Shown here: piece by piece, positions 1 to 64,000 of the stretch
Layout of the letters: each line of letters opens with the position of its first letter
How positions within the stretch are numbered: the stretch's first letter is position 1
Origin: Candidatus Yanofskybacteria bacterium RIFCSPHIGHO2_01_FULL_44_24
GTDB taxonomy: Bacteria; Patescibacteriota; Minisyncoccia; 2-02-FULL-40-12; GWA2-44-9
NCBI GenBank assembly: GCA_001794215.1
Contig: MGJK01000012.1
Span: 4,834 to 68,833, forward strand
Direction of reading: 5' to 3'
Length of the DNA stretch: 64,000 nt
Made by a program: the position numbers and the translations under genes
The notes under the pieces: generated by a model
Seen by the model: only the letters and a program-made list of their open reading frames with translations
Databases searched by the model: none
Told to the model about the DNA's origin: nothing

Positions 1-2
1 AG

Positions 3-1181
3 TTACAACAAAGACTCGATCTCCTTGACCATCTTGTCCTCGGAGAATTTGAAGAGGACGGTTTGGTGGGCCTGAATGCTGAGTTCCTGTCGAAGACGGT
101 CATTGCCGAGGATTTCCCGGATTCGATTAGCTATCTGATCGGGGTTTTTAGGCTCAACCATAAATCCGTTTTTGCCGTCTTCGATAATCTCGGGTACGGC
201 GCCGACGTTAGTTGCGATAACCGGAGTTTTGGCGGCCATAGCCTCTATTAATGCCCATGGGAAGCCTTCTTTGACCGAGGGCAGGACAAAAACATCAAAT
301 GCGGTGATAAATTTGGAAGCCTCCGGTATCTGTCCAAGGAGAAAGATCTTATGGCTAAGTCCGTGTTCAGCGATCATCAATTCTAACTTTTGCCTCTCCT
401 GCCCGTCGCCGATTATTATAAATGCTGTATCTTCAATATCCTTAAATTTTTCAGCCGTGAGTATGAAATACTCCAAGCCTTTGGGAGGGTAAAAATTGGC
501 GATAGTACCGACTATATTTTTGGCCTGAAATATCTTACCGGAATGGCGGGCTATCTTTTCGAATAACTTCAACCGGGCTTCTTCGCGGGGGAGGTAGGAG
601 GTTTTGTAAGTATCGAGGCCGTTGTGAATCAAGGCCAATCTATCCCTGGGAATGATCTTCATTTTCTGGGCTTGTCGAAGATCATGTTCATTGTTTACTA
701 CGATTACGTCTTTCCAACTGCTTCCGAGTTTCTCCAGCCTGACCCATAGCCATCTTTTCCATGCCGGCCAAGGGTCGTTAAAAGTCCAACCGCCTATTCG
801 ATAGATGACTTTAGGGCGAGTAGTATGGTAGCGCAGTAGCGCAGTAGCGAGGGAGCCTATAAAACCGGCCTTGGAACTGTTCAGAAAAATCGTTTCCGGC
901 CGGAAACTTTTGATCAGGTTTCTGATTTCCGAAACCGCCTTCACGTCCTTTACTGGCGCAGTTTCTCTTCTCAGAAACTTGAGGTCATGAACGGGAATTC
1001 CGTTCCGTCGAAGCTGTTCCTGAAACATCTTTCCTCCATCTTGGCCGACGGCAACGAGAATCTGATATTTCTCAGGGGTCAGCCTCCGCACAAGGGTATA
1101 CAAAAACTGTTGGGCTCCTCCCCAATCCGATTGAGTTATGACGAACAGGACTCGTTTTTTGGAATTGATTTCCAGCCCCAT
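3..1181 (-). CDS. glycosyltransferase family 4 (GT-B fold)
   Basis: ORF 3..1220 with TAA at 3-5. C-terminal GT4 signature EGFPWALIEAMAAKTPVIATNVGAVPEIIEDGKNGFMVE and N-terminal KRVLFVITQSDWGGAQ. Start chosen at MGLEINSKK (1181); the longer 1220 start would overlap the divergent gene at 1205. Confidence 0.8.
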   Translation of the reverse strand: MGLEINSKKRVLFVITQSDWGGAQQFLYTLVRRLTPEKYQILVAVGQDGGKMFQEQLRRNGIPVHDLKFLRRETAPVKDVKAVSEIRNLIKSFRPETIFLNSSKAGFIGSLATALLRYHTTRPKVIYRIGGWTFNDPWPAWKRWLWVRLEKLGSSWKDVIVVNNEHDLRQAQKMKIIPRDRLALIHNGLDTYKTSYLPREEARLKLFEKIARHSGKIFQAKNIVGTIANFYPPKGLEYFILTAEKFKDIEDTAFIIIGDGQERQKLELMIAEHGLSHKIFLLGQIPEASKFITAFDVFVLPSVKEGFPWALIEAMAAKTPVIATNVGAVPEIIEDGKNGFMVEPKNPDQIANRIREILGNDRLRQELSIQAHQTVLFKFSEDKMVKEIESLL

Positions 1182-1204
1182 ATATGGCATTATAATATAG
1201 AAAA

Positions 1205-2359
1205 ATGGCCGAAAAATCAATCACGATCTTCACTACCGCCTACAAGCCTTTTATAGGCGGATCCGAAATAGCAATTGAACAAATCAGCCGACGATTGCCG
1301 GATATTTTTTTCAATATCATAACTCCAAAACTTCGCGGTGATCTTAAGTGGGAGGAGGCCACAGGAAACGTGAAAATAAACAGGGTCGGGATTGGATGGC
1401 GACCGTTAGATAAGATGCTTTTTCCCGTTTTGGGGTTTCTACGGGCCGGCGGTTCGCCGTCTGTAGTTCATTCTTATCAGGCGTCATATGGAGGCGGAGC
1501 CGGGTGGGTTTTTAAAGTTTTCCATCCCAAATCTTTTTTTATTTTAACCCTGCAGGAGGGCAAGGATTTTGAAAAGCAGGGGTTTTTTATAAATTTTTTC
1601 AGAAATTTAATTATTAAAAAGGCCGACGCTATAACGGCGATCAGCAATTACTTGGCCGATTACGCCCGCAAGATAAATCCAAAGGCCAAGATCGCGGTCA
1701 TTCCCAATGGAGTGGACCTTGAAAAATTTAAAATTCAAAATGAAAAATTTAAAATTGAAGAACTCAAAAATAGACTAAAAATAGAAGACGGTGATAAGAT
1801 TGTCATTACCATTTCGAGGCTGGTGGAGAAAAATGGAGTGGGAGATCTGATAGAAGCGATCAGTAAGTGCAAAATCGCTAACCCAGAGCAAAGAATTAAG
1901 TTGATGATCATCGGGTCAGGATCGCTTGAGGAAAATTTAAAGATCAAAGTTCAAAAATCAAAATTACAAGACAGCGTTCTTTTCCTGGGGGATATTCCTT
2001 ACGATGAAATTCCTGCCTACTTAGCTATATCAGATGTTTTTGTGAGGCCCTCGTTTTCTGAGGGCTTAGGGAATGCATTTCTTGAGGCGATGGCGATGGG
2101 TGTTCCGATAATCGGTACGCCGGTCGGCGGTATACCCGATTTCCTTCAGGACGGAATTACAGGTCTTGCCTGTAAGGTCAGAAATCCGGACGATATAGCT
2201 AAGAAAATAAGCAGAATCTTGGCGGATGAAGGCCTGAGAAGATTGCTTGGAGAAAACGGAAGAAAACTTGTTCATGAAAGATACGATTGGGACTTCATTG
2301 CTCAAAAGTTTGGAGCAACATACAACCCTTTAATTCAAAATGAAAATATCAAAATGTAA
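1205..2359 (+). CDS. glycosyltransferase family 4
   Basis: N-term ITIFTTAYKPFIGGSE and C-term EGLGNAFLEAMAMGVPIIGTPVGGIPDFLQDGITG (E-x7-E motif). Contains an in-frame AT-rich tandem repeat coding EKFKIQNEKFKIEELKN. Confidence 0.85.
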   Translation: MAEKSITIFTTAYKPFIGGSEIAIEQISRRLPDIFFNIITPKLRGDLKWEEATGNVKINRVGIGWRPLDKMLFPVLGFLRAGGSPSVVHSYQASYGGGAGWVFKVFHPKSFFILTLQEGKDFEKQGFFINFFRNLIIKKADAITAISNYLADYARKINPKAKIAVIPNGVDLEKFKIQNEKFKIEELKNRLKIEDGDKIVITISRLVEKNGVGDLIEAISKCKIANPEQRIKLMIIGSGSLEENLKIKVQKSKLQDSVLFLGDIPYDEIPAYLAISDVFVRPSFSEGLGNAFLEAMAMGVPIIGTPVGGIPDFLQDGITGLACKVRNPDDIAKKISRILADEGLRRLLGENGRKLVHERYDWDFIAQKFGATYNPLIQNENIKM

Positions 2360-2438
2360 AATTCAGGTTACTCAACACTTCATTAGAAAAGTTTTGAGTT
2401 TCAATAATTTTTAACTTTGATTTTTAAATTTTAAATTT

Positions 2439-3593
2439 ATGCGAAGCATTTTAATTACAACCGGAATTTTCCCTCCCGATATTGGCGGGCCGGCTTCTTA
2501 CGGAAAAATATTAGCCGAGAAATTATCCAAGGATTTCAGGGTTACGCTGATTACTTATTCTTCAAAATTAAATTGGGCCGAAGATAAGAAGCTATCTTTC
2601 AAGGTGGTCAGGGTTTGGAGGAAAATTCCCAAATTTTTGAGGCACTTAGTTTACTTTTTCCAAGTTGTTTCATTGGCGAAGAAGCAAGACGTGATATTTG
2701 CCCTTAATTCTGTAAGCGCCGGAGTGCCGGGATTATTGGCGGCCAAGATGCGCAAGAAGAAATTTTTTGTAAAAGTCGTCGGGGATTATGCCTGGGAGAT
2801 CGCGGTTAATAAGAGAAAAACTTCTCTTTTAATGAACGATTTCCAAAAATCCAAAAGAAAAGGCTGGATCGGGGTGCTTCATAAAATTCAATCTTGGCTT
2901 ACCAAAAACGCCGACGGAGTAATAGTTCCTTCTGAGTATCTGGGCAGGGTCGTCAGGGGATGGGGAGTGTCTCAGAATAAGATTCACGTGGTTTATAATC
3001 AGGTAGAGTTTAAAAAATCAGAATTAACCAAGGAAGAGGCCCGAAAGAAGATAGATATATCGGGCAATATCATCGTATCAATCGGCCGGCTGGTGCCTTG
3101 GAAGGGGTTCAGGATGCTGATCAAAATAATGCCTGAACTTCTGAAAATAAATCAGTTTTTCCGCTTGGTTATTATCGGAGACGGTCCTGAAAAATCGAAT
3201 CTTGATTCGATGGTCAAGAATATGAGACTCGAGAAGAAGGTTTATATTGTTGGGCGCAAGTCTCAGTCGGAGGTGGCCGATTATTTAGCGGCCAGCGATA
3301 TATTCGTTTTGAACACCGGTTACGAGGGCTTTTCGCATTTGATACTTGAGGTGATGACGGCCGGCGTACCTGTGGTTACTACGACCGTCGGAGGCAACAA
3401 AGAAATTATCCATCAGGGGGAGAACGGATTTATGGTTAAGTACAATGATGAATTTAATCTGATCGAAGCTATCAAAACAGTTTGGCAGGTTCCGGAAATG
3501 CGCCAGCGTTTTATAGACGGCGGACTTAAAGCTTCCGGGTTGTTCAGTGTAGATTCCATGTTCCAGGAGACAGTCAAAGTCCTAAAAAGCTAA
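2439..3593 (+). CDS. glycosyltransferase family 4
   Basis: C-term EGFSHLILEVMTAGVPVVTTTVGGNKEIIHQGENGFMV. Preceded by the AT-rich leader aatttttaactttgatttttaaattttaaattt. Confidence 0.85.
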   Translation: MRSILITTGIFPPDIGGPASYGKILAEKLSKDFRVTLITYSSKLNWAEDKKLSFKVVRVWRKIPKFLRHLVYFFQVVSLAKKQDVIFALNSVSAGVPGLLAAKMRKKKFFVKVVGDYAWEIAVNKRKTSLLMNDFQKSKRKGWIGVLHKIQSWLTKNADGVIVPSEYLGRVVRGWGVSQNKIHVVYNQVEFKKSELTKEEARKKIDISGNIIVSIGRLVPWKGFRMLIKIMPELLKINQFFRLVIIGDGPEKSNLDSMVKNMRLEKKVYIVGRKSQSEVADYLAASDIFVLNTGYEGFSHLILEVMTAGVPVVTTTVGGNKEIIHQGENGFMVKYNDEFNLIEAIKTVWQVPEMRQRFIDGGLKASGLFSVDSMFQETVKVLKS

Positions 3594-3614
3594 AAGACTA
3601 AAGACTATGGCTTT

Positions 3615-4826
3615 ATGCTCTCAGCATTAGTCATTTCACCAGCAATGAAATTATTGATGATATCGGGTGATCGAAGTTTAGCTCAAGGCAAAAAGGGCGC
3701 TTTTTACAATACCTTAGAAGAACTTCGCAGGCATTTTGAAAGAGTTGTCATCATCTGCCCGCCTATCGGAAATTCAAAACTGAAAATTGTAAATTATTTC
3801 GATAATGTCGAGGTCCATCCTTCTCCGTGGCCGTTGGTATTTCAGCCTTTGTGGATTCTTCGCGAAGGCTCGCGGATTATAAGAGTTGAAAATTCAAAAT
3901 TGCCCGCCTTCGGCCAAGCCGGGGCGAGGCCGGAGAAAATTGAAAATTGGTTTATGACCGTTCATGAGTACCCGCCCTTTTATAACGGCATCGGGGCGCG
4001 GCTGTTATGGCAAAAGATAAAGGTTCCTTACCTGCTTGAAGTTTTTCATGTCCCCGGATACCCAAGATCGGCTAATTTAAAAGAGATTCTTTATAAGAAA
4101 TTAACAGGAGCCTTTATCGGTTATGATACCGCTAAGACTTCAGCCGTCAGAGTCATGAATGAAGATATGGGAGATTTTCTTGAGAAGGCCGGAGTACCGA
4201 GAAAAAAGATCAAACTCATTCCGGCTATCTATATCGATTTTGATGTTTTTAGGCCGGTGAATCTCATCAAAGAATACGACCTCATTTTTATTGGCCGGTT
4301 AGAATCTAACAAGGGAGTAGACCTATTGCTCAAAGCAATAGAATTTTCAATTTTTAATTTAAAATTTTCAATTAAATGTTTAATTGTCGGAGAAGGCTTA
4401 TTGAAAGAGGAGTTAAAATTAAAAATTAAAAATTTAAAATTGCAGGACAATGTCCTGCTTCATGGTTTCGCCAAAGATTCCCGTGAAATATCCGAGCTGA
4501 TGAATAAGTCTAAAATCTTGGTAATGCCGTCGTATAACGAGGGCGGACCCCGGGTAGTAGTCGAGGCTTTAGCGTGCGGGGTGCCGGTACTGGCATCAAG
4601 GGTCGGAATAGTGCCGAATTTGCTTAAAAATGGCTTAGGATGCGAGATTATCGACTGGAAGGCCGAAGATATTGCCAAGAAGGCGCAAGCTCTTCTGGGC
4701 GATCCTGTGAGGTATGGCGAATTCAGTAAAAACGGCCCCAAAATAGCGGCTCAATTTGAAAGAAGGGCGGCAATAAGGAATTACGCCGAGGAACTCCACA
4801 AAATAGGTCAAAACCGGACAAACTAA
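3615..4826 (+). CDS. glycosyltransferase family 4
   Basis: C-term EGGPRVVVEALACGVPVLASRVGIVPNLLKNG. Alternative start at MKLLMISGD (3645). In-frame AT-rich tract coding EFSIFNLKFSIKCL...LKLKIKNLKLQDN. Confidence 0.8.
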   Translation: MLSALVISPAMKLLMISGDRSLAQGKKGAFYNTLEELRRHFERVVIICPPIGNSKLKIVNYFDNVEVHPSPWPLVFQPLWILREGSRIIRVENSKLPAFGQAGARPEKIENWFMTVHEYPPFYNGIGARLLWQKIKVPYLLEVFHVPGYPRSANLKEILYKKLTGAFIGYDTAKTSAVRVMNEDMGDFLEKAGVPRKKIKLIPAIYIDFDVFRPVNLIKEYDLIFIGRLESNKGVDLLLKAIEFSIFNLKFSIKCLIVGEGLLKEELKLKIKNLKLQDNVLLHGFAKDSREISELMNKSKILVMPSYNEGGPRVVVEALACGVPVLASRVGIVPNLLKNGLGCEIIDWKAEDIAKKAQALLGDPVRYGEFSKNGPKIAAQFERRAAIRNYAEELHKIGQNRTN

Positions 4827-4951
4827 CCGGTTAAAGTTATGAACAGATAAGCCTTTCCCCCGTATCTCTAAAAGTAATATAATTAATGCAGTGTTTTTAA
4901 CTCTTAGATTCCCCTTTTAGGCACGGATAAAACGTGCTTAGCGGTGCTTCT

Positions 4952-6547
4952 ATGTTTTTTATGGATAAGGCAACAGACAGTAAAAAAACCAGTAAATGGT
5001 CCTTTTTGGGGGTATTATTTGCCGTCTTAGCGGCATTTTTATTTTTTTCCGGCAGTGCTTCAGCCGGAGGCAACGCCATTGATACGGCCGATTATATCTA
5101 TTTTCGCATTGATACCGAAATAAATGTTTTAAATGATAAATCGGTTCTTGTTAAATGGTCATGCGGTGGCGGAGCCACCAGCGGTAGCTTGAGTATTTAT
5201 CAAGGCTCGGTTACCGATGGTACTTCATCGGACAGCGATGGCTTGGTAAATGGTATTGTTCAGATTGCTTCTCAATCGTTGGAAAATGCTGGCGCTAACG
5301 GATCTGGCTGTGATGGAGGGGAATCAATAACGGCCAGCGTTTCTCTGGGCGGATGGGTCAGTAGAACATGGGCTTCTTCCATTACTGATACGGCAGGAGG
5401 CTTTATTAACAGGGCCAGTATGGATTATACGATCGTTGTTAATGGGATAGTCGAACAATTAGGGAATACCCTAACTCTTAATGGCACCACTGCTTCGGCT
5501 ACTTACAGCGGGACGGTTGCCTCTCAATCGTACAGCAATTACAGCGGTACCTATAAGAAATATATTGCAGGATCTACCGACGCAGGAACGGTTAAGGGTG
5601 GAGCCGATGGATATGTAAATAGGACTTCTTCGGCCTTAACTATATCAGCCACAGCCTCTCAATCAGTTGACTTTGGCGCCTCTACCGATAGCGACTTAGA
5701 TGAGAGTAGCTTGTTATTCGGCCACGTTGTTACGGTGAGCGGTTATACGAACGGTTCGGTAAGGGCGGGCGACAGCTTGAGTATCGTATGTTCCAACGGA
5801 GGAGCCGGTTCTTGGTATTGTCCCGTACCCTTAGCTCATACCGGAACTACGGCGGAATATAGTTACCCATCGGGAGGTATTACTTCCCTCACCGCTACCT
5901 ATACTGACAGAACCACAGGCGGTGATGCGCAGGTTGCATCTACTATTACACCACCAACTCCTTCCGGAGGAGGATCTTATTCAGAATCCGGAACAGTTCC
6001 GGCCACCCCAGCCACTCCGGCAGTTCCGGCAACGCCTGCGACAGAGGAAACTCCAGCTGTTCCCGCAACTCCGGCAATACCGGCGACTCCAGCGACGCCC
6101 GCTTCTCGAGGTTTTGTTAGCTTGGCCGCGCTTAATCTTAAAGAAGGCGATGTCGTCAGTGCCGCGGGATCAGATGATCCGGATGTTTATATCGTCAATG
6201 ACTGGGGTTACAAGAGATTATTCTTGAATCCTGCAATATTCGGATTCTACGGGCATCTCGGAGGATTTAATAGGGTTAAAAATACTTCTTCCACGGTTCG
6301 TGATACCATGGTAACTTCCGGCTTGTTCAGGAATTGCGAAACTAATGACGCAAAAGTTTATGGAGTCGAAGCGACGGGCGAAGACGCAGGGCTTCTTCAT
6401 TGGGTGAATGTTAGCGGCGATGAAGCCGTAGCCCAAGATTCAGAATTCTTCAAGAAAGTATTCTGTATAAACGGCAACGAATTTAATTGGTACTCGAAAG
6501 GGGCAGACTACAGCTCTGTCGGTCAGGTCCCGGCCTATTCCCGCTAA
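4952..6547 (+). CDS. secreted Ser/Thr/Gly-rich surface protein with Pro-Thr/Ala repeat linker (candidate glycoprotein)
   Basis: Sec-type signal: basic n-region DKATDSKKTSK, hydrophobic WSFLGVLFAVLAAFLFFSG, then SASA cleavage site. The long body is S/T/G/N-rich and low-complexity with at least 7 N-x-S/T sequons (NGS, NGT, NYS, NRT, NTS, NVS). It has a PATPAVPATPA repeat linker and a distinct C-terminal domain. The ORF finder used GTG at 4934; the ATG at 4952 is in frame. Confidence 0.6.
   Translation: MFFMDKATDSKKTSKWSFLGVLFAVLAAFLFFSGSASAGGNAIDTADYIYFRIDTEINVLNDKSVLVKWSCGGGATSGSLSIYQGSVTDGTSSDSDGLVNGIVQIASQSLENAGANGSGCDGGESITASVSLGGWVSRTWASSITDTAGGFINRASMDYTIVVNGIVEQLGNTLTLNGTTASATYSGTVASQSYSNYSGTYKKYIAGSTDAGTVKGGADGYVNRTSSALTISATASQSVDFGASTDSDLDESSLLFGHVVTVSGYTNGSVRAGDSLSIVCSNGGAGSWYCPVPLAHTGTTAEYSYPSGGITSLTATYTDRTTGGDAQVASTITPPTPSGGGSYSESGTVPATPATPAVPATPATEETPAVPATPAIPATPATPASRGFVSLAALNLKEGDVVSAAGSDDPDVYIVNDWGYKRLFLNPAIFGFYGHLGGFNRVKNTSSTVRDTMVTSGLFRNCETNDAKVYGVEATGEDAGLLHWVNVSGDEAVAQDSEFFKKVFCINGNEFNWYSKGADYSSVGQVPAYSR
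6000..6105 (+). repeat. in-frame tandem oligonucleotide repeat encoding (P-A-T-P-A-V/I) linker
   Basis: Repeated gcnactccngcn units coding TPATPAVPATPATEETPAVPATPAIPATPATPA. This also creates the spurious alternate-frame ORF 5922..6227. Confidence 0.7.
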
Positions 6548-6565
6548 AAATCTGTTCTGATTAAG

Positions 6566-6590
6566 TTAAAACCCCTGAATGGGGTTTTAA
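6566..6590 (+). terminator. stem-loop terminator candidate after surface-protein gene
   Basis: ttaaaacccc tgaat ggggttttaa is a perfect 10-bp stem with a 5-nt loop and a T-containing tail, lying 19 nt after the stop codon. Confidence 0.55.
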
Positions 6591-6627
6591 CTTGGAAAAA
6601 TGGCAAAATAAGGGTATATTTCTAAGG

Positions 6628-8445
6628 ATGAGCAGGCTTCTTATTATTACCCAAAAAGTAGACATAAACGATGGCGTTTTAGGTTTTTTCCACGAGTGGA
6701 TCAGGAGGTTCGCCGAAAGATTTGATAAGGTCACGGTTATCTGCCTGAAAAAGGGCGAATACAATCTGCCGCCGAATGTTAAGGTCTTATCGCTGGGCAA
6801 GGAGACGTACGGCCATTATCCGGCAGTCGTCAGGCGGGCTTTGTTTTTTAAGAAATTTTATTCTTACATCCGACGGGAGAGAAATAATTACGACGCCGTA
6901 TTCGTACACATGAATCCTAAGTACGTTGTTCTCGGTGCTCCTTTGTGGAAAATTTGGGATAAAAAAATCAGCCTCTGGTATGCTCACGGCCATGTGGGCC
7001 CGACTCTTCAGTTGGCCGACAAGATGACCGATATTGCTTTTACCTCGACTCCGGAGGGCTATAGATTGAAAAGCGACAAGTTAGTCATAGTCGGACAGGG
7101 GATAGATACGGAAAAATTCAAAAATCAAAATTCAAAAATCAAAATTGATGATAGATTCAGGATTATATCCGTCGGGCGTATCACGGCCTCAAAGGATTAT
7201 GGAACGTTGATTCAGGCTTTATCCGTGCTTGGTAAGGATCTGAGAGATAAGCTGGAAGTTTCCATTGTCGGTGATACATGGACGGATAAAGACACTGCTT
7301 ATCTATCTGGATTGAAAGATAGGATAGCCGAGAAAGGATTAAGCGGAACGATAAAATTTTCTGGTCCGATTGCCAACAAAGATTTGCCGGGATTTCTTCA
7401 GTCAGCTGACCTATTCGTAAATATGGGATTGACCGGGAGTTTGGATAAGGCAATTTTGGAAGCGATGGCTTCGGGATTGCCGGTTTTGACCTGTAACGAG
7501 GCTTTGAAAAACGTTCTTGGTCTATATGCGGATAAGCTTATGTATCCGAAGGAGGATTCCGGCAAATTATCGGAAAAAATATCCTTGATGATGAAAATGG
7601 GTGGCCGCGAAAGAGCATCTTTGGGTGCCGGCCTGAGAGATATTGTCATAAGAGATCATAATATTGACGGTCTGATAGGCAAAATATCTAACTCAATCAA
7701 GGGCGTCCCTGCCAATCTAAATGTCGGTGACATTTACAACCGGCAGATAAAGGGTAAATTTGAAGGGAACTATGAGTATCATCGCTGGAAGAGCTCACCG
7801 GTCAAAAGGGCGGGGTATGAAATGACCCGGAGTTTGATTCGGGGTAATATATTGAAAAGCGGTTTGGGTTTCAGGGATTACCTTGAAGTGGGTCCCGGTC
7901 CGGGGACGTGGACGAAGATGTTTTTGGAGGCGAGTCCGAAAGCAAATTTTGATTTAGTGGATATATCCTCCGAAATGCTCAACTTAGCTAAGCAGAATCT
8001 TGCCGGTCATGGCAATTTAAGGTACATAGAGACCGATTTTCTGCGCTTCAATCCCGATAAGAAGTACGACATATTCTTTTCTTCCCGGGCAATTGAGTAT
8101 ATGCCGGATAAGGATGGTTTAGTAAAGAAAATATCCGATCTTTTGAGGCCGGGAGGCAGGGGATTCGTCATCACTAAAAATCCTAAATATTTACGGAGCA
8201 AATTGGCCGGCAGACATATCTCGGAATTTCATAAGGGCCAGATCTCTCCCGAAACATTCAGGGCCTTATTGATTGGAAATGGTTTCAAGGATGTCGAAAT
8301 TTATCCGGTTACTTTTGTTTTTCCCGTTTTCAACTCCGCCTTCATGAACAGGACGGTATCAGGGATCTTTTCTTACCAGAAATTGAATACGTTAAATAAT
8401 TTTTTTGCAGAATCCTATTTAATTAGGTTCAAGAAACCTAATTAA
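6628..8445 (+). CDS. fusion protein: GT4-like glycosyltransferase (N) + class I SAM-dependent methyltransferase (C)
   Basis: N-half has GT-B features (GLTGSLDKAILEAMASGLPVLTCNE). C-half has methyltransferase motif I LEVGPGPGTWTKMF and motif post-I LRPGGRGFVIT. The ORF finder used TTG at 6592; the ATG (MSRLLIITQ) is at 6628. Confidence 0.8.
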   Translation: MSRLLIITQKVDINDGVLGFFHEWIRRFAERFDKVTVICLKKGEYNLPPNVKVLSLGKETYGHYPAVVRRALFFKKFYSYIRRERNNYDAVFVHMNPKYVVLGAPLWKIWDKKISLWYAHGHVGPTLQLADKMTDIAFTSTPEGYRLKSDKLVIVGQGIDTEKFKNQNSKIKIDDRFRIISVGRITASKDYGTLIQALSVLGKDLRDKLEVSIVGDTWTDKDTAYLSGLKDRIAEKGLSGTIKFSGPIANKDLPGFLQSADLFVNMGLTGSLDKAILEAMASGLPVLTCNEALKNVLGLYADKLMYPKEDSGKLSEKISLMMKMGGRERASLGAGLRDIVIRDHNIDGLIGKISNSIKGVPANLNVGDIYNRQIKGKFEGNYEYHRWKSSPVKRAGYEMTRSLIRGNILKSGLGFRDYLEVGPGPGTWTKMFLEASPKANFDLVDISSEMLNLAKQNLAGHGNLRYIETDFLRFNPDKKYDIFFSSRAIEYMPDKDGLVKKISDLLRPGGRGFVITKNPKYLRSKLAGRHISEFHKGQISPETFRALLIGNGFKDVEIYPVTFVFPVFNSAFMNRTVSGIFSYQKLNTLNNFFAESYLIRFKKPN

Positions 8446-8484
8446 ATTTTTACTTTTTAATTTAGAATTTTTACTTGATTCATA

Positions 8485-8883
8485 ATGGCCAATTTTAAAA
8501 ACAACTACGATTTAGAAGAGAGGGTTGCCAGATTTGGCGAGGAAATAATTCTTTTTTGCCGAAGAGTCAAAAAAGATCCGATAGTCTTGCCCCTCTTGGT
8601 TCAGTTAATAAAATCAGCTACCAGTATCGGCGCTAACTACATGGAGGCCAATGGAGCCAGCTCGAGAAAGGATTTTGCCAATAAGATCTACATAGCCAAA
8701 AAGGAAGCCCAGGAAACCAAATACTGGCTGCGTATGCTCTCGGTTTATTATCCAAATGAATTAGAAAAACTTCAGAAATACCGGCAAGAAAGTCACGAGT
8801 TCACTTTGATATTTCACAAAATTGTCCGTACCATTAAAGATAAAGATTCCAAGGAACCGGATGCAATAAAAATTTTAAAGTAA
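8485..8883 (+). CDS. four-helix-bundle protein (23S rRNA intervening-sequence protein / Avd-like family)
   Basis: 132 aa. The YDLEER...IGANY.EA.......F......IA..E..ET..WL pattern is typical of the PF05635/TIGR02436 family. A paralog lies at 46558. Confidence 0.75.
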   Translation: MANFKNNYDLEERVARFGEEIILFCRRVKKDPIVLPLLVQLIKSATSIGANYMEANGASSRKDFANKIYIAKKEAQETKYWLRMLSVYYPNELEKLQKYRQESHEFTLIFHKIVRTIKDKDSKEPDAIKILK

Positions 8884-8898
8884 AAATTAAAAATTCTT

Positions 8899-9468
8899 AT
8901 GGTAATCGAACTATTCGGTCTGCCGGGGGCGGGCAAAACAACTTTTGCTAAACAGTTAGAAGCTGACGGCTTTACCGTGGTTAAGATAAGGACCAAGAAA
9001 GAGCTTCTTTATTTTAATTTTGTCCATTTAGTCCGTCATCCGATCAGTTCGCTGATGAACGCCATCTTCATTTTAAAAAATTCACCTAATCCCGGACTGC
9101 GCTATTATAAATTCATGAATTTTTTCTTAGATATGAATGCCCGCTACGAAAAAGCTCGATTGTACGGCAAGGCAGTTTTGGATCAGGGATATTTTCAGAA
9201 TGTCTTATCGGTATTTGAGAATCCGATGAGTGCCGAGATTATGAAGAGGTATATAAAGCATCTTCCTAAGCCGGACAAGCTGATCGTTTTAGACATCTTA
9301 GCCGAGGAGAGTTTAAAAAGAGCGGGGGAAAGGGGATATTACTCGCGCGAAAGATTTGGTGATGAATATGTCGAGAATTGGAGAAAAGTAGTTTTGCAGA
9401 ATTATGATTTGTTCAAGAAAGTCGTAGGGGATTTGGGGGTAGAATATGAAATCGTGAGTAATAATTGA
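8899..9468 (+). CDS. P-loop nucleoside/nucleotide kinase-like protein (dNK/dTMP-kinase-like fold)
   Basis: Walker A LFGLPGAGKTTFAKQL at the N-terminus. Downstream PKPDKLIVLDILAEESLKRAGERGYYSRE resembles the PD-hhhLD...R..RGR..E lid of the deoxynucleoside kinase family. Confidence 0.55.
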   Translation: MVIELFGLPGAGKTTFAKQLEADGFTVVKIRTKKELLYFNFVHLVRHPISSLMNAIFILKNSPNPGLRYYKFMNFFLDMNARYEKARLYGKAVLDQGYFQNVLSVFENPMSAEIMKRYIKHLPKPDKLIVLDILAEESLKRAGERGYYSRERFGDEYVENWRKVVLQNYDLFKKVVGDLGVEYEIVSNN

Positions 9469-9602
9469 AAATTCAAAAATAAAAATGCAAAATTATCGAA
9501 GCTCATTTAGCAACAAAATGAGCAATCCAAATTTTAAACTTTTTAATCAATTTTCAATGATAATAATTCTAAAATTTAAAATTCTAAATTAAAAATTTTG
9601 TA
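9469..9602 (+). repeat. AT-rich intergenic element with central hairpin (family copy D)
   Basis: gaaaattcaaaaataaaaatgcaaaattatcg + hairpin gctcattt agcaacaa aatgagc + T-rich arm ...aattttaaactttttaat... ending at the ATG of the next gene. Same architecture as the copies at 37157 and 38225. Confidence 0.6.
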
Positions 9603-11885
9603 ATGAAGCTTGTCTATATCACCAACGCCAAAATACCTTCAGAAAAGGCTCGTAGTTTGCAGATTATGAAATCATGCGAAGCTTTTGCCACGCAGAACGA
9701 GGCCAATATGCGAATGAATGCCGATGATGCGGATAGGGGTCAAAAAGTTGAAGTCGAGCTTGTTTTACCAAGGCGGGTAAATGCGCCGAAGGATGACCCT
9801 TTTAATTTTTACAGCGTAAAAAGGATTTTCGGGATAAAAAAGATTTTTAATTTCGATCTGTTCGGTCTTTCTTTCGTACCAAGAAAATTTGCATTTTATG
9901 TCCAATCGCTGAGCTTCGGTCTTTTCGGAGCGGTCTACCTGTCGATTTTTTACGGTAATAAAACAGTTTTTTACTCCCGTGATTTCGCCACGCTTTTCTT
10001 TCTGTGTTTGTTCGGGTTCGATCCTATTGCGGAAGTTCACGACTATCGTTCGTCAAAGTTCCGATGGGATGTGAAATATGTTTTAAAAAATTCGAGAAAA
10101 GTTATTGTTAATTCGGAAGGAACGCTCGAGCAACTAAGAAAGCATTATGAACTTGATGCGTCGAGAGTCTTAGTTGCACCCAACGGGGTTGATTTAGAAT
10201 TCTTCAGTATTAAAGAGTCGCAAGATGAGGCGAGGAGAATTTTGAATATTCCGCAAAACAAGAAAGTCGTTGCCTACATAGGCCGTCTCGAAACTGTTGG
10301 TCAGGACAAGGGCGTCGGTACTCTGCTGGAGGCCTTTAATATACTAAATACAAAATACGATATACCAAATACACATCTTCTCATTGTCGGCGGTCCATAC
10401 CATTTAGTTGAAAAATACAAAGCAGAGGTTAGGAATCAGCATAATATTACCTTCACCGGCCAGGTAGAGTATCAGAAGGTTCCTCTGTACCTAAGAGCGG
10501 TTGATGCGGTTGCGATCCCTTTACCGAAAAATCAGCACGCAATTACAACTTCGCCGATTAAACTTTTTGAATATATGGCCGCCGGAAAAGCTATCGTTGC
10601 TTCGGACTTGCTCTCGATAAGACAATATTTGAATTCGGAAAATGCGGTATTCTTTGATGCGGAAAATTCCGAAGATTTAGCCGGAAAACTCAAGGCCGTT
10701 TTAGGTGACGGTATATTACGCAATAAAATCTCTAAAAATGCGTTACAGGATGCCACCCGATACTCTTGGATTTCTCGTGCTCAGAAAATTATTAATTTCG
10801 CTGTCAGTAAAACTTCAGTACATACACTCAAGGCCGTTCTCTATTTCGGCGATTTTGATCCCAATTATGCCCGCAATAGCGTGATCATTAAAGGACTTCA
10901 GAAGAATGGCGTAGAAGTTTTATTGTGCAATGACCGGACGAAGGGATTCAAAAAATACGTGAATTTGGTCAAAAAATTCATAGATTTGGATAAGCGATTC
11001 AACTTAGTTATCGTCGGTTACTCTGATTCCCGCTTCATGGTTCCCCTAATTAATATTTTGACCCGGAAGAAGGTAGTTTGGGATGCCTTCTACTCTATCT
11101 ACGATAACTGGATTTTCGATAGAAAGTTGGCCGCACCTAATAGTATGAAGGCGAGTTATTATTGGACGATGGACTGGTTTTCTTGTTGGCTTTCCGATCT
11201 CGTCTTATTAGATACGCAGGCCAACGCCGATTATTTCATTAGAACTTTTAATATGTCCCGCGATAAAGTAAGGCGCGTTTTTATCGGCGCAGACGACGAA
11301 GCATTATATCCAAAAAAGAAAACAATATCAGACAAGTTCATCGTAGAATTTCATGGTAACTATATTCCCGTTCACGGCTTAGAGTATATTATAAAAGCTG
11401 CTAAAATATTAGAAAAACATCAGGATATTATGTTCTATGTCATTGGTGGAGGACAAGAGCACGGTAAAATAAAGAAATTAGCCGAGGATTTACGAGTTTC
11501 CAATATAACTTTCATGGATAAAATGCCTCAGTACATGATCTCTGAGTATATAAAGGAGGCTGATGTTTGTTTGGGTCTTTTAGGAAATTTGGATCGCGGA
11601 GGCAGGGCAATCCCAAATAAGGTCTACGAGGCTTCGGCGATGGAAAGAGCAAGTCTGAATATGGATGGTCCGGCTATTCACGAGTTATATACCGATCGGG
11701 AAAATATACTTTTGTGTCATGGCGGAGATTCTCAGGATATAGCTGATAAAATCTTAGAATTGAAAAATAATCCTCAGCTGAAGGATCGCATAGCTAAAAA
11801 TGCCTACCAGTTATATTTGGCCAATGGAACCCCGAAGACAATAGGGGATCACTTGATTAAGCTGATCGGCCGATTATTATTTTAG
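9603..11885 (+). CDS. two-domain glycosyltransferase (tandem GT-B modules)
   Basis: 760 aa. First module shows GT4-like features (IGRLETVGQDKGVGTLLEAF...FEYMAAGKAIVASD). A second GT-B-like module follows (FHGNYIPVHGLEYIIKAAKILEKHQDIMFYVIGGGQEHGK). Confidence 0.7.
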   Translation: MKLVYITNAKIPSEKARSLQIMKSCEAFATQNEANMRMNADDADRGQKVEVELVLPRRVNAPKDDPFNFYSVKRIFGIKKIFNFDLFGLSFVPRKFAFYVQSLSFGLFGAVYLSIFYGNKTVFYSRDFATLFFLCLFGFDPIAEVHDYRSSKFRWDVKYVLKNSRKVIVNSEGTLEQLRKHYELDASRVLVAPNGVDLEFFSIKESQDEARRILNIPQNKKVVAYIGRLETVGQDKGVGTLLEAFNILNTKYDIPNTHLLIVGGPYHLVEKYKAEVRNQHNITFTGQVEYQKVPLYLRAVDAVAIPLPKNQHAITTSPIKLFEYMAAGKAIVASDLLSIRQYLNSENAVFFDAENSEDLAGKLKAVLGDGILRNKISKNALQDATRYSWISRAQKIINFAVSKTSVHTLKAVLYFGDFDPNYARNSVIIKGLQKNGVEVLLCNDRTKGFKKYVNLVKKFIDLDKRFNLVIVGYSDSRFMVPLINILTRKKVVWDAFYSIYDNWIFDRKLAAPNSMKASYYWTMDWFSCWLSDLVLLDTQANADYFIRTFNMSRDKVRRVFIGADDEALYPKKKTISDKFIVEFHGNYIPVHGLEYIIKAAKILEKHQDIMFYVIGGGQEHGKIKKLAEDLRVSNITFMDKMPQYMISEYIKEADVCLGLLGNLDRGGRAIPNKVYEASAMERASLNMDGPAIHELYTDRENILLCHGGDSQDIADKILELKNNPQLKDRIAKNAYQLYLANGTPKTIGDHLIKLIGRLLF

Positions 11886-11919
11886 TTGATTTTCTATTAA
11901 TTTTTTTTATACTTTCTAT

Positions 11920-12621
11920 ATGTTTGTACGCAAAAATAACTGCCGTATTTGCGGAAGCTCTGATCTTGTGAGCGTACTCAATTTAGGCGATCAGCCACCG
12001 GCGAATGCTTTTCTAAAAAGAGAAGACTTTAAAAGCGAAAAGGCATATCCTCTTAATGTTTACTTTTGTAGCGGATGTAATCTTTTGCAACTAAGAGACA
12101 TAGTTTCCCCGGATATTTTATTTCGGGATTATGTTTATGTTTCTTCAACTTCACGCAGTTTTGTTGAGCATTTTGAATCTTATGCGGCGGATGTAGCTAA
12201 AGACTTTGATGTAAAAAACAAATTAGTTATCGATCTGGGAAGTAATGACGGTGTATTATTGAAGCCCTTTAAATCCTTAGGCGCCAAAGTTCTTGGGATT
12301 GATCCGGCAATCGAAATTGCCCGAAAAGCAACCCAAGAGGGAATTGAGACTTTGCCGGAATTTTTTACACCCGACCTCGCTAAAGACATAGTTGCTAAGA
12401 GGGGTAATGCCAAAATAATAAGCGCGAACAATGTCTTCGCTCACATAGACGACGTTAAGGCTGTCTTAGAGGGAGCTGATATCTTATTATCCGGTGACGG
12501 GGTCTTTGTCGCTGAGTTTCCTTACTTAGTCGACTTTATTAATAAAGGCCTGTTTGATACGGTTTACCACGAACACCTTTCTTATTATGGAGTCAGGCAG
12601 TATTTTCCAATCCCTAAATGA
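11920..12621 (+). pseudogene. NDP-sugar C-methyltransferase, N-terminal fragment (disrupted by IS insertion)
   Basis: Zn-ribbon N-term CRICGSSD...CSGCNLLQL and methyltransferase core (VIDLGSNDGVLL). Colinear with the intact 420-aa paralog at 34476 up to ...YHEHLSYY. The stop codon lies inside the IS terminal inverted repeat. Confidence 0.8.
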
Positions 12622-13961
12622 CACCCAAATATCTTATCATATCTTTGCCGAAATTTGTTTAAAAATCTTTAATCTTTCTTCTTGTAATCTCTTAGCTGAC
12701 TCGAAATGGGTCAGCTTTTTTGGTTCTGTTTCTAGTGATTCTCTAGTTATTCCTGGAACAAGATATTCTTGAAGATTTTTTATGGTTAGTAATTTCTGAC
12801 AGGGAGTAAGATATTCTTTGTATTCTTTTTTAATCTTACCTTTTTCATCAATTTGATCCTCAGAAAAAGCGCAATGCCGATGGAAATTAAGATGAGGATT
12901 CAAATATTTTCTCAGGAACTCATTAATCAATATGGCATGTTTCTTTGGTATGTGCGTATAGCCCATAGTCTTTCTGATGACGGCTCCATTCTTACCTTCC
13001 GCTAAAGCATTGTCATTGCTGTGTCTGGCCCTTGATTTAGTCTGACAGATATTCAGTTTGTTTAGAAGATTAGCCACCACCTTGTTAATATATTCCGATC
13101 CGTTATCGGAATGGAAGTTGATGACTTTAAAAGGAATTAGGCTAAGAAGTTCTTCCAAGACTGGAATTAAATGTTGTTCGGATATTGTTTCTACGCAGCC
13201 GACAAATTCCCATTGGCTTATCTCATCTACGATATTAATGTAGTATACTCCCTTTTCCTTGTCTAAATCACCTTGGTGAACCGAATCTATCCTCAGATAA
13301 CCCGGTTTACCTTGATTATCGGGTTTTCTCCTCTCTCCGATAGGAATAGCCGTTTTCTTGGTTTTAGTGTAAACCAGGACCCGACTGGTATATATCTTCG
13401 TCTTTCTGAGATTGTAGATATGGCTTTTGGATATGTGGCTTAATTTCTCAAACTTATCATCGCCATAAATCTGATACATATCCTCAAGACATTTCTTGAG
13501 AGCATAGCCATTAGGATTTTCAAAGGCTGAAGCCACGTCAGCCAGCAACCTAATATCGGGAACTTCATAAAAGGTCTGAAAGGCATTTTGAGTCCTTTCT
13601 TTTACAAAAACTTGGCCGGTATCTTTCTTCCTTTTGATTAATCGATCAACCTGGCTATCAGAATATCCGCTTACAGATTTAATATATTCTTTGATAACCG
13701 CTTTATTCTTTTTCGTCTCGGAAGAATATCTAAACTTTCCGAGTGTTTGTCCGATCCACTCGTAAGTCTTGGCCTTACCGGCAGTTCTCTTAAATTCAGC
13801 ACATTGCGAAAGTTTTACAAACTCTCTAAGCTGTGCCAGGCTTGTTACTGACTCGTCGTTCATATCCATAGTCATATATCGGCATGATACGACGAGCCAT
13901 TCACTTAAGGGAGCTTTCGGCTCCTTTCTGTGTTGGAATGACCCTTGATTTGGGTGTCATT
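12617..13961 (-). mobile_element. insertion sequence (single DDE transposase ORF) inserted into C-methyltransferase gene
   Basis: Perfect 14-bp terminal inverted repeats AATGACACCCAAAT at 12617-12630 and 13948-13961 (reverse complement). Total 1345 bp with one 412-aa rve-type transposase. No clear target-site duplication is visible. Confidence 0.8.
12637..13875 (-). CDS. DDE-type transposase / integrase-core (rve) family
   Basis: Catalytic triad context RIDSVHQGD ... FHSDNGSEY ... NDNALAEGKN (D, D, E) with an N-terminal HTH-like region. Occupies nearly the whole IS. Confidence 0.8.
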   Translation of the reverse strand: MTMDMNDESVTSLAQLREFVKLSQCAEFKRTAGKAKTYEWIGQTLGKFRYSSETKKNKAVIKEYIKSVSGYSDSQVDRLIKRKKDTGQVFVKERTQNAFQTFYEVPDIRLLADVASAFENPNGYALKKCLEDMYQIYGDDKFEKLSHISKSHIYNLRKTKIYTSRVLVYTKTKKTAIPIGERRKPDNQGKPGYLRIDSVHQGDLDKEKGVYYINIVDEISQWEFVGCVETISEQHLIPVLEELLSLIPFKVINFHSDNGSEYINKVVANLLNKLNICQTKSRARHSNDNALAEGKNGAVIRKTMGYTHIPKKHAILINEFLRKYLNPHLNFHRHCAFSEDQIDEKGKIKKEYKEYLTPCQKLLTIKNLQEYLVPGITRESLETEPKKLTHFESAKRLQEERLKIFKQISAKI

Positions 13962-14532
13962 GTGCGTTGGACAAGACTGGCCCTTGAAAGTGCTATTTGA
14001 TAATTGTAGGATGAGAATGTTTGACGTCCAAAGGGTAAACTCCCATGGCGGTTCGTTGAGGATTTTCGTATGTAGGCAGGATGCCGCTTATCCTACCAGA
14101 TCTTCTGTCGATGAGCTGGATAACCTCGAAAGGAGTCTAAGGCTTGATTCAGTCGAGACGTATATCAATTTCGAAAAAAGAGTTAATGAAAATCGACTTA
14201 AGCTTCAGGGCCTTCTTCGCGGGTTGAAAAAAGATGGCCATAAAATAGCTGCCTACGGAGCGCCTGCCAAGGGGAATACGCTTTTGAATTATATGGAAAT
14301 CGGAACCGACTTGTTGGAATATGTTGTCGACGATAGTCCCTATAAGCAAGGGTTATATACGCCGGGAATGCATATTCCGGTTGTAAGTTCTCAAAGCTTG
14401 GAGAATAATCGACCCGACTATTTGTTTATTTTAGCCTGGAATTTCGCGGAACAAATTATGGTTAAGTGCTCGGATTTTAGAAACAAGGGAGGAAGGTTTA
14501 TATTACCCGTGCCTGAGCCAAAGATTATATGA
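13945..14532 (+). pseudogene. NDP-sugar C-methyltransferase, C-terminal fragment
   Basis: From ~13975 (PLKVLFDNCRMRMFDV...GGSLRIFV) it aligns with LTKLFPYYGMEVFDA...EGSIRVYV of the intact paralog. Carries the C-methyltransferase C-terminal domain (KIAAYGAPAKGNTLL...DYLFILAWNF). The first codons of the ORF overlap the IS inverted repeat. Confidence 0.75.
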
Positions 14533-15599
14533 AACACCCCATCGTACAGGAGGACATAGACGTCATAGTTTCGGCCATAAAAAAAGAGGCAAAACAGCTT
14601 GAAGGGAAAAGGATTTTAATTACCGGAGGAACCGGTTTTTTGGGTAACTACTTTCTCTCGGTCTTTTACGATTTAAATAAAAAAGTGTTAAAAACCCCCT
14701 GCAAAGTTATAGTCATCGATAACTATATTACGGGGGACAAGAAAAATATACTTGGATTAGAAAAGAGTTCTCACTTTAAGTTCATAGAACATGATGTCCG
14801 GGTTCCTATAAAAGTTTCCGGGAATATCGATTATATAATTCATGCTGCCGGGATAGCTTCCCCGGTTTATTATATGAAATATCCTTTGGAGACTATCGAA
14901 GTTGCCACCAAGGGAACGCAAAATATGCTTGAATTGGCCCGCTTGAAAAAGGTTAAGAGCTTTTTGTTTTTCAGTTCAAGCGAGATATATGGTGATCCTC
15001 ACAAGGACCATATACCTACCCCTGAAAGTTACCGAGGCCATGTTTCTTCGACGGGTCCGAGATCTTGCTATGATGAATCAAAAAGACTGGGTGAAACTCT
15101 ATGTATGACCTATAGTAAAATTTATGGTGTACCGGTCAAAATAGTCAGACCGTTTAATGTTTATGGTCCCGGCATGAAGCCTAACGACGATAGGGTTCTG
15201 CCTAAGTTTTTAAGCCATGCATGTATGGGGAAATCACTGCCCATACATGGCAAGGGACTTCAAACCAGAACGTACTGCTACATAACCGATGCCACGGTCG
15301 GATTTTTGAAGGTATTGTTATCGAAGGGAAGCGGAGAGGTGTATAATATAGGGAACAATGAAGGAGAGATTAATCTCGTTGACTTAGCCAATGTTGTCAG
15401 CGGACTTTTTGATAACAAAGTATCGGTAGTCAAAATTGATTATCCCTCTGCCTATCCGGCAGATGAGCCTAATCGAAGATGCCCCAGTATAACTAAAGCA
15501 AAAGCAAATCTTGGATTTGAGCCCCAAATGGAATTAAAAGACGGAGTAAGTCGGCTTTTGCAATGGTATAAAGAAACTTATCCCAATCTCAAGGCTTAA
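14529..15599 (+). CDS. NAD(P)-dependent nucleotide-sugar epimerase/dehydratase (extended SDR; probable NDP-4-keto-6-deoxyhexose reductase/decarboxylase-like)
   Basis: ILITGGTGFLGNY Rossmann motif, YxxxK context (SEIYGD...YDESKRLGE) and overall UXS/RmlB-like length. Confidence 0.75.
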   Translation: MKHPIVQEDIDVIVSAIKKEAKQLEGKRILITGGTGFLGNYFLSVFYDLNKKVLKTPCKVIVIDNYITGDKKNILGLEKSSHFKFIEHDVRVPIKVSGNIDYIIHAAGIASPVYYMKYPLETIEVATKGTQNMLELARLKKVKSFLFFSSSEIYGDPHKDHIPTPESYRGHVSSTGPRSCYDESKRLGETLCMTYSKIYGVPVKIVRPFNVYGPGMKPNDDRVLPKFLSHACMGKSLPIHGKGLQTRTYCYITDATVGFLKVLLSKGSGEVYNIGNNEGEINLVDLANVVSGLFDNKVSVVKIDYPSAYPADEPNRRCPSITKAKANLGFEPQMELKDGVSRLLQWYKETYPNLKA

Positions 15600-15601
15600 A
15601 T

Positions 15602-16456
15602 ATGAAAGTCCTTATTATCGGAGCGGATGGTCAGTTGGGTAGCGATCTCTTAAAAATATTCAAATCTTCCCAAAACGAGGTTGCCGGTCTTTCTCGCGGA
15701 GATGTTGATATTAGTCGATCGGCCGATGCGGAGTCTGCTATAAAAAAAATAAAGCCGCAGATAGTTATAAACTGCGCCGCCATAGTTGATACCGAAAGAA
15801 ACGAGCTCTTTCCCGAAGAGGCTTTTTTGGTCAATTCATTGGGAGCTTTTTACGTCGCAAAAGCCGCTCAGACTATCGGAGCCACCGTCGTTTATATAAG
15901 TACTGACTATGTTTTTGACGGATTAAAGAAATACTTTACGGAAAAAGATACTCCAAACCCACTCAATGTCTATGGCTCTTCCAAGTTAGCCGGTGAATAT
16001 CTTACAAAAATAGCGAATCCTAAAAACTATATAATCAGGACAAGCGCTTTGTTCGGAAAGGGCAAGGGGCCGAAGGGAAATTTCGTTTCAAGGTTATTAG
16101 ATAAGGCAAGGTCAGGAATGGAGATCAAGATGGTTAACGATCAATTCACCTCGCCCACGTACACCGTAGACTTAGCAAAGACTATCCAGAAAATAATTAG
16201 GAAAAAATTACCGTATGGCGTATATCATATAACCAACCAGGGCAGTGCTTCTTGGTACGGATTTGGTAAAGAGATAATAAAGTTAATGAAAATTAATTCT
16301 AAGATTGTAGGGATAAAAACTGACATGTCGTCCAGCGGGATCAAGAGGCCCATGTATAGTGTCCTAATAAATCACAATCTCAATCAAAAGAAAATTAGTC
16401 TACCTTCTTGGCAAAATTCTCTCGCAAGGTACCTCAAAGAGGAGGATCTCATATAG
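15602..16456 (+). CDS. dTDP-4-dehydrorhamnose reductase (RmlD)-like NDP-sugar reductase
   Basis: MKVLIIGADGQLGSDL...VINCAAIVDTE...STDYVFDG is the classical RmlD/RfbD pattern. Confidence 0.75.
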   Translation: MKVLIIGADGQLGSDLLKIFKSSQNEVAGLSRGDVDISRSADAESAIKKIKPQIVINCAAIVDTERNELFPEEAFLVNSLGAFYVAKAAQTIGATVVYISTDYVFDGLKKYFTEKDTPNPLNVYGSSKLAGEYLTKIANPKNYIIRTSALFGKGKGPKGNFVSRLLDKARSGMEIKMVNDQFTSPTYTVDLAKTIQKIIRKKLPYGVYHITNQGSASWYGFGKEIIKLMKINSKIVGIKTDMSSSGIKRPMYSVLINHNLNQKKISLPSWQNSLARYLKEEDLI

Positions 16457-16529
16457 AGTAATCAGGTTGAATAAGGCCATATTTATTGTATAATTAACAG
16501 AGCTTAGCCCTCTCTATGATTTCGATTTT

Positions 16530-17561
16530 ATGAGGATAAATTTTCTATTACCGCATCTTAAACCGGCCGGGGGAGTCAGTGTTTCTCTTACCTTTGGCCA
16601 CAAATTAGCCGAACGAGGCCATGACGTGATTGCTGCAATTGAAAACAGCAGTTTTTTATCGCGTCTTTATAGGAATTTTTTCAACGATCACCCGTTACTA
16701 CCCCGGGGATCAAAGTTGCGATTGAAGATGGTCAGAAGTTTTAAGGATCTTCCCGACGCAGATGTCTGGATGGCTGATTCCTGGAAGTCTGCCAAAAAAT
16801 TATATAACCTGAAAACAAAGGCGGTTAAATTTCAATATATTCAGCATGACGAAAGGATGTATCACGGCGACCCCAAGGTCGTAGAAGAAGTTTTTCGTCT
16901 GCCGCTGATTAAATTTGTAAATGCAACCTGGCTTCAGAGGATGCTGAAAAGAGACTTCAATTACGAGGCCGAAGTCATGTTTAATTCAGTTGATTGCGAT
17001 CTTTTCAATCCAAACAAAAGAGACAGAAGACCGGACGACGGATTGATTAAGATACTATTGCTTCATCATGATTATGGATGGAAGAATTCGAAGGAGGGAG
17101 CCCAGATAGTTATGGAGCTGAAAGAGAAATATCCCAATGTGAGATTGGTTTTATTCGGAACAAGGGCCAAGAATATAGATTTACCGCACGATGAGTACCA
17201 TTTTAATGTCTTTGGAGAGGACTTAGCCCGCCTTTTTGCCAATTCGGATATCTTTCTCGGGGCTTCGATAGATGATAGCCGACCCCTGCCCCATAGATGG
17301 GCGATGGCTTCCGGGTGCGCTTTAGCAACGTATGACAATGTAAGCTCCGATGACTATGCATTTAACGGCGAGAATTCATTAGTGGCCGAAAAGGGGAATC
17401 GGGAGGATTTAAAAAATAAAGTCGAAGAATTGATCCGAGACTCGGAGTTAAGAAGACAAGTTATCCAAAGTGCGCTTGTATTTGTAAGAAAGCTGCCGAC
17501 ATGGGATGAGATGACCGATAAATTAGAGAATATATTTAAAAAAGGACTAAATCAAACATGA
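16530..17561 (+). CDS. glycosyltransferase (GT-B, GT4-like)
   Basis: N-term LLPHLKPAGGVSVSLTFGHKLAERGHDV and C-term GT-B-like region (LVLFGTRAKN...ASGCALATYDN). Confidence 0.55.
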   Translation: MRINFLLPHLKPAGGVSVSLTFGHKLAERGHDVIAAIENSSFLSRLYRNFFNDHPLLPRGSKLRLKMVRSFKDLPDADVWMADSWKSAKKLYNLKTKAVKFQYIQHDERMYHGDPKVVEEVFRLPLIKFVNATWLQRMLKRDFNYEAEVMFNSVDCDLFNPNKRDRRPDDGLIKILLLHHDYGWKNSKEGAQIVMELKEKYPNVRLVLFGTRAKNIDLPHDEYHFNVFGEDLARLFANSDIFLGASIDDSRPLPHRWAMASGCALATYDNVSSDDYAFNGENSLVAEKGNREDLKNKVEELIRDSELRRQVIQSALVFVRKLPTWDEMTDKLENIFKKGLNQT

Positions 17562-18172
17562 TACTGATTACCGGCAGTACTGGCTTCATTGGTTCTCGAC
17601 TGGTCTCATTTCTTTCTCAGAAAGGATACGAGATCAAAGAGGTAAATGAGGAAATAACCGATATCGAAAAATTAAGACCCCATTTTAAGGGCGCAGATTT
17701 TGTTGTGCATTTGGCGGGCAAGAAACCCAACAGTGAAACTGTCGGAAAATCCAACGATACATTTCTGGTTAATGTCTTGGGGACCATGAATGTGGTGAGG
17801 CTGTGCTTAGAAAACAAGTCGAAGCTGATTAATATAAGCTCAAGTGCCACTGAATCGGAGTACGGCATAAGCAAAGTGGTCGCCGAAGAACTGGTCAGAT
17901 CTTATGCCAAGTCTCAGGGCCTAAAGGCAATTACCATACGTCCTGCCGGTATTTATGATGAAAACGATAAAACCGTTCCGTATATAAATAAGAACTATCC
18001 CCTCGGCCATTTAGTCCGTGATATCGAATGGATAATAAAAAATCACAACTTTGATCAGTATAAGGTTTATGAAACCCGAAATTTTCAGCAAAAAATTTAC
18101 TTCATTCGAAGAAAAATCAACGCGGTAAAAAGAAGAGTGAATAAACTATCGTCATGGCTAAGGTTTCAGTAA
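17558..18172 (+). CDS. short NAD-dependent epimerase/dehydratase family protein
   Basis: MILITGSTGFIGSRLVSFL Rossmann motif and ...ISKVVAEELV (YxxxK-like). Only 204 aa, so the C-terminal substrate domain is reduced. Confidence 0.6.
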   Translation: MILITGSTGFIGSRLVSFLSQKGYEIKEVNEEITDIEKLRPHFKGADFVVHLAGKKPNSETVGKSNDTFLVNVLGTMNVVRLCLENKSKLINISSSATESEYGISKVVAEELVRSYAKSQGLKAITIRPAGIYDENDKTVPYINKNYPLGHLVRDIEWIIKNHNFDQYKVYETRNFQQKIYFIRRKINAVKRRVNKLSSWLRFQ

Positions 18173-19035
18173 TTATTCCAACACATAACCGGCCCGAGCC
18201 CCTCTATAAGGCGGTCAGTTCGGTTTTAAACCAGACCTACAAAGACCTCGAAGTAATTGTAGTTGACGGGGGCTTGGATAGAAGGGCAGAGGAGGTCGTT
18301 CGGGACCTTAACGACCCGAGAGTCGCGTATATTAAAAGCGACAAGGATTTAAATGGCAGCGAGGCGCGGAATATAGGCATAAGGAGGGCCGGTGGCGAAT
18401 TTATTGCTCTTCTCGACGATGATGATGAGTGGCTCTCGGAGAAGTTGGACATACAGATGAAAGCATTCGAACATACTCCTCGAGAGGTTGGCTTTTGTTT
18501 TTCGGCGGTTAAAAATGTTTACGACAATAAAATTCAAGACACCAAAGTGCCATCAGGAATCAGGGATTATTTTGAGGTTGTTTTAGCGAGGCTGAAAGGA
18601 TTTCTTAGCGTCACCCTTATTGTTAAAAAATATGTCCTTGAAGATGTCGGTTATTTTGATGAGCGGCTACCAAGTCATCAAGAAACGGAACTGGTGTTGC
18701 GAATTTCCAAGAAGTATAAAGGTTTGGGTATCAATCAGCCCCTTGTCTTAGTCAGCATGCGTAAGGGGTATGAGAAAGTGGGCTTTGATATAAACAAGAG
18801 AATAGTCGGCCGTGAGATTATAATTAATAAATATATGGAAGATTATAAGAAGCGGCCAGTTATTTTTGCCGGGCAGTTATTCAGGCAGGGCTTGCTTCAT
18901 AGGAGCAATGATCAAATGACCAAAGCAAGAGATTATTTTAAAAAGGCTTGGGATACTGATCATAGGCCTCTTTATATCCTGCATTATCTTAGCTTGATAG
19001 GCGGCGGAAGGATTTATCGATGGTTTAGAAAATAA
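18154..19035 (+). CDS. glycosyltransferase family 2
   Basis: VSVIIPTHNRPEPLYKAVSSVLNQTY...VIVVDGG and DDDDEW (DxD region) are typical of GT-A/GT2. Confidence 0.8.
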   Translation: MAKVSVIIPTHNRPEPLYKAVSSVLNQTYKDLEVIVVDGGLDRRAEEVVRDLNDPRVAYIKSDKDLNGSEARNIGIRRAGGEFIALLDDDDEWLSEKLDIQMKAFEHTPREVGFCFSAVKNVYDNKIQDTKVPSGIRDYFEVVLARLKGFLSVTLIVKKYVLEDVGYFDERLPSHQETELVLRISKKYKGLGINQPLVLVSMRKGYEKVGFDINKRIVGREIIINKYMEDYKKRPVIFAGQLFRQGLLHRSNDQMTKARDYFKKAWDTDHRPLYILHYLSLIGGGRIYRWFRK

Positions 19036-19049
19036 CTGAATACAATTAC

Positions 19050-19177
19050 TCTAATTTCTAATTGATCTAATTATTCTAATCAATTCCCAATTTTTTAAAT
19101 GTCTAAATCCTAAGGTTTTCGTTATTACGATTTATTTAGGTCAATTAGGTTAATTAGTATAATTAGGTTAATTTTTT
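19050..19177 (+). repeat. short direct repeats in intergenic leader (ctaatt x5; aattaggttaatt x2)
   Basis: ctaatttctaattgatctaattattctaatcaatt and tcaattaggttaattagtataattaggttaatt directly upstream of the 19182 ATG. Confidence 0.5.
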
Positions 19178-19181
19178 ACCC

Positions 19182-20993
19182 ATGATTAAAAAAATTGCCC
19201 TCATAACTCCAATAAACGGTGACTGGGCCTACGATAGCTATATGGCTTTGGATGGGCTTATTCAGTTAAAGAAAGAGAAGCCCGATATTGAGTTTTTCAT
19301 TTCCTCAGATCCTTATAGAAAACATCCTTTTCCGGCAATCGAGTATGCTCTACCTAAAAAAGAATTTATCGAATTTGCAAAAAATGCCGATTTAATTTTG
19401 TTGTTCTGGTGCAAGAAGGATACAGATTCTAAATTGGCTGAAGAGATAGGGGAGTGGAACAAAACTGCCTATGTTGACGGTTCGGAATGGGGAATGAATA
19501 AGGGCCGGGACTTTGCGGTTCAGCGCGAGGTATTGTCGGGTGAATACAAAGACTGGGGACGGATAGATGATAAGATGCTCAGCCTGTGCCCTCTCTATTT
19601 CAGGCGAGAAAAGCCTTACATAAAAGGAGTTACTCCTTTGCCCTATGGTATAACTTCCACTTTCACGAAATATTATGAGCCGGCAAAGCCGAAAGATATA
19701 GACTTTTTCTGTGTCTGGGGACAGGACGAGTATCCTTTGACAAGAAGGTACGCCGAAGAGATTTTGGTTGATTTTTGCAAGAAGAACGGCTTCACTTATC
19801 ATGTTGAGAAAACCAAAAATCGCGACGAGTTTTATGAAATATTGTCCCGATCAAAGGTAGGGGTCTCGATAGGCGGCGGGGGATATGATACGGCTCGATT
19901 CTGGGAGATCTTGGGCAATAACTGCCTCCTTTTGACTGAAAGAATCGATATTTTAGAACCGGACAGTAGAGAACTCGACTACGAGAGAATCTATCAGTTC
20001 AATAATTTGTACGATTTTAAGTACCAGCTTGAAAAAGTAGCCAAGTTTTTAAGGGAAGAATATGCCAAAACGGATCTTCTACCGGAATATCAAGAGATTA
20101 TGTCCAAGCACTCGTCCAAGGCCCGGGTCTTAAAATTAATCCAAGAAGCCGAAGTTAAACTCAAAAAAGACGAAGAAAATGGGAAGCTTTGCAGTATAGT
20201 CGTATCTTCATTCGACGGAAATGCCGACATCTGGGACCCCTTCTTTACCCTCTTTTTTAGGTACTGGCCAAACTGCCCTTATCCTGTTTATTTAATAACC
20301 AACCGCAAAGAATACTCAGATAAAAGAGTAATTACGATTAAAGTAGGAGATGACAAGGGTTGGGCCACCAACATTCGTAATGCCCTGAAAGACATATCTA
20401 CGCCGTATGTCATAAACTTGATGGAAGACTTTTTAATAGAAAAACCGGTCAACAATCGATATATTCAATCTCTCGTTGATTACGCGAGCTTAAATAAAAT
20501 AGCCTACATACGCCTATTGCCTAACCCCGGACCTGATAAATATTTTCTAAACGACCTTAGTCTTGGGGAAATAGACAAAAAATCATCTTATAGAACCTCT
20601 CTTCATGCTGCTATTTGGGGTAAGAAAGTCTTCTTGGATTTATTAGTTGACGGAGAGAATCCTTGGAATATGGAACTTGAGGGATCGAAGCGATCGCAAG
20701 CTATAACCGAGCCGTTTCTCAGTGTTAAGGAGGCTGTACTCTACTATTATCATCGCACGGGGGTTATAAGGGGAAAGTGGATGTATGATGCGGTAAGGCT
20801 CTGCAAGCGAGAAGGCATTAAAGTTGATCTTAAGAAAAGAAGAATAGACTACGGCTGGAAAATTAATTCGATGTTCGATCAGATCAGGAAACATCCTTTG
20901 TTAAAAAGAGTTGGATCTATTCCCGCTCTGGGCTGGATTATCAAGAAAACATCGCGATCTCTTGTTGGTTTGATCAGTAATCGCGGATCCTAA
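19182..20993 (+). CDS. hypothetical two-domain protein (possible glycosyltransferase-like; unassigned)
   Basis: 603-aa ORF with coding-like composition in a glycan locus. No confidently recognised motif. Confidence 0.4.
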   Translation: MIKKIALITPINGDWAYDSYMALDGLIQLKKEKPDIEFFISSDPYRKHPFPAIEYALPKKEFIEFAKNADLILLFWCKKDTDSKLAEEIGEWNKTAYVDGSEWGMNKGRDFAVQREVLSGEYKDWGRIDDKMLSLCPLYFRREKPYIKGVTPLPYGITSTFTKYYEPAKPKDIDFFCVWGQDEYPLTRRYAEEILVDFCKKNGFTYHVEKTKNRDEFYEILSRSKVGVSIGGGGYDTARFWEILGNNCLLLTERIDILEPDSRELDYERIYQFNNLYDFKYQLEKVAKFLREEYAKTDLLPEYQEIMSKHSSKARVLKLIQEAEVKLKKDEENGKLCSIVVSSFDGNADIWDPFFTLFFRYWPNCPYPVYLITNRKEYSDKRVITIKVGDDKGWATNIRNALKDISTPYVINLMEDFLIEKPVNNRYIQSLVDYASLNKIAYIRLLPNPGPDKYFLNDLSLGEIDKKSSYRTSLHAAIWGKKVFLDLLVDGENPWNMELEGSKRSQAITEPFLSVKEAVLYYYHRTGVIRGKWMYDAVRLCKREGIKVDLKKRRIDYGWKINSMFDQIRKHPLLKRVGSIPALGWIIKKTSRSLVGLISNRGS

Positions 20994-21098
20994 AGGTTGA
21001 GGTTGTTATATCCTCAAATTGTGGTACCATATGGCCTGAATGGTGTCCTTTTACAATAAGGAGCGGAGTTGCTGATCAAAAAGAAACGCAACATCTAT

Positions 21099-23027
21099 AT
21101 GTCTCAGGTTAATTATCGATATGGAGATAACGCATTTTTACCATACTCAGTGGCCGTGCTACAGGCTTATGCTCAGGCTGAAAGCGAAATAAGAAATAGT
21201 TTTACATTCAAAGAGCTCATATTCCTTAGAGAGGATCCGGATCAGGTTGCTCGCAGAATGGAGAGCCCGTCTATATTAGCCCTCTCGTGCTATATGTGGA
21301 ATTGGGAATGGCAGAAACTGTTAGCCCAAGCAGTAAAAGCTTATTACCCCGACTGCTTAGTTATTATGGGCGGGATTCATATTCCGGAAAAATCTGATGG
21401 GTTTTTTCGAGAGTATCCCTATGTGGATCTGATTATCCACGGAGAGGGCGAGGTAACCTTTACCGCCGTTCTTCTTGCTTTTCTTTCCGGTGGAGGGTTC
21501 GAGTCCATGCCGGGAGTTAGTATCAGAAGGCCTGACAATTCGACCCTTAAAACATCTCTGCCGAATCGTATAAGCGATTTATCTAAATTGCCGTCACCTT
21601 ATTTGACCGGAGTCTTTGACTCGATTATAGATTTGCCGTTTCTCTGGAATGCCAGCCAAGAAACAAATCGTGGTTGTCCGTATCCATGCACCTTCTGTGC
21701 CTGGGGTCCGGCATATCAGCAAAAAGTTTGGCAGTTTAGCGAAGACCGAATAATTGAAGAATTAGAATGGTTCGGCCGGCATAGGATCGAATATATCTTC
21801 AATTGCGACGCCAATTGGGGAATTTTTGAAAGAGATTTGGAATTGACGCGAAAAATGGCTGAAATTAAAGCCAGATACCAAGGATATCCCAAGAAATTCA
21901 GGATGTGTACTGCTAAAAACAGCAATGATCGGGTTTTCGATATCAGCAGAATTCTTGATCGGGCCGGAATGAACAAGGGAGCGACGCTCAGTTTTCAAAG
22001 TATGAATGATACGGTCTTAGAGGCTGTTAAGCGCAGGAATATTAAGATCAAAGATTTTACCTCATACATGCGCCAGTATCGCGAGGCCAAGATAGCCACA
22101 TATACCGAGTTGATCATGGGATTGCCATGTGAGACATATACAACCTTCAAAGAGGGAATTGATAAGCTTATAAATGCCGGACAGCATAACGGTTTGAATA
22201 ACTATGTTTGCCTGATGCTTCCAAATGATGAGATGAGTGATCCGGATTATGTCCGTAAGCATCGGTTGGGGTGGGTGAAGATGCCTATTCTTCTTGCCCA
22301 CAGTACTCCAGGGTCGGATCCGGTCCAAGAGTATCAGGACGTTGTTGTCTCGACTAACTCCATGCCCGTAGAGGATTGGGAAAGAATTTTTATTTTCTCT
22401 TGGGCAGTGCAGTCATTTCACTGTCTCGGCCTGACTCAAACCATGGCTCTATTCTTAAGGAAACAATTTGGTGTTCAGTACAGTGTTTTTTACGAAAAGT
22501 TAATTGATTACTTTTCAAGTCGTCCTGAAACCCTTTTGGGTCAACAGCTTGTAAGAGTGTCCGATATAGTTTCCGGATCGATTCAGGGCGGAAGATTAGA
22601 TATGGTTATGCCTAAATTTGGCGAGATCTACTGGCCGCTAGAAGAGGCAGCTTTCCTCAATTGTGTTACTGACAAGGAAACATTCTATCGGGAATTGGCT
22701 GGGTTTGTAGATGATCTTTTAGGTCAATCCGGACGATCTGTCGATCGGACTTTACTGAGCAATCTCCTTTCTTATCAGAGGGCTCTTGTCGTGGATCCTT
22801 ATTCAGATGGCGAGTTTAGCGTTAATTTAGAATATGATCTTCATGACTACTTTGCCAAGGCTTACTTAGACGAAGAAGGCAAGCTGGCCTTAGCATCTAA
22901 TCGACTGGTCGTAAAACCATCAGTAGTTTTTAAAGGAGATTTAGTTTCTTATGCCCGAGAGATTGTCTGGTATGGTCGCAAGGGCGGTAAATTCTATCAT
23001 TCGGATGTTGAGGTCGCTCGCTTATAG
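21099..23027 (+). CDS. B12-binding domain radical SAM protein (class B radical SAM)
   Basis: Radical SAM cysteine motif NRGCPYPCTFCAWG (CxxxCxxC) preceded by an N-terminal cobalamin-binding-like domain (DCLVIMGGIHIP). The ORF finder used TTG at 21069; the ATG (MSQVNYRYG) is at 21099. Confidence 0.75.
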   Translation: MSQVNYRYGDNAFLPYSVAVLQAYAQAESEIRNSFTFKELIFLREDPDQVARRMESPSILALSCYMWNWEWQKLLAQAVKAYYPDCLVIMGGIHIPEKSDGFFREYPYVDLIIHGEGEVTFTAVLLAFLSGGGFESMPGVSIRRPDNSTLKTSLPNRISDLSKLPSPYLTGVFDSIIDLPFLWNASQETNRGCPYPCTFCAWGPAYQQKVWQFSEDRIIEELEWFGRHRIEYIFNCDANWGIFERDLELTRKMAEIKARYQGYPKKFRMCTAKNSNDRVFDISRILDRAGMNKGATLSFQSMNDTVLEAVKRRNIKIKDFTSYMRQYREAKIATYTELIMGLPCETYTTFKEGIDKLINAGQHNGLNNYVCLMLPNDEMSDPDYVRKHRLGWVKMPILLAHSTPGSDPVQEYQDVVVSTNSMPVEDWERIFIFSWAVQSFHCLGLTQTMALFLRKQFGVQYSVFYEKLIDYFSSRPETLLGQQLVRVSDIVSGSIQGGRLDMVMPKFGEIYWPLEEAAFLNCVTDKETFYRELAGFVDDLLGQSGRSVDRTLLSNLLSYQRALVVDPYSDGEFSVNLEYDLHDYFAKAYLDEEGKLALASNRLVVKPSVVFKGDLVSYAREIVWYGRKGGKFYHSDVEVARL

Positions 23028-23052
23028 AAAGAACCATGGATATACCATGGTT

Positions 23053-24021
23053 TTATTTTTTAATTTGTTCTCTATTCTTAAAGTCATAATAAAGTTTCAG
23101 CCAGTCCAGGAAAAAAATAGAAGGATATTTTTTGTTTTGAAAACGTAACGAGCGGTATTCAAGATGTCTTTGATGTTTACGCCAGTATAAATCTAAATGC
23201 GAAGGGTCGATAATTATGCAATATCTGGCAAAATCTTCTAAGGTATCTTCCATCGTAAATTTAACTTCCCGGCCGATTGTTTTTAGAAAAGTTGTAAAAA
23301 GATGGTTCTCGGGGCCTCCGAAGGAAAGAGGTTTTGTTAGCAGGTCAATTCGCCAATAAGCAGTCATATCTTTAATATGACCGAAGAGGAACTCATCGGA
23401 TAAGTGGTATAACTGAGATCCTAAAGCCTCTGTCCCCAGAGCTATTATGCGGTTTTTTAAAAAAATATTTTGTTCTTGAGAATTTTCCGGGGGGTAGAAT
23501 CTTGTTAGGTTATGCAAATGATCAATGATTTTTGGAGCATATATGCGCTGGTCATTTCGAGTGTTAAGTATGTATTCCACGCCTAATTCCGCTGCTTTTT
23601 CTATTCCTGCAATCGTAGTCGTAATTTGAAAATTAAGATGGAAAGGCCCGGCTATCGAGGGTTTTCTAACGAGGACAACTTCGGCACCTGCTTGGTAAAT
23701 TTTCTCGAGATAAGCCGGCTCCTCGTCATTCCAGGTGGATACCACAATAGGTACTTGAGGGTGAAGCTTTTTGTAGGTTCTTACGGTTTCAAGGGTAAAA
23801 TCATTGGGCTTAATAATTTCTCCCCTTATCAATATTGCCGTTTTGGGATTGACGACAGCGATGCCCATATTAGCTTTTACTTCTGAAGCTTTGACTGGTC
23901 TAATCCGGATGGTTATAAATTTACCCCTTGAATTCTCAATGAAATGCAAAATAGACACTGCGAGCTTTTTTATATAAAAAACTAATTTAATTCTGTATTT
24001 AGTTGGCGTTAAATAACTCAT
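23053..24021 (-). CDS. conserved polysaccharide-locus protein of unknown function (paralog of 39653..40615)
   Basis: 322 aa, about half identical by eye to the 320-aa protein at 39653 (shared NDFTLETVR.YKKLHP...VSTWNDE.PAYL.KI, TIAGI..A.LG.EY.L.TRNDQR.Y, YFPPENSQ, IIDP...DLY). Possibly WavE-like, but not confirmed. Confidence 0.5.
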   Translation of the reverse strand: MSYLTPTKYRIKLVFYIKKLAVSILHFIENSRGKFITIRIRPVKASEVKANMGIAVVNPKTAILIRGEIIKPNDFTLETVRTYKKLHPQVPIVVSTWNDEEPAYLEKIYQAGAEVVLVRKPSIAGPFHLNFQITTTIAGIEKAAELGVEYILNTRNDQRIYAPKIIDHLHNLTRFYPPENSQEQNIFLKNRIIALGTEALGSQLYHLSDEFLFGHIKDMTAYWRIDLLTKPLSFGGPENHLFTTFLKTIGREVKFTMEDTLEDFARYCIIIDPSHLDLYWRKHQRHLEYRSLRFQNKKYPSIFFLDWLKLYYDFKNREQIKK

Positions 24022-24142
24022 TTGGCGGAGTATCTTGGCAAGTATTATTCATTAAGATATCAATATTTTCGTATCTTAGCAATATTAAAAAAACTGGAGA
24101 ACGGTTGACCATCCGCTAAAGTATAGATAGAATAAAACTGCC

Positions 24143-24589
24143 ATGGTTTTAATATCGCATCGGGGCAATATTAGCGGTGAAAATCCGGAAAGGGAGAACA
24201 GTCCCGGGTATATTATAGAGGTTTTGACCCGAGGCTATAATGCCGAAATTGATGTAAGGCTTATTGATGGTATTTTTTGGCTTGGTCACGATGCTCCCCG
24301 ATATCAAATAGAGGAGAGCTTTTTGGAAAATGACAAATTGTGGTGTCATGCGAAGAACTTCGCGGCATTGGCAAAAATGCAGCAAAATAAAAAAATACAT
24401 TTTTTTTGGAATCAGGAAGACAATTTTGCCCTGACTTCAAAGGGGTTTATCTGGACATATAAAAGCAAAGAAATTTGTCCCGTGTCTGTGCTGGTTAAAC
24501 CGGAAGTACTGGGGATAACCGATAAAAAAAAGTTGCCGGATTGCTATGGCATTTGCTCTGATTTCGTAGCCAACTTTAATGAAATATAA
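24143..24589 (+). CDS. short glycerophosphodiester-phosphodiesterase-like protein
   Basis: VLISHRGN (HRG motif) and AEIDVRLIDGIFWLGHDAP (E-x-D-V...DG...HD motif) of the GDPD fold. Only 148 aa, so truncated relative to canonical GDPDs. Confidence 0.45.
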   Translation: MVLISHRGNISGENPERENSPGYIIEVLTRGYNAEIDVRLIDGIFWLGHDAPRYQIEESFLENDKLWCHAKNFAALAKMQQNKKIHFFWNQEDNFALTSKGFIWTYKSKEICPVSVLVKPEVLGITDKKKLPDCYGICSDFVANFNEI

Positions 24590-25190
24590 AGCTATAATTT
24601 TTGATTTGGATGGCGTATTGGTCAATATGCCTGCCGCTCACTTTGAGGCGCTAAACTGCGCTTTGAGTTTGTTTGGAGTTGCCATTGAGAAGGACGAGCA
24701 TTATAATTTTTTCAACGGGCTTCCTACCAGAAAAAAACTCGAAGAACTTGAGCGGAAGAACCGTCTTCCTGTTGGTTTACGTGAGTTTATTAACAGGATT
24801 AAGCAGAATTACACAAAAGATCTCATTCCGTCATATTGTGTTCCCGATTATTCGAAAATCATTCTTTTACGGTACCTCAAGGGACAGAATTATAAATTGG
24901 CATGCTGCTCAAATTCAATCAGTGAAACCCTCCACCTAATGTTAAAATCCGCCCATTTATTCGATTATTTTGATCTGATCCTGGGAAACGACGAGGTTAC
25001 CAACCCTAAACCGGATCCCGAAATTTATTTAACTGCCTTCAGGCGCTTGCAGGTTAAGCCAAGCGAATGTATTATTGTGGAGGATGCCCCTCATGGCATT
25101 GCGGCCGCAAAAGCCAGCGGGGCCAAGGTTCTTCAGGTTAGAAATACCGAAGACGTAAACTTATCTTTATTTTACAGCGAAGGCATTTAG
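24579..25190 (+). CDS. HAD-superfamily hydrolase (beta-phosphoglucomutase-like phosphatase)
   Basis: AIIFDLDGVLV motif I and a C-terminal IVEDAPHGIAAAKASG motif IV region. Confidence 0.75.
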   Translation: MKYKAIIFDLDGVLVNMPAAHFEALNCALSLFGVAIEKDEHYNFFNGLPTRKKLEELERKNRLPVGLREFINRIKQNYTKDLIPSYCVPDYSKIILLRYLKGQNYKLACCSNSISETLHLMLKSAHLFDYFDLILGNDEVTNPKPDPEIYLTAFRRLQVKPSECIIVEDAPHGIAAAKASGAKVLQVRNTEDVNLSLFYSEGI

Positions 25191-25213
25191 TTGCTCTAAG
25201 CTATCTATAGTTT

Positions 25214-25957
25214 ATGCTTAATATTGTTATTCCAATGGCCGGCAAGGGCTCAAGATTTCAGGAGGCAGGTTTTGTGTTTCCAAAACCGCTTATTGATGTG
25301 AAGGGGAAGGCCATGATAGAGCTGGTTGCAAGCAACCTCCGTCCCAGGTGTGCACACCGATTCATATTTATCTGCCAGAGAGAGCATGCAGAAAAATACG
25401 ACCTCCATAATATTTTAAAAAGTGCGACAAAAAATAAATTCGAGATTGTTCAGCTTGGAGGGATGACTCAAGGCGCTGCCTGCACGGTCTTAACCGCTGC
25501 GCAATATATCGATAACGATGATGATCTATTGATCGCCAACTCGGATCAGTTTATTGATTATGATATCAATGATTTTATCAATCGAGGACGCGCTAAGGGT
25601 GATGGATTAATCCTGACTTTTAAATCAAGTCATCCAAAATGGAGTTATGCGCGAGTCGACAGGGCAAGCAGGGTGGCGGAAGTTGCGGAAAAAAAAGTAA
25701 TCTCCGACAGGGCTACCGTGGGGATATATTATTTTAAGCACGGAAAACATTTTGTTGCCGCTGCCCAGGAGATGATTGCGAAAAATATAAGGTACAACAA
25801 TGAATTTTATGTATGCCCGGTTTTTAACGAGCTGATTTTAGGAGGGAAGCAAGTATTTACCAGGAATATATCTGTCGAAAAAATGCATGGCCTTGGTACG
25901 CCGGAAGATCTCAACGCATTTCTCCGCAAGCTGGATAGCGGTATCGTAAAAGTATAA
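25214..25957 (+). CDS. sugar-phosphate nucleotidyltransferase (LicC/IspD-like GT-A fold)
   Basis: N-term IVIPMAGKGSRFQEAGFVFPKPLIDVKGKAMIE (G-x-G-x-R nucleotide-binding motif). Confidence 0.65.
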   Translation: MLNIVIPMAGKGSRFQEAGFVFPKPLIDVKGKAMIELVASNLRPRCAHRFIFICQREHAEKYDLHNILKSATKNKFEIVQLGGMTQGAACTVLTAAQYIDNDDDLLIANSDQFIDYDINDFINRGRAKGDGLILTFKSSHPKWSYARVDRASRVAEVAEKKVISDRATVGIYYFKHGKHFVAAAQEMIAKNIRYNNEFYVCPVFNELILGGKQVFTRNISVEKMHGLGTPEDLNAFLRKLDSGIVKV

Positions 25958-25966
25958 TATTATGAA

Positions 25967-27781
25967 TTACGATGCCGGCGGCAAATCTGCGTAAGCGTTT
26001 ACGTTTTTATGCATTCTATAAAAATATGAATTCTGGTCGGCCAGTAAATCTCTTGGCGACCCTTCTTCTATCACTCTTCCCTGATTAACAACAATAAGCT
26101 TGTCGGAGTTTGTTATTGTCGAAAGTCGATGAGCTATTATTACTATGGTGATCTTGCCTCGTAATTGACTGATAGCATTTTGGATGAGGGCCTCCGATTC
26201 ATTGTCTATGGCGCTTGTAGCCTCATCCAAAATCAGTATTTTGGGTTTTCTTGCCAGCGCCCTAGCTAAAGATATTCTTTGTCTCTGTCCTCCGGAAAGC
26301 TTCAGACCCCTCTCTCCAACCAAAGTTTCAAATTTATCCGGCAAATTCTGGATTGTTTCATAAATGTCAGACATTTGGGCGGCTTCTACAACGTCGCGCC
26401 TGGACATTGAGTCATCGTAAAATTTTATATTATTCTCAATGGTATCATTTAGGAGAAACGTATCTTGGGGGACATAGCCTATGTTTCTTCTCCATTCTGT
26501 TAAGTTGACGGTAGAAATATTTTTATCATCCATCATAATTTCGCCTGCTCCCGGAATAAAAAGACGAAGAATCAGATCAACAAACGTGGTTTTTCCGGTT
26601 CCGGAGGGCCCGACAATACCAGTTATCTCCCCCCTCTGTATAGAACAGGAGATATCTGATAGTATTTTCTTTTGCGCATCATATGCAAAGCTAACATGAT
26701 TAAATTTTAATGCATGTTTGAAATCAAATCTCTCCCCATTTTCGTATATCTCCCTGTTGTTGCTTGTGACTTTTCGGTGTTCTATGACTAACTCAAGGAA
26801 AGGGAGCTGGGTGTTAATGCTCTGAATTTGACCCTGGGCGGATTCTAAAAAATTAAACATGCGTTGAATAAGATAAACTACGACTGTGAACGAAGCGATG
26901 CTGAAACCGGGCCTATGGTACGAAAACATAAATAAGAATGCCATGAATATCAGTCCGAGCGGCTCAAAAAGGGCATTGGCAAAAATTCCGTAGGTTAATG
27001 CCTTTGTTCTCGCATTCATTAATTCCTGAAAATAGTGACGGCCCCTCTCGATCACCTTATCTTCAGAAGATGTAGTCTTGATTATTTTAGCCCCGATCAT
27101 ACTTTCGCCTATATGGTGGCTTGCTATTTTATAAACATCGGCGATCCTTTTCGAAAGCTGACGCGTTCTAAAAAGTAACGGTTTAAGGCCGACAAAGATT
27201 AAGGCACCAGCAAGTATCGATAGTATCGTGATCGAAGCCGATACATTGAAGGCCACCAGACCGTACATGATAAAGCTTGTCATCGCGATCACAAAGGAAG
27301 TGAGAAGGTTCAGGATTCCTGCGCTTTGGCCCGTATCGCTTAAGATCAATCTTTCCAGATGGCCGATTTTTTGATTGATCAAGTATGGCCAAACGGCCCG
27401 AATGGTGTCTTCGAGTAAGATAGTCCTCGTTTCTTCTTCGTATTTTGCGGTCATTCTCTCATTCGTAAACTTAATCATAAATAACGTTATAGCTTTTAAA
27501 ATAAAAAGCGTGACTATGAGCATTAAAAGAAATGGCAGTGTAAGCGGAATGTGGAGAAAATTTAATAAATGCGCGACGATTTTATTTATAAAATCAGTTC
27601 CCTCGATTGTCTGATTTGTAAGCAGTGAAAAAATCGGGATTATGACGCTGATTCCCAAACTACCCAATAGTCCGGTTACAAAACCCAAGACTATCATGGT
27701 TGCAAACGCAATTTTGTATTGCCTGAAGGACTCCCTGATCAGTCCAGCGGCGCGTCCTATTTTATTGAGGTTTATGATCAT
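25967..27781 (-). CDS. ABC exporter, fused permease/ATP-binding protein (MsbA-like)
   Basis: Six-TM N-domain plus NBD with Walker A GPSGTGKTT, signature LSGGQRQRISLARAL and Walker B ILILDEATSAID. Confidence 0.85.
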   Translation of the reverse strand: MIINLNKIGRAAGLIRESFRQYKIAFATMIVLGFVTGLLGSLGISVIIPIFSLLTNQTIEGTDFINKIVAHLLNFLHIPLTLPFLLMLIVTLFILKAITLFMIKFTNERMTAKYEEETRTILLEDTIRAVWPYLINQKIGHLERLILSDTGQSAGILNLLTSFVIAMTSFIMYGLVAFNVSASITILSILAGALIFVGLKPLLFRTRQLSKRIADVYKIASHHIGESMIGAKIIKTTSSEDKVIERGRHYFQELMNARTKALTYGIFANALFEPLGLIFMAFLFMFSYHRPGFSIASFTVVVYLIQRMFNFLESAQGQIQSINTQLPFLELVIEHRKVTSNNREIYENGERFDFKHALKFNHVSFAYDAQKKILSDISCSIQRGEITGIVGPSGTGKTTFVDLILRLFIPGAGEIMMDDKNISTVNLTEWRRNIGYVPQDTFLLNDTIENNIKFYDDSMSRRDVVEAAQMSDIYETIQNLPDKFETLVGERGLKLSGGQRQRISLARALARKPKILILDEATSAIDNESEALIQNAISQLRGKITIVIIAHRLSTITNSDKLIVVNQGRVIEEGSPRDLLADQNSYFYRMHKNVNAYADLPPAS

Positions 27782-27789
27782 TTTCGAGG

Positions 27790-29580
27790 TCAGTCTTTTA
27801 TATGATAAGCTTTGTAAAAATGAGAACTTTTGTTCTTAAGCAATTCCTCCGGTCTTCCTTCTTCGATAATTCTGCCTTCCTCGAGCACCATCAGCTTATC
27901 CGCATTGGTGATAGTGCTTAAGCGGTGGGCAATGACTAAAATAGTAACCCTGCCCTTTAGGCCGCTAATTGCTTTTTGTATCAAAGCTTCTGATTCCGTA
28001 TCTACTGAACTTGTGGCTTCATCAAGGACGAGGATTTTCGGATTTCTTGCCAATGCCCTGGCCAGGACTATCCTCTGTCTTTGACCCCCGGACAGTTCAA
28101 TACCCCTTTCTCCCACTACGGTTTGAAATCTATCGGGAAGTTCAGAAACGAAATCGTATATGCTGGCCATTTTAATGGCCTTAATAATTTCCTCATGAGT
28201 TACGGTTTCGTCATAGAATTTGACGTTGTTCTCTATGGTGTCATTTAAAAGGAATATGTCTTGAGGGACATAACCGATGTTGTTTCGCCACGCCTTGAGA
28301 TCTATCTTCAGTATATTTTTACCGTCAAGCAGTATTTGGCCGCCGTCCGGTTCTAAGAGCCGTAGCAAGAGGTCTACGACAGTTGTTTTCCCTACTCCCG
28401 AGGGTCCGATGATCCCAACCACCTCTCCTTTTTGAATTGAAAAATTTAAATTCTTTAAAATTTCTCCTGAGCGAGGGTATGAAAATTCTATTCCCTTAAA
28501 CTCAAGAGACTTGTTAAATTCGAAATCATCAGTGCCACGATTTACCTCCACGCTATTCTTTGCAATAGTTTTGTATTCCGCCGTACTTTCCAGGTAGGGA
28601 ATCAATCCGTTAAATCCTTGCATTTGGCTTTGGGCCGACTGGATAAATGAAAACATTTTTTGGATTAGATAAACGACAACGCCAAAAGCAGCGATATTAA
28701 ATTCAGGAGTCCTATATGTGAAAATAAACAGAAGCCCCACGAAAGCTATGCCGGTAGGTTCGAGAGATTGTCCTAAAGAGTAGGTGTAAAAACTCATCTT
28801 TATTCTTGCCCTTCTCAACTTGTCGAAATAGTGGAGGCCCTTACTTATGACCCTATCCTCGGTTGAGGTGGCCTTCACTATCTTAGCGCCTATGATATTT
28901 TCTCCGACATGGTGGGCAACCTCCTTAAAGGTAGCACTTATTTCTTCTGAAATTTTCCTGGTCTTAAAAAATAACGGTTTGAAGAGAAAGAAAAGGATTC
29001 CTCCGAAGCCCATGGTCATGAGCGTAACGGTAGACGATATCTTGAATGCGACAAAGGCGTAGGCGATAAAGCTGGTCGCGATTAATATACTTGAACTTAC
29101 TTGGTTCAAGAGCGATGCGGCGTTGGATATATCAAATAAAAGCACCCTCTCAAGATAGCCAGTTTTTTGCTCCATTAAAGACGGCCAGTCGGCTTTCAGG
29201 GTTTTTTCGAACAGATCTTTTCGGAGATCTTCTTCGAGCCGGGCGACTAATTTTTCAGTATTGTATTTTGAGAAAAACTGGGTCAGGGCCTTTAACGCAA
29301 AGAGAGCGACCATAAAAGCGATCAAAAAAGCCGGCGTTAACGGAATATGAAGAAAAGAAAAAGACCAGGCTACGTTTCTTGTAATAAAGTCTGTGCCCTC
29401 TACGGCGACGTTAGAGAACAATGAGAATAGGGGAATAACGACGCCTATTCCTATGCTTCCGGCCAAACCGTTCAAAAAGCCAAGCAGGATGGTCAGAATA
29501 AGGCCGGATTTATACGGTCCTATAAGATCCTTACTTAATACAAAAATGTATTTTATTTTTTGGAAAGTATTCAGGCTCAT
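27790..29580 (-). CDS. ABC exporter, fused permease/ATP-binding protein (MsbA-like; probable heterodimer partner)
   Basis: Walker A GPSGVGKTT, signature LSGGQRQRIVLARAL and Walker B ILVLDEATSSVD. Adjacent to and co-directional with the paralog at 25967. Confidence 0.85.
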   Translation of the reverse strand: MSLNTFQKIKYIFVLSKDLIGPYKSGLILTILLGFLNGLAGSIGIGVVIPLFSLFSNVAVEGTDFITRNVAWSFSFLHIPLTPAFLIAFMVALFALKALTQFFSKYNTEKLVARLEEDLRKDLFEKTLKADWPSLMEQKTGYLERVLLFDISNAASLLNQVSSSILIATSFIAYAFVAFKISSTVTLMTMGFGGILFFLFKPLFFKTRKISEEISATFKEVAHHVGENIIGAKIVKATSTEDRVISKGLHYFDKLRRARIKMSFYTYSLGQSLEPTGIAFVGLLFIFTYRTPEFNIAAFGVVVYLIQKMFSFIQSAQSQMQGFNGLIPYLESTAEYKTIAKNSVEVNRGTDDFEFNKSLEFKGIEFSYPRSGEILKNLNFSIQKGEVVGIIGPSGVGKTTVVDLLLRLLEPDGGQILLDGKNILKIDLKAWRNNIGYVPQDIFLLNDTIENNVKFYDETVTHEEIIKAIKMASIYDFVSELPDRFQTVVGERGIELSGGQRQRIVLARALARNPKILVLDEATSSVDTESEALIQKAISGLKGRVTILVIAHRLSTITNADKLMVLEEGRIIEEGRPEELLKNKSSHFYKAYHIKD

Positions 29581-29588
29581 TAAAATAT

Positions 29589-30524
29589 TCAGCTGTTTTT
29601 AAGATACCAGTTCAGGGTTTCCTTGAGGCCGTTTTTTAATTTTATCTTAGCCGTAAATCCGAACTCCTTTTTGGCCTTGCTAATATCGATTGCTCTGCGG
29701 GGTTGGCCATCCGGCTTTTCTTTATCCCAGATAATTTTATTTTTGTAGTCCGCCACTTTGGATATAAGTCCCAGTAATTCCTTGATTGAGATTTCTTGCC
29801 CCGATCCGATATTGATCGGTTCCGGTTTATTGTATTTTGCCGTAGCTAAGACTATCGCTTCTGCCGCATCGTCGACATAAAGAAATTCTCGAGTAGCTTT
29901 GCCCGTACCCCATGCCTGAAGGGGCTTATTATTTTTCTTGGCCTCAACTATTTTGCGGACAAGGGCGGCAACAACGTGGCTTGAGGCGGGATCAAAGTTA
30001 TCGCCGGGGCCGTATAGATTCTCGAGGAGAAGGTGTATCGAGTTAAATCCGTATTCCTGTCTGTAGGCTTGGCCTTGTACCAAAACAGCCTTTTTCGCTA
30101 TTCCATAGGGAGCATTGGTTTCTTCGGGGTAGCCCAGCCAGAGATCTTCTTCTTTGAACGGTACGGGAGTAAATTTAGGGTATTCACAAACAGACCCGAT
30201 CATTATAAATTTCTTAACACCGGCCCTATGCGAAGCTTCCATCAGGTTGACTCCCATACTTATATTATCATAAAAGGCCTTTGCCGGATGTTCTTTGTTA
30301 TAGCCTATTCCTCCGACTATTGCTGCGCAATGGATTACGATATCTTGTTCGGCCGTCAGCTTCTCACAGTTGCTTAAGAGTCGTAAGTCGTAATCTTTTG
30401 AGCGGGGGATCGTTATATTTTTTTTCAATACTCCTGCCCGTACTAAGCGATCAGCAACCCGTCTACCCAAAAAACCGGCTCCACCGGTCAGCAATATTTT
30501 TTTATTTTTAAAATAATTATCCAT
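29589..30524 (-). CDS. GDP-L-fucose synthase family 3,5-epimerase/4-reductase (Fcl / GDP-colitose synthase ColC-like)
   Basis: ILLTGGAGFLG, IGSVCEYPK, NAPYGIAKK, NLYGPGDNFDPASSHVV and TREFLYVDD match the Fcl/WcaG family throughout. Confidence 0.8.
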   Translation of the reverse strand: MDNYFKNKKILLTGGAGFLGRRVADRLVRAGVLKKNITIPRSKDYDLRLLSNCEKLTAEQDIVIHCAAIVGGIGYNKEHPAKAFYDNISMGVNLMEASHRAGVKKFIMIGSVCEYPKFTPVPFKEEDLWLGYPEETNAPYGIAKKAVLVQGQAYRQEYGFNSIHLLLENLYGPGDNFDPASSHVVAALVRKIVEAKKNNKPLQAWGTGKATREFLYVDDAAEAIVLATAKYNKPEPINIGSGQEISIKELLGLISKVADYKNKIIWDKEKPDGQPRRAIDISKAKKEFGFTAKIKLKNGLKETLNWYLKNS

Positions 30525-30532
30525 TTTGTTTG

Positions 30533-30976
30533 TTATTTAAATCCCGCTGATGCAAGAACCTCGCGAACGTATTTAGGCCATTGCTTATCTATGCGTGAAA
30601 ACCACTGAATGGTCGAATGCTGGCTATCCGGCCGAGTATTACCCGCTGATTTTATTGTAACGGCGTGTATGATATTAATATTGTGGCAGGGGTACTTGAA
30701 GGCGCTGTCGGGGAAAAATACTTCGTTTACTGTCAGGAAGCGGATCTTTGTAATCACACTTGTCGATAATCCGGTTTCTTCTTTTATTTTACGCATTACA
30801 GCGTTTAATATTTTTTCATTTTTTAAAATTCTTCCACCGGGAAACCACCATTTATTTTTTGCCGGCGCGTTGGCTCTTTTGCCGAGCAAGAATTTGCGCC
30901 GATGGATTAAAATAAACTCCACGCATGTAATGGGCATTGTCTCAACAATTTTCTTGTACGAAGCCTTGCTGATCAT
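30533..30976 (-). CDS. Nudix hydrolase (GDP-mannose mannosyl hydrolase-like)
   Basis: Nudix box GGRILKNEKILNAVMRKIKEETGL (G-x5-E-x7-REUxEExGU). Sits between the dehydratase and reductase, as gmm does in gmd-fcl clusters. Confidence 0.7.
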   Translation of the reverse strand: MISKASYKKIVETMPITCVEFILIHRRKFLLGKRANAPAKNKWWFPGGRILKNEKILNAVMRKIKEETGLSTSVITKIRFLTVNEVFFPDSAFKYPCHNINIIHAVTIKSAGNTRPDSQHSTIQWFSRIDKQWPKYVREVLASAGFK

Positions 30977-30986
30977 TAGCTCTTTG

Positions 30987-32159
30987 TTATCTTACCAACG
31001 CGGTAATTATTTTGAGATCCGAGTTAGTCAGTTCAGGATTATTGCCGAAATAAAATCCATTTCTATGCGCGAATTCGGCATTGGGACAGCTTGATGTTTC
31101 GGTTTGATCCCGATTATGTTTCTTAAAAAATGGCTGAAGAATCATACTGCCGCCGACAATGGGTCGAATTTCAAGTTTATTTTTTAGCTTTTTAACGAGC
31201 CTGTCGTGATCTCCTTGCGAGCGGCATAATACCGGAAAGGCAAAGTTCGAGACCATGTCTATATGGGAGTGGCGCAGAGGAATAAAGGCCCTATTGGCGT
31301 AGATTGTTTTAGCTAACTGAGTAAAGTTTTGATTTCTTTTTTGAATTATTTTATCTATGTGACGGAGCTGTTCGTTGCCCAAGAATCCATTGATTTCTGT
31401 CGGGCGCAAGTTATAGCCCAAATCATAAAATGTATATTGGGCATGGAACTGCTTTACTCTGTGTTTAGCCCTTAATTCCTCTTTTTCTTCCTCTTCTAAG
31501 TGTCTATCCCAACCGTGGGCTCGGACTATTCTGAGCATTTTAGCCAAGTCTTTATCGTCAGTGCAGACCGCCCCGCCCTCTATAGTTGACATATGATGAC
31601 CTACGAAGAAGGAAAAGGTACTGGCTAATCCAAAATTTCCTAACTTCTTACCCTTATATACAGTACCCAGGGCTTCACAATTATCCTCGATTAGGATCAT
31701 ATTTTGGTCTTGGCAGATTTTCTTTATTTGGTCTATGTCGTGGCAAAAACCGAGAAGGTTCGTTATAAAGAGTGCTTTTAGACCTTTGTTTTTTAGGGAC
31801 TCAGTTACTTTCTTGCTGGATATATTCAGAGTATCCAGTTCAATGTCTATGGGTACGGGCCTTAGTCCAAGCTGGATCAGCGGCATTACGTTGGTAGCCC
31901 AAGTTAAAGCAGAGAAACCGACCTCGTTGCCCGGCTTTAGTTGGCCGGAGTTCAATAGTGCCTGAATAAGCGCCAAGTTAGCCGAGCTGCCGCTGTTAAA
32001 GAAGATACAGTACTTTCTACCCTGGTACTCGGCGAAATTCTTTTCAAATTTTTCACATTCCGGTCCGAAGCTTAGTTGACTGGTTCGGCCGATGAAGTTA
32101 GTGAGCTTATCTTTTGTCTCTCTCTCCCGGTAGAAGGTAGATTTTATCAGTTTAATCAT
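30987..32159 (-). CDS. PLP-dependent DegT-family sugar 3-dehydratase, ColD-like (GDP-4-keto-6-deoxy-D-mannose 3-dehydratase)
   Basis: DegT/AHBA-synthase fold ([20 protein letters not shown]). In the Schiff-base motif [17 protein letters not shown] the usual Lys is replaced by His (His188 by my count), the hallmark of ColD/E1-type dehydratases. Confidence 0.65.
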
Positions 32160-33178
32160 ATTTTTATTCCTTCATTTCTTAGATCCGCCTCTACCATGAT
32201 TCTAACCAAGTCTTCAAATTTAGTTTTGGGCTTCCAGCCAAGAATCTTCGTTGCCTTAGTCGGATCGGCCTTAAGGACATTAACTTCTGTTGGCCGATAA
32301 TAGCGCGGATCAATCTCGATGTATTTTTTGTAGCTACCGAGACCCGCCACTTGGAAGGCGAGCTTCACGAATTCTTTTACCGAATGAGTTTCTCCGGTCC
32401 CTATGACATAGTCGTCTGGTTTGTTTTGCTGAAGCATTAGCCACATTGCTTCGCAATATTCAGGAGCATAACCCCAGTCTCTTTTGGCCTCCAGATTGCC
32501 TAAATATATCTTCTTATCTTTTCCGGCTACGATTCGAGCTATGCCCCGGGTTATTTTTTTGGTCACAAAAGTTCCTCCTCGTCGGGGGCTTTCATGATTA
32601 AATAGTATTCCATTGGAGGCGAATATATTGTAGGCCTCCCTGTAATTTACGGTTGTGTTGTAGGCAAAAACCTTGGCGACAGCATAAGGACTTCTGGGAT
32701 GAAAAGATGTATTTTCGTTTTGCGGCGGAGGAGCGGAACCGAACATTTCAGAACTGGATGCTTGGTAGAACTTCACTTTTTGTCCGGTGTCATGTTGGTA
32801 GTCCTTGATTGCTTCTAAGATTCTGAGAGTTCCAAGGCCGGTTATGTCTGCTGTGTATTCCGGAATATCGAAAGATACCCTCACATGAGATTGCGCACCC
32901 AAATTGTATATTTCCTGGGGCTTGATTGAGTAGAGCAGTCTCCTTATAGTATTTGAATCCGCCAAGTCCCCATAATGAATTATTAATTTTGGCTTCTTCT
33001 CGTGAATATCTTTGAGTATGTGTTCTACGCGTCCGGTAATGAAAGTACTGGAGCGTCGCATGATTCCATGAACCTCGTATCCTTTTTCAAGTAAAAATTC
33101 AGCTAAGTATGAGCCGTCTTGTCCGGTAATCCCAGTTATTAGAGCCACCTTGGCTTTCTGGTTTTTCTTCAAATTCAT
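32156..33178 (-). CDS. gmd: GDP-mannose 4,6-dehydratase
   Basis: [30 protein letters not shown] and a YAVAKVFA catalytic Y-x3-K region. Full-length Gmd-like, 340 aa. Confidence 0.85.
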
Positions 33179-33269
33179 AGCTAAATTTATATCAAATTTT
33201 AACGTCTTAGTAAAGTTGTTTACGTGCTATGGCCATTGCTGTATCATTTAAGCTATAATTGTCAAAATA

Positions 33270-34034
33270 ATGAATAAATCAAACCAAGATCAAATTAACG
33301 CTACTTGGCGGGATGCTTGGGTAAAAGAGCGGGGGGTTTCGGGTAAGAAGATCTTAGGAAGCCGATTGTCCGTCGAAAGCTATAAAGTCGTCAAGAAATA
33401 TATTCCGGCCGATGTCGGTTCAATTTTGGAAATAGGGACGGGGAGCGGGAGGTTTGCCGTAAGATTTGCTCAGGATTTTCCGAAAGCAAGAGTCGTGGCT
33501 ACGGATATTCTGGAGGAATCTCTTTCCGAGGTCCGGAAGCTATCAAGCGAGCTTGGAGTGGGCAATGTCGAGACAAAACAGGAAGATATTTTCGGACTAT
33601 CATTTTCTGACGGAAGTTTTGATGTGGTTTTTTGTGATGCGGTGATCCAGCATTTACCCGAGTATGAGTCGGCAGTTAAAGAAATGGTCCGAGCGGTTAA
33701 GCCGGGAGGACTGCTGATTGTTTCGGTGGTTAACTTCTGGAATCCCCATACTTTCAATAAATTTCTTCTCGGGAAAAAGTACGAGTATGGCTTTGAAAAA
33801 TCTTTTACCCGTCGAGAGCTTAGGGATATTTTTAAAAAATATGGATTAAGCATTGCGGGAGAGGATGGATTTTATCCGGCTTATGGGATCGCAAGACTTA
33901 AGCGGCGCTATCGGATCTTCGGGCCTATCAGCGGAATTGCCGATAAAGTAGTCAGATTATCTGATAAAGTTTCTAACCGGTTCGTATCGAGGTATTTTGG
34001 ATTCGAGATTCTTATTGTAGGCCGGAAGGTTTAA
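33270..34034 (+). CDS. class I SAM-dependent methyltransferase
   Basis: Motif I ILEIGTGSGRFAVRFA and post-I VKPGGLLIV. Confidence 0.75.
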   Translation: MNKSNQDQINATWRDAWVKERGVSGKKILGSRLSVESYKVVKKYIPADVGSILEIGTGSGRFAVRFAQDFPKARVVATDILEESLSEVRKLSSELGVGNVETKQEDIFGLSFSDGSFDVVFCDAVIQHLPEYESAVKEMVRAVKPGGLLIVSVVNFWNPHTFNKFLLGKKYEYGFEKSFTRRELRDIFKKYGLSIAGEDGFYPAYGIARLKRRYRIFGPISGIADKVVRLSDKVSNRFVSRYFGFEILIVGRKV

Positions 34035-34059
34035 AACAGGATTTGTCTGAAAGCGATAA

Positions 34060-34410
34060 ACAGAAGTAATGAGGGCGCGGCATAAAGTCACTCCGCCTTG
34101 GCTTATTCGAGGCACGCCAATAAATTCCGCTCGCCCCTTATCTATCTTCAGCACGCCTCCGTCCCGCCAGCGACGGGACTCAGCTATGTTCGCCCCGCCC
34201 CTTCAGAACCATGCAAGGGGCGGGGTCTCAAATGCTTCAGATAGACAAGGGGCTTCGCCTTAGTTTTTCGTAAATCCCTTCAATAGGTTAAAGCCTCGCT
34301 TAAGGTTTTAAATAGAAGCCTGCGCAAATCTCCCAATATGCCGGCCGGGGCTTCGCTTAAAGTTGGTTTTGTAAATTCCTTATAGGGTTAACTAATCTAC
34401 CCTCGGTAGC
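34060..34410. other. GC-rich, hairpin-dense intergenic region (possible structured RNA / foreign leader) upstream of intact C-methyltransferase
   Basis: Unusually G+C-rich for this genome. Strong hairpins gccccgcccctt-cagaaccatgc-aaggggcggggt (34192-34227) and gtcccg-ccagcga-cgggac (34161-34179). ggggcttcgc repeats twice. No protein-like ORF; the 64-aa ORF 34069..34263 is low-complexity. Confidence 0.4.
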
Positions 34411-34475
34411 TATCGTTGATTTAATTAATTATTTCCTGTAACATCACAATGAATAAATCGGGAGGAGCTTAAACC

Positions 34476-35738
34476 ATGAAAATACCCAATCATGATGCGC
34501 CAATCGGCAGGATGGACCGATGTCAGATATGCGGCTCGGCCAACCTTTTTGAGGGTATAGATTTAGGCCATCAACCTCCCTGCGATGCTCTTTTAACAAA
34601 TAAAACGATCAACGAGCCGGAGATTTATTATCCTTTGCGCCTAATGATATGTTCCGACTGTGGACTCGGTCAGCTTGACCATGTCGTGGACGGGAAAATC
34701 ATTTATCCCGCCGACTATCCTTATAGGGCCGGAATTTCAAAGCCTTTACGGGATTATCTGCTGACTTATGCCGATGATGTGGTTACGCGGTTGAATGTTC
34801 CGCAGAAGGCCCTATGCGTTGATATAGGCTGTAATGACGGGACATTGCTCACCGGATTTCGGTCCCATGGCATGCGTACGCTTGGCGTTGAGCCGACAGA
34901 TATGGCCAAATACGCCCGGAAAGAAAACAAAATCACAACTTTGCAGGAGTTTTTCACTGAAGGCGTTGCCCGACAAGCAGTTAAAGAATACGGGAAAGCT
35001 AAGGTGGCAACAATGACCAATGTTTTTGCTCATATGGCTCCGTTGGGTAAAGTGATGCGCGGTATCGACAGACTACTGGATAAAGACGGAATGTTTGTTA
35101 CCGAGAGCCAGTATCTTCTTGATGTCTTGGATCGCAATCAGTTCGACCAGGTTTATCATGAGCATATCAGGTTATATAGCCTGAAGTCGCTGACCAAGCT
35201 GTTCCCGTATTATGGAATGGAAGTTTTCGATGCCGAGAAGCTCTCTTCCCGCGAAGGAAGCATCCGTGTTTATGTGGCGCGTAAAGGTGTGCGTCCGGTC
35301 AGTTCGAGGGTGGGCAACCTGCTTGCTCTTGAAGAAAGTCGGGGGCTGTTTGTGCCAGCGGTCTGGGCTCAGTTCCGGGCTCGGGTTAGTGAATGTCGTG
35401 AAAGATTTCTCGATTTAGCCTATAAGGCCAAGAACCAGGGGTTGAGATTTGTTGCCGATTCTTGTCCCGGACGCGGTGCGGTCTTGGTTAATTATTACGG
35501 TTTAGATAAAACCCTGATGCCATACATAGCTCAGCTTCCGGAGTCAGAAAAGGTTGGAAGGTATCTTCCCGGCACCCATATTCCTATCGTGGCTAACGGC
35601 ATTATTCTAAAAGAGAAGCCGGACTATGTGGTCATTCTCGCATGGCATTACGCCGATTTCATCATGAAGAATTGGCGAGCCAAGGGCCTGAAGTCGAAGT
35701 TTGTTATTCCGCTTCCGGATCCGAGGGTTATAAGTTAA
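34476..35738 (+). CDS. NDP-sugar C-methyltransferase (Zn-ribbon + class I MTase + C-methyltransferase C-terminal domain), intact
   Basis: CQICGSAN...CSDCGLGQL zinc ribbon, VDIGCNDGTLL motif I and the C-terminal domain (GRGAVLVNYYG...DYVVILAWHYADFIM). Good SD gggagg 9 nt upstream. Visibly higher G+C than its neighbours. Confidence 0.8.
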   Translation: MKIPNHDAPIGRMDRCQICGSANLFEGIDLGHQPPCDALLTNKTINEPEIYYPLRLMICSDCGLGQLDHVVDGKIIYPADYPYRAGISKPLRDYLLTYADDVVTRLNVPQKALCVDIGCNDGTLLTGFRSHGMRTLGVEPTDMAKYARKENKITTLQEFFTEGVARQAVKEYGKAKVATMTNVFAHMAPLGKVMRGIDRLLDKDGMFVTESQYLLDVLDRNQFDQVYHEHIRLYSLKSLTKLFPYYGMEVFDAEKLSSREGSIRVYVARKGVRPVSSRVGNLLALEESRGLFVPAVWAQFRARVSECRERFLDLAYKAKNQGLRFVADSCPGRGAVLVNYYGLDKTLMPYIAQLPESEKVGRYLPGTHIPIVANGIILKEKPDYVVILAWHYADFIMKNWRAKGLKSKFVIPLPDPRVIS

Positions 35739-35753
35739 TTAAAGTGTCCCCCA

Positions 35754-35785
35754 AGAGCAGACTGATTAGTCTGCTCTTTGATTTG
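35754..35785 (+). terminator. rho-independent terminator candidate
   Basis: agagcagact gatt agtctgctct is a perfect 10-bp stem followed by ttgatttg. Confidence 0.6.
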
Positions 35786-36003
35786 TCGGGTAGTGAATGT
35801 TTGAGATGCAATTTTCTAAAGAAAATTGCCACGGCAAAGCCACTCAAACATCTACTACCTGACGATTTGAAAAAGCATGTATTTAGGGTATATTAACCAT
35901 AGGATCAAATCCGAATAGCGAAACAAGAAATTCGAAACAAACAATAAGCCCGAAGCTTTTAGAGGGTGGCCGGTGGGCGTGCGGGGTATTCAAATGTTTG
36001 GAG

Positions 36004-36038
36004 TTTCGATCTTCGATATTGTTTCGTATTTCGAAATT
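36004..36038 (+). promoter_or_regulatory. conserved T-rich half of palindromic leader motif (TTCGAYATTGTTTCG-KW-TTTCGAWATT), ~20 nt upstream of start codon
   Basis: tttcgatcttcgatattgtttcgtatttcgaaatt. Near-identical copies lie at 46924 and 54547, each ~20 nt from a start codon and each paired with an upstream A-rich complement (cgaaacaa). Confidence 0.55.
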
Positions 36039-36058
36039 CTAATTTCTAATTTAAGTAG

Positions 36059-37156
36059 ATGATACCCTTTTTGGATCTAAAAAGTTTGAATGCTCCAATG
36101 AAGAAAGAACTCATGAAGGCTATTGAGAATGTTTTTGATTCCGGCTGGTATATCTTGGGCAGACAGTTAATCTTATTCGAAAAAGAATTTGCCAAGTACT
36201 GTGGAACCAGATATGCGGTAGGGGTGGGCAACGGACTCGATGCGCTCATTCTGATTTTTCGTGCCTACAAAGAAATGGGAATCATGAGAGAGGGCGATGA
36301 GGTCATCGTTCCGGCCAATACCTACATTGCCAGCATACTTGCCGTTACTGAAAACAGGCTCAAGCCGGTTTTAGTTGAGCCTGATCTGGCGACGTACAAC
36401 ATCGATCCGGATCTGATTGAGGAGAAGATCACCGATAAGACAAGAGCGATCATGGTGGTGCACCTGTATGGACGGGTCGGATATTCGGATAAAATTCGAA
36501 AAATTGCTGATAAATATAATCTAAAAGTAATTGAAGACGGAGCTCAGTCTCACGGCGCCGAGTACAAGGGGAGAAAATCTGGAAATTTGGGAGATGCCGC
36601 CGGACACAGCCTGTACCCTTCAAAACCCTTTGGTGCCTTAGGTGATGCGGGGGTTGTGACCACTAACGATCCTAAGTTGGCGGAGGTGGTCAGCGCTATA
36701 AGAAATTACGGGAGCTATAAAAAATACTACAACCGTTACAAGGGCGTTAATAGCCGTTTAGATGAACTGCAAGCCGCGGTTCTTTCGGTTAAGTTAAAAT
36801 ATTTAGACAAAGATAATGACGAGCGCAGGAAAATAGCCGACCTTTATCTGGAGAGTATTAAAAATAAAAAGATTGCCCTACCTCAAGTTAAAGATAAGAA
36901 ATCCCATGTCTGGCATCTTTTCGCTATCAGAGCAAAAGACAGAGAGCAATTTGCCGAGCATATGCTGAAGAAGGGGATCGAAACCCTCATTCATTACCCG
37001 GTCCCGCCCCACAAACAGGAGGCATTTAAAGAATGGAAGAGTCAAAAGTATCCGATAACCGAAGAGATACATGATACGGTTATCAGCTTGCCCCTTTATG
37101 GAACGATGACTAAAAGGCAGATAGAACAGGTGATTGAGGCGTGCAACGCATTCTAA
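36059..37156 (+). CDS. DegT/DnrJ/EryC1/StrS-family PLP-dependent sugar aminotransferase
   Basis: Full-length with the conserved active-site Lys present ([15 protein letters not shown]). GVGNGLDAL and [11 protein letters not shown] motifs. Confidence 0.8.
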
Positions 37157-37270
37157 TTCTAATGAAAAATTCAAAAATCAAAGTGTAAAATTATTGTAAC
37201 CCGTAAAACCCCTTGATTTTTACGGGTATCCTGAATTTTTAATTTTGATATTTACATTTTAAATTTTGGT
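37157..37270 (+). repeat. AT-rich intergenic hairpin element (family copy A)
   Basis: ctaatgaaaaattcaaaaatcaaagtgtaaaattattgtaa + hairpin acccgtaaaa-cccctt-ga-ttttacgggt + T-rich arm gaatttttaattttgatatttacattttaaatttt, ending at an ATG. Confidence 0.7.
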
Positions 37271-38224
37271 ATGAAGAAGATAGCATTTGTTGTCGGAGTT
37301 TTTCCAGCCGTGTCTGAAACCTGGATGATCAATCAAGTCGCCGGTGCTTTAGATCGGGGTTTTGACGTGGATATTTATTCTTTTGAACGTCAGGACGAAA
37401 AGAATGTGTCCGATGTTTATCGTAAATATAAAATGTCTGAGCGGACGAGGTATATAGGGATGCCCGAGAACAAAATCGTAAGAATCGCTTTGGCTCTGCC
37501 GAAAATTATCAGACTTTTGTTAGTTTCTCCGGGAACTTTATTCAAAAGTTTGAATGTCGGGGAATACGGCCGGAATGCCCTATCTCTGAAATTTCTTTTC
37601 TGGTCTGAAGCTTTTGCCGGCAAAAAATACGATCTTATCCATCTCCATGACGGAGTTATAGCCGCTCGGTTTTTGACCATAAGAGATATAGCCGGAATCA
37701 AGGGTAAACTGCTGACCTCCTTCTATGGACAGGACGTGAGCCGGAGGGTAAAAGAAAATCCTCATATTTACGACAGGCTCAAGAAGACTGATTCGGAGTT
37801 TATCGTCATGTCGGATTATATGAGAAAACGCGTAGTAGATATGGGGTTTGACGAAAAAAGAGTTCACACCGTGTCGATATTCGGGATTGATGTTGACGCG
37901 CATCCGTTTAAGGAGAGGACAATTTCTCCCGGCGAGACATTCGAAATTGCGGCGATGGGCCGGTTTGTGGAGAAAAAGGGATTTGACGACATTCTAAGGG
38001 CCTTAGCCATCGTAAAGCAGAAGGCGAATAGGAAGTTTCATTTCAGTTTTATCGGAGGCGGAGAACTTGATCAAAAGCTTAGAAAAATGACCACAGACCT
38101 CGATTTGGATGATGTCGTCTCTTATAAAGGATACATGAAGATAGAAGATGCAATGAAATATTTAATGGGTATGCATCTGTACCTTCAGCCGTCAAAGATG
38201 GCGTCTGACGGAGACCAGGAATAA
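37271..38224 (+). pseudogene. GT4 glycosyltransferase, N-terminal 317-aa fragment (gene split by repeat element)
   Basis: GT4-like through ...LYLQPSKMASDGDQE, then a TAA exactly where the E-G-x-P...LEAMA motif should continue. The element copy at 38225 follows. Confidence 0.65.
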
Positions 38225-38338
38225 CCTAATGAAAAATTTAAAAATCAAAATGTAAAATTATTGTAACTCGCGAAATTAACCGACTTTTGCGAGTATCCTT
38301 AATTTTTAACTTTGATCTTTACATTTTAAACTTTTTAG
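38225..38338 (+). repeat. AT-rich intergenic hairpin element (family copy B) inserted inside a GT4 gene
   Basis: cctaatgaaaaatttaaaaatcaaaatgtaaaattattgtaa + hairpin actcgcgaaa...ttttgcgagt + T-rich arm. Collinear with copy A. The hairpin has compensatory substitutions (cccgtaaaa/ttttacggg versus ctcgcgaaa/ttttgcgag). Confidence 0.7.
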
Positions 38339-38617
38339 ATGACCACTTCTGTCCTACAAGCCCTTGCTACCGGTCTTCCATGCATCACCACTAATCACGG
38401 TGCCTTTAACGAGCAGATAGTTGATGGCAAAAACGGTTTTATGGTTCCGGAAGGAGATTATATGGCATTAGCCGAGAAGGTACTGTATTGCATGGATCAT
38501 CCGGAGCTATGGCCCGGTTTTGGTCGTTTTGGCAGACAACAGGTTCGGGATCGCTTTGATCTAAATTCTCTAATGGATAGGCAAGTTCAAATTTATAATA
38601 ACCTTTTAAGTAAATAA
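38339..38617 (+). pseudogene. GT4 glycosyltransferase, C-terminal 92-aa fragment with its own ATG
   Basis: MTTSVLQALATGLPCITTNHGAFNEQIVDGKNGFMVPEGD is the remainder of the GT4 E-x7-E region. Joined to the 317-aa upstream piece it gives a normal-length (~409 aa) GT4. Confidence 0.65.
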
Positions 38618-38619
38618 TT

Positions 38620-39618
38620 ATGGACGAGGTTAATATTTTAAAAAAATATATTGCTGAAATGGAATCTTTACCTTGTAATCTTTGCGGTAAAAATGAGACT
38701 CAAATTATTTGCGGCAAAGAAAGATTCGGCCTGGATATAAATACGGTTGTCTGCAAAAATTGCGGTTTAATTTATTTAAACCCCCGACCGGCCAAAGGAC
38801 AATATGAAGAAATGAATCGGGCCGATTACAGGATTGCGGTTGACGGGACAGATGCGGGTAATAATAAGTTATTCCAAAATCAATACAATTATTTTTTTAA
38901 AAATGCCGCCTTACTATGTCGGAAGAATATTGGTTTTCAGCCTCAAAGTATTCTCGATGTAGGGTGCAGTTGCGGCGGGGCCTTAAAATGTTTAGGCGAA
39001 ATTTATCCTTCGGCAAAATTGTACGGACTTGAACCGATAGTAAAGCACGCCGAATATACAAAGGAAAAGACCGGAGCAGAGGTGTATACCGGAATTTTAG
39101 AGAACTGGAACCCGGGCAAAAAATTTGATGTCATACTATTCTCCAAGGCGCTCAACCATACCTTGGATCCCAGGGGAAATTTGGAAAAAATAAAAAGCTT
39201 GTTATCTGAACGGGGGGTCTTGATCTTAATTATTCATGACCCGATGAACCCTTTATTGGCTTATCCGATAGAATATGTTTCAGAGATTTTGCATCCCTTC
39301 ATGTTTTATAGGGAGTCCATCAAATATTTTCTGGACCAAGTCGGATTTAACATCATTAATTACCGGGACGGCAGATATGTAAGTCCGTCAGGGAGAGAGA
39401 TGAGGAAGTTAAAATTTCCTAAAATGATTATATTTGCAAGAAGCGGACGGATAGGAAGCAATAAAACCGTAAAACCGAATTACCTCGAAACGCTAAAAAT
39501 GATCGCCGACAACAGCAGTATAAGGTTAAAATATGGACACATATATCATCGATGGCAATCTCCTAACTTAGCGATGAGGTTTTATCGGAAAGGTCTTAAA
39601 ATGATTGGATTGTGGTAA
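38620..39618 (+). CDS. class I SAM-dependent methyltransferase with N-terminal zinc-ribbon
   Basis: CNLCGKNETQIICGK...CKNCGLIYL and motif I ILDVGCSCGGAL. Confidence 0.7.
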   Translation: MDEVNILKKYIAEMESLPCNLCGKNETQIICGKERFGLDINTVVCKNCGLIYLNPRPAKGQYEEMNRADYRIAVDGTDAGNNKLFQNQYNYFFKNAALLCRKNIGFQPQSILDVGCSCGGALKCLGEIYPSAKLYGLEPIVKHAEYTKEKTGAEVYTGILENWNPGKKFDVILFSKALNHTLDPRGNLEKIKSLLSERGVLILIIHDPMNPLLAYPIEYVSEILHPFMFYRESIKYFLDQVGFNIINYRDGRYVSPSGREMRKLKFPKMIIFARSGRIGSNKTVKPNYLETLKMIADNSSIRLKYGHIYHRWQSPNLAMRFYRKGLKMIGLW

Positions 39619-39652
39619 GTTTTTGAAGCTTCGCCTAAAACAGTCCCATGGT

Positions 39653-40615
39653 CTACGCAACGGGTGTCTGTCGGTTTTTGTAATTATTATATATTTTTAG
39701 CCAATCTAAGAAAAAAAGAGGCTGATGTCTTATGTGTTTGTATCTCGGAGTCCGGTATTCCATATGCCTTTCATATTTATGAAAGTACAAATCTGCGTAC
39801 AGAGGGTCGATGATTACGCAGTATTTGGCGTAAGCTTCATGGGAGTCTTCAATGGTCCACAAGATATCTCGGCCAATATTTTTCAAGAAAGTAGAGAATA
39901 GATAGCCCTCCACGCTGGAAAAGTTCTCAGTATCTTTTTTAACTAAATTAATCTGCCAATACCGAACCATGTCTTCAATATTGCCGAAAAGCAGCTCGTC
40001 TGATAAATAATACAGCTTGGATCCTCCGGATCTTGCTCCCAAAGCCGCCAGGCGTTTTTTCATAAAAATTCTTTGAGAATTTTCCGGCGGGAAGTATTCT
40101 AAGAGATTGTGCAGGTATTCAAAAAGACCCGGAGAGTACATGCGCTGGTCGTTCCTGGTTTTTAAAACATACTCGGTTCCCAATGCTTCTGCTCTTTTGA
40201 TACCCGCTATCGTGGAAGCAATTTGAAAGTTAATGTTGAAAAATCTTGCAGGAGCGGTTACTCTCGGTTTTTCACTTAAAACAATCTCCGCATTTTCTTG
40301 GCGAATTTTATCAAGATAGGCCGGATCCTCATCATTCCACGTCGATACTATGATCAGAACTTTAGGGTGAAGCTTTTTGTAGATTCTTACGGTTTCAAGG
40401 GTAAAATCGTTAGCCTTAAGAATTGGACCCTGCATTACAATTGCCGTTTTCGGGTAGCTGCCGATTATTTTGGAATTGCTTTCAATCCCGGAAGCGTACA
40501 TCGGCCTGGCATGAAGAGTCATAAACTTGCCTTTAGTTTTTTCTACCCAATTTAAAAAGAATAAAAATATTTTTTCTTTTTTACGAAGTACCCTAAGCGG
40601 CAATAAAAATTTCAT
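39653..40615 (-). CDS. conserved polysaccharide-locus protein of unknown function (paralog of 23053..24021)
   Basis: See 23053..24021. Colinear similarity over the whole length. Confidence 0.5.
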   Translation of the reverse strand: MKFLLPLRVLRKKEKIFLFFLNWVEKTKGKFMTLHARPMYASGIESNSKIIGSYPKTAIVMQGPILKANDFTLETVRIYKKLHPKVLIIVSTWNDEDPAYLDKIRQENAEIVLSEKPRVTAPARFFNINFQIASTIAGIKRAEALGTEYVLKTRNDQRMYSPGLFEYLHNLLEYFPPENSQRIFMKKRLAALGARSGGSKLYYLSDELLFGNIEDMVRYWQINLVKKDTENFSSVEGYLFSTFLKNIGRDILWTIEDSHEAYAKYCVIIDPLYADLYFHKYERHMEYRTPRYKHIRHQPLFFLDWLKIYNNYKNRQTPVA

Positions 40616-40856
40616 TTGATTTGAGGCGCTATTTCTTCAGTATATCTCGGATATTCACAGGCAGTCAACCCAAGCTAAATTTTAATGCGCGGGTTTTGTT
40701 TTCGTAGTGAAATAGAATTGCTGAGGTGGTCGGATTGAGCTTCAGCGAGCGGCCGCTTGTTGGACAACTGGTCTTCGACAACCAAGATATTACAGTGATA
40801 TATTGTTAAAAAGTCAAGTCTTTATTTTTTTAGTTAAATATGATGTACTTTTATCT

Positions 40857-41393
40857 ATGGGAAATAAAAACGAGAAACCAAAGAACTTTATTATCGATGT
40901 AGACGGCGTCTTAACTGATGGCCAGTATTACTATACCGACAAGGGGAAGGTTATGAAAGTTTTTGGTCCCGATGATCACGATGCCCTATTGTTAATAAAA
41001 CCCCATCTGAATATTTGCATGATTTCGGGCGATAAAAGAGGGTTTGAGATTACCAGAAAAAGAATCGTGTCAGATATGAGGTTTCCTCTATGGTTGGTAA
41101 GTACTTTTGAAAGGGTTGAGTGGATCAAGCGTAAATTCAATCCCGAACAGACTATATATATGGGCGACGGTATATTTGACGGATCAGTTTTCGATGAAGT
41201 TGCGTATGGTATCGCGCCGGCCAATGCATTTTATAAAATAAAAGAAAGGGCGGATTTCGTAACTTTCTCGCGAGGCGGCGACAGTGCGGTGGCAGAAGCT
41301 TGCCTTCATATAATGGAGAAATTCTTTAAGCCTATCGACCTGAAGAATATAAAGATTAACGAAGCGGGTGTTTGGCGGAAGAAGAAGCAGTAA
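40857..41393 (+). CDS. KdsC-family HAD phosphatase (3-deoxy-manno-octulosonate-8-P / N-acylneuraminate-9-P phosphatase-like)
   Basis: FIIDVDGVLTDGQYYY...MISGDKRGFE...IYMGDGIFDGSVF matches the YrbI/KdsC subfamily. The ORF finder's 40803 start adds a hydrophobic leader; ATG at 40857 (MGNKNEK) is preferred. Confidence 0.65.
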   Translation: MGNKNEKPKNFIIDVDGVLTDGQYYYTDKGKVMKVFGPDDHDALLLIKPHLNICMISGDKRGFEITRKRIVSDMRFPLWLVSTFERVEWIKRKFNPEQTIYMGDGIFDGSVFDEVAYGIAPANAFYKIKERADFVTFSRGGDSAVAEACLHIMEKFFKPIDLKNIKINEAGVWRKKKQ

Positions 41394-41529
41394 TAATTAT
41401 GCACTGGAAAAAACCTACTCACAGTGCTAATGTTAAAAGTATAAAGAATTTTTAAGGAAATAGGGAGGATCGGCGTCATAAAATTAGATGACGGCTCGGT
41501 CCCCGAAATCCTATTTCTTGCGATTCATC

Positions 41530-43131
41530 ATGAACTACAAGGTCTGTATTTTGGCTGCGGGCATCGGTTCTCGCATGGGGAGCTTGTCAGACCACGTTAA
41601 TAAGGCCATTCTACCCGTAAATTATAAGGGTGTTATTTCGCATATCATTGAGAAATTTCCTAAAGATGTCGAAATAATAATCGCCGTAGGCCATAAGAAG
41701 GAAACTATTAGAAATTACCTATCCTTAGCTCATCCGGATAGGCTTCTGACCCTTGTCGATGTAGATAAGTACATGGGTCCGGGTACAGGGCCGGGATATT
41801 CTCTTTTGCGGTGCAAAAAATTCCTAAACTCTCCTTTCGTTTTTTTTGCAGCCGATACTTTAGTAATCGAAGATGTTCCTTTACCCGACAAAAATTGGTT
41901 CGGAATCGCTCCCGTTAAAGAAACGGAGAAATATTGTACCGTCAAGATTAAAAATAACTTAATTTGCCAACTGGATGACAAAATCAAAACCGATAATCGT
42001 TTTGCCTTCATCGGTTTAGCAGGTATTAAAGACTACCAAGATTTTTTTTCAGCTTTGGAAAAGGATAAAAATTTGATTGGCGGCGAAGTTCAGGTTTCAA
42101 ATGGGTTCAATAAATTGATCGAGAAAAAACTGGTGCCGATCGGCTTCACTTGGTTTGATACGGGCGCCCTCAACAGCTACGCAGAAACTAACAGAAATTT
42201 TATGGGCGGTGATAAAAAATTTGATTTCAGCAAGGGAAATGAATTTCTTTATTTTATCGATGACAGGGTAATTAAGTTTTTTGCCGATGCCGAAGTATCA
42301 AGCAACAGGTATGCCAGAGCGAAAAAAAGTTTATCTGAATTTTGTCCGGAGCTTATAGGCTTGGAAGGCGGTTTTTACAGCTATAAAAAAGTTGACGGCG
42401 CCACTCTCTATAGCGTTCTTAACACGAAAATCGCAAATGACTTTTTCAATTGGGCATACCATAATCTGTGGCAACGAGTCGAGTTACCCTCTGCGGAAAA
42501 AAAGGAATTTTTATCAACTTGTCAGAGGTTTTACTATGATAAAACCGAGAAAAGATTGCAGGATTTTTATAATAAGACGGGCTTGCAGGATACCCCAAAC
42601 AATATAAACGGGACGGAAACCCCGTCATTGAAAGAGCTGTTGTCTCAAATAGACTGGAAATATATTACCGACGGCATTCCAACCAATTTTCACGGGGACC
42701 TTCAGTTTGACAATATTTTGGTTGCCAACAATTCCGGTCCCGATGCCAAGTTTGTTTTATTGGACTGGCGGCATGATTTCGGGGGACTTACGCATGCGGG
42801 GGATATTTATTATGACTTGGCCAAGCTTTACGGAGGTACCATAGTGTCCTACCAGCTGATGAAGGACGGGATGTTTTCTTTTAACATGAGCGGTTCGGAC
42901 GTTTATTACGATTTTTATACTAAAAGCAATCTTAACGATGCCCGAGACGAATACGAATTATTTCTAAAAAGTCATGATTTTGACTTAAATAAAATCAAGA
43001 TCATTACCGCACTTATTTTTTTGAATATGTCTCCATTGCACAATGACCCTTTTGACCACATGGTGTACTATCTCGGCAAAAACATGCTTTATAAGACCCT
43101 TAGGACCGTCAATTATGGAAAAAGAGCATAA
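41530..43131 (+). CDS. bifunctional nucleotidyltransferase (N, LicC/MobA-like) / small-molecule kinase (C, choline/aminoglycoside-kinase fold)
   Basis: N-term VCILAAGIGSRMG. C-term Brenner/APH-like HGDLQFDNILV and LLDWRHDFGG. Start at MNYKV (41530) is preferred over the ORF-finder start at 41488. Confidence 0.65.
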   Translation: MNYKVCILAAGIGSRMGSLSDHVNKAILPVNYKGVISHIIEKFPKDVEIIIAVGHKKETIRNYLSLAHPDRLLTLVDVDKYMGPGTGPGYSLLRCKKFLNSPFVFFAADTLVIEDVPLPDKNWFGIAPVKETEKYCTVKIKNNLICQLDDKIKTDNRFAFIGLAGIKDYQDFFSALEKDKNLIGGEVQVSNGFNKLIEKKLVPIGFTWFDTGALNSYAETNRNFMGGDKKFDFSKGNEFLYFIDDRVIKFFADAEVSSNRYARAKKSLSEFCPELIGLEGGFYSYKKVDGATLYSVLNTKIANDFFNWAYHNLWQRVELPSAEKKEFLSTCQRFYYDKTEKRLQDFYNKTGLQDTPNNINGTETPSLKELLSQIDWKYITDGIPTNFHGDLQFDNILVANNSGPDAKFVLLDWRHDFGGLTHAGDIYYDLAKLYGGTIVSYQLMKDGMFSFNMSGSDVYYDFYTKSNLNDARDEYELFLKSHDFDLNKIKIITALIFLNMSPLHNDPFDHMVYYLGKNMLYKTLRTVNYGKRA

Positions 43132-44125
43132 AATAGATTCAACATTGGGTATCGGTCCTATGAGCTCAGAGGTGATTGAGGCCGTGTTTAGGTACTCTAA
43201 CTACTACCGCAAGCCGCTCATGCTCATTGCATCTAAAAATCAAATTGACTGGCGGGGCGGGTATGTTAATGGCTGGAAGACCGAAAATTACAAGTCTTTT
43301 ATAGACCAGATGAGACAACAGTACGGTTTGGCCAAGGTTTATATTTGCAGAGATCACTGCGGTCCCGGATTTAACGGCGTATATGATCTTGACGATACCT
43401 ATAAAACTATCGAAGACGATATCAAAAACGGCTTCGATCTTATTCATATCGATTTTTGCCATTTTCGAGGAAGCAAAGATGAGCAGTTCGAAGCATCAAA
43501 AAAGGCAATCGAGCATTGCCTTTCCCTAAAACCAGATATTTTCCTGGAAGTAGGCACTGATGAAAATGCCGGCGTTAGTTATAATCTTTCAAACGCCGAA
43601 GAGATTGAAAGAGAGATGGATTTTTTTAAAAGTTTTTGTTCCCCCGATTTTTACGTGGTGCAAACCGGAAGCCTGACAAAAGAGATAAACCAGGTTGGAA
43701 AATTCAACAAACAATTCGTGGAAAAAATATCCAGGATTTGTTCTGACAAGGGGATGAGCCTGAAAGAACATAACGGAGATTATCTGGACAAAGATCAGCT
43801 GGCATTGCGCAAGGGGATTGTCAACGCCATTAACATAGCTCCGCAACTCGGCGTAGTGCAGACAAACTTTGTTTTGAGCAGATGTTTAATGTACGGAATA
43901 GATTTCGGAGACTTTATCAAGGAGGCTTATCATGGCAAGAAATGGCAGAAGTGGCTTCATGGCAGCGACGACAGCAACAAATTTTTATGCTCTTTAATTT
44001 CCGGCCATTACCACTTTACATCCGATTCTTATAAGAGAATAATAGAACAATTAGGCCGAGTCGAAGATATCAGGGAATTAATAATCAATGAATTGATGAG
44101 CGTAATAGATCATTATGAAATATAA
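43115..44125 (+). CDS. GatZ/KbaZ-like (tagatose-6-phosphate kinase / tagatose-bisphosphate aldolase accessory family) protein
   Basis: IGPMSSEVIEAVFRYS...LMLIASKNQIDWRGGYVNGWKT resembles the GatZ N-terminal pattern (SVCSAHPxVIEAA...LIEATSNQV.QFGGYTGM). Start at MEKEHK (43115) overlaps the upstream gene end by 17 nt. Confidence 0.45.
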   Translation: MEKEHKIDSTLGIGPMSSEVIEAVFRYSNYYRKPLMLIASKNQIDWRGGYVNGWKTENYKSFIDQMRQQYGLAKVYICRDHCGPGFNGVYDLDDTYKTIEDDIKNGFDLIHIDFCHFRGSKDEQFEASKKAIEHCLSLKPDIFLEVGTDENAGVSYNLSNAEEIEREMDFFKSFCSPDFYVVQTGSLTKEINQVGKFNKQFVEKISRICSDKGMSLKEHNGDYLDKDQLALRKGIVNAINIAPQLGVVQTNFVLSRCLMYGIDFGDFIKEAYHGKKWQKWLHGSDDSNKFLCSLISGHYHFTSDSYKRIIEQLGRVEDIRELIINELMSVIDHYEI

Positions 44126-44504
44126 GTTTCCAAAAATTGTCAATAAACCGTGGGGCAGGGAGGTCTGGTTAGAGTTAAATAAAAATTATTGCTACAAAAG
44201 GATTTACATCAACAGAGGCTTTAGAACCAGTTTTCAGTTTCACCGGAAGAAGATGGAAACCAACTATATCATCAAGGGTAGGGCTGAAATTTGGCTTGAA
44301 AACGATCGCGGCGTTGTTTTGAAAAAAAATATGAAAAGCGACGATTTTTTTACAGTTAAACCGCCCCGAAAGCACAGAGTGGCTGCAATAACCAATCTGG
44401 TTCTTCAGGAGGTTTCTACCCCTGAAGTCGACGATGTTGTCAGAATCAACGATGATACCAATAGGCCCGATGGTAAAATTAAAAGCGAGCACAAAAATAA
44501 ATGA
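44115..44504 (+). CDS. cupin-domain protein (mannose-6-P-isomerase-like small cupin)
   Basis: KPWGREVWLE...FQFH..K.E...I.KG is the cupin motif pair. Confidence 0.6.
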   Translation: MKYKFPKIVNKPWGREVWLELNKNYCYKRIYINRGFRTSFQFHRKKMETNYIIKGRAEIWLENDRGVVLKKNMKSDDFFTVKPPRKHRVAAITNLVLQEVSTPEVDDVVRINDDTNRPDGKIKSEHKNK

Positions 44505-44788
44505 ATCCCGTTAGAGCCAAAATGTACTACCATGTCTATGTATTACAAAGCACAAAGGATAGGCACTGGTATACAGGCTTTACGGTGGATTTACGGAAGC
44601 GCTTGAAAGAACACAATGAAGGAAAGTATGAGTCGTGGACAAAAGGCAGAGGACCATTTGAATTAATATATTATGAAGCGTCTAAAAACAAACAAGATGC
44701 TAAAAATAGAGAAAAATATCTTAAAACTGGCATGGGCAAGCGCTACCTCAAAAACAGGCTTAAGCGCTTCCTGGCTCTAACGGGATGA
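44501..44788 (+). CDS. GIY-YIG nuclease-domain protein (YhbQ/UPF0213-like)
   Basis: YYHVYVLQS...WYTGFTVDLRKRLKEHNEG is the GIY-YIG core in a ~95-aa protein. Overlaps both neighbours by 4 nt (ATGA). Confidence 0.65.
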   Translation: MNPVRAKMYYHVYVLQSTKDRHWYTGFTVDLRKRLKEHNEGKYESWTKGRGPFELIYYEASKNKQDAKNREKYLKTGMGKRYLKNRLKRFLALTG

Positions 44789-46497
44789 ATCCAAATCTTT
44801 CTAAAATCTGCGTACGGCCGGATGACAGCATCAAGGCGGTGCTGGATAAATTAGTTTTGCATAAGCCAGCCCAAACCAAGCTTCCCGGGGGGATTGTCTT
44901 GATTACCGAAAAGGATGGTAAGTTAGTCGGTATTGCTACTGATGGCGACATTCGAAGAGGACTTGCTGGAGGAGCAAAAATGGAAGATCGGATTTCCGCT
45001 CTGATGAACGGTAAGCCCTTTGTCGTTCAGGGTCCGACAACGAGCGAAGCGATACTCTCATTGGCTTCGGAGAAAATAAGAAAAGAAGGGCTCCATCGCG
45101 ACCGCTTAAGCAAAATTATCATCGTCGATAAAGATAAAAAGGTTTTAGATTTAGTCTCTTTTTATGATTTATGGAGGAAAAGCGATGTAAGGTTCAGGCA
45201 GATCGGAGTTGTCGGTTTGGGATATGTGGGCTTGACGCTCGGTGTTACCTTGGCCGATTTAGGGTTCAAGGTCATTGGTTTTGATATTGCTCCCGCGGTT
45301 AGGAAATCTTTGCAGAGAGGCAAGCCTCACTTCTACGAAAACGGCCTGGAAAGAATGCTTAAAGACAACTTAAGCAAGAATTTAAGGATTGCAAGTAATT
45401 TCAAAGGAGCCAATAATTGCGATGTATATTTTGTTTCTGTCGGCACTCCCTTAGACGGTAATAAAAAACCGAACCTCAAATATTTGCGTAATGCCTCAGA
45501 AAGGATCGGGAAGGTGCTGAAGGAGGGAGATTGCGTGATTTTACGCTCGACTGTTCCGGTCGGCGCGACCAGAAATTTTGTAGTGCCGATTTTAGAGAAA
45601 CTTTCCGGACTTAAGGCCGGTGACGGGTTTTTCGTCTCATTTGCCCCTGAAAGAACCATAGAGGGCAAGGCTCTTGAGGAATTGAGAAACCTTCCTCAGG
45701 TAGTTGGAGGAATTAATCGCGTAAGCGCCGATTTGACGGCGACCCTTTTCGGCCATATGACCCATTCGACGGTCTTGGTGGACTCTCTGGAAGAGGCAGA
45801 GACGGTTAAGCTTATCAACAATACTTATCGAGATGTTACCTTCTCCTTTGCCAACGAACTGTCCCTGATTTGCCATCGTTTGGGCATCGATACTCACCGG
45901 GTGATCGAGGCTGCTAATCGTGGATATGCAAGAAGCAATGTCCCTTTGCCTGGGCCAGGAGTCGGAGGAGCGTGCCTTGAAAAGGATCCATTTATTTTTA
46001 TCGAAAGCGCCAAAACCAAAGACTACGATCCGTTGCTGGTAAGGCACGCCCGATCGGTAAGCGACTTGATGCTCGATTTTATTACCCGGGAGATCAAAAG
46101 GTTCTTGGCCGGAAAACCAAATCTGCGCAACCCCAAGGTATTTATGATGGGCTTTGCGTTCAAGGGTCAGCCTGTTACCTCCGATATCAGGGGTTCGTAT
46201 TCGGTTAAGCTCGCAGATCAACTGAAGAAGAATATTCCGAATATCCATGTTTATGATCCTGCGGTTAGGCGGGAAGATATTCTGAATCATGGGCTCAGGT
46301 ATGCCGGCGACCTTAAAACAGGATTTACCGGAGCGGACGTGGTCGTGGTTATGAATAACAATCCGGCGTTTGGAGAAATAGACATAAGAAGCGCTCTCCA
46401 GTTGACTAATAAGCCGGCATTTCTATTTGATACTTGGGGAATATATAATAGAGAAGACGTGGCCAAAGTCAAAGGAGTGGAGTATAAGAGGTTGTAA
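44785..46497 (+). CDS. CBS-pair domain fused to UDP-glucose/GDP-mannose-dehydrogenase-family nucleotide-sugar dehydrogenase
   Basis: N-terminal ~150 aa with CBS-like repeats (LVGIATDGDIRRGL). Then the NAD-binding IGVVGLGYVGLTLGVTLADLGFKVIGFD and the UDPG/MGDP dehydrogenase central and C-terminal regions. Confidence 0.7.
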   Translation: MNPNLSKICVRPDDSIKAVLDKLVLHKPAQTKLPGGIVLITEKDGKLVGIATDGDIRRGLAGGAKMEDRISALMNGKPFVVQGPTTSEAILSLASEKIRKEGLHRDRLSKIIIVDKDKKVLDLVSFYDLWRKSDVRFRQIGVVGLGYVGLTLGVTLADLGFKVIGFDIAPAVRKSLQRGKPHFYENGLERMLKDNLSKNLRIASNFKGANNCDVYFVSVGTPLDGNKKPNLKYLRNASERIGKVLKEGDCVILRSTVPVGATRNFVVPILEKLSGLKAGDGFFVSFAPERTIEGKALEELRNLPQVVGGINRVSADLTATLFGHMTHSTVLVDSLEEAETVKLINNTYRDVTFSFANELSLICHRLGIDTHRVIEAANRGYARSNVPLPGPGVGGACLEKDPFIFIESAKTKDYDPLLVRHARSVSDLMLDFITREIKRFLAGKPNLRNPKVFMMGFAFKGQPVTSDIRGSYSVKLADQLKKNIPNIHVYDPAVRREDILNHGLRYAGDLKTGFTGADVVVVMNNNPAFGEIDIRSALQLTNKPAFLFDTWGIYNREDVAKVKGVEYKRL

Positions 46498-46557
46498 AAA
46501 AACTCGAATAACGAAATTCGAAACTCGAAACAAAACCAGAAAATTAGAAATAAAATC

Positions 46558-46908
46558 ATGAACGAAGCTAAAAAACCTTATGATTTGGAAGAGCGGTCTT
46601 TACTGTTTGCTAAACGAGTTAACGGTTATGTGCGTAAATTGCCGAAGGATACTCCTAATTTTGAAAACGGAAAGCAATTGGTCCGTTCTGGTGGTTCAAT
46701 CGGAGCTAATTATATCGAAGCTAACGAGGCTATGAGTAAGAAAGATTTTAGAATGAGAATCAAGATATCTAAGAAAGAGGCCAAGGAAACTGTCTTCTGG
46801 TTAAAGTTGACTCAACCGACTTCAGAACAAATAAACGAAAAAGACGATTTAGTAAAAGAAGCTGGCGAGTTGATGAATATTTTAGGCGCTATCTTGGTTA
46901 AATCTTAG
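46558..46908 (+). CDS. four-helix-bundle protein (23S rRNA IVS protein / Avd-like family)
   Basis: YDLEERSLLFAKRV...SIGANYIEANEAMSKKDF...KEAKETVFWLKL. Paralog of 8485. Flanked by the inverted A-rich/T-rich arms at 46498-46540 and 46924-46958. Confidence 0.75.
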   Translation: MNEAKKPYDLEERSLLFAKRVNGYVRKLPKDTPNFENGKQLVRSGGSIGANYIEANEAMSKKDFRMRIKISKKEAKETVFWLKLTQPTSEQINEKDDLVKEAGELMNILGAILVKS

Positions 46909-46923
46909 TTTAGGAATTTATAA

Positions 46924-46958
46924 TTTCGATATTCGACATTGTTTCGGATTTCGATATT
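46924..46958 (+). promoter_or_regulatory. conserved T-rich palindromic leader motif copy
   Basis: tttcgatattcgacattgtttcggatttcgatatt, 21 nt upstream of the TTG start at 46980. Its complement-like A-rich arm aaactcgaataacgaaattcgaaactcgaaacaa lies at 46498-46535 on the other side of the four-helix-bundle gene. Confidence 0.55.
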
Positions 46959-46979
46959 AGGATTTCGAATTTACATAAA

Positions 46980-47702
46980 TTGTATAAACAGTATAAAGTA
47001 TTGGGTCTTATTCTTGCTCGCGGAGGTTCCAAGTCTATTCCTAAGAAAAATATTAAACTGCTTGGAGGCAAGCCTTTGCTTGCCCATACGGTTGAAAAAG
47101 CCAAAGCCGCCAAGTACATTGACCGGCTCATCCTTTCCACTGACGATAAAGAGATTGCCGATGTCGGCAGAAAATACGGAGCCGAAGTTCCTTTTACGCG
47201 ACCGGCAGAATTAGCCGAAGACAGCACGACCGACTATCCGGTTTTCGTTCATGCGGTTGAGTGGCTTGAAAAGAACGAGAATTGGAAGCCCGATTTTGTC
47301 GTTCACTTACGGCCGACTCATCCTTTTCGTAAAACTTCAGATATCGATAAAGCCGTAGAAATGCTCGCCGGTAATCCGGAAGCCGATTCTGTTTGGACCG
47401 TTGGGCTGCCTCCGGTGACGCCGTACAAGATGTTTTTGGCCGAAGAAGGCCAATTTATTAAACCAGTCGTTACTATCCCCGGAGTAGATGAGGCGTATAA
47501 TCTTCCTCGTCAGAAACTTCCCAAAGCCTACAACCACTATGGCCAAGTTGATGTTATGAGGCACAATACGTTGATGAAAAAGAAATCAATGTGTGGGAAA
47601 AATATCTTACCTCTTTTCCTTGAAGGAGAATTAGTTGATTTAGATACTCTATTCGATTGGGAGTTCGCGGAGTTTCTAATGAAAAAAGGGAAGATCAGAT
47701 AA
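46980..47702 (+). CDS. CMP-nonulosonic acid synthetase (acylneuraminate cytidylyltransferase NeuA/PseF/LegF family)
   Basis: LGLILARGGSKSIPKKNIKLLGGKPLLAHTVEKA...RLILSTDD is the classical N-terminal CMP-NeuAc/CMP-Kdo synthetase motif. TTG start. Short form without an esterase domain. Confidence 0.75.
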   Translation: MYKQYKVLGLILARGGSKSIPKKNIKLLGGKPLLAHTVEKAKAAKYIDRLILSTDDKEIADVGRKYGAEVPFTRPAELAEDSTTDYPVFVHAVEWLEKNENWKPDFVVHLRPTHPFRKTSDIDKAVEMLAGNPEADSVWTVGLPPVTPYKMFLAEEGQFIKPVVTIPGVDEAYNLPRQKLPKAYNHYGQVDVMRHNTLMKKKSMCGKNILPLFLEGELVDLDTLFDWEFAEFLMKKGKIR

Positions 47703-47784
47703 TTTTTTACTTTTTAATTTTCAATTTTATAATCAATTTTTAAAATTAAAAATTCTAAAATTAAAAATTTAACTTCTTTATAGC

Positions 47785-48792
47785 ATGATTATTCTAATTG
47801 CCGAATCAAATTATTCTCCGGAAGCGGTAAAAGTCTATAAAACCTTAGGGGAGGTTTACTTTTGGTTTCCCGGTAGTAGAAGTTCCGATGGTGACAAAGT
47901 CGCTAAAAGCGTGTCGGAACTTTCACAACCGGACAGGGACCGATTCTTAAGCAAGATAGATATAATAGTTATTCGGCTTATGCTCAATGTCAGAAAAGAT
48001 TTGATTGACCGGATGTCGAATTTGAAAATAATCGCTACTTCCACGACCGGCCTTAATCATATAGACGTGGATTATGCCGAAAAGAGAGGAGTCAAGGTCA
48101 TATCTTTAAGGGGCGAAACGTTGTTTTTGAGAAATATTCCCTCTACCGCCGAAGAAACCTGGGGTTTACTATTGGCTTTGGTCAGGAATCTTCCCTGGGC
48201 TTTTGATGATGTAAAAAACGGAAACTGGACGCCGAATAAATGGGTGGGCCATCAGCTTATGGGTAAAACAATCGGCTTGTTAGGCCTTGGTCGTTTAGGC
48301 AAGATTGTGGCCGAATATGCCGTCGCTTTTAAAATGAATGTGATTTCCTACGATCCGGCCGTAAGCCAAAAGGAAATGAAGAAATACGGCGCCAAAAAGG
48401 TTGCGATGGACTATTTATTTAAAAATTCAGATATTGTTTCTTTGCATGTGTTGTTGAATGATGAAACTTACGGTTTGGTTAAAGACGATCATTTAAAAAT
48501 GATGAAGCCGACGGCTTATCTGATCAATACTGCCCGGGGCGAGCTGATTGAAAAAGGAGGACTGGAATCTGCCCTTGAAAAGAAATGGATTGCCGGAGCG
48601 GCCATTGATGTCATGTGGGACGAAAAGGACGATAGCGGGCATTTAAAAGATAATAAATTAATGGAATATGCCAAGAAAAATACCAATCTCATCATCGTTC
48701 CCCATATCGGCGGAACGACCTATGATGCCACCCGCATTACTCAGGATTTTATTGCGGAATTAGTCAGGAAAAACTGCAAGAAGAGCGGCTAA
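47785..48792 (+). CDS. D-isomer-specific 2-hydroxyacid dehydrogenase family protein
   Basis: NAD-binding GKTIGLLGLGRLGKIVAEYAVAFKMNVISYDP and catalytic-region ARGELIE...PHIGG. Confidence 0.75.
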   Translation: MIILIAESNYSPEAVKVYKTLGEVYFWFPGSRSSDGDKVAKSVSELSQPDRDRFLSKIDIIVIRLMLNVRKDLIDRMSNLKIIATSTTGLNHIDVDYAEKRGVKVISLRGETLFLRNIPSTAEETWGLLLALVRNLPWAFDDVKNGNWTPNKWVGHQLMGKTIGLLGLGRLGKIVAEYAVAFKMNVISYDPAVSQKEMKKYGAKKVAMDYLFKNSDIVSLHVLLNDETYGLVKDDHLKMMKPTAYLINTARGELIEKGGLESALEKKWIAGAAIDVMWDEKDDSGHLKDNKLMEYAKKNTNLIIVPHIGGTTYDATRITQDFIAELVRKNCKKSG

Positions 48793-48801
48793 AATACTTC
48801 G

Positions 48802-49557
48802 ATGGAAAAAAAATCAATACAGGAAATACTCCAGCCACAATACAGTTACCGTACCGTTGAGGACAAAATATTTTTTATTGATCCGCCGTCCGATGTAAAA
48901 ATACATTATCGTCCCAAAGAACGCTGGTCAAGCTGGCGAAAGGCGAACTTTGCTTTTTATGAGGAATATTTAAAAAATGTTCCCTCGGGAAAACTACTTG
49001 ACATCGGAGCCGGTCAGACAGAATTCAAAGACCTCTTGCTCAAATATGATTATATCGGTCTTGATTTTTATCCTCATGAACATGTTCAGATAATTACCGA
49101 TATTACGAAACAGCTTCCTGTAAAGGACGGATCCGTGGATATTATTATTCTGTCCAACGTTTTAGAACACACCCCCGAGCCGGAATTATTGGTTAAAGAA
49201 TGTCTTAGAACGTTGAAAGCGGGCGGACTGTTGCTTGGAACTGTCCCATTTCTGGGCGTAGTTCATCAAGGACCCTATGATTTTTACAGGTATACAAACT
49301 ATATGTTGGAAAGGTTTTTAAGCAACTTCAGTTCTTATAAGGTCATGCCTTTAGGGAAAATGTTTGATGTAAATAAAACTTTTACAACCGTCTTTTTTAA
49401 TAATATTTATCGTATACAGCCGTCTTTAGGCAGAAAACTACTTTTTAAAGTTATTTGGAAAATAATAAGGCTTTTGAATTCTTTAGCCTTTTCCATATCT
49501 CCCTTTTCTTCAACAAACGAATATACCGAAGGATATGGATTCAGGGCGGTTAAATAA
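48802..49557 (+). CDS. class I SAM-dependent methyltransferase
   Basis: Motif I LLDIGAGQTEFKDLL and post-I LKAGGLLLG. Confidence 0.65.
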   Translation: MEKKSIQEILQPQYSYRTVEDKIFFIDPPSDVKIHYRPKERWSSWRKANFAFYEEYLKNVPSGKLLDIGAGQTEFKDLLLKYDYIGLDFYPHEHVQIITDITKQLPVKDGSVDIIILSNVLEHTPEPELLVKECLRTLKAGGLLLGTVPFLGVVHQGPYDFYRYTNYMLERFLSNFSSYKVMPLGKMFDVNKTFTTVFFNNIYRIQPSLGRKLLFKVIWKIIRLLNSLAFSISPFSSTNEYTEGYGFRAVK

Positions 49558-49633
49558 TCGGGTATTCCCGCATTGACATCTCAAATTTTCTCGATACCAT
49601 TGATCAAGAACATAAACAGGGCGAGGTAAAATT

Positions 49634-50065
49634 ATGGCATTGGATTCAAATAAATTCGTACATATTAAGAGGGCAGAGATAGATAAGGCTCTTTCCGTTG
49701 ATTCCGTTGCAGGCAAAAGAATGATTCCGCCCTTCAATGGGTTTTCTGAGCGCCCCTTTGGGATTTTAGAAGATCATCAAGTTAAGGATGGTCTCCCCGA
49801 GATCCACACTCACGAAGAGGATCTTTGGATTGGCCTTGAGGGCGAGGCGATTTTTACTCTCGGGGGCGAGCTTGTCGAACCATATTTCAAGAAGCTTGCT
49901 GACGGCAGCGAGGATGAGCGGGAGATTAAGGGGAAGAGTATCGCGGGCGGTACTGAAGTGATAGTCGGTACTGGCGATGTTTTGTGGATTCCGGCCGGTG
50001 TTCCCCATATGCACACCGCATCAGGAACGGCCCGACTTCTCATCTATAAAAATCCAAAAAGATAG
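49634..50065 (+). CDS. cupin-domain protein
   Basis: LWIGLEGEAIFTLGGE...VLWIPAGVPHMH is the cupin motif pair. Confidence 0.6.
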   Translation: MALDSNKFVHIKRAEIDKALSVDSVAGKRMIPPFNGFSERPFGILEDHQVKDGLPEIHTHEEDLWIGLEGEAIFTLGGELVEPYFKKLADGSEDEREIKGKSIAGGTEVIVGTGDVLWIPAGVPHMHTASGTARLLIYKNPKR

Positions 50066-50078
50066 CCAATAAGCGAAG

Positions 50079-50103
50079 GCCGCCGGAAAATCGGCGGCTT
50101 TTT
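50079..50103 (+). terminator. rho-independent terminator
   Basis: gccgccg gaaaat cggcggc followed by ttttt, 14 nt after the cupin stop. Confidence 0.75.
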
Positions 50104-50186
50104 AGTTGTGACGGTTTACGTTTGACAGAACTCAAAAATATTGATATCATCTGGACACTTTGATCGTTTAAAACGAAGGAGAGGTT

Positions 50187-51137
50187 ATGCAGGTTGGCGA
50201 GAGGTGGATGCGCTGGACATTAGCAGAGGCCGGAACCAAGACTTCTACGAAGCTTCTGCAGAAAGTTGTCGGAGTAACGGCGAGCAGTTGGATCAATGCT
50301 GTCTTTGCAACGACAGTCATTTCGATTGTGCAGGTGTTAGTAGGCTTGTCGGTGGTGACAAGGCAGGGCAAATCCTTGTTTCCCGGTGTTTCTCAGGTTA
50401 CGCTTTCGTGCGCTTTTGGTTTTGTCGCTTTCGTGATGACGACTCTATCTTTCGTGGTCTTTGTTTTTAACGGGGATATTGGAGTTAATACTTTTATCAT
50501 CACTCTTTCCATTGTTCCGGGAGCGATCATTGATCGGGTCTTTTTCGGTCACAAGCTCAATTTCAGGCAATGGATGGGAGTGCTGATGGCTATCTTTGCC
50601 GGCTATGCCGTTCTGGATTTCCCGTCTCTATCGCAAGCGTTCAAAAGTCCGACTTGGGTTTGGCTGTCTCTTGCCACTGCGCTTTTAGCGGCCGTTAATC
50701 AGGGAATCACCCAGAAAAACAAAGCCGTAGATCCTTTTGTGAAAAACTTTTGGGGCGGATTGACCACCTTAATCTCGGGAGTCGTGAGCTTGCTGATCGT
50801 CGGATCCCTGAGTGTTTTCACTGATTTTTCCGTCAGTATGCAGAAGATTTGGTTGATTTCCGCTCTGATGGGCTTTATCATCGTCGGCATGTGGAGTTTC
50901 AACCTCCTGAGCTATAAGGGCGGAGCCAGTATCGCTCTAAAGAAATTAGTCATGAACGGGTCTTATCTTGTTACGGCAATGCTTGGCGGAGTACTGATTT
51001 TCAACGAATCATTGACTGCGGGCAAAGTTTCTGGAATCTTGTTTTTCTTTATTGCCTTTACCTTGATGGACAAAGGAACCTGGGAATTTGTTAGGAAATC
51101 CTTGGGAAGAAAAAACGAGCCCGCCAACGTCGTTTAA
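50187..51137 (+). CDS. polytopic membrane protein (possible DMT/EamA-like transporter)
   Basis: ~10 predicted hydrophobic helices across 316 aa. Good SD aaggagag upstream of the ATG. G+C visibly above the local average. Confidence 0.5.
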   Translation: MQVGERWMRWTLAEAGTKTSTKLLQKVVGVTASSWINAVFATTVISIVQVLVGLSVVTRQGKSLFPGVSQVTLSCAFGFVAFVMTTLSFVVFVFNGDIGVNTFIITLSIVPGAIIDRVFFGHKLNFRQWMGVLMAIFAGYAVLDFPSLSQAFKSPTWVWLSLATALLAAVNQGITQKNKAVDPFVKNFWGGLTTLISGVVSLLIVGSLSVFTDFSVSMQKIWLISALMGFIIVGMWSFNLLSYKGGASIALKKLVMNGSYLVTAMLGGVLIFNESLTAGKVSGILFFFIAFTLMDKGTWEFVRKSLGRKNEPANVV

Positions 51138-51232
51138 TGATTTGAATCCTCTATCAAGAGGATTTTTGTTCTCTTTACATGCACGATTATTTGTTGTATT
51201 TATAAAGACAGCGAAGTTTTAAAAGGACGAAA

Positions 51233-52345
51233 ATGAAGTTGAAAGATTTTGCCATCACCAATTTTGCTTATGGAAACGGGCCGTATCTAAGGACTACTGA
51301 ACTGGCTCTGTCTTTTAACGACAGGCTTGAAGAGGCCGGAGAAAAAAGATTCGGTATTATTGTTCCCTTGGTTTACGGTGATAAGCAAAAAAGGATTATG
51401 TCTGAAGATTTCGGGACCCGCATGGACGAAATAGTGCTTGATCCGGAGCTGGGAGCGATCCTGAAGGGCGTTTTCTACGATGGGGGCTCTTATTTGGAAT
51501 CTCTCGGGGGGTGGGTTGATAATTTTGAAAAAACTTCGGAATCAATACATAGGTATCTTAAAAATAAATATGGCGATAGCATTGTCGTGGAACTCAATCG
51601 TTCGCCCCGGGTCCGGTATGATATTGCGCCTTCGTATTTCACGTCTTTTGGTTTCATCGGGGAGATATTGGAGAGAATCGGAGAGATCAAGGGTTTGGCG
51701 ATTCCCGAGGGGCTTCTGAATGCCGGTATAAAAACCGCCGGATTGGCCGAGAGCGGCCATAGAATTCACTGCCTCGCTTATCCGGCAACATTCGCACATC
51801 TCAAAGACAGAAGTCCTCGTTGCAAAACCGAAGTCGAAGTTCCGCCCATCATGCTTCCGCCCGCAGTTAATAACGATAACGTCGAGAGAGGCATATACAT
51901 AACGGTAAGCGGAATTGCCGGATTAGGCGATCTTTATGCGAATGCCGGTAAATTCGGTGCGAAAATTTATACCAACAATCCCGATCTTATTCCCGGTAGT
52001 ATAAAGGCCTCGCCCCGCATTATCCCGAACAAAAACATTCTGTTTCAATTTGCCCGTTCCGGCTGGGGCTCAGTTTGGCTATCAATGATTTCCGGGACGC
52101 CTTTAGTCGTTCCCGCTTTTGACTTGAACGACGATCCGGAAATATATTTCAACAATAAGACGATAGAACAACTTGGCATCGGAATAATTTATCGGGGTCA
52201 GCCAATCGAGGAAATACTGGAAGGATGCGCGGAAGTGAAGAAAAACAGCGTTAAGGTTTGCGAGGAGGTCAAGAAACGCTGGGGAACCTTGGATGGCAAT
52301 CGGTATTGCGCCGGATTGTTTGTTAAGGACCTTCTCGGGAAGTAA
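51233..52345 (+). CDS. GT-B fold protein of the MurG/GT28/GT1 type (possibly PseG-like UDP-sugar hydrolase or glycosyltransferase)
   Basis: C-terminal ARSGWGSVWLSMISGTPLVVPAFDLNDDPEIYFNNKTIEQLGIGI matches the GT1/GT28 G-x-G...E...G-x-P.vv.P...DQ/D...NA...G.G signature. Confidence 0.5.
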   Translation: MKLKDFAITNFAYGNGPYLRTTELALSFNDRLEEAGEKRFGIIVPLVYGDKQKRIMSEDFGTRMDEIVLDPELGAILKGVFYDGGSYLESLGGWVDNFEKTSESIHRYLKNKYGDSIVVELNRSPRVRYDIAPSYFTSFGFIGEILERIGEIKGLAIPEGLLNAGIKTAGLAESGHRIHCLAYPATFAHLKDRSPRCKTEVEVPPIMLPPAVNNDNVERGIYITVSGIAGLGDLYANAGKFGAKIYTNNPDLIPGSIKASPRIIPNKNILFQFARSGWGSVWLSMISGTPLVVPAFDLNDDPEIYFNNKTIEQLGIGIIYRGQPIEEILEGCAEVKKNSVKVCEEVKKRWGTLDGNRYCAGLFVKDLLGK

Positions 52346-52368
52346 ATATTACAAATTCATTATGCGGG

Positions 52369-52398
52369 CCGTGTCAAGATTGATACGGCTCTTTTTTT
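52369..52398 (+). terminator. rho-independent terminator
   Basis: ccgtgtcaa gat ttgatacgg is a 9-bp stem with one G-U, followed by ctc ttttttt. Confidence 0.7.
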
Positions 52399-52411
52399 AT
52401 TGTATTGATAT

Positions 52412-53221
52412 ATGGTGGCCAACGAATTATTTGAACAAAAGTGGAGCGAGGCTTTGAAGGGAAAAAAGGGAGAGGAATTCTCCATCTTCGTTCCCAAAGG
52501 AAAAAAACCGCAGACCCAGCGTCAGTTTAATTTATATTATTACTACCGCCTTATAGAGCGGCTGATTAAAGGCCGGAATTATAAGAATAGCATCGAATTC
52601 GGATGCGGCAGGGGAACCATCTCTCTTTATCTAAATCTCTACGGAGGTCTCGACGTTACTCTTTTCGATGTGGATCAGGGCGGGGTTGATTTAGCCCGGG
52701 CTAATTTTGACCTTCACAGAGCCAAGGGTTCTTTTTTTGTGGCCGATAGCGCCAAAGTTCCCATTGCTGATGACAGTTTCGATATTGTGGTGACCATGGG
52801 CTTGCTTGAGCACCTCACCAACTATATTGATAGTCTGAAGGAAATGTACAGAGTCCTTAAGCCGGGAGGAATCATGATATCGATGAATGTACCTAAGAAA
52901 ACATCCATTCAGATTTTGAACAAAATTTATAGAAAGATTCTCGGCGCAGTTAATAAGAAAATAGAGCTGAAGCTGGACTATTTCCGCATAGAAGAAACCC
53001 CGGCCGGGTTCCAGCGTACTGCCGAATTTGTGGGGTTCAAAAATTGTTCAATAATTCACGCCGATCCTCTTCCGCTTTTTACTCCCGTTGCAAAGCCCAT
53101 CGAAAGAACCTTGGCCGTTCTTTATAGAAATTTTATGGAGTTTCGCAAGCTATTTAAGTCTGAGCCGATGGAAACGGGAAGGAGATTGTCGAGGTGCCAT
53201 TTTCTTATAGGCTATAAGTAA
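52412..53221 (+). CDS. class I SAM-dependent methyltransferase
   Basis: Motif I IEFGCGRGTISLYL and post-I LKPGGIMIS. Confidence 0.7.
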   Translation: MVANELFEQKWSEALKGKKGEEFSIFVPKGKKPQTQRQFNLYYYYRLIERLIKGRNYKNSIEFGCGRGTISLYLNLYGGLDVTLFDVDQGGVDLARANFDLHRAKGSFFVADSAKVPIADDSFDIVVTMGLLEHLTNYIDSLKEMYRVLKPGGIMISMNVPKKTSIQILNKIYRKILGAVNKKIELKLDYFRIEETPAGFQRTAEFVGFKNCSIIHADPLPLFTPVAKPIERTLAVLYRNFMEFRKLFKSEPMETGRRLSRCHFLIGYK

Positions 53222-53320
53222 AATTTTTAATTTAGAATTTTTAATTTTCAAAATTGGCCGTTAAAAACCGATTATAAAATTCCTGCCTGCCGGTAGGCAG
53301 GTTAAAGTAAAAAGTAAAAA

Positions 53321-54475
53321 TTGATATCAAGCATGAATGGTTTTAATATTAAAACCCCTTATAGTAGTAGGAGGATAGGCGATAACGCCCCTACTTTTGT
53401 TATAGCCGAAATAGGTAAGAATTTTATCCAGACCAAAAAGGAGAAATCGGTTAAAGAATATCTGAGGAACGCCAAAGAACTGGTAATTTTAGCCAAAAAA
53501 TCCGGAGCTGATGCGGTTAAATTCCAAACCCATAATGTCGAGGATGAACAGCTCAATTTAAAAATAAGAGCCCCGCACTTTAAGGGCGATAGGTACGAAT
53601 GGGTTTCGAGGAATACCAAGGCTACACCGGTTAAAGAGTTTTGGATTCCGCTCAAAGAATTCTGCGATAAGGAAGGAATCACATTTTTCTCTACGCCCTG
53701 CAGTTTAGGAGCCGCAAAGATATTGTCCTCCCTGGATGTGGCTCTGTGGAAAGTCGCCTCTTGGGATATTTTGGATTTTGTTATGCTCGACCATATCAGA
53801 AAAAGCGGCAAACCGGTTATTATTTCCGGCGGAGCCAGTACGGCCGAAGAGATAGACAGATCAATCTCTTATATCCAGGAGAAAAACAAAAATCTTGCCT
53901 TGCTTCATTGTGTTTCCAAGTATCCCTGTCCACCCGAAGAGTTGAATTTGGGTACGATCGGTTTTTTTAAGAAAAGATACGATGTCCCCATAGGTTTTTC
54001 CGATCATTCTTTAGGCATCGAGTCTACCCTGGCCGCCGTTGCCCTGGGAGCTAAGGTGATAGAAAAACATTTCTCCCTGTCCCGAAGCTTATGGGGGGCC
54101 GATCATAGATTTTCCATGACTTCGGCATCGTTTGGTAAAATGGTTACAGAGATAAGGAAAATAGAGGCTAATCCCGGTGCGGCTCAGAAATATTTAAATC
54201 ATGAGAAAGTAAAGCCGAGCCTGAATTTTTCCGGCAAGGTTATCAGAGACGAAGAGAAAAGCATGAAGGCCGTATTTGCCAAGGCTCTTTTTGCCGGACG
54301 GGATATTCCGGCCGGACAAGTTATAAAATCTGATATGTTATACTCAATGAGACCCGGATTGGCGGTCGGAGGACTTCAGCCACTCCACTTCCATATGGTA
54401 GTCGGTCAAAAATCAGCAAAAGATTTGAAGAAGTTCGAACCGATAACGTTAGAAGTTGTAAAATCCGAAATCTGA
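53321..54475 (+). CDS. N-acetylneuraminate-synthase family enzyme (NeuB/PseI/LegI-like) with C-terminal SAF domain
   Basis: FVIAEIGKN...GADAVKFQTH...IGFSDHSLG is the NeuB TIM-barrel region. C-terminal antifreeze-like domain (ARDIPAGQVIKSDMLYSMRPGLAVGG). Confidence 0.8.
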   Translation: MISSMNGFNIKTPYSSRRIGDNAPTFVIAEIGKNFIQTKKEKSVKEYLRNAKELVILAKKSGADAVKFQTHNVEDEQLNLKIRAPHFKGDRYEWVSRNTKATPVKEFWIPLKEFCDKEGITFFSTPCSLGAAKILSSLDVALWKVASWDILDFVMLDHIRKSGKPVIISGGASTAEEIDRSISYIQEKNKNLALLHCVSKYPCPPEELNLGTIGFFKKRYDVPIGFSDHSLGIESTLAAVALGAKVIEKHFSLSRSLWGADHRFSMTSASFGKMVTEIRKIEANPGAAQKYLNHEKVKPSLNFSGKVIRDEEKSMKAVFAKALFAGRDIPAGQVIKSDMLYSMRPGLAVGGLQPLHFHMVVGQKSAKDLKKFEPITLEVVKSEI

Positions 54476-54546
54476 AATCCGAAATTCTAAACAAAGCCCG
54501 AAAATCAGAAATCCTAAATCTGAGATGGTTTGATAGTTTTCTTTAG

Positions 54547-54595
54547 TTTCAATATTCGATATTGTTTCGTTTTTCAACATTCGATATTCGAATTT
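54547..54595 (+). promoter_or_regulatory. conserved T-rich palindromic leader motif copy
   Basis: tttcaatattcgatattgtttcgtttttcaacattcgatattcgaattt, ~14 nt upstream of the ATG at 54609. The A-rich counterpart (aaatccgaaatctgaaatccgaaattctaaacaaagcccgaaaatcagaaatcc, 54458-54520) overlaps the upstream gene's stop. Confidence 0.55.
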
Positions 54596-54608
54596 AAATT
54601 TCTTAGGC

Positions 54609-55922
54609 ATGAAGATCCTCATAAGTATCCCAAGTCCCGAATATTACAGGAACTATATTACTTCGCCGGCGCTTTCGGAAATAATCGAAAGCTGTTATTT
54701 TATTGTGCCCAAGAAAATGGCGGATAAGGATTTCGGAGTGCCTAAATCGAGGGTTGCGGTCTATGATTATCCTGCCGACAAAGAAGTTCTGCACAAACAT
54801 TTATTTCATATCAATACAGGAAAGTTTGAATCTCGAAGCACTTCCCTGAAGTTCAGATTTATGAGACTAAGCAAAAGGAGCCAGGTTCTCTATCGTATTC
54901 TTGGATTGCCGGTTATTTATGAACTGACGCGATTTTTCATCCTCTCCCGAGCGGACGATAGACGGTTATTCTCTGTAATTAAAAGCATTCAGCCGGATGT
55001 AATTTTAATGCCTTCAAGCGGGTACGAGGGGATTACTTTTGAAATTATAAAGACAGCCAAGAAGCAGGGGGTACCGACTTTGATGCTGGTAGATAACTGG
55101 GATAATTTAGTGAGCAAGACCATTTTTACCTATAAGCCTGATTTTCTTTCGGTCTGGGGACCGCAGGCGGTTAAAGATGCCGTTGAAATTCATGGAATAC
55201 CCAAAGAAAGGATCTTTCCGATCGGAACGCCGAGGTTTTTCAATTATTTCAAGAACAGATCAGAGTATCCGTCACCTTACCCCTTTAAGTATGCACTTTT
55301 TGCCGGAAATTCAACGGGTTTTGATGAGCTGTCTGCGCTTAAAAAACTCGAAGAATATATCGAGAAAAATAATTTAGATCTCAAGATCGTTTATCGGCCC
55401 CACCCAATGAGGCAGAAAAGGAAATGTCCGGATAATTTTGTTGAGAGCGAATTCAAACATGTTGTACTGGATCTCCAGGCCAAGGAATATTATAACCGGG
55501 AAAAATCCAAAACCCCTTCTGATCTTCCTGATCTGGATTATTATCCCCGGGCCTTGGCTAATATGGAGTTTATGATCTGTCCGTTATCAACCATGTTGAT
55601 TGAGTGTCTTCTTTTTGATAAGCCAGTTTTTGTTTTGGCTTATGATGACGGGATACATTTCGTAAATCCTAAGAACTTGTATAAATATTGCCGACACTTT
55701 GAGGGGATCGAATATCTTAGAAATCTCGAAATCATTCACGAGTTCGAAGATCTAACCAGGGTGTTTACGGTTGATTTTTCCAAGAAAAGAATGGAGAAAG
55801 AAATTCCTTTGAGTTATTATCTTTCAGAAAAAACACGGCACTATCCGCACCATGTGAAATTACTGGTTGAGGATATCAATGCAAAATTCAAAAATAACCT
55901 GCGGGTCGGCCCGCAGGAATGA
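54609..55922 (+). CDS. putative GT-B glycosyltransferase with HP motif (sialyltransferase / KpsC-KpsS Kdo-transferase-like)
   Basis: 437 aa. Rossmann-like N-domain (VILMPSSGYEGITFEIIKTAKKQGVPTLMLVDNWDN) and a C-domain with YRPHP (His-Pro motif as in CMP-sugar-dependent sialyl/Kdo transferases). Confidence 0.4.
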   Translation: MKILISIPSPEYYRNYITSPALSEIIESCYFIVPKKMADKDFGVPKSRVAVYDYPADKEVLHKHLFHINTGKFESRSTSLKFRFMRLSKRSQVLYRILGLPVIYELTRFFILSRADDRRLFSVIKSIQPDVILMPSSGYEGITFEIIKTAKKQGVPTLMLVDNWDNLVSKTIFTYKPDFLSVWGPQAVKDAVEIHGIPKERIFPIGTPRFFNYFKNRSEYPSPYPFKYALFAGNSTGFDELSALKKLEEYIEKNNLDLKIVYRPHPMRQKRKCPDNFVESEFKHVVLDLQAKEYYNREKSKTPSDLPDLDYYPRALANMEFMICPLSTMLIECLLFDKPVFVLAYDDGIHFVNPKNLYKYCRHFEGIEYLRNLEIIHEFEDLTRVFTVDFSKKRMEKEIPLSYYLSEKTRHYPHHVKLLVEDINAKFKNNLRVGPQE

Positions 55923-56009
55923 AAAATTATCGTAACCCGCAAAACATAGTTAGCTTTGCGAGTGTCATTAATTTTTAACTTTCATCTCTACGCTTTAATT
56001 TTCCGTACT
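55923..56009 (+). repeat. AT-rich intergenic hairpin element (family copy C, lacking left arm)
   Basis: gaaaaattatcgtaa + hairpin cccgcaaaa-catagttagc-tttgcgag + aatttttaactttcatctctacgctttaatttt, ending at ATG 56010. Confidence 0.55.
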
Positions 56010-57221
56010 ATGAATCCGCAACTTCTTCAAAAGTCAGATAACAACGAGAATGTCTTTAGAGTTACGCTACCTTACGACTTCCTTATGCCGAATATCAACC
56101 ATGACGAGCCGGCTTTAAAAAGGAAGGTAATTTTCTGGGGGACGTGTTTCGGACAACTGCCGAAAGATCTGGATATCGAGCGCTACGTCACGATGGTTAA
56201 TAAATGTCTGGATTATGTTCGGCAAGAATGTCGCGGTTTCGAGCTTTATTACAAACCGCATCCTGCCGAAAAAGACGAGTTCAAGCTGCTAAATTTAGAA
56301 TCTTTTACGTTGCTTAGCGATCCTGCCGTTGGAGAGGTTTTTTTGTGGAAAAATTGGGATCAGATAGCTTATTCGTTCTCAGTTATGTCCAATGCCACCA
56401 TATCAGCTTATGATTTCGGGATAAATTCCTATGTTTTTTACAAACTTTTTGATTCGGTTTTGGGTAGAGCTTCTTTTGAGTCTTGTGAATGGTTTTTTCA
56501 AAGTATGCCAGAAGATTTTTTTATTAAAGATTTAGGCCAGGGACTTAAAGGAAACAGGTCTCTTCTCGGAAAGGACGATTTCTTAGAGAATAAAATGAAA
56601 AATATGTTAAACAACAACAAAGAGGGCAGAATCTGGTTTATTATAGTTGAACCAGCGCTGATTACTGCCATGGTATCGCTTGTAAGCTTGATTAAACAAC
56701 TGGATCCGGCCAGAAAAACTGGACTGATTATTTCGAAGCAGAAACGGTGGAGAGCGGTAAGCATCGATGAATTCAAAAAATATTTCGATATAATCGCGGT
56801 ATTTCCAAAAATTTCCTATACTCTTAAGCTGAGTCGATTATTCGAGGCCATAAAAACAGCCCTTCAAATTAGAAGATTTGATATTAAGCCGGAAGACATC
56901 TTTATGGGGCTATCTCATAATTCTTTGGTCGAAAACTGCTTTATTTCTTATTTTTCGGAAAACAAAAAAATCGCTTTTTTTTCGGATATTTATTTCGATA
57001 TGATGTATAATTTAAGGTATGCCACCTTTTTTGCTAATAGTGATTTTAAAACAAAATTGGCGAGCAAACTTTGGGGCTTGGTTTTCGAGCCGTTGTTGGG
57101 ATTGTACCGGACCATTTATCTTCAATATGGTGACGGTCGGGTTTTGAACATAACCAGATATCGAAAGCCGATGGATAGAATATACGATGAAATATATTTG
57201 GCTCATCTGCAAAGAGGATAG
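56010..57221 (+). CDS. hypothetical protein with HP motif (possible second CMP-sugar-dependent transferase)
   Basis: YYKPHPAEKDEFK parallels YRPHPMRQKRK of the preceding protein, with similar size and architecture. The ORF finder start at 55956 lies inside the repeat; ATG (MNPQLLQK) is at 56010. Confidence 0.35.
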   Translation: MNPQLLQKSDNNENVFRVTLPYDFLMPNINHDEPALKRKVIFWGTCFGQLPKDLDIERYVTMVNKCLDYVRQECRGFELYYKPHPAEKDEFKLLNLESFTLLSDPAVGEVFLWKNWDQIAYSFSVMSNATISAYDFGINSYVFYKLFDSVLGRASFESCEWFFQSMPEDFFIKDLGQGLKGNRSLLGKDDFLENKMKNMLNNNKEGRIWFIIVEPALITAMVSLVSLIKQLDPARKTGLIISKQKRWRAVSIDEFKKYFDIIAVFPKISYTLKLSRLFEAIKTALQIRRFDIKPEDIFMGLSHNSLVENCFISYFSENKKIAFFSDIYFDMMYNLRYATFFANSDFKTKLASKLWGLVFEPLLGLYRTIYLQYGDGRVLNITRYRKPMDRIYDEIYLAHLQRG

Positions 57222-57243
57222 TGTGTAACTTATCAATATTCGT

Positions 57244-58212
57244 ATGTATACGAGCTATACAAACAAAATCGCCCACGGAATAATGTTTCATCACTTTCAC
57301 GGACGGAAGCATTATAAAGGGCAAGGTTCTTTATCGAGGGAGGGTTTCGAAAGTATTTTGAACTTTATAGGAATTGACCGGATACTTAGTCCGGCCGAAT
57401 GGCTAAGGCGGCTTGATAGCAATCGTTTACAGCCCTCGGATATCTGCATCACATTCGACGATTCTTTAATGTGCCAGTTTGATGTTGCTTTGCCAATTCT
57501 GGAGAGGTATAAGCTTAAGGCTTTTTGGTTTATTTATTCCAATGTCTTTGAAGGGCAGATAAACAAACTCGAGGTTTATCGAGCCTTTCGTTTAAAGAAT
57601 TTTAAGCATGTTGACGAGTTTTATGATGTTTTTTTAGAGAAGGTTTTTGTCTCTGAATTCGGAGAAAAAGCTAAAAAAGCAATAAGCCCAAGCGATTTAC
57701 GGCGCTACCAAAAAACCTTTCCGTTTTATTCACCGAACGACATCAAGTTCAGGTTTATCAGGGACAGGGTATTGCAACCAAGCGACTACGAGTATATAAT
57801 GGACGGCATAATAAAAGATCGTGGTGTCAAAATCGGAGCATTAACCCGAAACTTGTGGATGTCGAACGAGAATTTAAAATACTTAAGTGACAAAGGCCAT
57901 GGTATCGGACTTCATTCTTATTCTCATCCGACCAGGTTAGCCGGACTGGCATATAAAGATCAGCGGATGGAGTACGGTAAAAATTACGAGCACATAGAAA
58001 GCATTACGAGCAGACCGCCATTGGTCGCGGCTCATCCGGTAAATTCTTATGATCTGAACACCTTCCGAATTCTTGAAAAGTTAAATATTCGTTGCGGCTT
58101 TAGATCCAATATGTTTCCAGGAGAGATAACGGGGAAAATAAACGGCCATAAATACGAAATGGCCAGGGAAGACAGCGCCAATATTATTAGGATGATGGAA
58201 AAAAGTAAATGA
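57244..58212 (+). CDS. polysaccharide deacetylase (NodB/CE4-like)
   Basis: ICITFDDSLMCQFDVALPILERYKLKAFWFIYSN (TFDD motif) and a later HSYSHP His-rich motif. Confidence 0.65.
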   Translation: MYTSYTNKIAHGIMFHHFHGRKHYKGQGSLSREGFESILNFIGIDRILSPAEWLRRLDSNRLQPSDICITFDDSLMCQFDVALPILERYKLKAFWFIYSNVFEGQINKLEVYRAFRLKNFKHVDEFYDVFLEKVFVSEFGEKAKKAISPSDLRRYQKTFPFYSPNDIKFRFIRDRVLQPSDYEYIMDGIIKDRGVKIGALTRNLWMSNENLKYLSDKGHGIGLHSYSHPTRLAGLAYKDQRMEYGKNYEHIESITSRPPLVAAHPVNSYDLNTFRILEKLNIRCGFRSNMFPGEITGKINGHKYEMAREDSANIIRMMEKSK

Positions 58213-58231
58213 AATCGAAATCGCAATATCC

Positions 58232-59365
58232 ATGAAAATAAACAGTCATAATGAATGGGATAAGCTGAAAGAAATAATAGTCGGGCGGGCAGAAGGCCAT
58301 GCCCCGCTTGTTTTTCCGCACGGCTTAGTTTCTCCCGAGTTATTGGAAAAATCTGTCAAATTGGCTCGCCAAGCTTATCCCCAGTGGCTAGTTGATGAAA
58401 TTAGCGAGGACTTGGAGGGGCTTTGTGATGTTTTGAAATCTTTCGGCGCCAAGGTTTATAGGCCCGACCTTTCTCATAATAATAAATTGTTTACAACTCC
58501 ATACTTTTCTGCGGTAGGCGACCATGTTTATAATATGAGAGATCTTCACTTGGTAGTCGGCGATAATGTCATTGAGTCGCCTTCGCAGGAGCAACACAGG
58601 TATTTTGAGGCCATGGGCCTGTATCCTATTTGGTATGAGTACTTCAAAGCAGGGGGATTTAAATGGATCGCCGGTCCTAAGCCGCGCATTCCCGGAAATC
58701 ATATGGAAGTCTATACCGTTCAAGGTAAATCTCAGTACGATGATGGCCAGAAATATACTCGGCTTACCGAAGAGGAGATCTTATTCGAGGCCGCTAATAC
58801 TTTGAGAATGGGCCGGGATCTTTTATACCTTGTTTCAAGATCCGGCAATTACCTTGGCGCCAAATGGCTTCAGAGCGTTTTAGGGAGCGATTATCGGGTC
58901 CATACGACCAGTGAAATTTACCGTTCAAGCCATATAGATTCTACCGCCATGGCATTGCGTCCCGGTTTGGTTATGCTCAATGCCACTCGAGTTGATTCAG
59001 AAACGTGTCCTGCGGTTTTTAAAAAGTGGGATAAAATCTATTTTTCTGACATTGTTCCCACGCCGCAAAGAACACTCGATATTCATGAGAAAGTCAGGAA
59101 ACCGGTTCATATTGAATTAGAAAAATTGGGAGTAAAATCAGGCCTGGGATCTATCAGTTCTCCGTGGATAGGCATGAACTTTTTGTCCATAGACCCCAAT
59201 CACGTAGTAGTTGACAAGATTCAGGTGCCTTTGATGAAAATTCTTGAACAGCACGGTATCACGCCGGTACCCATATCTTTCAGACACTCTTACTTTATGG
59301 GCGGTATTCATTGCAGTACGCTCGATACGGTTAGAGAAAGCAAACTTGAAAGTTATGGCGATTAA
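58232..59365 (+). CDS. amidinotransferase-superfamily enzyme (glycine/inosamine amidinotransferase-like)
   Basis: C-terminus FMGGIHCSTLDTVRESKLESYGD closely resembles the catalytic-Cys C-terminus of AGAT/StrB1 amidinotransferases (GGFHC.T.D.RRRG.L.SY.D). Length ~377 aa is appropriate. Confidence 0.6.
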   Translation: MKINSHNEWDKLKEIIVGRAEGHAPLVFPHGLVSPELLEKSVKLARQAYPQWLVDEISEDLEGLCDVLKSFGAKVYRPDLSHNNKLFTTPYFSAVGDHVYNMRDLHLVVGDNVIESPSQEQHRYFEAMGLYPIWYEYFKAGGFKWIAGPKPRIPGNHMEVYTVQGKSQYDDGQKYTRLTEEEILFEAANTLRMGRDLLYLVSRSGNYLGAKWLQSVLGSDYRVHTTSEIYRSSHIDSTAMALRPGLVMLNATRVDSETCPAVFKKWDKIYFSDIVPTPQRTLDIHEKVRKPVHIELEKLGVKSGLGSISSPWIGMNFLSIDPNHVVVDKIQVPLMKILEQHGITPVPISFRHSYFMGGIHCSTLDTVRESKLESYGD

Positions 59366-59380
59366 ATTCAATATAAAAAT

Positions 59381-60586
59381 ATGAGTACAAAATACAAAAA
59401 AATTAAACGAGTTGAGGCGGCTACCCAGAAAACATTTAGGGAAGAAATCCCCTCTATTTATTTTTCTGATAAATCCGAAAAAGAATTTCAAAGATATTCG
59501 AATAACGCGTTGTACACCTATCGAGATTTATTTAAATTTCCACCGAAAATGTTTTCCAATGCGGATCTTATTGATTTTGGCGGGGGTACGGGAGAAAATA
59601 CCGTCACATTAGCCAGATGGGGTGCGAATTGCACGCTTGTAGACATGAACGACAAATCGTTGGCCATAGCCAGACAGGTGTTTAAGCGTTATGCCAAAAC
59701 AGGCAAACATAAATTTCAGCTCTCATCAATATTTGATTATAAATCATCTGCTAAGTATGACATTGTCCATTGTAGGGGAGTTCTAAGCCATACTGCCGAT
59801 AAAGAAGGGGCGTTTAAAAAAATTGCAGGATTTCTTAAGCCCGGCGGATTTCTGATTTTCGGAGATCCCAATAAGGCCGGAGGGTTTCAAAATATGCTTC
59901 AGCGTTTCGCCGTCTATTATCATTCCAAATCAAAGGATGATATGGTTCGGGTAAGTGAAAAACTATTCAAAGAAGATATTGATCGAAGCCAGTCATTTAT
60001 CCCTCGGACTCGAAGGTCAATAATATTTGACCGGTGGGTCATTCAAAACCAAGACGATCCATCCGTCGACGAGGTTATGAGCTGGCTGGGGGCTAATGGT
60101 TTGACCTTGTATTCAGGTTATCCGCCGTTCTCCTTCCCTTTGATCGGAGATTCCGTTCATCACCAACCCAAATTCGACATTTCGCAGGTTCAGGGGTTAG
60201 CTACTATTGCCGAAACTACCTGGTTATTGCAAAGGTACGGCGATCAGGAGAATATCAAGGACTTAAAAGAAGGTTGCTCGGAATACGCCAAGAGGTTTTC
60301 TGATTTAACCAGCTATGTAGCAAATTTCAATTCTAAGTCTGCGCTTGATAAGGCTATGTTTAATAAGTTGATTGACGCCGTCGATGCTTCTTTTAGCAAC
60401 GTATCGGTTTTAAATCCGCTGAAGGTTCGATTGTCAGAATTTACTATTGAAGCAAAACGGTTTGTACATTTAGTCCAGGCGTCTAATCTGGATGAAATCA
60501 GGAAATATATACTCTCCTGCAAGCACCTGTTTAAGGGTGCCTGTGGCGTTCGGCACGTAGATTTCATTGCTTATAAGAACGAATAG
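59381..60586 (+). CDS. class I SAM-dependent methyltransferase
   Basis: Motif I LIDFGGGTGENTVTLARWGA and post-I LKPGGFLIFG. Confidence 0.7.
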   Translation: MSTKYKKIKRVEAATQKTFREEIPSIYFSDKSEKEFQRYSNNALYTYRDLFKFPPKMFSNADLIDFGGGTGENTVTLARWGANCTLVDMNDKSLAIARQVFKRYAKTGKHKFQLSSIFDYKSSAKYDIVHCRGVLSHTADKEGAFKKIAGFLKPGGFLIFGDPNKAGGFQNMLQRFAVYYHSKSKDDMVRVSEKLFKEDIDRSQSFIPRTRRSIIFDRWVIQNQDDPSVDEVMSWLGANGLTLYSGYPPFSFPLIGDSVHHQPKFDISQVQGLATIAETTWLLQRYGDQENIKDLKEGCSEYAKRFSDLTSYVANFNSKSALDKAMFNKLIDAVDASFSNVSVLNPLKVRLSEFTIEAKRFVHLVQASNLDEIRKYILSCKHLFKGACGVRHVDFIAYKNE

Positions 60587-60591
60587 ATATC

Positions 60592-60609
60592 CACGGCCTA
60601 ACGGCCGTG
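60592..60609 (+). terminator. hairpin (terminator-like) at start of GC-rich intergenic region
   Basis: cacggcc taa cggccgtg is a perfect 7-bp stem, 6 nt after the stop. No U-tract. Confidence 0.4.
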
Positions 60610-60881
60610 ATACCCCATGTCTTCGATTTATTCTCGGGATTTGCTTTGGAAAAGAAATTCGGGGTCTATATAATTGCTTCCTCCGCCAACTGGGCGGATC
60701 CGGGTCTGACTTCATCCTCGTGCTAACGCCCGAGGTTTTCGTCGGATCAATTATAAAAAGATGAACCTATGGCGCCCCATAGGGAGCGTACTTCATATTT
60801 TTTTACCATCTATGGCGTCCTATGTCAATATAGCCATAAGCTTAAATATATTGTACATTAGTTTAGTTAATTTAACTCACG

Positions 60882-61589
60882 ATGCCATATAGATCTCAAA
60901 AGATCTTAGTGATTATTCCGGCGCGGGGAGGATCAAAAAGGTTACCCGGTAAGAATATAAAGAAGATCGGCGGAAAGCCGATGATTGCCCATGCGATCGA
61001 AGCGGCCAGGAAATCAAAATATGTCGACAGGGTAGTCGTTTCGACTGATGATAAGGCAATAGCCAGTATTGCGAAAAAATATAAAGCCGAAGTGCCATTT
61101 GTGCGTCCGGCCGAACTTGCCTCTGATACGGCGCCAACCCTCCCTGTTTTACAGCACGTTGTTAAATATGTTGAGGAAAATGATAAATTCAAGCCGGATT
61201 TAGTTGTTCTGATTCAGCCGACAAATCCGCTTGTCAGATCTGAAGATGTGGACGGAACTATAGAAACTTTATTCAAAACCAACACTAATTCCTGCTTTTC
61301 TGTTACTGAAATAAGTCAGAGGCCGGAATGGATGTATAGGATGGATAATAATCCCGCAGAACTTTTTCTAAAAGAAGAATCTGGCCCGACGAAAAGATCA
61401 CAGGAACTTCCCCGACTGGCTATCATAAATGGCACGGTTTATGTAATGAAATACGAAACTCTTATGACAAAAAATAAAATACGGGATGGCAATACGAGTA
61501 TTTATGTGATGCCCCGGGAAAGATCGGTGGATATTGATGATAAGTTTGATTTCGAGTTGGCAAAGTTTTTGTTCCAGAGAAATAAATGA
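60882..61589 (+). CDS. CMP-nonulosonic acid synthetase (NeuA/PseF/LegF family), second copy
   Basis: ILVIIPARGGSKRLPGKNIKKIGGKPMIAHAIEAA...RVVVSTDD. Paralog of 46980. Confidence 0.8.
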   Translation: MPYRSQKILVIIPARGGSKRLPGKNIKKIGGKPMIAHAIEAARKSKYVDRVVVSTDDKAIASIAKKYKAEVPFVRPAELASDTAPTLPVLQHVVKYVEENDKFKPDLVVLIQPTNPLVRSEDVDGTIETLFKTNTNSCFSVTEISQRPEWMYRMDNNPAELFLKEESGPTKRSQELPRLAIINGTVYVMKYETLMTKNKIRDGNTSIYVMPRERSVDIDDKFDFELAKFLFQRNK

Positions 61590-62626
61590 AAAAAATTATA
61601 AAAATTGGAGATAAATTTATTGGAAAAGGTTATCCGGTTTTTGTGATGGCTGAGGCCGGAGTCAACCATAACGGCAAATTAGATCTGGCGCTTAAACTTG
61701 TCGATGCGGCGGCCGATGCCGGAGCCGATGCGATAAAATTCCAAACATTCAGGGCGGAAGAGGTTGTTATAGCCGAGGGTGAGATGGCCGAATATCAAAA
61801 GAAAAATACGGGCAAGAATCAAAGTCAGCTCGCAATGCTTAAGAAATTGGAATTTCAGGAAGAATGGTATCCCAAAGTTATAAAAAGGTGTAAAGAAAGA
61901 GGCATAATATTCCTATCAACTCCTCATGGCGGTTTTGCTTCCGTCGATCTTCTTAATAAGTTTAAAGTCCCAGCCCTTAAATTCGGTTCAGGAGATTTAA
62001 ATAATCTGCCGGTATTAGAATACGCAGCTCGTCTGAATAAGCCGATAATTTTGAGTACGGGGATGGGGAATATGGAAGAAATTAAAGAAGCCGTTAAAAC
62101 CATAAGCAAAAAGGGGAACGATAATCTGATAGTTTTACACTGTACTACGAATTACCCCTGCCCTTTGGAAGAGGTGAATCTAAATGCCATGAAAACCATA
62201 GAAAAAGAAGTTGGTGTTATGACCGGATATTCTGATCATACGGCCGGGTATGATACGGCGGTCATGGCTGTGGTTATGGGTGCACCGCTTATAGAGAAGC
62301 ATCTTACTCTTGATAAAAAAATGAATGGGCCGGACCATAAAGCATCGGCGGATCCGAAAGAATTCAAAGAGATGGTGATGAAAATAAGAAATGTCGGTAT
62401 TGTCATGGGTCAAGGTAAAAAAGAGCCAACTGTATCCGAACTCAAAATGTTGCCATTAGTCAGAAAGAGCGTGGTGACACTGTCTGATATTAAGAAAGGG
62501 GATCTGTTCACCGCTCTTAACATAGGGATCAAAAGACCTGGAACCGGTCTTGCACCTAAATATCATACAGAACTGATCGGCTCAAAATCTAAGAAAGATA
62601 TTAAAGCCGGCACCCTCCTTGACTAA
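61586..62626 (+). CDS. N-acetylneuraminate-synthase family enzyme (NeuB/LegI/PseI-like), second copy
   Basis: VFVMAEAGVNHNGKLDLALKLVDAAADAGADAIKFQTF...GYSDHTAG and a C-terminal SAF domain. Overlaps the upstream gene by 4 nt. Confidence 0.85.
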   Translation: MKKIIKIGDKFIGKGYPVFVMAEAGVNHNGKLDLALKLVDAAADAGADAIKFQTFRAEEVVIAEGEMAEYQKKNTGKNQSQLAMLKKLEFQEEWYPKVIKRCKERGIIFLSTPHGGFASVDLLNKFKVPALKFGSGDLNNLPVLEYAARLNKPIILSTGMGNMEEIKEAVKTISKKGNDNLIVLHCTTNYPCPLEEVNLNAMKTIEKEVGVMTGYSDHTAGYDTAVMAVVMGAPLIEKHLTLDKKMNGPDHKASADPKEFKEMVMKIRNVGIVMGQGKKEPTVSELKMLPLVRKSVVTLSDIKKGDLFTALNIGIKRPGTGLAPKYHTELIGSKSKKDIKAGTLLD

Positions 62627-62680
62627 TCAGCATTTTTATATTACTCTAAGCGGCAGCAAATTGAAAACGGGAGAAATAAA

Positions 62681-63823
62681 ATGAAAAAAATAGCATATAT
62701 TTCAGGTACTCGAGCGGATTTCGGGTTGATGACACCCGTTCTATGGGCTATTGAAAAGAGCTCAAGATTGAATCTTCAAGTTTACGCTACGGGCATCCAT
62801 CTGATGAAAGATTTTGGTTTTACCTTTAATGAAGTCAGGAAAGAATTTCCTAGAGTGAAAAAAATAGAGGCAACCTTTAAATCGGACGACAGAATTGGAA
62901 CTGCCGGTTTCACCGGGGAGTTTATGGGCAGATTTGTGGAGACTCTGGCTGAAGACAAGCCTGATTTTCTCTTGGTTCTTGGCGATAGGATCGAGATGCT
63001 GTGCGCCGCTGTTGCCTGTCTTTACCTCAGGATCCCGGTCGGCCAACTTCACGGAGGAGATAGGAGCAGTACCGTTGATGAATTGGCTCGCCATGCAATC
63101 ACTAAGCTTTCGCATATTCACTTTCCGGCGACCGTAGATGCTGGTGAAAGAATAAAGAAGATGGGTGAGGATGATTGGCGGGTACATGTTGTCGGCGCCC
63201 CGGCTTTAGACATTATTTTGAACAAGCAGTTGCCTACGCGGGAGGAACTATTTAAAAAACTCGGGCTGGATCCGAAAAACAACGTCATTTTAGTCACCCA
63301 ACATCCGGTGAGCGAGGAAATAGAAGATGCCGGATTCCAAATGGAGGAGACTCTATCGGCGGTGAAGACATTCAATCTGCCCGTGGTTGTGACTTACCCT
63401 CATGCCGATGCCGGCGGAAGAAAGATTATCGAGGTTATAGATCGAGAAAAGGGCAATTCTCAATTCCGAATTTTTCCTAGCCTGACTTATAAAGATTTCT
63501 TAGCTCTTGAAAGAGAGTGTGCGGTTTGGGTCGGAAATTCCAGCGGGACGATGATCGAGTCATCTTCTTTTCAAACCCCCGTAGTTGAGGTGGGTGAGCG
63601 TCAGAAGGATAGGGAACATGGCGATAATTTGATAAAGGTCGGATATGACCGCAGAGCGATATCGGCTGCGATAGATAAGTCGCTGAACGACAGAGAATAC
63701 CTGCTCAAATTAACCAAGATAAAGAATCCTTGGGGCGACGGAAAGACCGGTCCGAGAGTCGTTCAAGTGCTCGAAGATTTAAAAATCGATTCCAGATTGT
63801 TGAATAAGCAGATCAGCTATTAG
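62681..63823 (+). CDS. UDP-N-acetylglucosamine 2-epimerase (hydrolysing), NeuC/LegG-like
   Basis: ISGTRADFG...LVLGDRIEMLCAAVACLYLRIPVGQLHGGD is the NeuC pattern (GDR.E and HGG motifs). Confidence 0.8.
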   Translation: MKKIAYISGTRADFGLMTPVLWAIEKSSRLNLQVYATGIHLMKDFGFTFNEVRKEFPRVKKIEATFKSDDRIGTAGFTGEFMGRFVETLAEDKPDFLLVLGDRIEMLCAAVACLYLRIPVGQLHGGDRSSTVDELARHAITKLSHIHFPATVDAGERIKKMGEDDWRVHVVGAPALDIILNKQLPTREELFKKLGLDPKNNVILVTQHPVSEEIEDAGFQMEETLSAVKTFNLPVVVTYPHADAGGRKIIEVIDREKGNSQFRIFPSLTYKDFLALERECAVWVGNSSGTMIESSSFQTPVVEVGERQKDREHGDNLIKVGYDRRAISAAIDKSLNDREYLLKLTKIKNPWGDGKTGPRVVQVLEDLKIDSRLLNKQISY

Positions 63824-63833
63824 CAAATTAAAA

Positions 63834-63858
63834 GGAGCCTATAGGCTCCTTTGTCGTT
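63834..63858. terminator. bidirectional terminator hairpin between convergent genes
   Basis: ggagcct at aggctcc is a perfect 7-bp stem followed by tttgtcgtt. Confidence 0.6.
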
Positions 63859-64000
63859 ATTGGGCGACCGATACGATGAACTCGGCGGCTCTTTGGGCAT
63901 TCTTGCCGTCGAGCTTGAAGTTATTTTCCTGATTTTCTCTCAGGCCTAAGTTGTTCTGGAATGACTGCTCGAGAAATTTCCTGAGTTGGTTCCGATCGGT
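63857..64000 (-). CDS. 3' end of a convergent minus-strand gene (partial, runs off window)
   Basis: Open minus-strand frame ending ...NNFKLDGKNAQRAAEFIVSVAQ with TAA at 63857-63859. Only 47 codons visible, so function is unassignable. Confidence 0.35.
   Translation of the reverse strand, partial: TDRNQLRKFLEQSFQNNLGLRENQENNFKLDGKNAQRAAEFIVSVAQ

Follow-up and report, generated by a model that had tools for sequence, protein, structure and literature searches.

Two nonulosonic acid gene sets and a conserved deacetylase, amidinotransferase and methyltransferase trio in a surface-glycan island of Candidatus Yanofskybacteria

A genome of Candidatus Yanofskybacteria (CPR/Patescibacteria), an ultra-small bacterium from groundwater of the Rifle aquifer, carries two groups of NeuA- and NeuB-like genes, with genes for a deacetylase, an amidinotransferase and a methyltransferase between them. 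This raises the question of whether the two groups belong to different nonulosonic acid (NulO) pathways and whether the intervening genes tailor one of the products.

The surface-glycan island

The window, that is, the whole stretch of 64 kb that was analysed, is a surface-glycan island over its entire length. All 16 ORFs reported in an earlier note on this DNA were present, all of them on the + strand and with coordinates matching those given earlier or close to them; they were intact, co-oriented and separated by short gaps. Domain searches (Pfam, NCBIfam) bore out almost every gene assignment, including the NodB deacetylase, the cupin, the methyltransferases, the 2-hydroxyacid dehydrogenase and the NeuA, NeuB and NeuC proteins; the KdsC-like phosphatase and the CBS-fused NDP-sugar dehydrogenase placed upstream were both present by domain models. 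Identical sequence was recovered independently from many samples (21 contigs). Gene clustering is far above chance, because dozens of unrelated contigs repeat the same gene combinations. Marks of mobile elements were also observed in the island: a C-methyltransferase gene is split by an rve-integrase insertion, and genes for two IVS proteins and one GIY-YIG protein are present.

The explanation preferred here, held as a whole with a little more confidence than doubt, is that the surface-glycan island extends over more than 75 kb and that the studied region, its distal third, comprises four functional units (set 1, set 2, a tailoring trio and the transferases). Judged from sequence, the two separate NulO gene sets claimed earlier are real, and chemistry of an amidino type is predicted. 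NeuB1 and NeuB2, the NeuB homologues of sets 1 and 2, are ~33% identical, fall in separate clades and have differing neighbours. NeuB2 is above the cut-off of TIGR03569, the NeuB/LegI-type equivalog (400 bits), whereas NeuB1 scored 251 bits against that cut-off and 232 against the 340 of TIGR03586 (PseI). Homologues of NeuB1 number more than 6,000, the top ones being 55-60% identical and all from Patescibacteria, and its clade is separate, long-stemmed and almost wholly CPR, with conserved neighbours of its own. In a neighbour-joining tree, built simply from distances and including just three characterised references, this clade was nearer to the N. meningitidis NeuB group than to PseI or SpsE, and NeuB2 clustered with amidinotransferase-linked NeuBs. 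The two NeuB copies thus appear to lack a common specificity, and sets 1 and 2 to be distinct.

Set 1 and its product

The genes of set 1 and its upstream context are as follows.

40803..41393, +, KdsC-family HAD phosphatase, upstream context (TIGR01670 72 bits, KDN-9-P phosphatase model 52 bits)
44785..46497, +, CBS-fused NDP-sugar 6-dehydrogenase, UDP-ManNAc-dehydrogenase-like (TIGR03026 369 bits, above cut-off; CBS domain)
46980..47702, +, NeuA1, divergent CMP-NulO synthetase-like cytidylyltransferase (PF02348, CTP_transf_3, E=1e-23)
47785..48792, +, D-2-hydroxyacid dehydrogenase, phosphoglycerate-dehydrogenase type (PF02826 E=1e-51)
48802..49557, +, class I SAM methyltransferase, 251 aa (PF08241, PF13489)
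49634..50065, +, small metal-binding cupin, 143 aa (PF07883 E=5e-9)
50187..51137, +, polytopic membrane protein, EamA/DMT-like (at least 8 hydrophobic segments, weak EamA match, in keeping with its earlier description as transporter-like)
51233..52345, +, GT-B-fold protein, GT1-like (AlphaFold model pLDDT 92.7)
52412..53221, +, class I SAM methyltransferase, 269 aa (PF08241 E=3e-19)
53333..54475, +, NeuB1, divergent NulO-synthase homologue (PF03102 E=2.5e-70, SAF domain; the ORF opens at TTG 53321, the start in public gene calls being 53333)

Among the accessory genes of set 1, those for the 2-hydroxyacid dehydrogenase, the GT-B protein, the EamA protein and the cupin recur with NeuB1-type genes across CPR, and the constant partners of the set are the CBS-fused NDP-sugar dehydrogenase, the PGDH-like dehydrogenase and the GT-B. 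In loci L173 and L174 the NeuB1-type operon consists of NeuC, CBS-dehydrogenase, two NeuA, 2-hydroxyacid dehydrogenase, GT-B and NeuB1, and L175 and L010 hold variants resembling set 1 of the window. The CBS-fused dehydrogenase is conserved in the set 1 operon of CPR: its orthologues (549-572 aa) lie between NeuC and NeuA in L173 and L174 and at the operon start in L175, and in L176 the dehydrogenase forms a fusion with a methyltransferase, encoded immediately upstream of GT-B and NeuB. Orthologues of the 2-hydroxyacid dehydrogenase, whose best PDB match is the PGDH 1wwk (E=6e-49), were found in the NeuB1-type loci L008, L010 and L014 (43-52% identity), and its gene overlaps the GT-B gene start in L173 and L174. 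Cupin orthologues (44-51% identity) occur in NulO loci L010, L012, L090 and L096, a 57% identical orthologue of the EamA-like protein in the Saccharibacteria locus L010, other EamA genes in L008 and L175, and a 46% identical orthologue of the 269-aa methyltransferase in L014. NeuA1 scored 156 bits against the PseF model, under the 206-bit cut-off. The phosphatase, under cut-off for both of its models, may be of the NulO-9-phosphate or Kdo-8-phosphate type; in L021 a KdsC-family homologue and an M6P-isomerase-like cupin flank a NeuB.

The protein at 51233..52345 had been described as a MurG/PseG-like GT-B. The fold held in the AlphaFold model, and the best Foldseek matches were GT1 UDP-glycosyltransferases (E=1e-10), not demonstrably MurG or PseG. 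No sequence match was found in Pfam, NCBIfam or PDB, and its ~400 homologues are all annotated as 'hypothetical'. Its gene adjoins NeuB in L173-L176, and on the modelled structure the protein represents a new CPR-specific GT-B family encoded directly upstream of NeuB1-type genes.

Under the preferred explanation, this second module (the CBS-NDP-sugar dehydrogenase, NeuA1, the PGDH-like dehydrogenase, two methyltransferases, the cupin, the EamA-type protein and the GT1-like GT-B, around NeuB1) would make a different CMP-activated keto-acid sugar, at best guess a sialic-type (9-oxygenated) nonulosonate oxidised or methylated at the glycerol tail. The roles given to the dehydrogenases, cupin, EamA protein and GT-B are guesses.

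It is less probable, and on balance doubtful, that the product of set 1 is an ordinary sialic acid (Neu5Ac, or Kdn by a phosphorylated route), with NeuB1 as a divergent CPR orthologue of Neu5Ac synthase and the other enzymes serving neighbouring residues such as ManNAcA or decorating transferred sialic acid. The position of the NeuB1 clade in the tree agrees with this, as do the relatives of set 1, which have a NeuC passing the hydrolysing-epimerase model and no dehydratase or aminotransferase genes within the operon, and the KdsC/Kdn-9-P-phosphatase-like HAD and M6P-isomerase-like cupin upstream of set 1; in the T. forsythia glycan, moreover, ManNAcA is known to occur next to NulOs (PMC5420450). 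However, NeuB1 is far under the Neu5Ac synthase cut-off, and in several CPR lineages the dehydrogenase, 2-hydroxyacid dehydrogenase and GT-B genes are interleaved or partly overlapping with NeuA and NeuB genes, so that the coupling is tighter than expected for enzymes of other residues; the dehydrogenase-methyltransferase fusion of L176 also argues against it. A chance or decaying mosaic, in which mobile elements juxtaposed unrelated genes and left set 1 as a non-functional remnant, is very improbable. The mobile-element marks of the island would fit it, and so would the content of set 1, which has one NeuA and no NeuC, against two NeuA and one NeuC in the canonical operon, but the intact ORFs, the gene combinations repeated in independent contigs and the identical assemblies from many samples speak against it, and the same NeuC-less layout is found in another organism (L175). 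No epimerase (NeuC) belonging to set 1 was found within the window, so in this genome the set does not suffice by itself.

Set 2 and the candidate transferases

Set 2 and the two genes that follow NeuB1 are listed here, with the continuation past the window end.

54609..55922, +, candidate CMP-NulO transferase, GT-B, TagF/Glyphos_transf/BFO_1060 type (HP motif YRPHP; BFO_1060 family E=2e-7)
56010..57221, +, HP-motif protein (ORF opens at TTG 55956; invariant HP motif in the N-terminal half)
60882..61589, +, NeuA2, CMP-NulO synthetase, LegF/PseF-like (PF02348 E=4e-34)
61586..62626, +, NeuB2, NulO synthase, NeuB/LegI type (TIGR03569 433 bits)
62681..63823, +, NeuC/LegG-type hydrolysing NDP-sugar 2-epimerase (TIGR03568 374 bits)
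Continuation in contigs L001-L004: Glyphos_transf, hexapeptide acetyltransferase, DegT aminotransferase, Polysacc_synt_2 dehydratase
Further continuation in L001-L004: Wzx, Wzy_C-TPR, Bac_transf

NeuA2 scored 191 bits against the PseF model (cut-off 206 bits), NeuC is above the 236-bit cut-off of TIGR03568, and the best PDB match of NeuB2 was B. subtilis SpsE (225 bits). Overlapping start and stop codons, reported earlier for the whole set, were confirmed for NeuA2/NeuB2 (4 bp), but a gap of 54 bp lies between NeuB2 and NeuC. The pathway runs on past the window end, and the contigs L001-L004, 100% identical to the window tail over the 12.4 kb shared, carry the rest of it. Set 2 forms the proximal half of a pathway of the 5,7-diamino-tetradeoxy (legionaminic) type and not a bare NeuABC sialic set. 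Together with the acetyltransferase, the aminotransferase and the 4,6-dehydratase encoded right beyond the window end, its three enzymes would complete this pathway, from NDP-GlcNAc via 4-keto-6-deoxy and 4-amino sugars to a 2,4-diacetamido sugar, followed by hydrolytic 2-epimerisation, PEP condensation and CMP activation. The gene content was observed directly and the stereochemistry is predicted; since the dehydratase and aminotransferase scored best against the PseB and PseC models, under cut-off, the product may be a stereoisomer other than legionaminic acid.

Two HP-motif GT-B proteins had been proposed between the sets. For the first this stands, through weak TagF/BFO_1060 homology: its match to the BFO_1060 NulO-transferase family is under cut-off, it shares 25% identity with proteins of L008 and L014 that Pfam annotates as Glyphos_transf, and profile links join it to the Glyphos_transf protein of 366 aa encoded downstream of NeuC. 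For the second, only the N-terminal HP half could be linked, residues 38-142 aligning by hhalign with the TagF/BFO_1060-like C-terminal domain (probability 74%, E=3e-5). This protein has 179 representative homologues and no Pfam match, and its single-sequence AlphaFold model failed (pLDDT 35); it may be related to the same transferase class, with its domains permuted. Transfer of the CMP-sugars onto a glycan would fall to one to three HP-motif proteins of the TagF/BFO_1060-like kind, and this glycan would then be handled by the downstream-encoded Wzx and Wzy_C-TPR proteins.

The tailoring trio

Three closely packed genes (intergenic gaps 22, 19 and 15 bp) make up the trio.

57244..58212, +, NodB/CE4-type deacetylase, trio gene 1 (PF01522 E=1.8e-14)
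58232..59365, +, StrB1/AGAT-type L-arginine amidinotransferase (PDB 1bwd, StrB1, E=2e-68)
59381..60586, +, 401-aa SAM methyltransferase, trio gene 3 (PF13489, PF13847)

The deacetylase motifs TFDD, H224 and H228 (metal/catalytic) are invariant in 44 family members. Despite the lack of a significant Pfam match, the amidinotransferase call was upheld by StrB1, and SxtG, AGAT and HsvA were also matched in PDB (E=5e-51 to 8e-41). Its homologues number 1,078 (52-87% identity). Cys361, His234, Asp236 and Asp104 are invariant in its family, and the third triad residue, Asp179 in StrB1, is Glu (position 186) throughout the family, a substitution that may affect activity. The methyltransferase has a C-terminal extension conserved in its family. 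No TM segments were found in any trio protein, so that all three would act in the cytoplasm, which supplies arginine and nucleotide sugars.

The accessory linkage is conserved, trio-type genes lying beside NulO genes in 71 distinct metagenomic loci from several phyla. The deacetylase adjoins the amidinotransferase in at least 25 of the 33 testable loci, and among loci with flanks of 8 kb or more, 22 of 26 contain a NulO core gene, as do 12 of the 13 whose flanks reach 15 kb or more; loci seemingly without such a gene nevertheless have NeuA-, PtmE- or LegC-like genes or a gene resembling those for NulO transferases. Orthologues of the 401-aa methyltransferase (38-74% identity) adjoin the amidinotransferase in many loci, but only ~40% of the long loci contain this methyltransferase, which weighs against the proposed cassette. 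The synteny partners are NeuB, NeuC, NeuA, DegT, dehydratase and hexapeptide acetyltransferase genes, and the hosts include CPR (among them Giovannonibacteria), Binatia, Rokubacteria, SAR202 and unclassified large genomes.

The trio probably puts a guanidino group on a NulO sugar, as a conserved tailoring cassette for the product of set 2, each step being deduced from homology and synteny. The deacetylase would free a single amino group, the likeliest being N5 with its GlcNAc-derived acetyl; the amidinotransferase would transfer the amidino group of L-arginine to the freed amine, forming the guanidino group and releasing ornithine; and the methyltransferase would optionally N-methylate it. Such chemistry would parallel AGAT and GAMT of creatine synthesis, and in function the cassette would correspond to the Campylobacter PtmG/PtmH acetamidino and N-methylacetimidoyl modification.

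Rather unlikely, in our view, is that the cassette acts earlier, on a hexose-stage intermediate (for example a de-N-acetylated bacillosamine-type sugar, or NDP-4-amino-4,6-dideoxy-HexNAc at its free 4-amino group), or else on a different amino sugar within the same glycan, with the guanidino group sitting on a hexosamine residue or entering the NulO at N7. In L091 and L118 the cassette directly adjoins early-step genes (PtmE-like nucleotidyltransferase, dehydratase, aminotransferase), a few loci (L108, L110) combine it with glycosyltransferases and no NeuB within 10 kb, and StrB1, the closest solved relative, uses a six-membered aminocyclitol phosphate. Yet a naturally free 4-amino acceptor needs no deacetylase, which is the most constant cassette partner, and the same clusters keep an N-acetyltransferase. 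NeuC- and NeuB-type enzymes are thought to require the 2-acetamido group, which favours tailoring after condensation. The analogous acetamidino change in Campylobacter was also reported at the CMP-sugar stage (PMC5378307).

The literature open to searching gave no link between an amidinotransferase and nonulosonic acids and no report of a guanidino group on sialic-like nine-carbon sugars, in line with the earlier note's view of an undescribed combination. What is new is a trio of deacetylase, amidinotransferase and methyltransferase tied to genes for sialic-like nine-carbon sugars across many phyla.

Gene content of the glycan-biosynthesis island

The entire 64 kb is a glycan-biosynthesis island, encoding GT4 and GT2 glycosyltransferases, sugar C-methyltransferases, a GDP-mannose dehydratase set, ABC exporters, WavE-like proteins and a B12 radical-SAM enzyme. 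Scans of the 64 kb for tRNAs and Rfam elements detected none. Positions 44785-63823 comprise 18 co-oriented ORFs, with intergenic gaps from -4 to 295 bp. The earlier note had described two nonulosonic acid (NulO) sets with unusual accessory enzymes in this region; this overall observation was confirmed, and its interpretation survived the tests of NeuB clustering and accessory-gene synteny. Gene content and homology were established directly. Pfam and NCBIfam identified two CTP_transf_3 cytidylyltransferases (NeuA1 and NeuA2), two NeuB-family synthases, a NeuC-type epimerase, a D-2-hydroxyacid dehydrogenase, three class I methyltransferases, a cupin and a NodB deacetylase and, upstream, the CBS-fused NDP-sugar dehydrogenase and a KdsC-family phosphatase, as previously called. 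The protein called membrane transporter-like has at least eight hydrophobic segments and a weak EamA match. The overlapping start and stop codons ascribed to set 2 are present between NeuA2 and NeuB2 only.

Principal genes of the region (window positions, plus strand)
44785-46497, CBS-fused NDP-sugar dehydrogenase, set 1
46980-47702, cytidylyltransferase NeuA1, set 1
51233-52345, 370-aa GT-B protein, set 1
53333-54475, synthase NeuB1, set 1
54609-55922, 437-aa transferase candidate
55956-57221, 421-aa transferase candidate
57244-58212, NodB deacetylase
58232-59365, amidinotransferase
59381-60586, 401-aa methyltransferase
60882-61589, cytidylyltransferase NeuA2, set 2
61586-62626, synthase NeuB2, set 2
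62681-63823, epimerase NeuC, set 2

Other features of the island are as follows. A sugar C-methyltransferase gene is seemingly split (11920-12621 and 13945-14532, both plus strand) by an rve-integrase ORF (12637-13875, minus strand), probably an IS insertion; zinc-binding and methyltransferase domains are on the N-terminal piece and PF08484 on the C-terminal piece, an intact paralogue is located at 34476-35738, and AT skew is anomalous in the 2-kb bin of the split. Two PF05635 '23S rRNA intervening-sequence protein' genes (8485-8883 and 46558-46908) and a 95-aa GIY-YIG gene (44501-44788) lie among the glycan genes, and the dehydrogenase-NeuA junction, conserved in set 1, is broken by one of these small genes. 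Among other loci of the candidate phyla radiation (CPR), to which the organism belongs as one of the Parcubacteria, L008 and L098 have GIY-YIG copies with 60-83% identity adjoining NulO genes. The large B12-binding radical-SAM enzyme (21069-23027), which may methylate or rearrange a sugar, recurs in NulO/glycan clusters (L174 2477-4531; L118 16700-18400). A KdsC-like HAD phosphatase and an M6P-isomerase-like cupin, with a 547-aa nucleotidyltransferase and a GatZ/KbaZ-like aldolase homologue between them, occupy 40803-44504; the phosphatase-cupin pair is also present directly 3' of NeuB in an ANME (Methanophagaceae) locus (L021 6957-8836) and may point to a phosphorylated route of the Kdn-9-P type or to a third sugar pathway. 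A minus-strand block at 25967-33178 runs against the orientation of the remaining island. Besides a pair of ABC half-transporters it encodes an SDR epimerase/reductase, a NUDIX protein, a DegT aminotransferase and a GDP-mannose 4,6-dehydratase, and it looks like a GDP-perosamine-like pathway together with an exporter.

A probable legionaminic-type pathway and its proposed tailoring cassette

NeuB2 scored 433 bits against TIGR03569, above the 400-bit cut-off of the NeuB/LegI equivalog, and NeuC 374 bits against TIGR03568 (hydrolysing 2-epimerase; cut-off 236 bits), compared with just 122 bits against wecB. Four public contigs match the window tail (51586-64000) at 100% identity: LCJR01000019.1 of GCA_000994085.1, a JGI Rifle-aquifer scaffold and two scaffolds from ENA. 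On these, a 4,6-dehydratase, a C4 aminotransferase and an N-acetyltransferase are all encoded 0.5-3 kb beyond the window end. The order after NeuC is: a 366-aa Glyphos_transf-like protein (opposite strand), hexapeptide acetyltransferase, DegT aminotransferase, Polysacc_synt_2 4,6-dehydratase, Wzx flippase, Wzy_C-TPR protein and Bac_transf initiating transferase. NeuA2, NeuB2, NeuC and these downstream genes make up the predicted full enzyme complement for a 5,7-diacetamido-3,5,7,9-tetradeoxy-nonulosonate. The six enzyme types of legionaminic biosynthesis, as known from C. jejuni LegB/C/H/G/I/F, the UDP-linked route of Legionella/Acinetobacter and B. subtilis Sps, are all shared: 4,6-dehydratase, DegT aminotransferase, hexapeptide N-acetyltransferase, NeuC-type 2-epimerase, NeuB-type synthase and CTP_transf_3 cytidylyltransferase.

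By established pathway knowledge, legionaminic routes are marked by a NeuC-type epimerase with a hexapeptide acetyltransferase, and pseudaminic ones by PseG with a GNAT; gene content points to a legionaminic-type sugar as the product of set 2. The D-glycero-D-galacto configuration is fixed by a dehydratase of the retaining (Leg) type, as opposed to the inverting (Pse) type, with its matching aminotransferase. In contrast to the known legionaminic systems, the dehydratase scored 307 bits against PseB (cut-off 408) and 76 bits against LegB, and the aminotransferase 341 bits against PseC (cut-off 424) and 288 bits against LegC (cut-off 420); NeuA2 was below the PseF cut-off. Since the best scores were to PseB and PseC, yet below the cut-offs, and NeuA2 fell below that of PseF, the product may differ from legionaminic acid in configuration. 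Among solved structures, NeuB2 was closest to B. subtilis SpsE (225 bits), followed by C. jejuni PseI (197 bits) and N. meningitidis NeuB (184 bits). The Wzy_C domain fused to TPR repeats (660-752 aa) is encoded 3' of NulO genes in most CPR loci (L008, L010, L012, L014, L173-L175), as it is downstream of the window (L002 17565-19802), and may be a ligase/O-oligosaccharyltransferase loading a NulO-bearing glycan onto a carrier.

The cluster differs further from legionaminic systems in its additional deacetylase, amidinotransferase and methyltransferase genes, a trio that we know from no characterised Leg cluster. The three genes are separated by just 19 and 15 bp, and all three proteins lack TM segments. 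The amidinotransferase, which gave no significant Pfam match, owes its assignment to full-length PDB matches with StrB1 (L-arginine:inosamine-phosphate amidinotransferase, 1bwd; E=2e-68), SxtG (5e-51), AGAT (1e-47) and HsvA (8e-41); as to the hydrolases ADI and DDAH, the Pfam ADI model reached just E=0.026. Catalytic Cys361 and His234 align with StrB1 Cys332 and His227, and Asp104 and Asp236, which we take to be guanidinium-binding residues as in AGAT, with StrB1 Asp108 and Asp229; all four are invariant across the family. The Cys, the His and the substrate-binding Asps are thus common to the characterised enzymes and the window protein, but the third triad residue, Asp179 of StrB1, is replaced throughout by Glu (Glu186; 19 of 19 aligned members). 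The genomic context also differs, being that of glycan biosynthesis and recurrent pairing with a NodB deacetylase, in place of an aminoglycoside, toxin or creatine pathway. At E<=1e-20 the family counts 1,078 members and, among the matches listed (61-100% identity to the window protein), none has a useful name. The deacetylase scored 54 bits against PF01522, above the 23-bit gathering score, and its metal-binding/catalytic TFDD 71-74, H224 and H228 are invariant in 44 homologues. The catalytic motifs were established directly, and the catalytic residues of both enzymes appear largely in place.

Three loci were looked up, from Giovannonibacteria, an unclassified genome with a 4.5-Mb contig, and Binatia. 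In all three the NodB homologue (47-53% identity) adjoins the amidinotransferase, and the surrounding cluster includes NeuB, a NeuC-type epimerase, CTP_transf_3 and DegT; the 401-aa methyltransferase homologue (53-59% identity) is found in the first two. A metagenome scan with the amidinotransferase retrieved 80 loci (52-87% identity) which, with the three looked up, gave 71 distinct loci. The deacetylase-amidinotransferase linkage recurs across these, opposite to the chance juxtaposition that the earlier note had weighed, and this recurrent synteny is strong: NodB adjoins the amidinotransferase in at least 25 of the 33 loci with at least 1 kb on both sides. Methyltransferase homologues are frequent in the amidinotransferase loci and mostly adjacent where present. 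The amidinotransferase-deacetylase pair was also detected in SAR202 and in a related marine locus.

Every chemical step that follows is, like both sugar products, inferred. The NodB deacetylase would expose the sugar amine. The amidinotransferase would then take an amidino group from L-arginine, held as an S-amidino-cysteine intermediate, and pass it to the amine, yielding a guanidino group and ornithine, and the 401-aa methyltransferase would N-methylate the product. The amidinotransferase-methyltransferase succession would mirror AGAT and then GAMT in creatine synthesis. A functional parallel is given by PtmG (LegA)/PtmH and PseA of Campylobacter, accessory genes of a NulO cluster that make an N-acetyl group cationic (amidine-type), with optional N-methylation; the trio would act likewise, but its enzyme families and chemistry are unrelated. 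PtmG and PseA, both ATP-dependent and of amidotransferase type, turn the acetyl already present into acetamidino. Here, in contrast, the CE4 deacetylase would strip the acetyl and the Cys-His amidinotransferase would add an arginine-derived amidino, resulting in guanidino and not acetamidino.

The main rival places these reactions on a hexose-stage intermediate or another amino sugar, and not on the NulO. In StrB1 the acceptor amino group is borne by a sugar-like ring, and in Campylobacter the acetamidino/N-methylacetimidoyl tailoring of Leg and Pse has been reported at the CMP-sugar stage (PMC5378307). As to gene context, a NulO core gene accompanies the amidinotransferase in 22 of 26 loci whose flanks total 8 kb or more and in 12 of 13 whose flanks total 15 kb or more, and the few loci without one still carry NeuA-, PtmE-, LegB- or LegC-like genes or a 366-aa transferase homologue. 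For tailoring of the NulO itself, the N5 acetyl is inherited from GlcNAc and biosynthetically unavoidable, and a dedicated deacetylase is therefore expected if N5 carries another group. In the literature searched, amidinotransferases were not linked to nonulosonic, legionaminic or pseudaminic acids or to glycan loci; no work joining amidinotransferase with nonulosonic, or nonulosonic with Patescibacteria, was retrieved, and neither 'ulosaric' nor 'guanidino sugar' was tied to legionaminic. In this literature we could not find a description of a deacetylase-amidinotransferase-methyltransferase tailoring cassette on NulO biosynthesis.

NeuB1 and the set 1 module

NeuB1 has the NeuB TIM-barrel (PF03102, E=2.5e-70) and C-terminal SAF (PF08666, E=7.5e-6) domains, as do the NeuB enzymes of Neu5Ac synthesis (NeuB/NeuC/NeuA of E. 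coli K1 and N. meningitidis), and scored below both equivalog cut-offs: 251 against 400 bits for TIGR03569 (NeuB) and 232 against 340 bits for TIGR03586 (PseI). Public gene calls begin four codons 3' of its TTG start, and an exact-match lookup from the TTG gave no match. Homologues number thousands; the top ones are 55-60% identical, and all named ones among these are from Patescibacteria. A scan of genome contigs with the NeuB1 alignment, which carries generic NeuB motifs, gave 80 loci, of which five were close relatives and the others served as outgroup panel. In a neighbour-joining tree of 131 NeuB-family sequences, including three solved references, the NeuB1 clade was monophyletic with a long stem, its sister being a Verrucomicrobia/Acidobacteria/Planctomycetes/SAR202 group and the N. 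meningitidis NeuB group branching next out. NeuB2 fell in a different large group, shared with amidinotransferase-linked NeuBs, so that the two copies do not cluster with one specificity, in agreement with the two sugars proposed earlier.

Gene order in CPR loci with NeuB1 relatives
L173 and L174 (canonical): NeuC-type epimerase (above the TIGR03568 cut-off), CBS-NDP-sugar dehydrogenase, two CTP_transf_3, 2-hydroxyacid dehydrogenase, GT-B, NeuB1
L175: dehydrogenase, NeuA, phosphatase, kinase, cupin, NodB, 2-hydroxyacid dehydrogenase, EamA, GT-B, NeuB
L176: dehydrogenase-methyltransferase fusion immediately 5' of GT-B and NeuB
L010 (Saccharibacteria): NeuC, NeuA, 2-hydroxyacid dehydrogenase (52% identity), cupin (51%), EamA (57%), two more polytopic ORFs (unannotated), NeuB1

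In L173 and L174 the 2-hydroxyacid dehydrogenase gene overlaps the GT-B gene, and L175 is without NeuC, like the window. From these neighbourhoods, the window holds a recognisable variant of the CPR set 1 module, which differs from the canonical operon in its extra methyltransferases, cupin and EamA, its single NeuA instead of two, and the lack of its own NeuC. In the NeuB1 sister clade outside CPR, a 2-hydroxyacid dehydrogenase adjoins NeuB in L037 (Pirellulales; 38% identity) and an NDP-sugar dehydrogenase in L050 and L080; the NeuB-dehydrogenase association therefore reaches beyond CPR.

The 370-aa protein gave no Pfam or NCBIfam match even at E<=5, and no match in a PDB sequence search. 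Its AlphaFold model (44 homologues as input; pLDDT 92.7) retrieved 181 PDB matches by Foldseek at E<=0.001 with probability 1.0; the best 50 of the 181 were all glycosyltransferases, the nearest being GT1 small-molecule GT-B glycosyltransferases (E=1e-10, TM ~0.6). The model thus assigns a GT-B two-Rossmann fold to this orphan protein. The earlier description as MurG/PseG-like GT-B holds for the fold and not for PseG/GT28 sequence membership. The family comprises about 400 members, all CPR hypotheticals, and shares contigs with NeuB1 homologues. A role as PseG standing in for the missing NeuC, which would make set 1 pseudaminic, was set aside as less likely: relatives coexist with bona fide NeuC, and there is no PseG/GT28 sequence signal.

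The conservative rival for set 1 is plain Neu5Ac or Kdn synthesis, the remaining enzymes serving neighbouring residues. As in the Neu5Ac pathway, NeuB1 relatives in other CPR genomes are accompanied by a NeuC-type epimerase and NeuA-type cytidylyltransferases; unlike in that pathway, NeuB1 belongs to a separate CPR clade and is tied to three non-classical partners: a CBS-NDP-sugar dehydrogenase, a PGDH-like dehydrogenase and a new GT-B. A sugar 6-dehydrogenase and a 2-hydroxyacid dehydrogenase in one operon would suggest a carboxylated/oxidised glycerol tail; a nonulosonate of this type would end, at C8-OH/C9-COOH, in an alpha-hydroxy acid, on which the methyltransferases and the GT-B could then act. 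An oxidised nonulosonate of this kind is one chemically coherent guess for the set 1 product. A link between 2-hydroxyacid dehydrogenase and nonulosonic acids was not found in the literature searched. Formation of a di-O-methylglyceroyl N-acyl group like that of C. jejuni 11168, through the 2-hydroxyacid dehydrogenase and two methyltransferases, was set aside, as there is neither an acyl-activating enzyme nor a carrier protein.

Transferase candidates and biological meaning

BFO_1060 (Tanf_01245) represents a Pse/Leg transferase family of Tannerella forsythia with DXD, D/E-D/E-G and HP motifs (PMC5420450). Like BFO_1060 and the TagF-like Glyphos_transf enzymes, the 437-aa protein and the 366-aa protein past the window end have the HP motif and are encoded beside CMP-NulO genes; however, their matches to the BFO_1060 family HMM, significant though partial (30 bits, E=2e-7, and 46 bits, E=3e-12, respectively), are far below the 200-bit cut-off. 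Both were linked to Pfam Glyphos_transf proteins of other NulO loci. Iterative HMM searches from the two proteins drifted to Epimerase_2 by round 3, and links from the early rounds alone were used. A PDB sequence search with the 437-aa protein gave no match. Two HP-motif GT-B proteins had been called between the sets, and for the second, the 421-aa protein, this stands only in part. The motif reads YRPHP in the 437-aa protein; in the 421-aa protein it is YYKPHP, and its H84 and P85 are retained by all of 28 homologues. In the 421-aa family (179 representatives) the invariant HP motif is in the N-terminal half, which aligns with the C-terminal domain of the 437-aa/366-aa-type group (hhalign probability 74%); the HP-motif domain is thus apparently N-terminal, unlike in BFO_1060. 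Moreover, the halves of the 421-aa family match those of many relatives about 400 aa long (P0402-P0445) crosswise, N-terminal to C-terminal and C-terminal to N-terminal, which suggests that a GT-B-like enzyme underwent circular permutation or a domain swap. The single-sequence AlphaFold model of the 421-aa protein had a pLDDT of just 35, and BLASTP against the 437-aa protein was not significant (E=0.12), with only the HP motif aligned.

The region is rated as NulO biosynthesis with a putative tailoring cassette, undescribed in the literature searched, and a lineage-wide second module, and not as a categorically new system. We tentatively propose, at somewhat less than even confidence, that a widespread cassette of CE4 deacetylase and arginine-dependent amidinotransferase, often with an N-methyltransferase, converts the 5-/7-acetamido groups of legionaminic-type sugars to guanidino or N-methylguanidino groups, and that a second NulO-like sugar is CPR-wide.

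Many microbial surfaces end in nonulosonic acids, and these outermost sugars control how phages, hosts and immune lectins recognise the cell. Most of the enzymes behind their diversity are not known (PMC5378307). A guanidino-NulO would add to this family a cationic substituent for which the literature searched held no report. If the proposal is true, natural guanidino-NulOs would be present on the surfaces of CPR, Binatia, Rokubacteria, SAR202 and numerous aquatic and soil bacteria that are still uncultured, and would resemble zanamivir, a synthetic 4-guanidino sialic acid drug, in bearing a guanidino group; the three genes would be a toolkit ready for chemo-enzymatic synthesis of sialic-acid analogues. 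For a second NulO-like sugar, CPR as a group would rely on a NeuB specific to the clade together with an NDP-sugar dehydrogenase, a PGDH-like enzyme and a new family of GT-B proteins. The amidinotransferase family (more than 1,000 members) and the GT-B family (about 400) are at present without useful annotation. CPR episymbionts must attach to host cells and, to our knowledge, their surface chemistry is essentially uncharacterised; the two NulO modules, one of them conserved across the radiation, are concrete targets for establishing what CPR cells display.

Follow-up and report, generated by a model that had tools for sequence, protein, structure and literature searches.

The window, by which we mean the whole 64,000-nucleotide stretch of DNA analysed, encodes two GT-B-type proteins, referred to here as proteins 1 and 2, which are surrounded by genes for the synthesis of CMP-activated nonulosonic acids (NulO). 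The genes concerned are the following:

46980-47702, + strand: first CMP-ulosonate synthetase (CTP_transf_3, PseF-like)
53321-54475, + strand: divergent NeuB-family synthase (PF03102, E 2.5e-70), directly upstream of the protein 1 gene
54609-55922, + strand: protein 1 gene, an ATG-initiated ORF of 437 aa; unannotated family, canonical-order GT-B
56010-57221, + strand: protein 2 gene, 403 aa; circularly permuted GT-B protein
60882-63823, + strand: second NulO set (CTP_transf_3 60882-61589, NeuB 61586-62626, NeuC 62681-63823)

The divergent NeuB scored under the NeuB and PseI equivalog cut-offs alike. Within the second set, the NeuB reached 432.9 bits (cut-off of 399.65) and the NeuC 373.6 bits (cut-off of 235.9). 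An earlier reading of this DNA from its letters only (the sequence-only reading) had placed the two genes between NeuB/NeuA sets, and this was confirmed, with the NeuB at 53321-54475 and the CTP_transf_3 gene at 46980-47702 on one side and the 60882-63823 set on the other. A scan of 32 window ORFs for the GT52 and GT38 sialyltransferase families found no member. The cluster as a whole suggests an investment by CPR bacteria in elaborate surface glycans that carry NulO.

The motif Y[RK]PHP, by which the two proteins had originally been paired, occurs just twice in the six frames of the window, once per gene, with ~0.004 occurrences expected over all window ORFs of at least 150 aa. Other elements of that description required revision. 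Both proteins had been given as 420-440 aa long, while their actual sizes are 437 and 403 aa; the figure of 421 aa corresponds to the longest ORF of gene 2 (55956-57221, TTG start, YKPHP at aa 99-103), and the start at the 56010 ATG is shared by homologs and by a 100%-identical protein of 403 aa (P0121). The motif had been assigned to the C-terminal domain of both proteins, which holds for protein 1 (aa 262-266, in the C-terminal half) and fails for protein 2, where it lies at aa 81-85 of the N-terminal domain. The anatomy of an N-terminal Rossmann domain followed by a C-terminal HP domain does not apply to protein 2, which is circularly permuted and has its HP domain first.

Neither protein matched any Pfam family at E ≤ 1, NCBIfam searches with either gave weak matches only, and the PDB, searched by sequence and by profile, yielded nothing significant. 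Membership of GT4 (Glycos_transf_1), which had already been doubted, was rejected for both proteins, given the lack of a Pfam match and a probability of ≤ 1.3% when a GT4 control alignment was compared with the two families in hhalign.

Protein 1 and its nearest relatives

The model of protein 1 is a confident GT-B fold in canonical order, with the acceptor domain N-terminal and the nucleotide domain C-terminal. Three features stand out:

54774-54989, + strand: aa 56-127, basic insertion of five helices in the N-terminal domain (helices in the model)
55098-55118, + strand: W164-D165...K170 (DNWDNLVSK), N-domain motif, candidate catalytic base
55392-55406, + strand: aa 262-266, YRPHP, where strand 2 of the C-terminal Rossmann domain ends

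The insertion contributes +9 of the whole-protein net charge of +10 and, judged from the model, is a possible membrane or acceptor surface. Across the family (62 sequences), W164, D165, R263 and P264 were invariant and K170 was at least 90% conserved. The His of the HP motif (H265) was present in 51/62 sequences and absent in 18%, with YRP(N/A/T)xTQH replacing YRPHP in a coherent subclade. No D/E-D/E-G motif was conserved; protein 1 has D162-N-W-D165-N, with D165 invariant. The first strand of the HP domain has the form LFAGxxxxFDE, without a conserved Q...D.

A Foldseek search of the PDB with protein 1 gave generic, non-discriminating GT-B matches. Its nearest relatives by fold and profile were NeuC-type 2-epimerases, followed by TarL and TagF, and because of this closeness to the 2-epimerases the role of protein 1 is less certain. 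Alignment of a NeuC mini-alignment to the protein 1 family in hhalign reached 96% probability (E 2.6e-9, 204 columns) and paired W164-D165...K170 with the V-D-E...R stretch of NeuC-type epimerases. The UDP-/GDP-HexNAc 2-epimerases, among them the hydrolysing NeuC/LegG (PF02350, TIGR03568), share with protein 1 a strand-PD motif, the pairing of an acid with a basic residue (V-D-E...R versus W-D-N...K), a Y-P-x-H where C-domain strand 2 ends, and an S/T-rich loop followed by a Glu. Protein 1 differs in its extra 70-aa basic helical insertion.

The profile match is one point in favour of regarding protein 1 as a divergent enzyme of the 2-epimerase lineage that acts at an earlier pathway step, for example as a nucleotide-sugar hydrolase or hydrolysing 2-epimerase (NeuC/LegG/PseG-like), a reading we consider unlikely. 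On this account, protein 1 would feed the divergent NeuB immediately upstream and protein 2 would be the sole transferase, an arrangement that we likewise do not expect. Gene order NeuB, protein 1, CTP_transf_3 at one locus (L003), resembling neuB-neuC-neuA, and seven loci having NeuB and protein 1 without an Epimerase_2 homolog within 10 kb would both fit such a role. Nevertheless, searches with protein 1 found no match to Epimerase_2 (Pfam) or NeuC/PseG (NCBIfam) even at E ≤ 1. NeuC-type enzymes have three acidic motifs (GDR, HGG-D/E and V-D-E), whose acids we take from the SiaA/RffE literature to be the catalytic carboxylates, and protein 1 keeps an acid at just one of them, D165; in the alignment the GDR Asp gives way to P135 of PSS, which is invariant, and the residue at the HGG-D/E position varies. 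The His ending the first C-domain strand of 2-epimerases is not conserved in the protein 1 family, and a helical insertion of charge +9 is not expected of a soluble nucleotidase.

A profile scan of genome contigs, based on a 20-sequence alignment, located protein 1-type genes in several bacterial phyla and in Altiarchaeota, with a CMP-synthetase gene within 10 kb in 10/11 informative loci and NeuB in 8/11, although gene neighbourhood alone cannot tell a transferase from a biosynthetic nucleotidase. The L001 cluster combines protein 1 and a CMP-synthetase with no gene annotated as an NDP-sugar-forming enzyme. Other gene arrangements speak against the epimerase-lineage role: at L001 and L004, protein 1 adjoins a CMP-synthetase with no NeuB nearby, a bona fide NeuC is already present in the window and at L015, and two further loci (L005 and L006) have a NeuB/CMP-synthetase set without protein 1 or an extra NeuC.

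A weaker resemblance links protein 1 to the BFO_1060 family (model NF046086), against which it scored 30.4 bits (E 2.1e-7, aa 101-213 only), below the curated cut-off of 200 bits. The same model was weakly matched by 49/62 protein 1 family members (20-31 bits, best E 6e-10), and the Bacteroidota homologs of protein 1, at ≤ 31 bits, are not members of the BFO_1060 family.

Circular permutation and conservation of protein 2

The AF2 model of protein 2 (pLDDT 89, pTM 0.88) was confident in both domains, and the following features were mapped on it and on the gene:

56010-56615, + strand: aa 1-202, segment A, nucleotide (CMP)-binding Rossmann domain plus former C-terminal helix
56250-56264, + strand: aa 81-85, YKPHP (HP motif)
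56334-56390, + strand: E109...S124...S127, downstream of the HP motif, candidate ribose/phosphate contacts
56616-57218, + strand: aa 203-403, segment B, second Rossmann-like domain
56895-56936, + strand: D296...E308-N309 in segment B, candidate catalytic base

An exhaustive profile search returned 308 relatives of protein 2. The domain table, comprising 172 sequences, contained 61 with their halves swapped (canonical order) and 55 that were full-length and colinear with protein 2; in the 61 swapped-order cluster representatives, residues 1-200 matched profile positions 200-397. Pairwise BLASTP also produced two swapped segments (E 2e-23 and 7e-18), the latter aligning aa 203-395 of protein 2 with aa 2-192 of P0181 at 27% identity. 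Segment A corresponds to the C-terminal half, and segment B to the N-terminal (acceptor-side) half, of the canonical-order relatives, which form a larger family, itself unannotated, with proteins of about 375-450 aa. On these comparisons, protein 2 derives by natural circular permutation from a GT-B family of canonical order. The possibility of a mis-joined ORF was rejected because the same order recurs in 55 sequences from independent sources, including 26 aligned members. These 26 permuted sequences formed one clade inside the canonical diversity; all named members of the permuted form were CPR bacteria, and canonical relatives occurred in Chloroflexota and other sources. The new termini fall within the old interdomain linker, and the old C-terminal helix leads straight into the old first strand. 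The order of the GT-B fold, acceptor domain and then donor domain, is usually regarded as fixed, and a search of the accessible literature turned up no description of a GT-B glycosyltransferase with permuted domains.

Direct profile comparison of the protein 1 and protein 2 families gave a probability of 22%, limited to the strand-helix-strand-HP segment, and the match rose to 69-79% only when canonical relatives or a de-permuted alignment were used. The upper value came from aligning the protein 1 family with the superfamily profile of protein 2 after de-permutation (E 1.6e-5; GT4 control ~ 1%). By profile comparison, proteins 1 and 2 are only remote relatives, and recent or close paralogy was rejected on account of the low direct score.

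In protein 2, Y81, P83, H84 and P85 were invariant in the 26 permuted sequences, and across 82 permuted and canonical sequences the values were 99% for H84, 100% for P85, 91% for E109, 89% for S124 and 99% for S127, the last three being residues that may contact ribose and phosphate. D296, E308 and N309 were invariant in the 26 sequences (D296 84% and N309 85% across the 82). No D/E-D/E-G motif is conserved, and by analogy with that motif (PMC4202792) these acidic residues are a candidate catalytic base. The first strand of the HP domain has the form VIFWGxxF, again without a conserved Q...D.

Sialyltransferase models were matched within the family at low frequency. PF07388 (GT38) was matched by 6/26 protein 2 family members (best E 9.4e-6) and 5/56 canonical relatives (best E 6.8e-10), and PF07922 (GT52) by 3/26 members; P0142, 36-39% identical to protein 2, scored 30.8 bits on the latter (gathering score 26.1), covering profile positions 143-251 of 272 only. 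Window protein 2 itself matched neither model at E ≤ 1, the matches coming from more distant family members only. Protein 2 has its HP motif in the CMP-binding Rossmann domain, a feature of GT38, GT52 and GT80. NeuB and CTP_transf_3 accompanied protein 2 or its canonical relatives in 7/7 loci examined (protein 2-type genes in the window, L005, L006, L018 and L019; canonical relatives at L017 and L020). At L019, the protein 2-type gene belongs to a transketolase/CTP_transf_3 module resembling those that contain a protein 1-type gene at L013 and L015. Assignment of protein 2, by analogy, to the HP-motif class of CMP-ulosonate-dependent transferases is well supported.

Reversal of the domain order, the failure of window protein 2 to match Pfam sialyltransferase models, polysialyltransferases as the best structural and Pfam matches, and the hydrolase side activities known in GT80 enzymes (PMC4202792) might instead point to a protein that has lost catalysis (a degenerate relic of the permutation, or an accessory or regulatory protein that binds CMP-NulO), or to an enzyme that polymerises or hydrolyses instead of making a single addition. 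We regard this as quite improbable: the 26 sequences, with identity to window protein 2 down to 30%, retain 29 invariant columns that include the HP, Ser and Glu common to canonical relatives, both domains are modelled with confidence, and several CPR lineages have kept the family in their NulO clusters, often as two copies.

Candidate roles and comparison with known systems

Pseudaminic, legionaminic and related acids decorate many microbial surfaces, and few of their transferases are known. Both genes encode GT-B-type enzymes, which by analogy with characterised enzymes probably transfer CMP-activated nonulosonic acids to a glycan or lipid-linked acceptor. The candidacy of both proteins as CMP-nonulosonate transferases, proposed in the sequence-only reading, is well supported for protein 2 and plausible, if not secured, for protein 1. 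Beyond the folds, permutation, conservation and gene neighbourhoods described above, the donor, acceptor and catalytic roles suggested here draw on that analogy.

The donors would be CMP-nonulosonic acids made by the surrounding NeuB and CMP-synthetase genes, with CMP as the leaving group. Protein 2 would present its CMP-binding Rossmann domain first (H84-P85, E109, S124/S127) and its acceptor-side domain second (D296, E308-N309), and would catalyse an inverting, sialyltransferase-like reaction in which a segment B carboxylate deprotonates the acceptor hydroxyl and His84 aids departure of the CMP phosphate. Protein 1 may work alike, with W164-D165...K170 of the N-domain and RP(H)P of the C-domain as candidate catalytic residues, and its acceptor is possibly membrane-bound and reached through the basic helical insertion.

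We incline slightly to the view that the protein 2 family is a functional permuted GT-B enzyme which arose once from a canonical-order, likewise uncharacterised NulO-transferase family and that, together with the protein 1 family, it represents two new glycosyltransferase families. If true, these would serve bacterial and archaeal nonulosonic acids. The analysis marks two widespread, wholly unannotated protein families as candidate NulO transferases. The protein 2 family also indicates that the two Rossmann domains of the GT-B fold can trade places in nature, a finding of use in work on fold evolution and enzyme engineering and for annotation pipelines built on colinearity.

TagF-like CDP-polyol phosphotransferases (TagF, TarL and Bcs3; PF04464) have the same GT-B fold as proteins 1 and 2 and also release CMP. 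In TarL, a catalytic residue stacked by Trp sits on a loop of the N-domain (W299-H300...K306), and an invariant C-domain His, H433, makes contact with the leaving CMP at its phosphate (PMC10901376). W164-D165...K170 of protein 1 may be equivalent to this loop, and H433 would be the positional equivalent of the HP-motif His. This mirroring, together with the TagB-superfamily domain reported in the Tannerella enzyme (PMC5420450), could suggest that protein 1 is itself a TagF-like phosphotransferase, passing a polyol or sugar phosphate from a CDP-activated donor into a phosphodiester decoration without a glycosidic NulO linkage, but we consider this highly improbable, since neither protein matched PF04464 at E ≤ 1, protein 1 has Asp165 where the TagF-like enzymes have an invariant His base, its second His is only 82% conserved in the family, its conserved neighbour is a CTP_transf_3 CMP-ulosonate synthetase and not a CDP-polyol enzyme of the TagD/TarI type, and hhalign against a PF04464 protein gave 1.3% (an under-powered test with one sequence only). 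The outcome named beforehand as counting against transferase candidacy, a match to TagF only with the HP motif outside the active site, was not observed: HP ends strand 2 of the nucleotide-binding domain.

Returning to the proposed NulO transferases, protein 1 (437 aa) is similar in size to Tanf_01245 and TFUB4_00887 of Tannerella forsythia (445 and 442 aa), Pse/Leg-derivative transferases which belong to the BFO_1060 family, a family with genetic evidence in Tannerella for a part in Pse/Leg transfer (PMC5420450). Deletion of Tanf_01245 removed NulO from the glycan and left the CMP-NulO pool intact. Like protein 1, both are reported to be GT-B/TagB-like with an HP motif, and their genes adjoin NulO genes and a methyltransferase gene (PMC5420450).

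Retaining Kdo/Pse transferases, namely KpsC/KpsS (GT107, PF05159), WbbB (GT99), KpsS1 (GT118) and KrkA (GT140), share the HP CMP-binding motif in a Rossmann domain, and KpsC (chain 6mgd) has YKPHP at the aligned position, albeit with a non-significant E of 0.3. These enzymes have a QxxxD nucleophile motif upstream of HP (PMC12887879), which was absent from the family alignments of both proteins. The resemblance to GT107/PF05159 is for this reason confined to the CMP-binding domain; KpsC/KpsS-type retaining chemistry was rejected for both proteins, so that retention by double displacement is not to be expected.

The bacterial HP-motif GT-B sialyltransferases of GT38 (SiaD/NeuS), GT52 (Lst/NST) and GT80 (PmST1, Photobacterium) have the canonical domain order, which is reversed in protein 2, and a D/E-D/E-G motif in the acceptor-side domain. 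Protein 2 has no clear motif of this kind; it carries D296 and E308-N309. The catalytic set of PmST1 (His311/Glu338/Ser355-356) matches H84-P85/E109/S124-S127 of protein 2 in order and spacing (PMC4202792). Protein 2 genes adjoin CMP-NulO synthesis genes, as do those of HP-motif sialyltransferases; their hosts are CPR bacteria, and protein 2 probably uses a modified acid of the Leg/Pse/Neu type as donor instead of Neu5Ac.

The gene pair and its glycan cluster

Proteins 1 and 2 are encoded within a long plus-strand glycan cluster, the relevant genes of which are as follows.

46980-47702, plus strand, CTP_transf_3 (CMP-ulosonate synthetase family), first set
47785-48792, plus strand, D-2-hydroxyacid dehydrogenase
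51233-52345, plus strand, 370-aa protein, mid-cluster
53321-54475, plus strand, divergent NeuB (nonulosonic acid, NulO, synthase), first set
54609-55922, plus strand, protein 1 (ATG ORF, 437 aa), YRPHP at aa 262-266
56010-57221, plus strand, protein 2 (within ORF 55956-57221, start ATG 56010, 403 aa), YKPHP at aa 81-85
58232-59365, plus strand, 377-aa protein
60882-61589, plus strand, CTP_transf_3, second set
61586-62626, plus strand, NeuB, second set
62681-63823, plus strand, NeuC (2-epimerase), second set

The start codon of the second gene is the one used by its homologs and by the database entry P0121 (403 aa), which is 100% identical to protein 2 and is listed as a hypothetical protein of a Candidatus Yanofskybacteria genome, placing the window in a CPR bacterium. 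Y[RK]PHP did not occur beyond these two genes in a six-frame translation of the window and was expected about 0.004 times by chance in all window ORFs of at least 150 aa, so the sharing of the motif, proposed by the sequence-only reading, is real. The same reading had placed the motif in the C-terminal domain of both proteins, which is correct for protein 1, whereas in protein 2 it lies in the N-terminal quarter; it had rightly located the genes between NeuB/NeuA sets, as those at 46980-54475 and 60882-63823 flank the pair. The first set also includes a 2-hydroxyacid dehydrogenase and several methyltransferases, and a polysaccharide deacetylase, the unannotated 377-aa protein and a methyltransferase separate the pair from the second. 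The two sets are accompanied by one protein 1 and one protein 2. Other glycosyltransferases detected in the window were of GT4, GT2 and WavE type, and GT52 and GT38 models had zero matches among the 32 window ORFs scanned.

Several other genes were recorded in the window and in homolog-bearing loci elsewhere (L-numbers). The 377-aa protein had zero Pfam or NCBIfam matches; its C-terminus (GGIHCSTLD) presumably resembles the Cys-nucleophile end of amidinotransferase/arginine-deiminase-type enzymes, and the protein may form the N-acetimidoyl group of a Pse5Am- or Leg5Am-type sugar. The 370-aa protein, likewise with zero Pfam or NCBIfam matches, could be a further divergent GT-B or PseG-like protein. 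A B12-binding radical SAM gene recurrent in NulO clusters (window 21069-23027, plus strand; L018 3822-5339; L019 3050-4780; L020 9654-11042) may serve C-methylation or other radical modification of the sugar. The D-2-hydroxyacid dehydrogenase gene recurs in L003 (8935-9876), a Desulfobacteraceae contig, adjoining the protein 1 homolog, and one might speculate that it provides an N-acyl group, glyceroyl or lactoyl, like that of Tannerella Pse5Am7Gra. Two WavE-family genes (23053-24021 and 39653-40615) are on the minus strand in the otherwise plus-strand cluster, and a 603-aa ORF (19182-20993, plus strand) had no Pfam match at E ≤ 0.001.

Circular permutation of protein 2

Protein 2 had no match in a Pfam search and a single weak, irrelevant one in NCBIfam. 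A word-indexed search yielded 27 homologs, those with names all being CPR (Yanofsky-, Vogel- and Roizmanbacteria, Paceibacterota). The family alignment contains 29 invariant columns, including Y81, P83, H84, P85, E90, S124, S127, R246, W247, D296, E308 and N309.

Searched exhaustively with a profile of this family, 1.84 billion representatives yielded 308 relatives; 172 sequences were tabulated by domain order. Fifty-five were colinear with protein 2 over the full length, and 61, proteins of roughly 375-450 aa, matched in two pieces in swapped order (residues 1-200 to profile positions 200-397, residues 200-390 to positions 10-200). In BLASTP, aa 19-201 of protein 2 aligned to aa 211-394 of the 402-aa database homolog P0181 (32% identity, E = 2e-23), and aa 203-395 to its aa 2-192 (27% identity, E = 7e-18). 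These swapped matches imply that the relatives follow the usual GT-B order, in which the HP domain comes last, and that protein 2 is almost certainly their circular permutant, a reading well supported by sequence. Its new N-terminus is at the site of the former interdomain linker, and the former C-terminal helix (aa 190-202) runs directly into the former first strand (RIWFII). The permuted, protein 2-type homolog P0175 (643 aa) has an extra C-terminal extension of about 250 aa.

Twenty-six permuted sequences, de-permuted first, were aligned with 56 canonical relatives. Across these 82 sequences conservation was 99% for H84, 100% for P85, 99% for S127, 91% for E109, 89% for S124, 84% for D296 and 85% for N309, with G44, Y81 and E90 also conserved. 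In a neighbour-joining tree (midpoint root, no bootstrap), the permuted sequences formed a single clade within canonical diversity, suggesting that the permutation arose in one event. The canonical relatives are unannotated as well: PF07388 was matched by 5 of the 56 (best E = 6.8e-10) and BFO_1060 by two, and the two with a source organism name are both Chloroflexota "hypothetical proteins". In the searchable library consulted, no earlier description of circular permutation in a GT-B glycosyltransferase was found.

Protein 1 and its candidate roles

Pfam domains are absent from all 260 homologs of protein 1, whose sources are CPR, Altiarchaeota, Melainabacteria/Vampirovibrionales, Desulfobacterota, Bacteroidota (among them the isolate Pedobacter superstes), Oligoflexales and Planctomycetota. 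With a pLDDT of 94.7, the AF2 model is very confident and has a complete canonical GT-B fold, with a five-helix insertion (aa 56-127) holding +9 of the +10 net protein charge. R263 and P264 are invariant; one coherent subclade has another residue in place of H265 (YRPNVTQH). In the family alignment (homologs P0030-P0049) this subclade reads YRP(N/A/T)xTQH, most members having a His four residues further on, and NWDT versus NWDN.

A CMP-synthetase gene, often adjacent, was present within 10 kb of the protein 1 homolog in 10 of 11 informative loci, and NeuB was nearby in 8 of the 11. Neighbourhood alone does not tell whether the protein is a transferase or a pathway nucleotidase. The best single reading, to which we give about an even chance, is a CMP-NulO transferase. 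It is favoured by the L001 cluster of Altiarchaeota (transketolase-like gene, methyltransferases, CMP-synthetase fusion, protein 1 and flippase), where no gene is annotated as an NDP-sugar-forming enzyme; by the bona fide NeuC already encoded in the window and in L015; and by the NeuB/CMP-synthetase sets of L005 and L006, which have no protein 1. It is also favoured by L019, where a protein 2-type gene occupies a transketolase/CTP_transf_3 module resembling the protein 1-type modules of L013 and L015, and by paralog counts: compared with the window pair, two CPR loci each carry two permuted protein 2-type genes (L005, 9977-11248 and 19615-20877; L019, 7986-9182 and 13335-14507), together with a pair of CTP_transf_3 genes and NeuB in one copy or more (two in L005).

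A NeuC-lineage nucleotidase or epimerase is an improbable alternative, for which speak the gene order NeuB, protein 1, CTP_transf_3 in L003, resembling neuB-neuC-neuA, and the profile match of the family to a NeuC mini-alignment (96% probability, E = 2.6e-9). Of the three acidic motif positions of NeuC-type epimerases, which we take from the SiaA/RffE literature to be catalytic carboxylates, one has a conserved counterpart in protein 1 (D165, in an invariant W-D); PSS replaces the GDR aspartate, and the HGG-D/E position is variable. A TagF-like phosphotransfer enzyme is less probable still, though the loop W164-D165...K170 recalls W299-H300...K306 of TarL, in which H300 serves as base and H433 touches the phosphate on the departing CMP (PMC10901376).

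Transketolase/DXS-like genes lie near CTP_transf_3 in L001 (5607-7535), L004 (1-808), L013 (7951-9987), L015 (8049-9992) and L019 (9192-11096), directly adjoining the protein 1- or protein 2-type gene in the last three; none was found in the window. Such neighbours suggest that a TPP enzyme helps to build a CMP-activated sugar acid.

Comparison with known transferases

Proteins 1 and 2 are members of no curated family tested and cannot be assigned to GT38, GT52, GT80, GT107, BFO_1060, Epimerase_2, TagF or GT4. They represent two unannotated GT-B families tied to NulO clusters, and one of the two is a circular permutant. A GT4 control scored 1.3% probability against the protein 1 family, bearing out the view that these are not generic GT4 proteins, and the de-permuted protein 2 superfamily matched that family colinearly (79%, E = 1.6e-5), the HP domain carrying the match. 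The BFO_1060 model was weakly matched by 49 of 62 protein 1 family members (best E = 6e-10), all far below its cut-off of 200 bits. In strain 92A2 the ortholog of Tanf_01245 is BFO_1060. Tanf_01245 is needed for the Tannerella O-glycan to carry its terminal Pse, and without it the CMP-Pse pool persists (PMC5420450).

Structural matches of protein 2 (entry, protein, score)
5wc6, polysialyltransferase SiaD, 11.7
6mgb, KpsC, 10.7
4r83, 2zwi and 2ilv, GT80 sialyltransferases, about 10
9yfx, retaining Kdo transferase KrkA, 9.1

Every structural match listed is CMP-ulosonate-dependent, each spanning only about 140-160 residues, that is, one domain. PF07388 was matched by 6 and PF07922 by 3 of 26 protein 2 family members. 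In the homolog P0142, aa 9-120 aligned to positions 143-251 (of 272) of the GT52 profile at 30.8 bits, exceeding the gathering score of 26.1 bits, which equates the N-terminal part of protein 2 with the CMP-binding C-terminal part of sialyltransferases. Protein 2-type genes in L005, L006, L018 and L019 directly follow NeuB or lie a few kb from NeuB and CTP_transf_3, as do canonical relatives in L017 and L020. Directly upstream of the protein 2 homologs in L005 (8073-9983) and L006 (8096-9994) are NeuB-SAF-AP_endonuc_2 fusions (632-636 aa), and in L020 AP_endonuc_2 is a gene of its own, ahead of the canonical relative. Protein 2 is likely a CMP-ulosonate-dependent transferase.

Donor, acceptor and catalytic residues of both proteins are candidate assignments, and we infer that the two act like HP-motif GT-B sialyltransferases. 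Retaining Kdo/Pse transferases depend on a nucleophile motif, QxxxD, located upstream of HP (PMC12887879); protein 2 reads VIFWGxxF at this position, making an inverting, sialyltransferase-like mechanism the better guess, in which D296 or E308 of the C-terminal half would be the base. The HP His of GT52 and GT80 enzymes sits at the CMP phosphate and is the proposed general acid, PmST1 relying on Asp141, His311 (HP), Glu338 and Ser355/Ser356 (PMC4202792). H84, E109 and S124/S127 of protein 2 follow in the same order as the PmST1 set and are spaced almost alike (+25 and +15/+18 residues in protein 2, +27 and +17/+18 in PmST1).

What the first reader, a model, noticed from the sequence alone, without database searches (positions are those of the whole stretch)
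58232..59365. Amidinotransferase embedded in a sugar locus
The C-terminus FMGGIHCSTLDTVRESKLESYGD mirrors the catalytic-cysteine tail of L-arginine:glycine and inosamine-phosphate amidinotransferases (GGFHC-T-D-RRRG-L-SY-D). In sugar chemistry this family installs guanidino groups (streptomycin StrB1). Acetamidino-substituted nonulosonic acids are known (Legionella, Campylobacter) but are made by a different enzyme type. An amidinotransferase sitting between a NodB deacetylase and the NeuA/NeuB/NeuC set suggests a guanidino- or amidino-modified amino sugar or NulO made by a non-canonical route.
Basis: partly seen in the sequence, partly recalled or inferred. Interest (0 to 1): 0.7.

Follow-up and report, generated by a model that had tools for sequence, protein, structure and literature searches.

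The report
Amidinotransferase cassette in nonulosonic-acid sugar loci
This gene encodes a genuine arginine-type amidinotransferase that, with a neighbouring deacetylase and methyltransferase, forms a widely conserved three-gene unit inside bacterial sialic-acid-like sugar operons, which predicts an undescribed guanidino-decorated cell-surface sugar.

Summary
Its nearest solved relative is StrB1, the streptomycin inosamine-phosphate amidinotransferase (E 2.4e-68, 41% identity). AGAT, SxtG and HsvA follow. Deiminases and DDAH are about 20 orders of magnitude weaker by fold. The catalytic Cys361 and His234 and all arginine-binding residues are invariant. The third triad residue is an invariant Glu186 where StrB1 and AGAT have Asp; Glu recurs elsewhere in the family. 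Across 44 genomic loci the gene sits at the centre of a cassette. A CE4/NodB deacetylase is adjacent in about 34 loci and a methyltransferase in about 29. The cassette lies in legionaminic-acid-type nonulosonic acid (NulO) operons of CPR bacteria, Saccharibacteria, Acidobacteria, Planctomycetes, SAR11 and Prochlorococcus. In eight loci the canonical acetamidino enzymes are also present, so it does not merely replace them. The best reading is N-acetyl to free amine to guanidino (amidino group from L-arginine) to N-methylguanidino on a Leg-type NulO. This chemistry is inferred, not shown. I found no prior description. It is a new variant of a known enzyme kind, and it is testable.

The parts
58232..59365 (+). 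StrB1-like amidinotransferase (377 aa), Cys-His-Glu triad; the gene of the finding
   Evidence: ORF. PDB phmmer StrB1 E 2.4e-68. AF2 model pLDDT 86. Foldseek top 7 hits are all amidinotransferases.
59312..59314 (+). Codon TGC for Cys361, the predicted catalytic nucleophile (equivalent to StrB1 C332 and AGAT C407)
   Evidence: Alignment; codon check; invariant in 119/119 homologues.
58931..58939 (+). His234-Ile-Asp236 ('HID'): catalytic His (StrB1 H227, AGAT H303) and guanidino-binding Asp (StrB1 D229, AGAT D305)
58787..58789 (+). Codon GAG for Glu186, at the position of the triad Asp (StrB1 D179, AGAT D254); motif FEAAN instead of FDAAN/FDAAD
   Evidence: Invariant Glu in the close clade; Asp in 94 and Glu in 14 of 110 diverse representatives.
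59057..59155 (+). 33-residue insert (aa 276-308, predicted helix 279-298) relative to StrB1; marks the NulO-linked subfamily
57244..58212 (+). CE4/NodB-type deacetylase (322 aa), cassette partner; no signal peptide evident on reading the N-terminus, so presumed cytoplasmic
   Evidence: Pfam Polysacc_deac_1 1.8e-14. Invariant D72, D73, H224, H228. Adjacent to the AmT in about 34 of 39 Glu-type loci. 19-nt spacer to the AmT.
59381..60586 (+). 401-aa class I SAM methyltransferase with a helical C-terminal domain, cassette partner
   Evidence: Pfam. Invariant DxGxGTG. Adjacent in 25 loci. 416 homologues, none characterised. AF2 and Foldseek show a generic class I fold. 15-nt spacer.
60882..61589 (+). 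CMP-NulO synthetase (NeuA/LegF-like)
   Evidence: Pfam CTP_transf_3 3.6e-34. NCBIfam PseF-like 191 bits, below its cut-off.
61586..62626 (+). NulO synthase (NeuB/LegI-like)
   Evidence: Pfam NeuB 1.6e-93. NCBIfam NeuB_NnaB 432.9 bits, above the 399.65 cut-off.
62681..63823 (+). Hydrolysing NDP-HexNAc 2-epimerase (NeuC/LegG-like). The pathway continues past the window end with a hexapeptide acetyltransferase, a DegT aminotransferase, a 4,6-dehydratase, Wzx and Wzy_C.
   Evidence: Pfam Epimerase_2 6e-76. NCBIfam NeuC_NnaA 373.6 bits, above the 235.9 cut-off. Downstream genes on the source contig.

Best explanation
The gene encodes a catalytically competent member of the L-arginine-dependent amidinotransferase family and is closest to StrB1. 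It is the central enzyme of a conserved three-gene tailoring cassette (CE4 N-deacetylase, amidinotransferase, SAM methyltransferase). The cassette is attached to, or embedded in, operons for legionaminic-acid-type 5,7-diamino nonulosonic acids. Proposed mechanism: (1) The NodB-type enzyme removes one N-acetyl group from a pathway intermediate and exposes a free amine. This is most likely the ring N5-acetyl, and most likely at the free or CMP-activated NulO stage. (2) Cys361 attacks the guanidino carbon of L-arginine, ornithine leaves, and an S-amidino (isothiouronium) enzyme forms, assisted by the His234-Glu186 pair. (3) The sugar amine attacks this intermediate and gives a guanidino-NulO. (4) The methyltransferase N-methylates the guanidino (or amine) nitrogen. 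The product would be a permanently cationic, net zwitterionic surface sugar that is then transferred from its CMP-activated form onto the glycan. Shown here: family membership, intact catalytic and arginine-binding residues, and the conserved cassette with its NulO linkage. Inferred: donor, acceptor, order of steps, position modified and product.
For: Enzyme identity: StrB1 E 2.4e-68, AGAT, SxtG and HsvA. Foldseek places all amidinotransferases at 1e-29 to 1e-33 and the superfamily's hydrolases at 2e-11 or weaker. Active site: D104, R123, E186, H234, D236, R253, S310 and C361 are invariant in 119 homologues. They align with AGAT D170, D254, H303, D305, R322, S355 and C407 and StrB1 D108, R127, D179, H227, D229, R246, S280 and C332, which are the triad plus the residues that hold arginine's guanidino and carboxylate groups. 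Cassette: of 39 Glu-type loci, NodB is adjacent in 34 and a methyltransferase (MT401 or the c16 class I MTase) in 29. The AmT is always central, in either gene order. NulO linkage: NeuA 25-27, NeuB 26, NeuC 20-21, 4,6-dehydratase 25, DegT 23, PtmF-like GFO 18, SDR 15 and PtmE-like CBS-nucleotidyltransferase 10 of 44 loci within 10 kb. In L048 and L049, NodB-AmT sits mid-operon between the PglD-like acetyltransferase and the PtmE-like gene, with overlapping stop and start codons. In this window the trio (19- and 15-nt spacers) directly precedes NeuA-NeuB-NeuC, then acetyltransferase-DegT-dehydratase-Wzx. A complete di-N-acetyl pathway, acetyltransferase included, is present, so a deacetylase is what would be needed to create an acceptor amine. 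NodB keeps its CE4 metal and base residues. Canonical acetamidino genes (PP-loop amidotransferase, HisH, HisF) coexist in 8 loci, so the AmT adds a different chemistry. One locus has an ornithine carbamoyltransferase directly downstream, which fits an ornithine by-product. Precedents: a Leg-type cluster with an embedded deacetylase plus formyltransferase that yields CMP-NulOs with a free or formylated amine in Ca. Kuenenia, and ptmG plus ptmH (Ac to Am to N-methyl-Am) in C. jejuni (bioRxiv 10.64898/2026.04.20.719630). [quoted passage not shown]
Against: There is no biochemical or structural-chemistry evidence, and I know of no guanidino-NulO reported from any organism (literature). The triad carboxylate is Glu, as in the superfamily's hydrolases (ADI and DDAH, from my own knowledge), not Asp as in the four solved amidinotransferases. 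CE4 enzymes can also be O-deacetylases, so the partner need not generate an amine. Seven of 39 Glu-type loci show no NulO or amino-sugar genes within 10 kb, and two Acidobacteriota loci (L018, L025) lack NodB as well. The mirror-tree test for co-evolution of the cassette was not discriminating. The methyltransferase fold does not distinguish N- from O-methylation. All carriers found are uncultured MAGs or SAGs.
Confidence: 0.55

Rival explanations
1. Same cassette and same chemistry, but the acceptor is an early nucleotide-hexosamine intermediate rather than the finished NulO. Candidates are GDP-GlcN made by the PtmE-like enzyme and the NDP-4-amino-4,6-dideoxy-HexNAc made by DegT. The guanidino group would then be carried through NeuC and NeuB into the NulO (N5 or N7).
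For: In L048, L049, L014, L020 and L023 the AmT lies directly next to the PtmE-like CBS-nucleotidyltransferase gene. PtmE produces GDP-GlcN, which has a free 2-amine (PMC5378307). Asp-type relatives in pseudaminic-acid clusters (L038, L039) have no NodB, and L039 shows no obvious PseH acetyltransferase, which would leave the 4-amine free. StrB1's natural acceptor is a phosphorylated aminocyclitol (own knowledge).
Against: It does not explain why a deacetylase is the most constant partner (34 of 39). NeuC- and NeuB-type enzymes would have to accept a cationic guanidino group in place of acetamido. In Campylobacter and Ca. Kuenenia the analogous N-modifications are seen at the CMP-NulO level.
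Confidence: 0.2
2. The amidinotransferase modifies a non-sugar acceptor. This could be an amino acid or polyamine that is later attached to the glycan. It could also be a free small molecule made with the methyltransferase in a creatine-like AGAT/GAMT logic, so that the NulO linkage is indirect.
For: Characterised relatives use glycine (AGAT), polyamines (HsvA, 5wpi) or toxin precursors (SxtG). An amidinotransferase followed by a methyltransferase is the logic of creatine synthesis (own knowledge). L018 and L025 carry the gene without sugar genes nearby.
Against: The tight, order-flexible linkage to a CE4 deacetylase, and placement mid-operon in Leg clusters across more than 8 phyla, are hard to explain this way. 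MT401 shows no specific similarity to GAMT. The closest solved relative is the one that acts on a sugar-like aminocyclitol.
Confidence: 0.12
3. The protein is a hydrolase or other non-transferase of the guanidino-modifying superfamily (a deiminase or amidinohydrolase acting on arginine or on an amidino/guanidino sugar), as the hydrolase-like Cys-His-Glu triad hints.
For: Glu replaces the triad Asp. ADI and DDAH use Cys-His-Glu (own knowledge). Weak C-terminal Pfam ADI and NCBIfam DDAH hits.
Against: Those hits are far below the curated cut-offs (14 bits against 22.8; 11 against 300). Sequence and fold similarity to transferases exceeds that to hydrolases by about 20 orders of magnitude. Glu occurs sporadically throughout the amidinotransferase family. 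The ornithine/arginine carboxylate-binding Arg253 and Ser310 are kept.
Confidence: 0.06
4. The co-location is incidental: a horizontally mobile gene riding in hypervariable glycan islands, with no role in the NulO pathway, or an inactive remnant.
For: Glycan islands are mosaics. Pairwise-identity correlations between the AmT and its neighbours are only modest.
Against: The catalytic residues are invariant, and the clade is under strong conservation (mean column identity 71% across phyla). The same partners recur in dozens of loci with rearranged gene order. Spacing fits translational coupling.
Confidence: 0.03

Closest known systems
StrB1, scyllo-inosamine-4-phosphate amidinotransferase of streptomycin biosynthesis (PDB 1bwd)
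   Same: Best sequence and fold match (E 2.4e-68, 41% identity overall, TM 0.79-0.85). It has the same Cys, His and Asp/Arg/Ser substrate-binding constellation. It lacks the AGAT-type 'NPMH' flap sequence before the catalytic His. It installs a guanidino group on a sugar-like amine using L-arginine (own knowledge).
   Different: Glu186 replaces Asp179. There is a 33-residue helical insert at aa 276-308. The genomic setting is a NulO glycan operon with deacetylase and methyltransferase partners, not an aminoglycoside cluster. The acceptor is unknown.
L-arginine:glycine amidinotransferase (AGAT) with GAMT in creatine biosynthesis
   Same: The same ping-pong amidino-transfer chemistry is expected. 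The amidination-then-methylation logic is mirrored by the adjacent methyltransferase.
   Different: About 31% identity. MT401 is not GAMT-like. The acceptor is very unlikely to be glycine, given the deacetylase partner and the sugar operon.
PtmG/PseA/WbpG-type PP-loop N-acetyl-sugar amidotransferases (with or without HisH/HisF) plus PtmH methyltransferase, the canonical acetamidino and N-methylacetamidino route on Leg and Pse
   Same: Same pathway position and logic: convert an N-acetyl group of a NulO into a cationic amidine-type group, then N-methylate it. The genes sit inside the Leg cluster.
   Different: Unrelated fold and chemistry: ATP-dependent amidation that keeps the acetyl carbons, against deacetylation plus amidino transfer from arginine. 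The product would be guanidino (NH2 in place of CH3). Both systems coexist in 8 loci. No PP-loop, HisH or HisF homologue is found in this window.
Deacetylase plus formyltransferase module in the Leg-type cluster of Ca. Kuenenia stuttgartiensis (bioRxiv 10.64898/2026.04.20.719630)
   Same: A deacetylase embedded in a Leg-type operon exposes a NulO amine that a second enzyme re-decorates. Free-amine and N-formyl CMP-NulOs were observed, which places the steps at the nucleotide-sugar level.
   Different: The second enzyme there is a formyltransferase, not an amidinotransferase. I could not test whether the two deacetylases are homologous.
NodB/NodS pair of Nod-factor synthesis
   Same: A CE4 N-deacetylase creates a sugar amine that a class I SAM N-methyltransferase then methylates. 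MT401 gives a marginal NodS Pfam hit (24.2 bits against a cut-off of 24) and has NodS among its structural neighbours.
   Different: The substrate there is a chitooligosaccharide, and no amidinotransferase is involved. The similarity of MT401 to NodS is no stronger than to many other class I methyltransferases.

Membership tests
Amidinotransferases (AGAT/StrB1/SxtG/HsvA; EC 2.1.4.x) within the guanidino-group-modifying (pentein) superfamily | Overall sequence and fold similarity to characterised amidinotransferases that exceeds similarity to the superfamily's hydrolases | tested here: met
   phmmer: StrB1 2.4e-68, SxtG 4.6e-51, AGAT about 1e-47, HsvA 8e-41. Foldseek: 1e-33 to 6e-29 for these, against 2e-11 or weaker for ADI, ArgZ and DDAH.
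Amidinotransferases (AGAT/StrB1/SxtG/HsvA; EC 2.1.4.x) within the guanidino-group-modifying (pentein) superfamily | C-terminal catalytic cysteine in a GG(F/I)HC motif | tested here: met
   Cys361 in GGIHC aligns with StrB1 C332 and AGAT C407; invariant in 119/119.
Amidinotransferases (AGAT/StrB1/SxtG/HsvA; EC 2.1.4.x) within the guanidino-group-modifying (pentein) superfamily | Catalytic histidine with an acidic triad partner (His303/Asp254 in AGAT; His227/Asp179 in StrB1) | tested here: met
   His234 is invariant. The partner position holds a carboxylate, but it is Glu186 (FEAAN), not Asp. It is invariant in the close clade. Glu occupies this position in 14 of 110 diverse family representatives and Asp in 94. 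Whether Glu alters catalysis is untested.
Amidinotransferases (AGAT/StrB1/SxtG/HsvA; EC 2.1.4.x) within the guanidino-group-modifying (pentein) superfamily | Residues binding the L-arginine donor (AGAT Asp170, Asp305, Arg322, Ser355) | tested here: met
   Asp104, Asp236, Arg253 and Ser310 align and are invariant.
Amidinotransferases (AGAT/StrB1/SxtG/HsvA; EC 2.1.4.x) within the guanidino-group-modifying (pentein) superfamily | Demonstrated amidino transfer from L-arginine to an amine acceptor with release of ornithine | not testable with these tools
   Needs an enzyme assay.
Arginine deiminase / agmatine deiminase / DDAH hydrolases | Match to the family profile above the curated threshold, or best structural neighbours in these clades | tested here: not met
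   Pfam ADI 14 bits against a 22.8 cut-off, C-terminal 55 residues only. NCBIfam DDAH 11 bits against 300. Foldseek 2e-11 or weaker.
Canonical NulO acetamidino system (PseA/PtmG/WbpG PP-loop amidotransferase, with or without HisH/HisF) | PP-loop (SGGKDS) ATP-pyrophosphatase fold | tested here: not met
   The protein has the amidinotransferase fold instead. Genuine PP-loop amidotransferase, HisH and HisF genes are separate genes in 8 related loci, and none is present in this window.
Legionaminic-acid-type (NeuC-dependent) 5,7-diamino-NulO biosynthetic cluster (the context, not the protein) | Hydrolysing 2-epimerase (NeuC/LegG), NulO synthase (NeuB/LegI), CMP-synthetase, plus 4,6-dehydratase, aminotransferase and N-acetyltransferase; no PseG | tested here: met
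   NeuC 373.6 bits (cut-off 235.9) and NeuB 432.9 bits (cut-off 399.65). CTP_transf_3. Hexapep, DegT and Polysacc_synt_2 lie immediately past the window end. No PseG-like gene. PtmE/PtmF/PtmA-like genes occur in related loci.
Legionaminic-acid-type (NeuC-dependent) 5,7-diamino-NulO biosynthetic cluster (the context, not the protein) | Stereochemistry of the product (Leg versus 4-epi or 8-epi Leg, Aci, or Neu) | not testable with these tools
   The dehydratase and DegT score below the PseB, PseC and LegC equivalog cut-offs. NMR of the sugar is needed.
CE4 / NodB metal-dependent deacetylases (the partner gene 57244..58212) | Motif 1 TFDD (catalytic base plus metal Asp) and motif 2 H(S/T)xxH (metal His pair) | tested here: met
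   Pfam Polysacc_deac_1 54.2 bits (cut-off 23.1). D72, D73, H224 and H228 are invariant in 36 orthologues. N- versus O-deacetylase specificity was not testable.

The most novel reading that the evidence does not exclude
Many uncultured but abundant bacteria (CPR/Patescibacteria, Saccharibacteria, SAR11, Prochlorococcus, Acidobacteria, Planctomycetes) decorate their surfaces with a previously unrecognised class of nonulosonic acids that carry a guanidino or N-methylguanidino group in place of an N-acetyl group. The group would be made by a dedicated deacetylase-amidinotransferase-methyltransferase cassette that draws the amidino group from arginine. Guanidino-for-acetyl changes the mass by only +11.2 mDa (34 ppm), so such sugars would pass as ordinary di-N-acetyl NulOs in low-resolution surveys. 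A sister Asp-type clade would do the same on pseudaminic acid.
Probability: 0.45. Interest if true: 0.8.

Novelty: new variant of a known kind. Interest (0 to 1): 0.66.

Why it matters
Nonulosonic acids are key surface determinants for charge, phage and predator recognition, immune evasion and flagellar assembly. Their N-substituents (acetyl, acetamidino, formyl, hydroxybutyryl and others) set those properties. A guanidino substituent would be a new chemical class. It would be permanently protonated, would neutralise the sugar's carboxylate, and would be made by an enzyme family so far known from antibiotic, toxin and creatine pathways. The cassette occurs in some of the most abundant and least tractable bacteria on Earth (SAR11, Prochlorococcus, CPR), inside their hypervariable surface-glycan islands. 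It therefore gives a concrete, testable handle on surface chemistry there. It would also supply an enzymatic route to guanidino-sialic-acid analogues, a motif otherwise known from the synthetic neuraminidase inhibitor zanamivir. Three large families that are now labelled hypothetical or given only generic names would receive functional annotations. These are the AmT clade, a CE4 family with 1,370 database hits at E<=1e-10 and the MT401 family with 416 hits at E<=1e-5.

Tried and rejected
(1) Profile libraries for the AmT gave almost nothing. Pfam gave only a sub-threshold ADI hit and NCBIfam a sub-threshold DDAH hit. These were rejected as classifiers once PDB sequence and fold searches gave decisive amidinotransferase matches.

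(2) I first treated the Asp-to-Glu change as a possible refutation, or as a clade-specific signature. I dropped that reading because Glu recurs in 14 of 110 diverse family representatives.

(3) The mirror-tree (pairwise-identity correlation) test of cassette co-evolution did not discriminate. r was 0.31 for NodB and 0.48 for MT401, against 0.44 for NeuB and 0.52 for NeuA. I did not use it as evidence.

(4) The AF2 model and Foldseek search of the methyltransferase gave only generic class I neighbours: O-MT UbiG and N-MTs PKMT, NodS and BpumL. This cannot tell N- from O-methylation.

(5) PDB and NCBIfam searches of NodB and MT401 found no characterised close relative.

(6) Cluster-member look-up for named or cultured carriers returned no names.

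(7) Literature searches pairing amidinotransferase with nonulosonic, legionaminic or pseudaminic returned 0 papers. Pairing it with 'neuB' returned only false hits on an author surname. 'Guanidino' with nonulosonic acid returned only papers on synthetic sialosides, dendritic-cell sialic acid and a CHO-cell metabolite library.

(8) I could not analyse the acceptor pocket because model coordinates are not exposed.

(9) The promoter and terminator scan around the trio found promoter-like sites at no more than the shuffle expectation (8 against 10.2). Terminator-like sites were above it (11 against 3.9), but most lie on the minus strand or inside coding sequence. I noted only a hairpin and a promoter-like site in the MT401-NeuA gap.

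(10) I considered that the cassette is a non-orthologous replacement for the acetamidino system. I rejected this because both coexist in 8 loci.
Full report
OBSERVATION. The window holds an ATG-initiated ORF at exactly 58232..59365 (+), 377 aa, ending ...SYFMGGIHCSTLDTVRESKLESYGD. A phmmer search of all PDB chain sequences returns only amidinotransferases as significant hits. These are StrB1 (1bwd) E 2.4e-68, SxtG (6u1r) 4.6e-51, human AGAT (1jdw and relatives) about 1e-47, and HsvA (5wpi) 7.9e-41. The quoted tail aligns residue for residue with GGFHCATLD of StrB1 and [21 protein letters not shown] of AGAT. Profile libraries alone would not have shown this. Pfam gives only a 14-bit ADI hit (cut-off 22.8) and NCBIfam an 11-bit DDAH hit (cut-off 300).

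THE ENZYME. An AlphaFold2 model built on 36 homologues is confident (pLDDT 86, pTM 0.87). Foldseek against PDB ranks StrB1 first (E 1e-33, TM 0.79/0.85), then AGAT, SxtG and HsvA (3e-30 to 6e-29). Arginine deiminase, ArgZ/AgrE and DDAH begin only at 2e-11.

I aligned 119 close homologues with StrB1 and mapped AGAT numbering from the printed alignments. The following residues are invariant:
- Asp104 (AGAT D170, StrB1 D108)
- Arg123 (StrB1 R127)
- His234 (H303, H227)
- Asp236 (D305, D229)
- Arg253 (R322, R246)
- Ser310 (S355, S280)
- Cys361 (C407, C332)

From my knowledge of the AGAT structures, these are the nucleophile, the general base, the two Asp that hold the guanidino group, and the Arg/Ser pair that holds the alpha-carboxylate of arginine or ornithine.

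The one departure is the third triad residue. StrB1 D179 and AGAT D254 (motif FDAAN/FDAAD) is Glu186 (FEAAN) here, in all 119 homologues. An exhaustive HMMER search of 1.84 billion representatives found 1,260 relatives, 127 of them at E<=1e-30. Among 110 full-length diverse representatives the position is Asp in 94 and Glu in 14, and the Glu cases are scattered. Glu is therefore a recurrent, tolerated alternative and not a loss of the triad. It is also what the superfamily's hydrolases use (own knowledge), which I keep as a low-probability rival.

A 33-residue insert (aa 276-308, predicted helix 279-298) distinguishes this subfamily from StrB1. Like StrB1, and unlike AGAT, the protein lacks the 'NPMH' flap sequence before the catalytic His. 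In StrB1 this goes with an open site for a bulky acceptor (own knowledge).

THE CONTEXT IN THE WINDOW. The exact protein (100% identity) is recorded from a Candidatus Yanofskybacteria (CPR/Parcubacteria) groundwater MAG. The whole 64-kb window is a glycan locus. Around the finding the genes run as follows:
- class I methyltransferase, 52412..53221
- NeuB paralogue 1, 53321..54475
- two ORFs without any Pfam hit, 54609..55922 and 55956..57221
- CE4/NodB deacetylase, 57244..58212
- AmT, 58232..59365
- 401-aa SAM methyltransferase 'MT401', 59381..60586
- NeuA, 60882..61589
- NeuB 2, 61586..62626
- NeuC, 62681..63823

The trio is packed with 19-nt and 15-nt spacers. The source contig shows that the operon continues just past the window with a Glyphos_transf gene (opposite strand), a hexapeptide acetyltransferase, a DegT aminotransferase, a Polysacc_synt_2 4,6-dehydratase, Wzx and a Wzy_C/TPR protein.

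NCBIfam places NeuB 2 and NeuC above the curated equivalog cut-offs for NeuB/NnaB and the hydrolysing NeuC/NnaA. There is no PseG. This is a complete NeuC-dependent, legionaminic-acid-type pathway for a 5,7-di-N-acetyl NulO, including its own N-acetyltransferase. The window contains no PP-loop amidotransferase, HisH or HisF.

COMPARATIVE GENOMICS. A scan of one genome per GTDB species gave 44 loci encoding relatives. They come from Parcubacteria lineages, Saccharibacteria, Rokubacteria, Binatia, Omnitrophota, Pirellulales and Planctomycetales, Acidobacteriota, Leptospiraceae, Latescibacterota, Nitrospira, several Proteobacteria, nine Pelagibacterales (SAR11) and two Prochlorococcus single-cell genomes.

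tblastn with the window's proteins, and an unbiased all-against-all clustering of 816 ORFs from these loci, give the same picture. The most frequent neighbours within 10 kb, out of 44 loci, are:
- CE4 deacetylase: 33-36 loci, almost always directly adjacent
- NeuA: 25-27
- NeuB: 26
- Polysacc_synt_2 dehydratase: 25
- MT401: 25, directly adjacent
- DegT: 23
- NeuC: 20-21
- GFO/IDH/MocA oxidoreductase (PtmF-like): 18
- SDR (PtmA-like): 15
- CBS-nucleotidyltransferase (PtmE-like): 10

Where MT401 is absent, another class I methyltransferase (cluster c16) often sits next to the AmT. The gene order is NodB-AmT-MT or MT-AmT-NodB, and the AmT is always in the middle.

Of 39 loci whose AmT has Glu at the triad position:
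- 34 have NodB adjacent
- 29 have a methyltransferase adjacent
- 32 have NulO or amino-sugar genes within 10 kb
- 19 have NeuC, and only 1 has a PseG-like gene

In two further long contigs (L048, L049), NodB-AmT lies mid-operon between the PglD-like acetyltransferase and the PtmE-like gene, with overlapping stop and start codons.

Eight loci additionally carry the canonical acetamidino machinery, a PP-loop 'SGGKDS' amidotransferase with HisH/HisF. The AmT is therefore not a stand-in for that system.

A more distant Asp-type subclade (L038, L039; 44-49% identity; FDAAN) sits at the end of pseudaminic-acid clusters (PseB-PseC-PseF-PseG(-PseH)-PseI-AmT) without NodB. A 31%-identity relative in a Bacilli MAG (L042) has none of the NodB, methyltransferase or NulO-pathway families nearby, which serves as a negative control. 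Two Acidobacteriota loci (L018, L025) have the Glu-type gene without NodB or NulO genes. In L018 the next gene is an ornithine/aspartate carbamoyltransferase, which would fit recycling of an ornithine by-product. That is a single case.

The two partner families are large and uncharacterised. NodB gives 1,370 hits at E<=1e-10 and MT401 gives 416 at E<=1e-5, all with generic names. NodB keeps the CE4 catalytic and metal residues D72, D73, H224 and H228, and MT401 keeps its SAM motif.

MECHANISM (inferred). The operon already makes a di-N-acetyl NulO, so an acceptor amine must be created, and a deacetylase is the most constant partner. The most economical reading has four steps:
- The NodB enzyme removes one N-acetyl group.
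- The AmT forms a Cys361 S-amidino intermediate from L-arginine and releases ornithine.
- The sugar amine attacks the intermediate and gives a guanidino group.
- The methyltransferase N-methylates it.

By analogy with GlcNAc-type CE4 substrates (a ring acetamido group next to a ring hydroxyl), and with Leg5Am7Ac, N5 is the likelier site. This is not established.

The stage is also inferred. Am modification in Campylobacter appears to occur on the CMP-sugar (PMC5378307). A 2026 preprint detected CMP-NulOs with a free or formylated amine in Ca. Kuenenia and linked them to a Leg-type cluster with an embedded deacetylase and formyltransferase. It noted the parallel with ptmG/ptmH of C. jejuni (10.64898/2026.04.20.719630). 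The present cassette is architecturally a hybrid of the two: a deacetylase as in Kuenenia, a methyltransferase in the PtmH role, and an amidinotransferase as the new middle step.

A practical consequence follows. Replacing acetyl by amidino changes the NulO mass by only +0.0112 Da (334.1488 against 334.1376, 34 ppm). The N-methyl form is 348.1645. Such sugars would be read as ordinary Leg5Ac7Ac without high mass accuracy.

RIVALS. (i) The same chemistry on an earlier nucleotide-hexosamine intermediate (GDP-GlcN, or the 4-amino sugar). Frequent adjacency to the PtmE-like gene and the NodB-less Pse-type clade support this, but the constant deacetylase does not (confidence 0.2). (ii) A non-sugar acceptor such as an amino acid or polyamine, or a creatine-like small molecule (0.12). 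(iii) A hydrolase, because of the Glu triad (0.06). (iv) An incidental passenger (0.03). My confidence in the main reading as stated is 0.55. Confidence that the protein is a functional amidinotransferase-family enzyme is about 0.9. Confidence that it is functionally tied to NulO biosynthesis is about 0.8.

COMPARISON AND NOVELTY. The protein is a member of the amidinotransferase family: all sequence-testable defining features are met, with Glu in place of Asp. It works most like StrB1. It is not a member of the PP-loop acetamidino system or of the deiminase/DDAH hydrolases. Full-text searches found no paper linking amidinotransferases to nonulosonic, legionaminic or pseudaminic acids, and 'guanidino' with nonulosonic acid returned nothing on natural bacterial sugars. 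NCBI calls the family 'hypothetical protein', while JGI's automatic names do say glycine/inosamine-phosphate amidinotransferase. I rate it a new variant of a known kind: a known enzyme family recruited, with two dedicated partner families, into a new pathway context that predicts a new sugar modification.

LIMITS. Everything about substrate, product and order of steps is inference from sequence and context. All carriers found are uncultured. The mirror-tree test and the methyltransferase fold search were uninformative.

Noticed in passing
window 53321..54475 and 46980..47702: A second NeuB paralogue (NCBIfam NeuB 250.9 bits, well below the 399.65 cut-off) and a second NeuA-like cytidylyltransferase lie upstream of the cassette. 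This suggests a second, divergent ulosonic-acid pathway in the same locus.
   Followed up: partly
window 54609..55922, 55956..57221, 51233..52345: Three sizeable ORFs (437, 421 and 370 aa) have no Pfam hit even at E 0.1. The 421-aa one has a homologue placed right after MT401 in the related Yanofskybacteria locus L001, so it may be a cassette-associated protein, for example a NulO transferase.
   Followed up: partly
L038:9518-10690 and L039:9956-11149: A sister subclade of the amidinotransferase, with the canonical Asp (FDAAN), sits at the end of pseudaminic-acid clusters (PseB-PseC-PseF-PseG(-PseH)-PseI-AmT) without any NodB partner. L039 shows no obvious PseH acetyltransferase, which hints at direct amidination of the 4-amino intermediate.
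   Followed up: partly
L018:11355-12254: In an Acidobacteriota locus that lacks NodB and NulO genes, the gene directly downstream of the Glu-type amidinotransferase is an ornithine/aspartate carbamoyltransferase (OTCace 2.6e-56). This would fit recycling of the ornithine by-product of arginine-dependent amidino transfer.
   Followed up: partly
window 60587..60881: The 296-nt gap between MT401 and NeuA holds a GC-rich 8-bp-stem hairpin immediately after the MT401 stop (60591..60610) and a promoter-like site (60646..60674). The trio may therefore be a transcription unit separate from NeuABC. These are consensus matches only.
   Followed up: no
window 44785..46497: A 570-aa fusion of an N-terminal CBS domain with a complete UDP-glucose/GDP-mannose-type dehydrogenase, which is an unusual architecture for a sugar-nucleotide dehydrogenase.
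   Followed up: no
window 25967..29580 (minus strand): Two tandem ABC exporter genes (604 and 596 aa), about 40-44% identical to ABC proteins that recur next to the cassette in SAR11 and other loci (cluster c14).
   Followed up: no
window 1..64000: Essentially the whole 64-kb window of this small-genome CPR bacterium is devoted to glycan biosynthesis. It holds at least five methyltransferases, several DegT aminotransferases and dehydratases, and two NulO synthases. Most genes are on the + strand, with steadily rising cumulative GC skew. That is a large investment for an organism with a reduced genome.
   Followed up: no
window 41488..43131 and 43043..44125: Two long same-strand ORFs overlap by 89 nt. 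One is a 547-aa protein with an N-terminal nucleotidyltransferase domain, and the other is a 360-aa protein with a weak GatZ/KbaZ-like hit. This could be a start-codon miscall or a genuine overlap.
   Followed up: no
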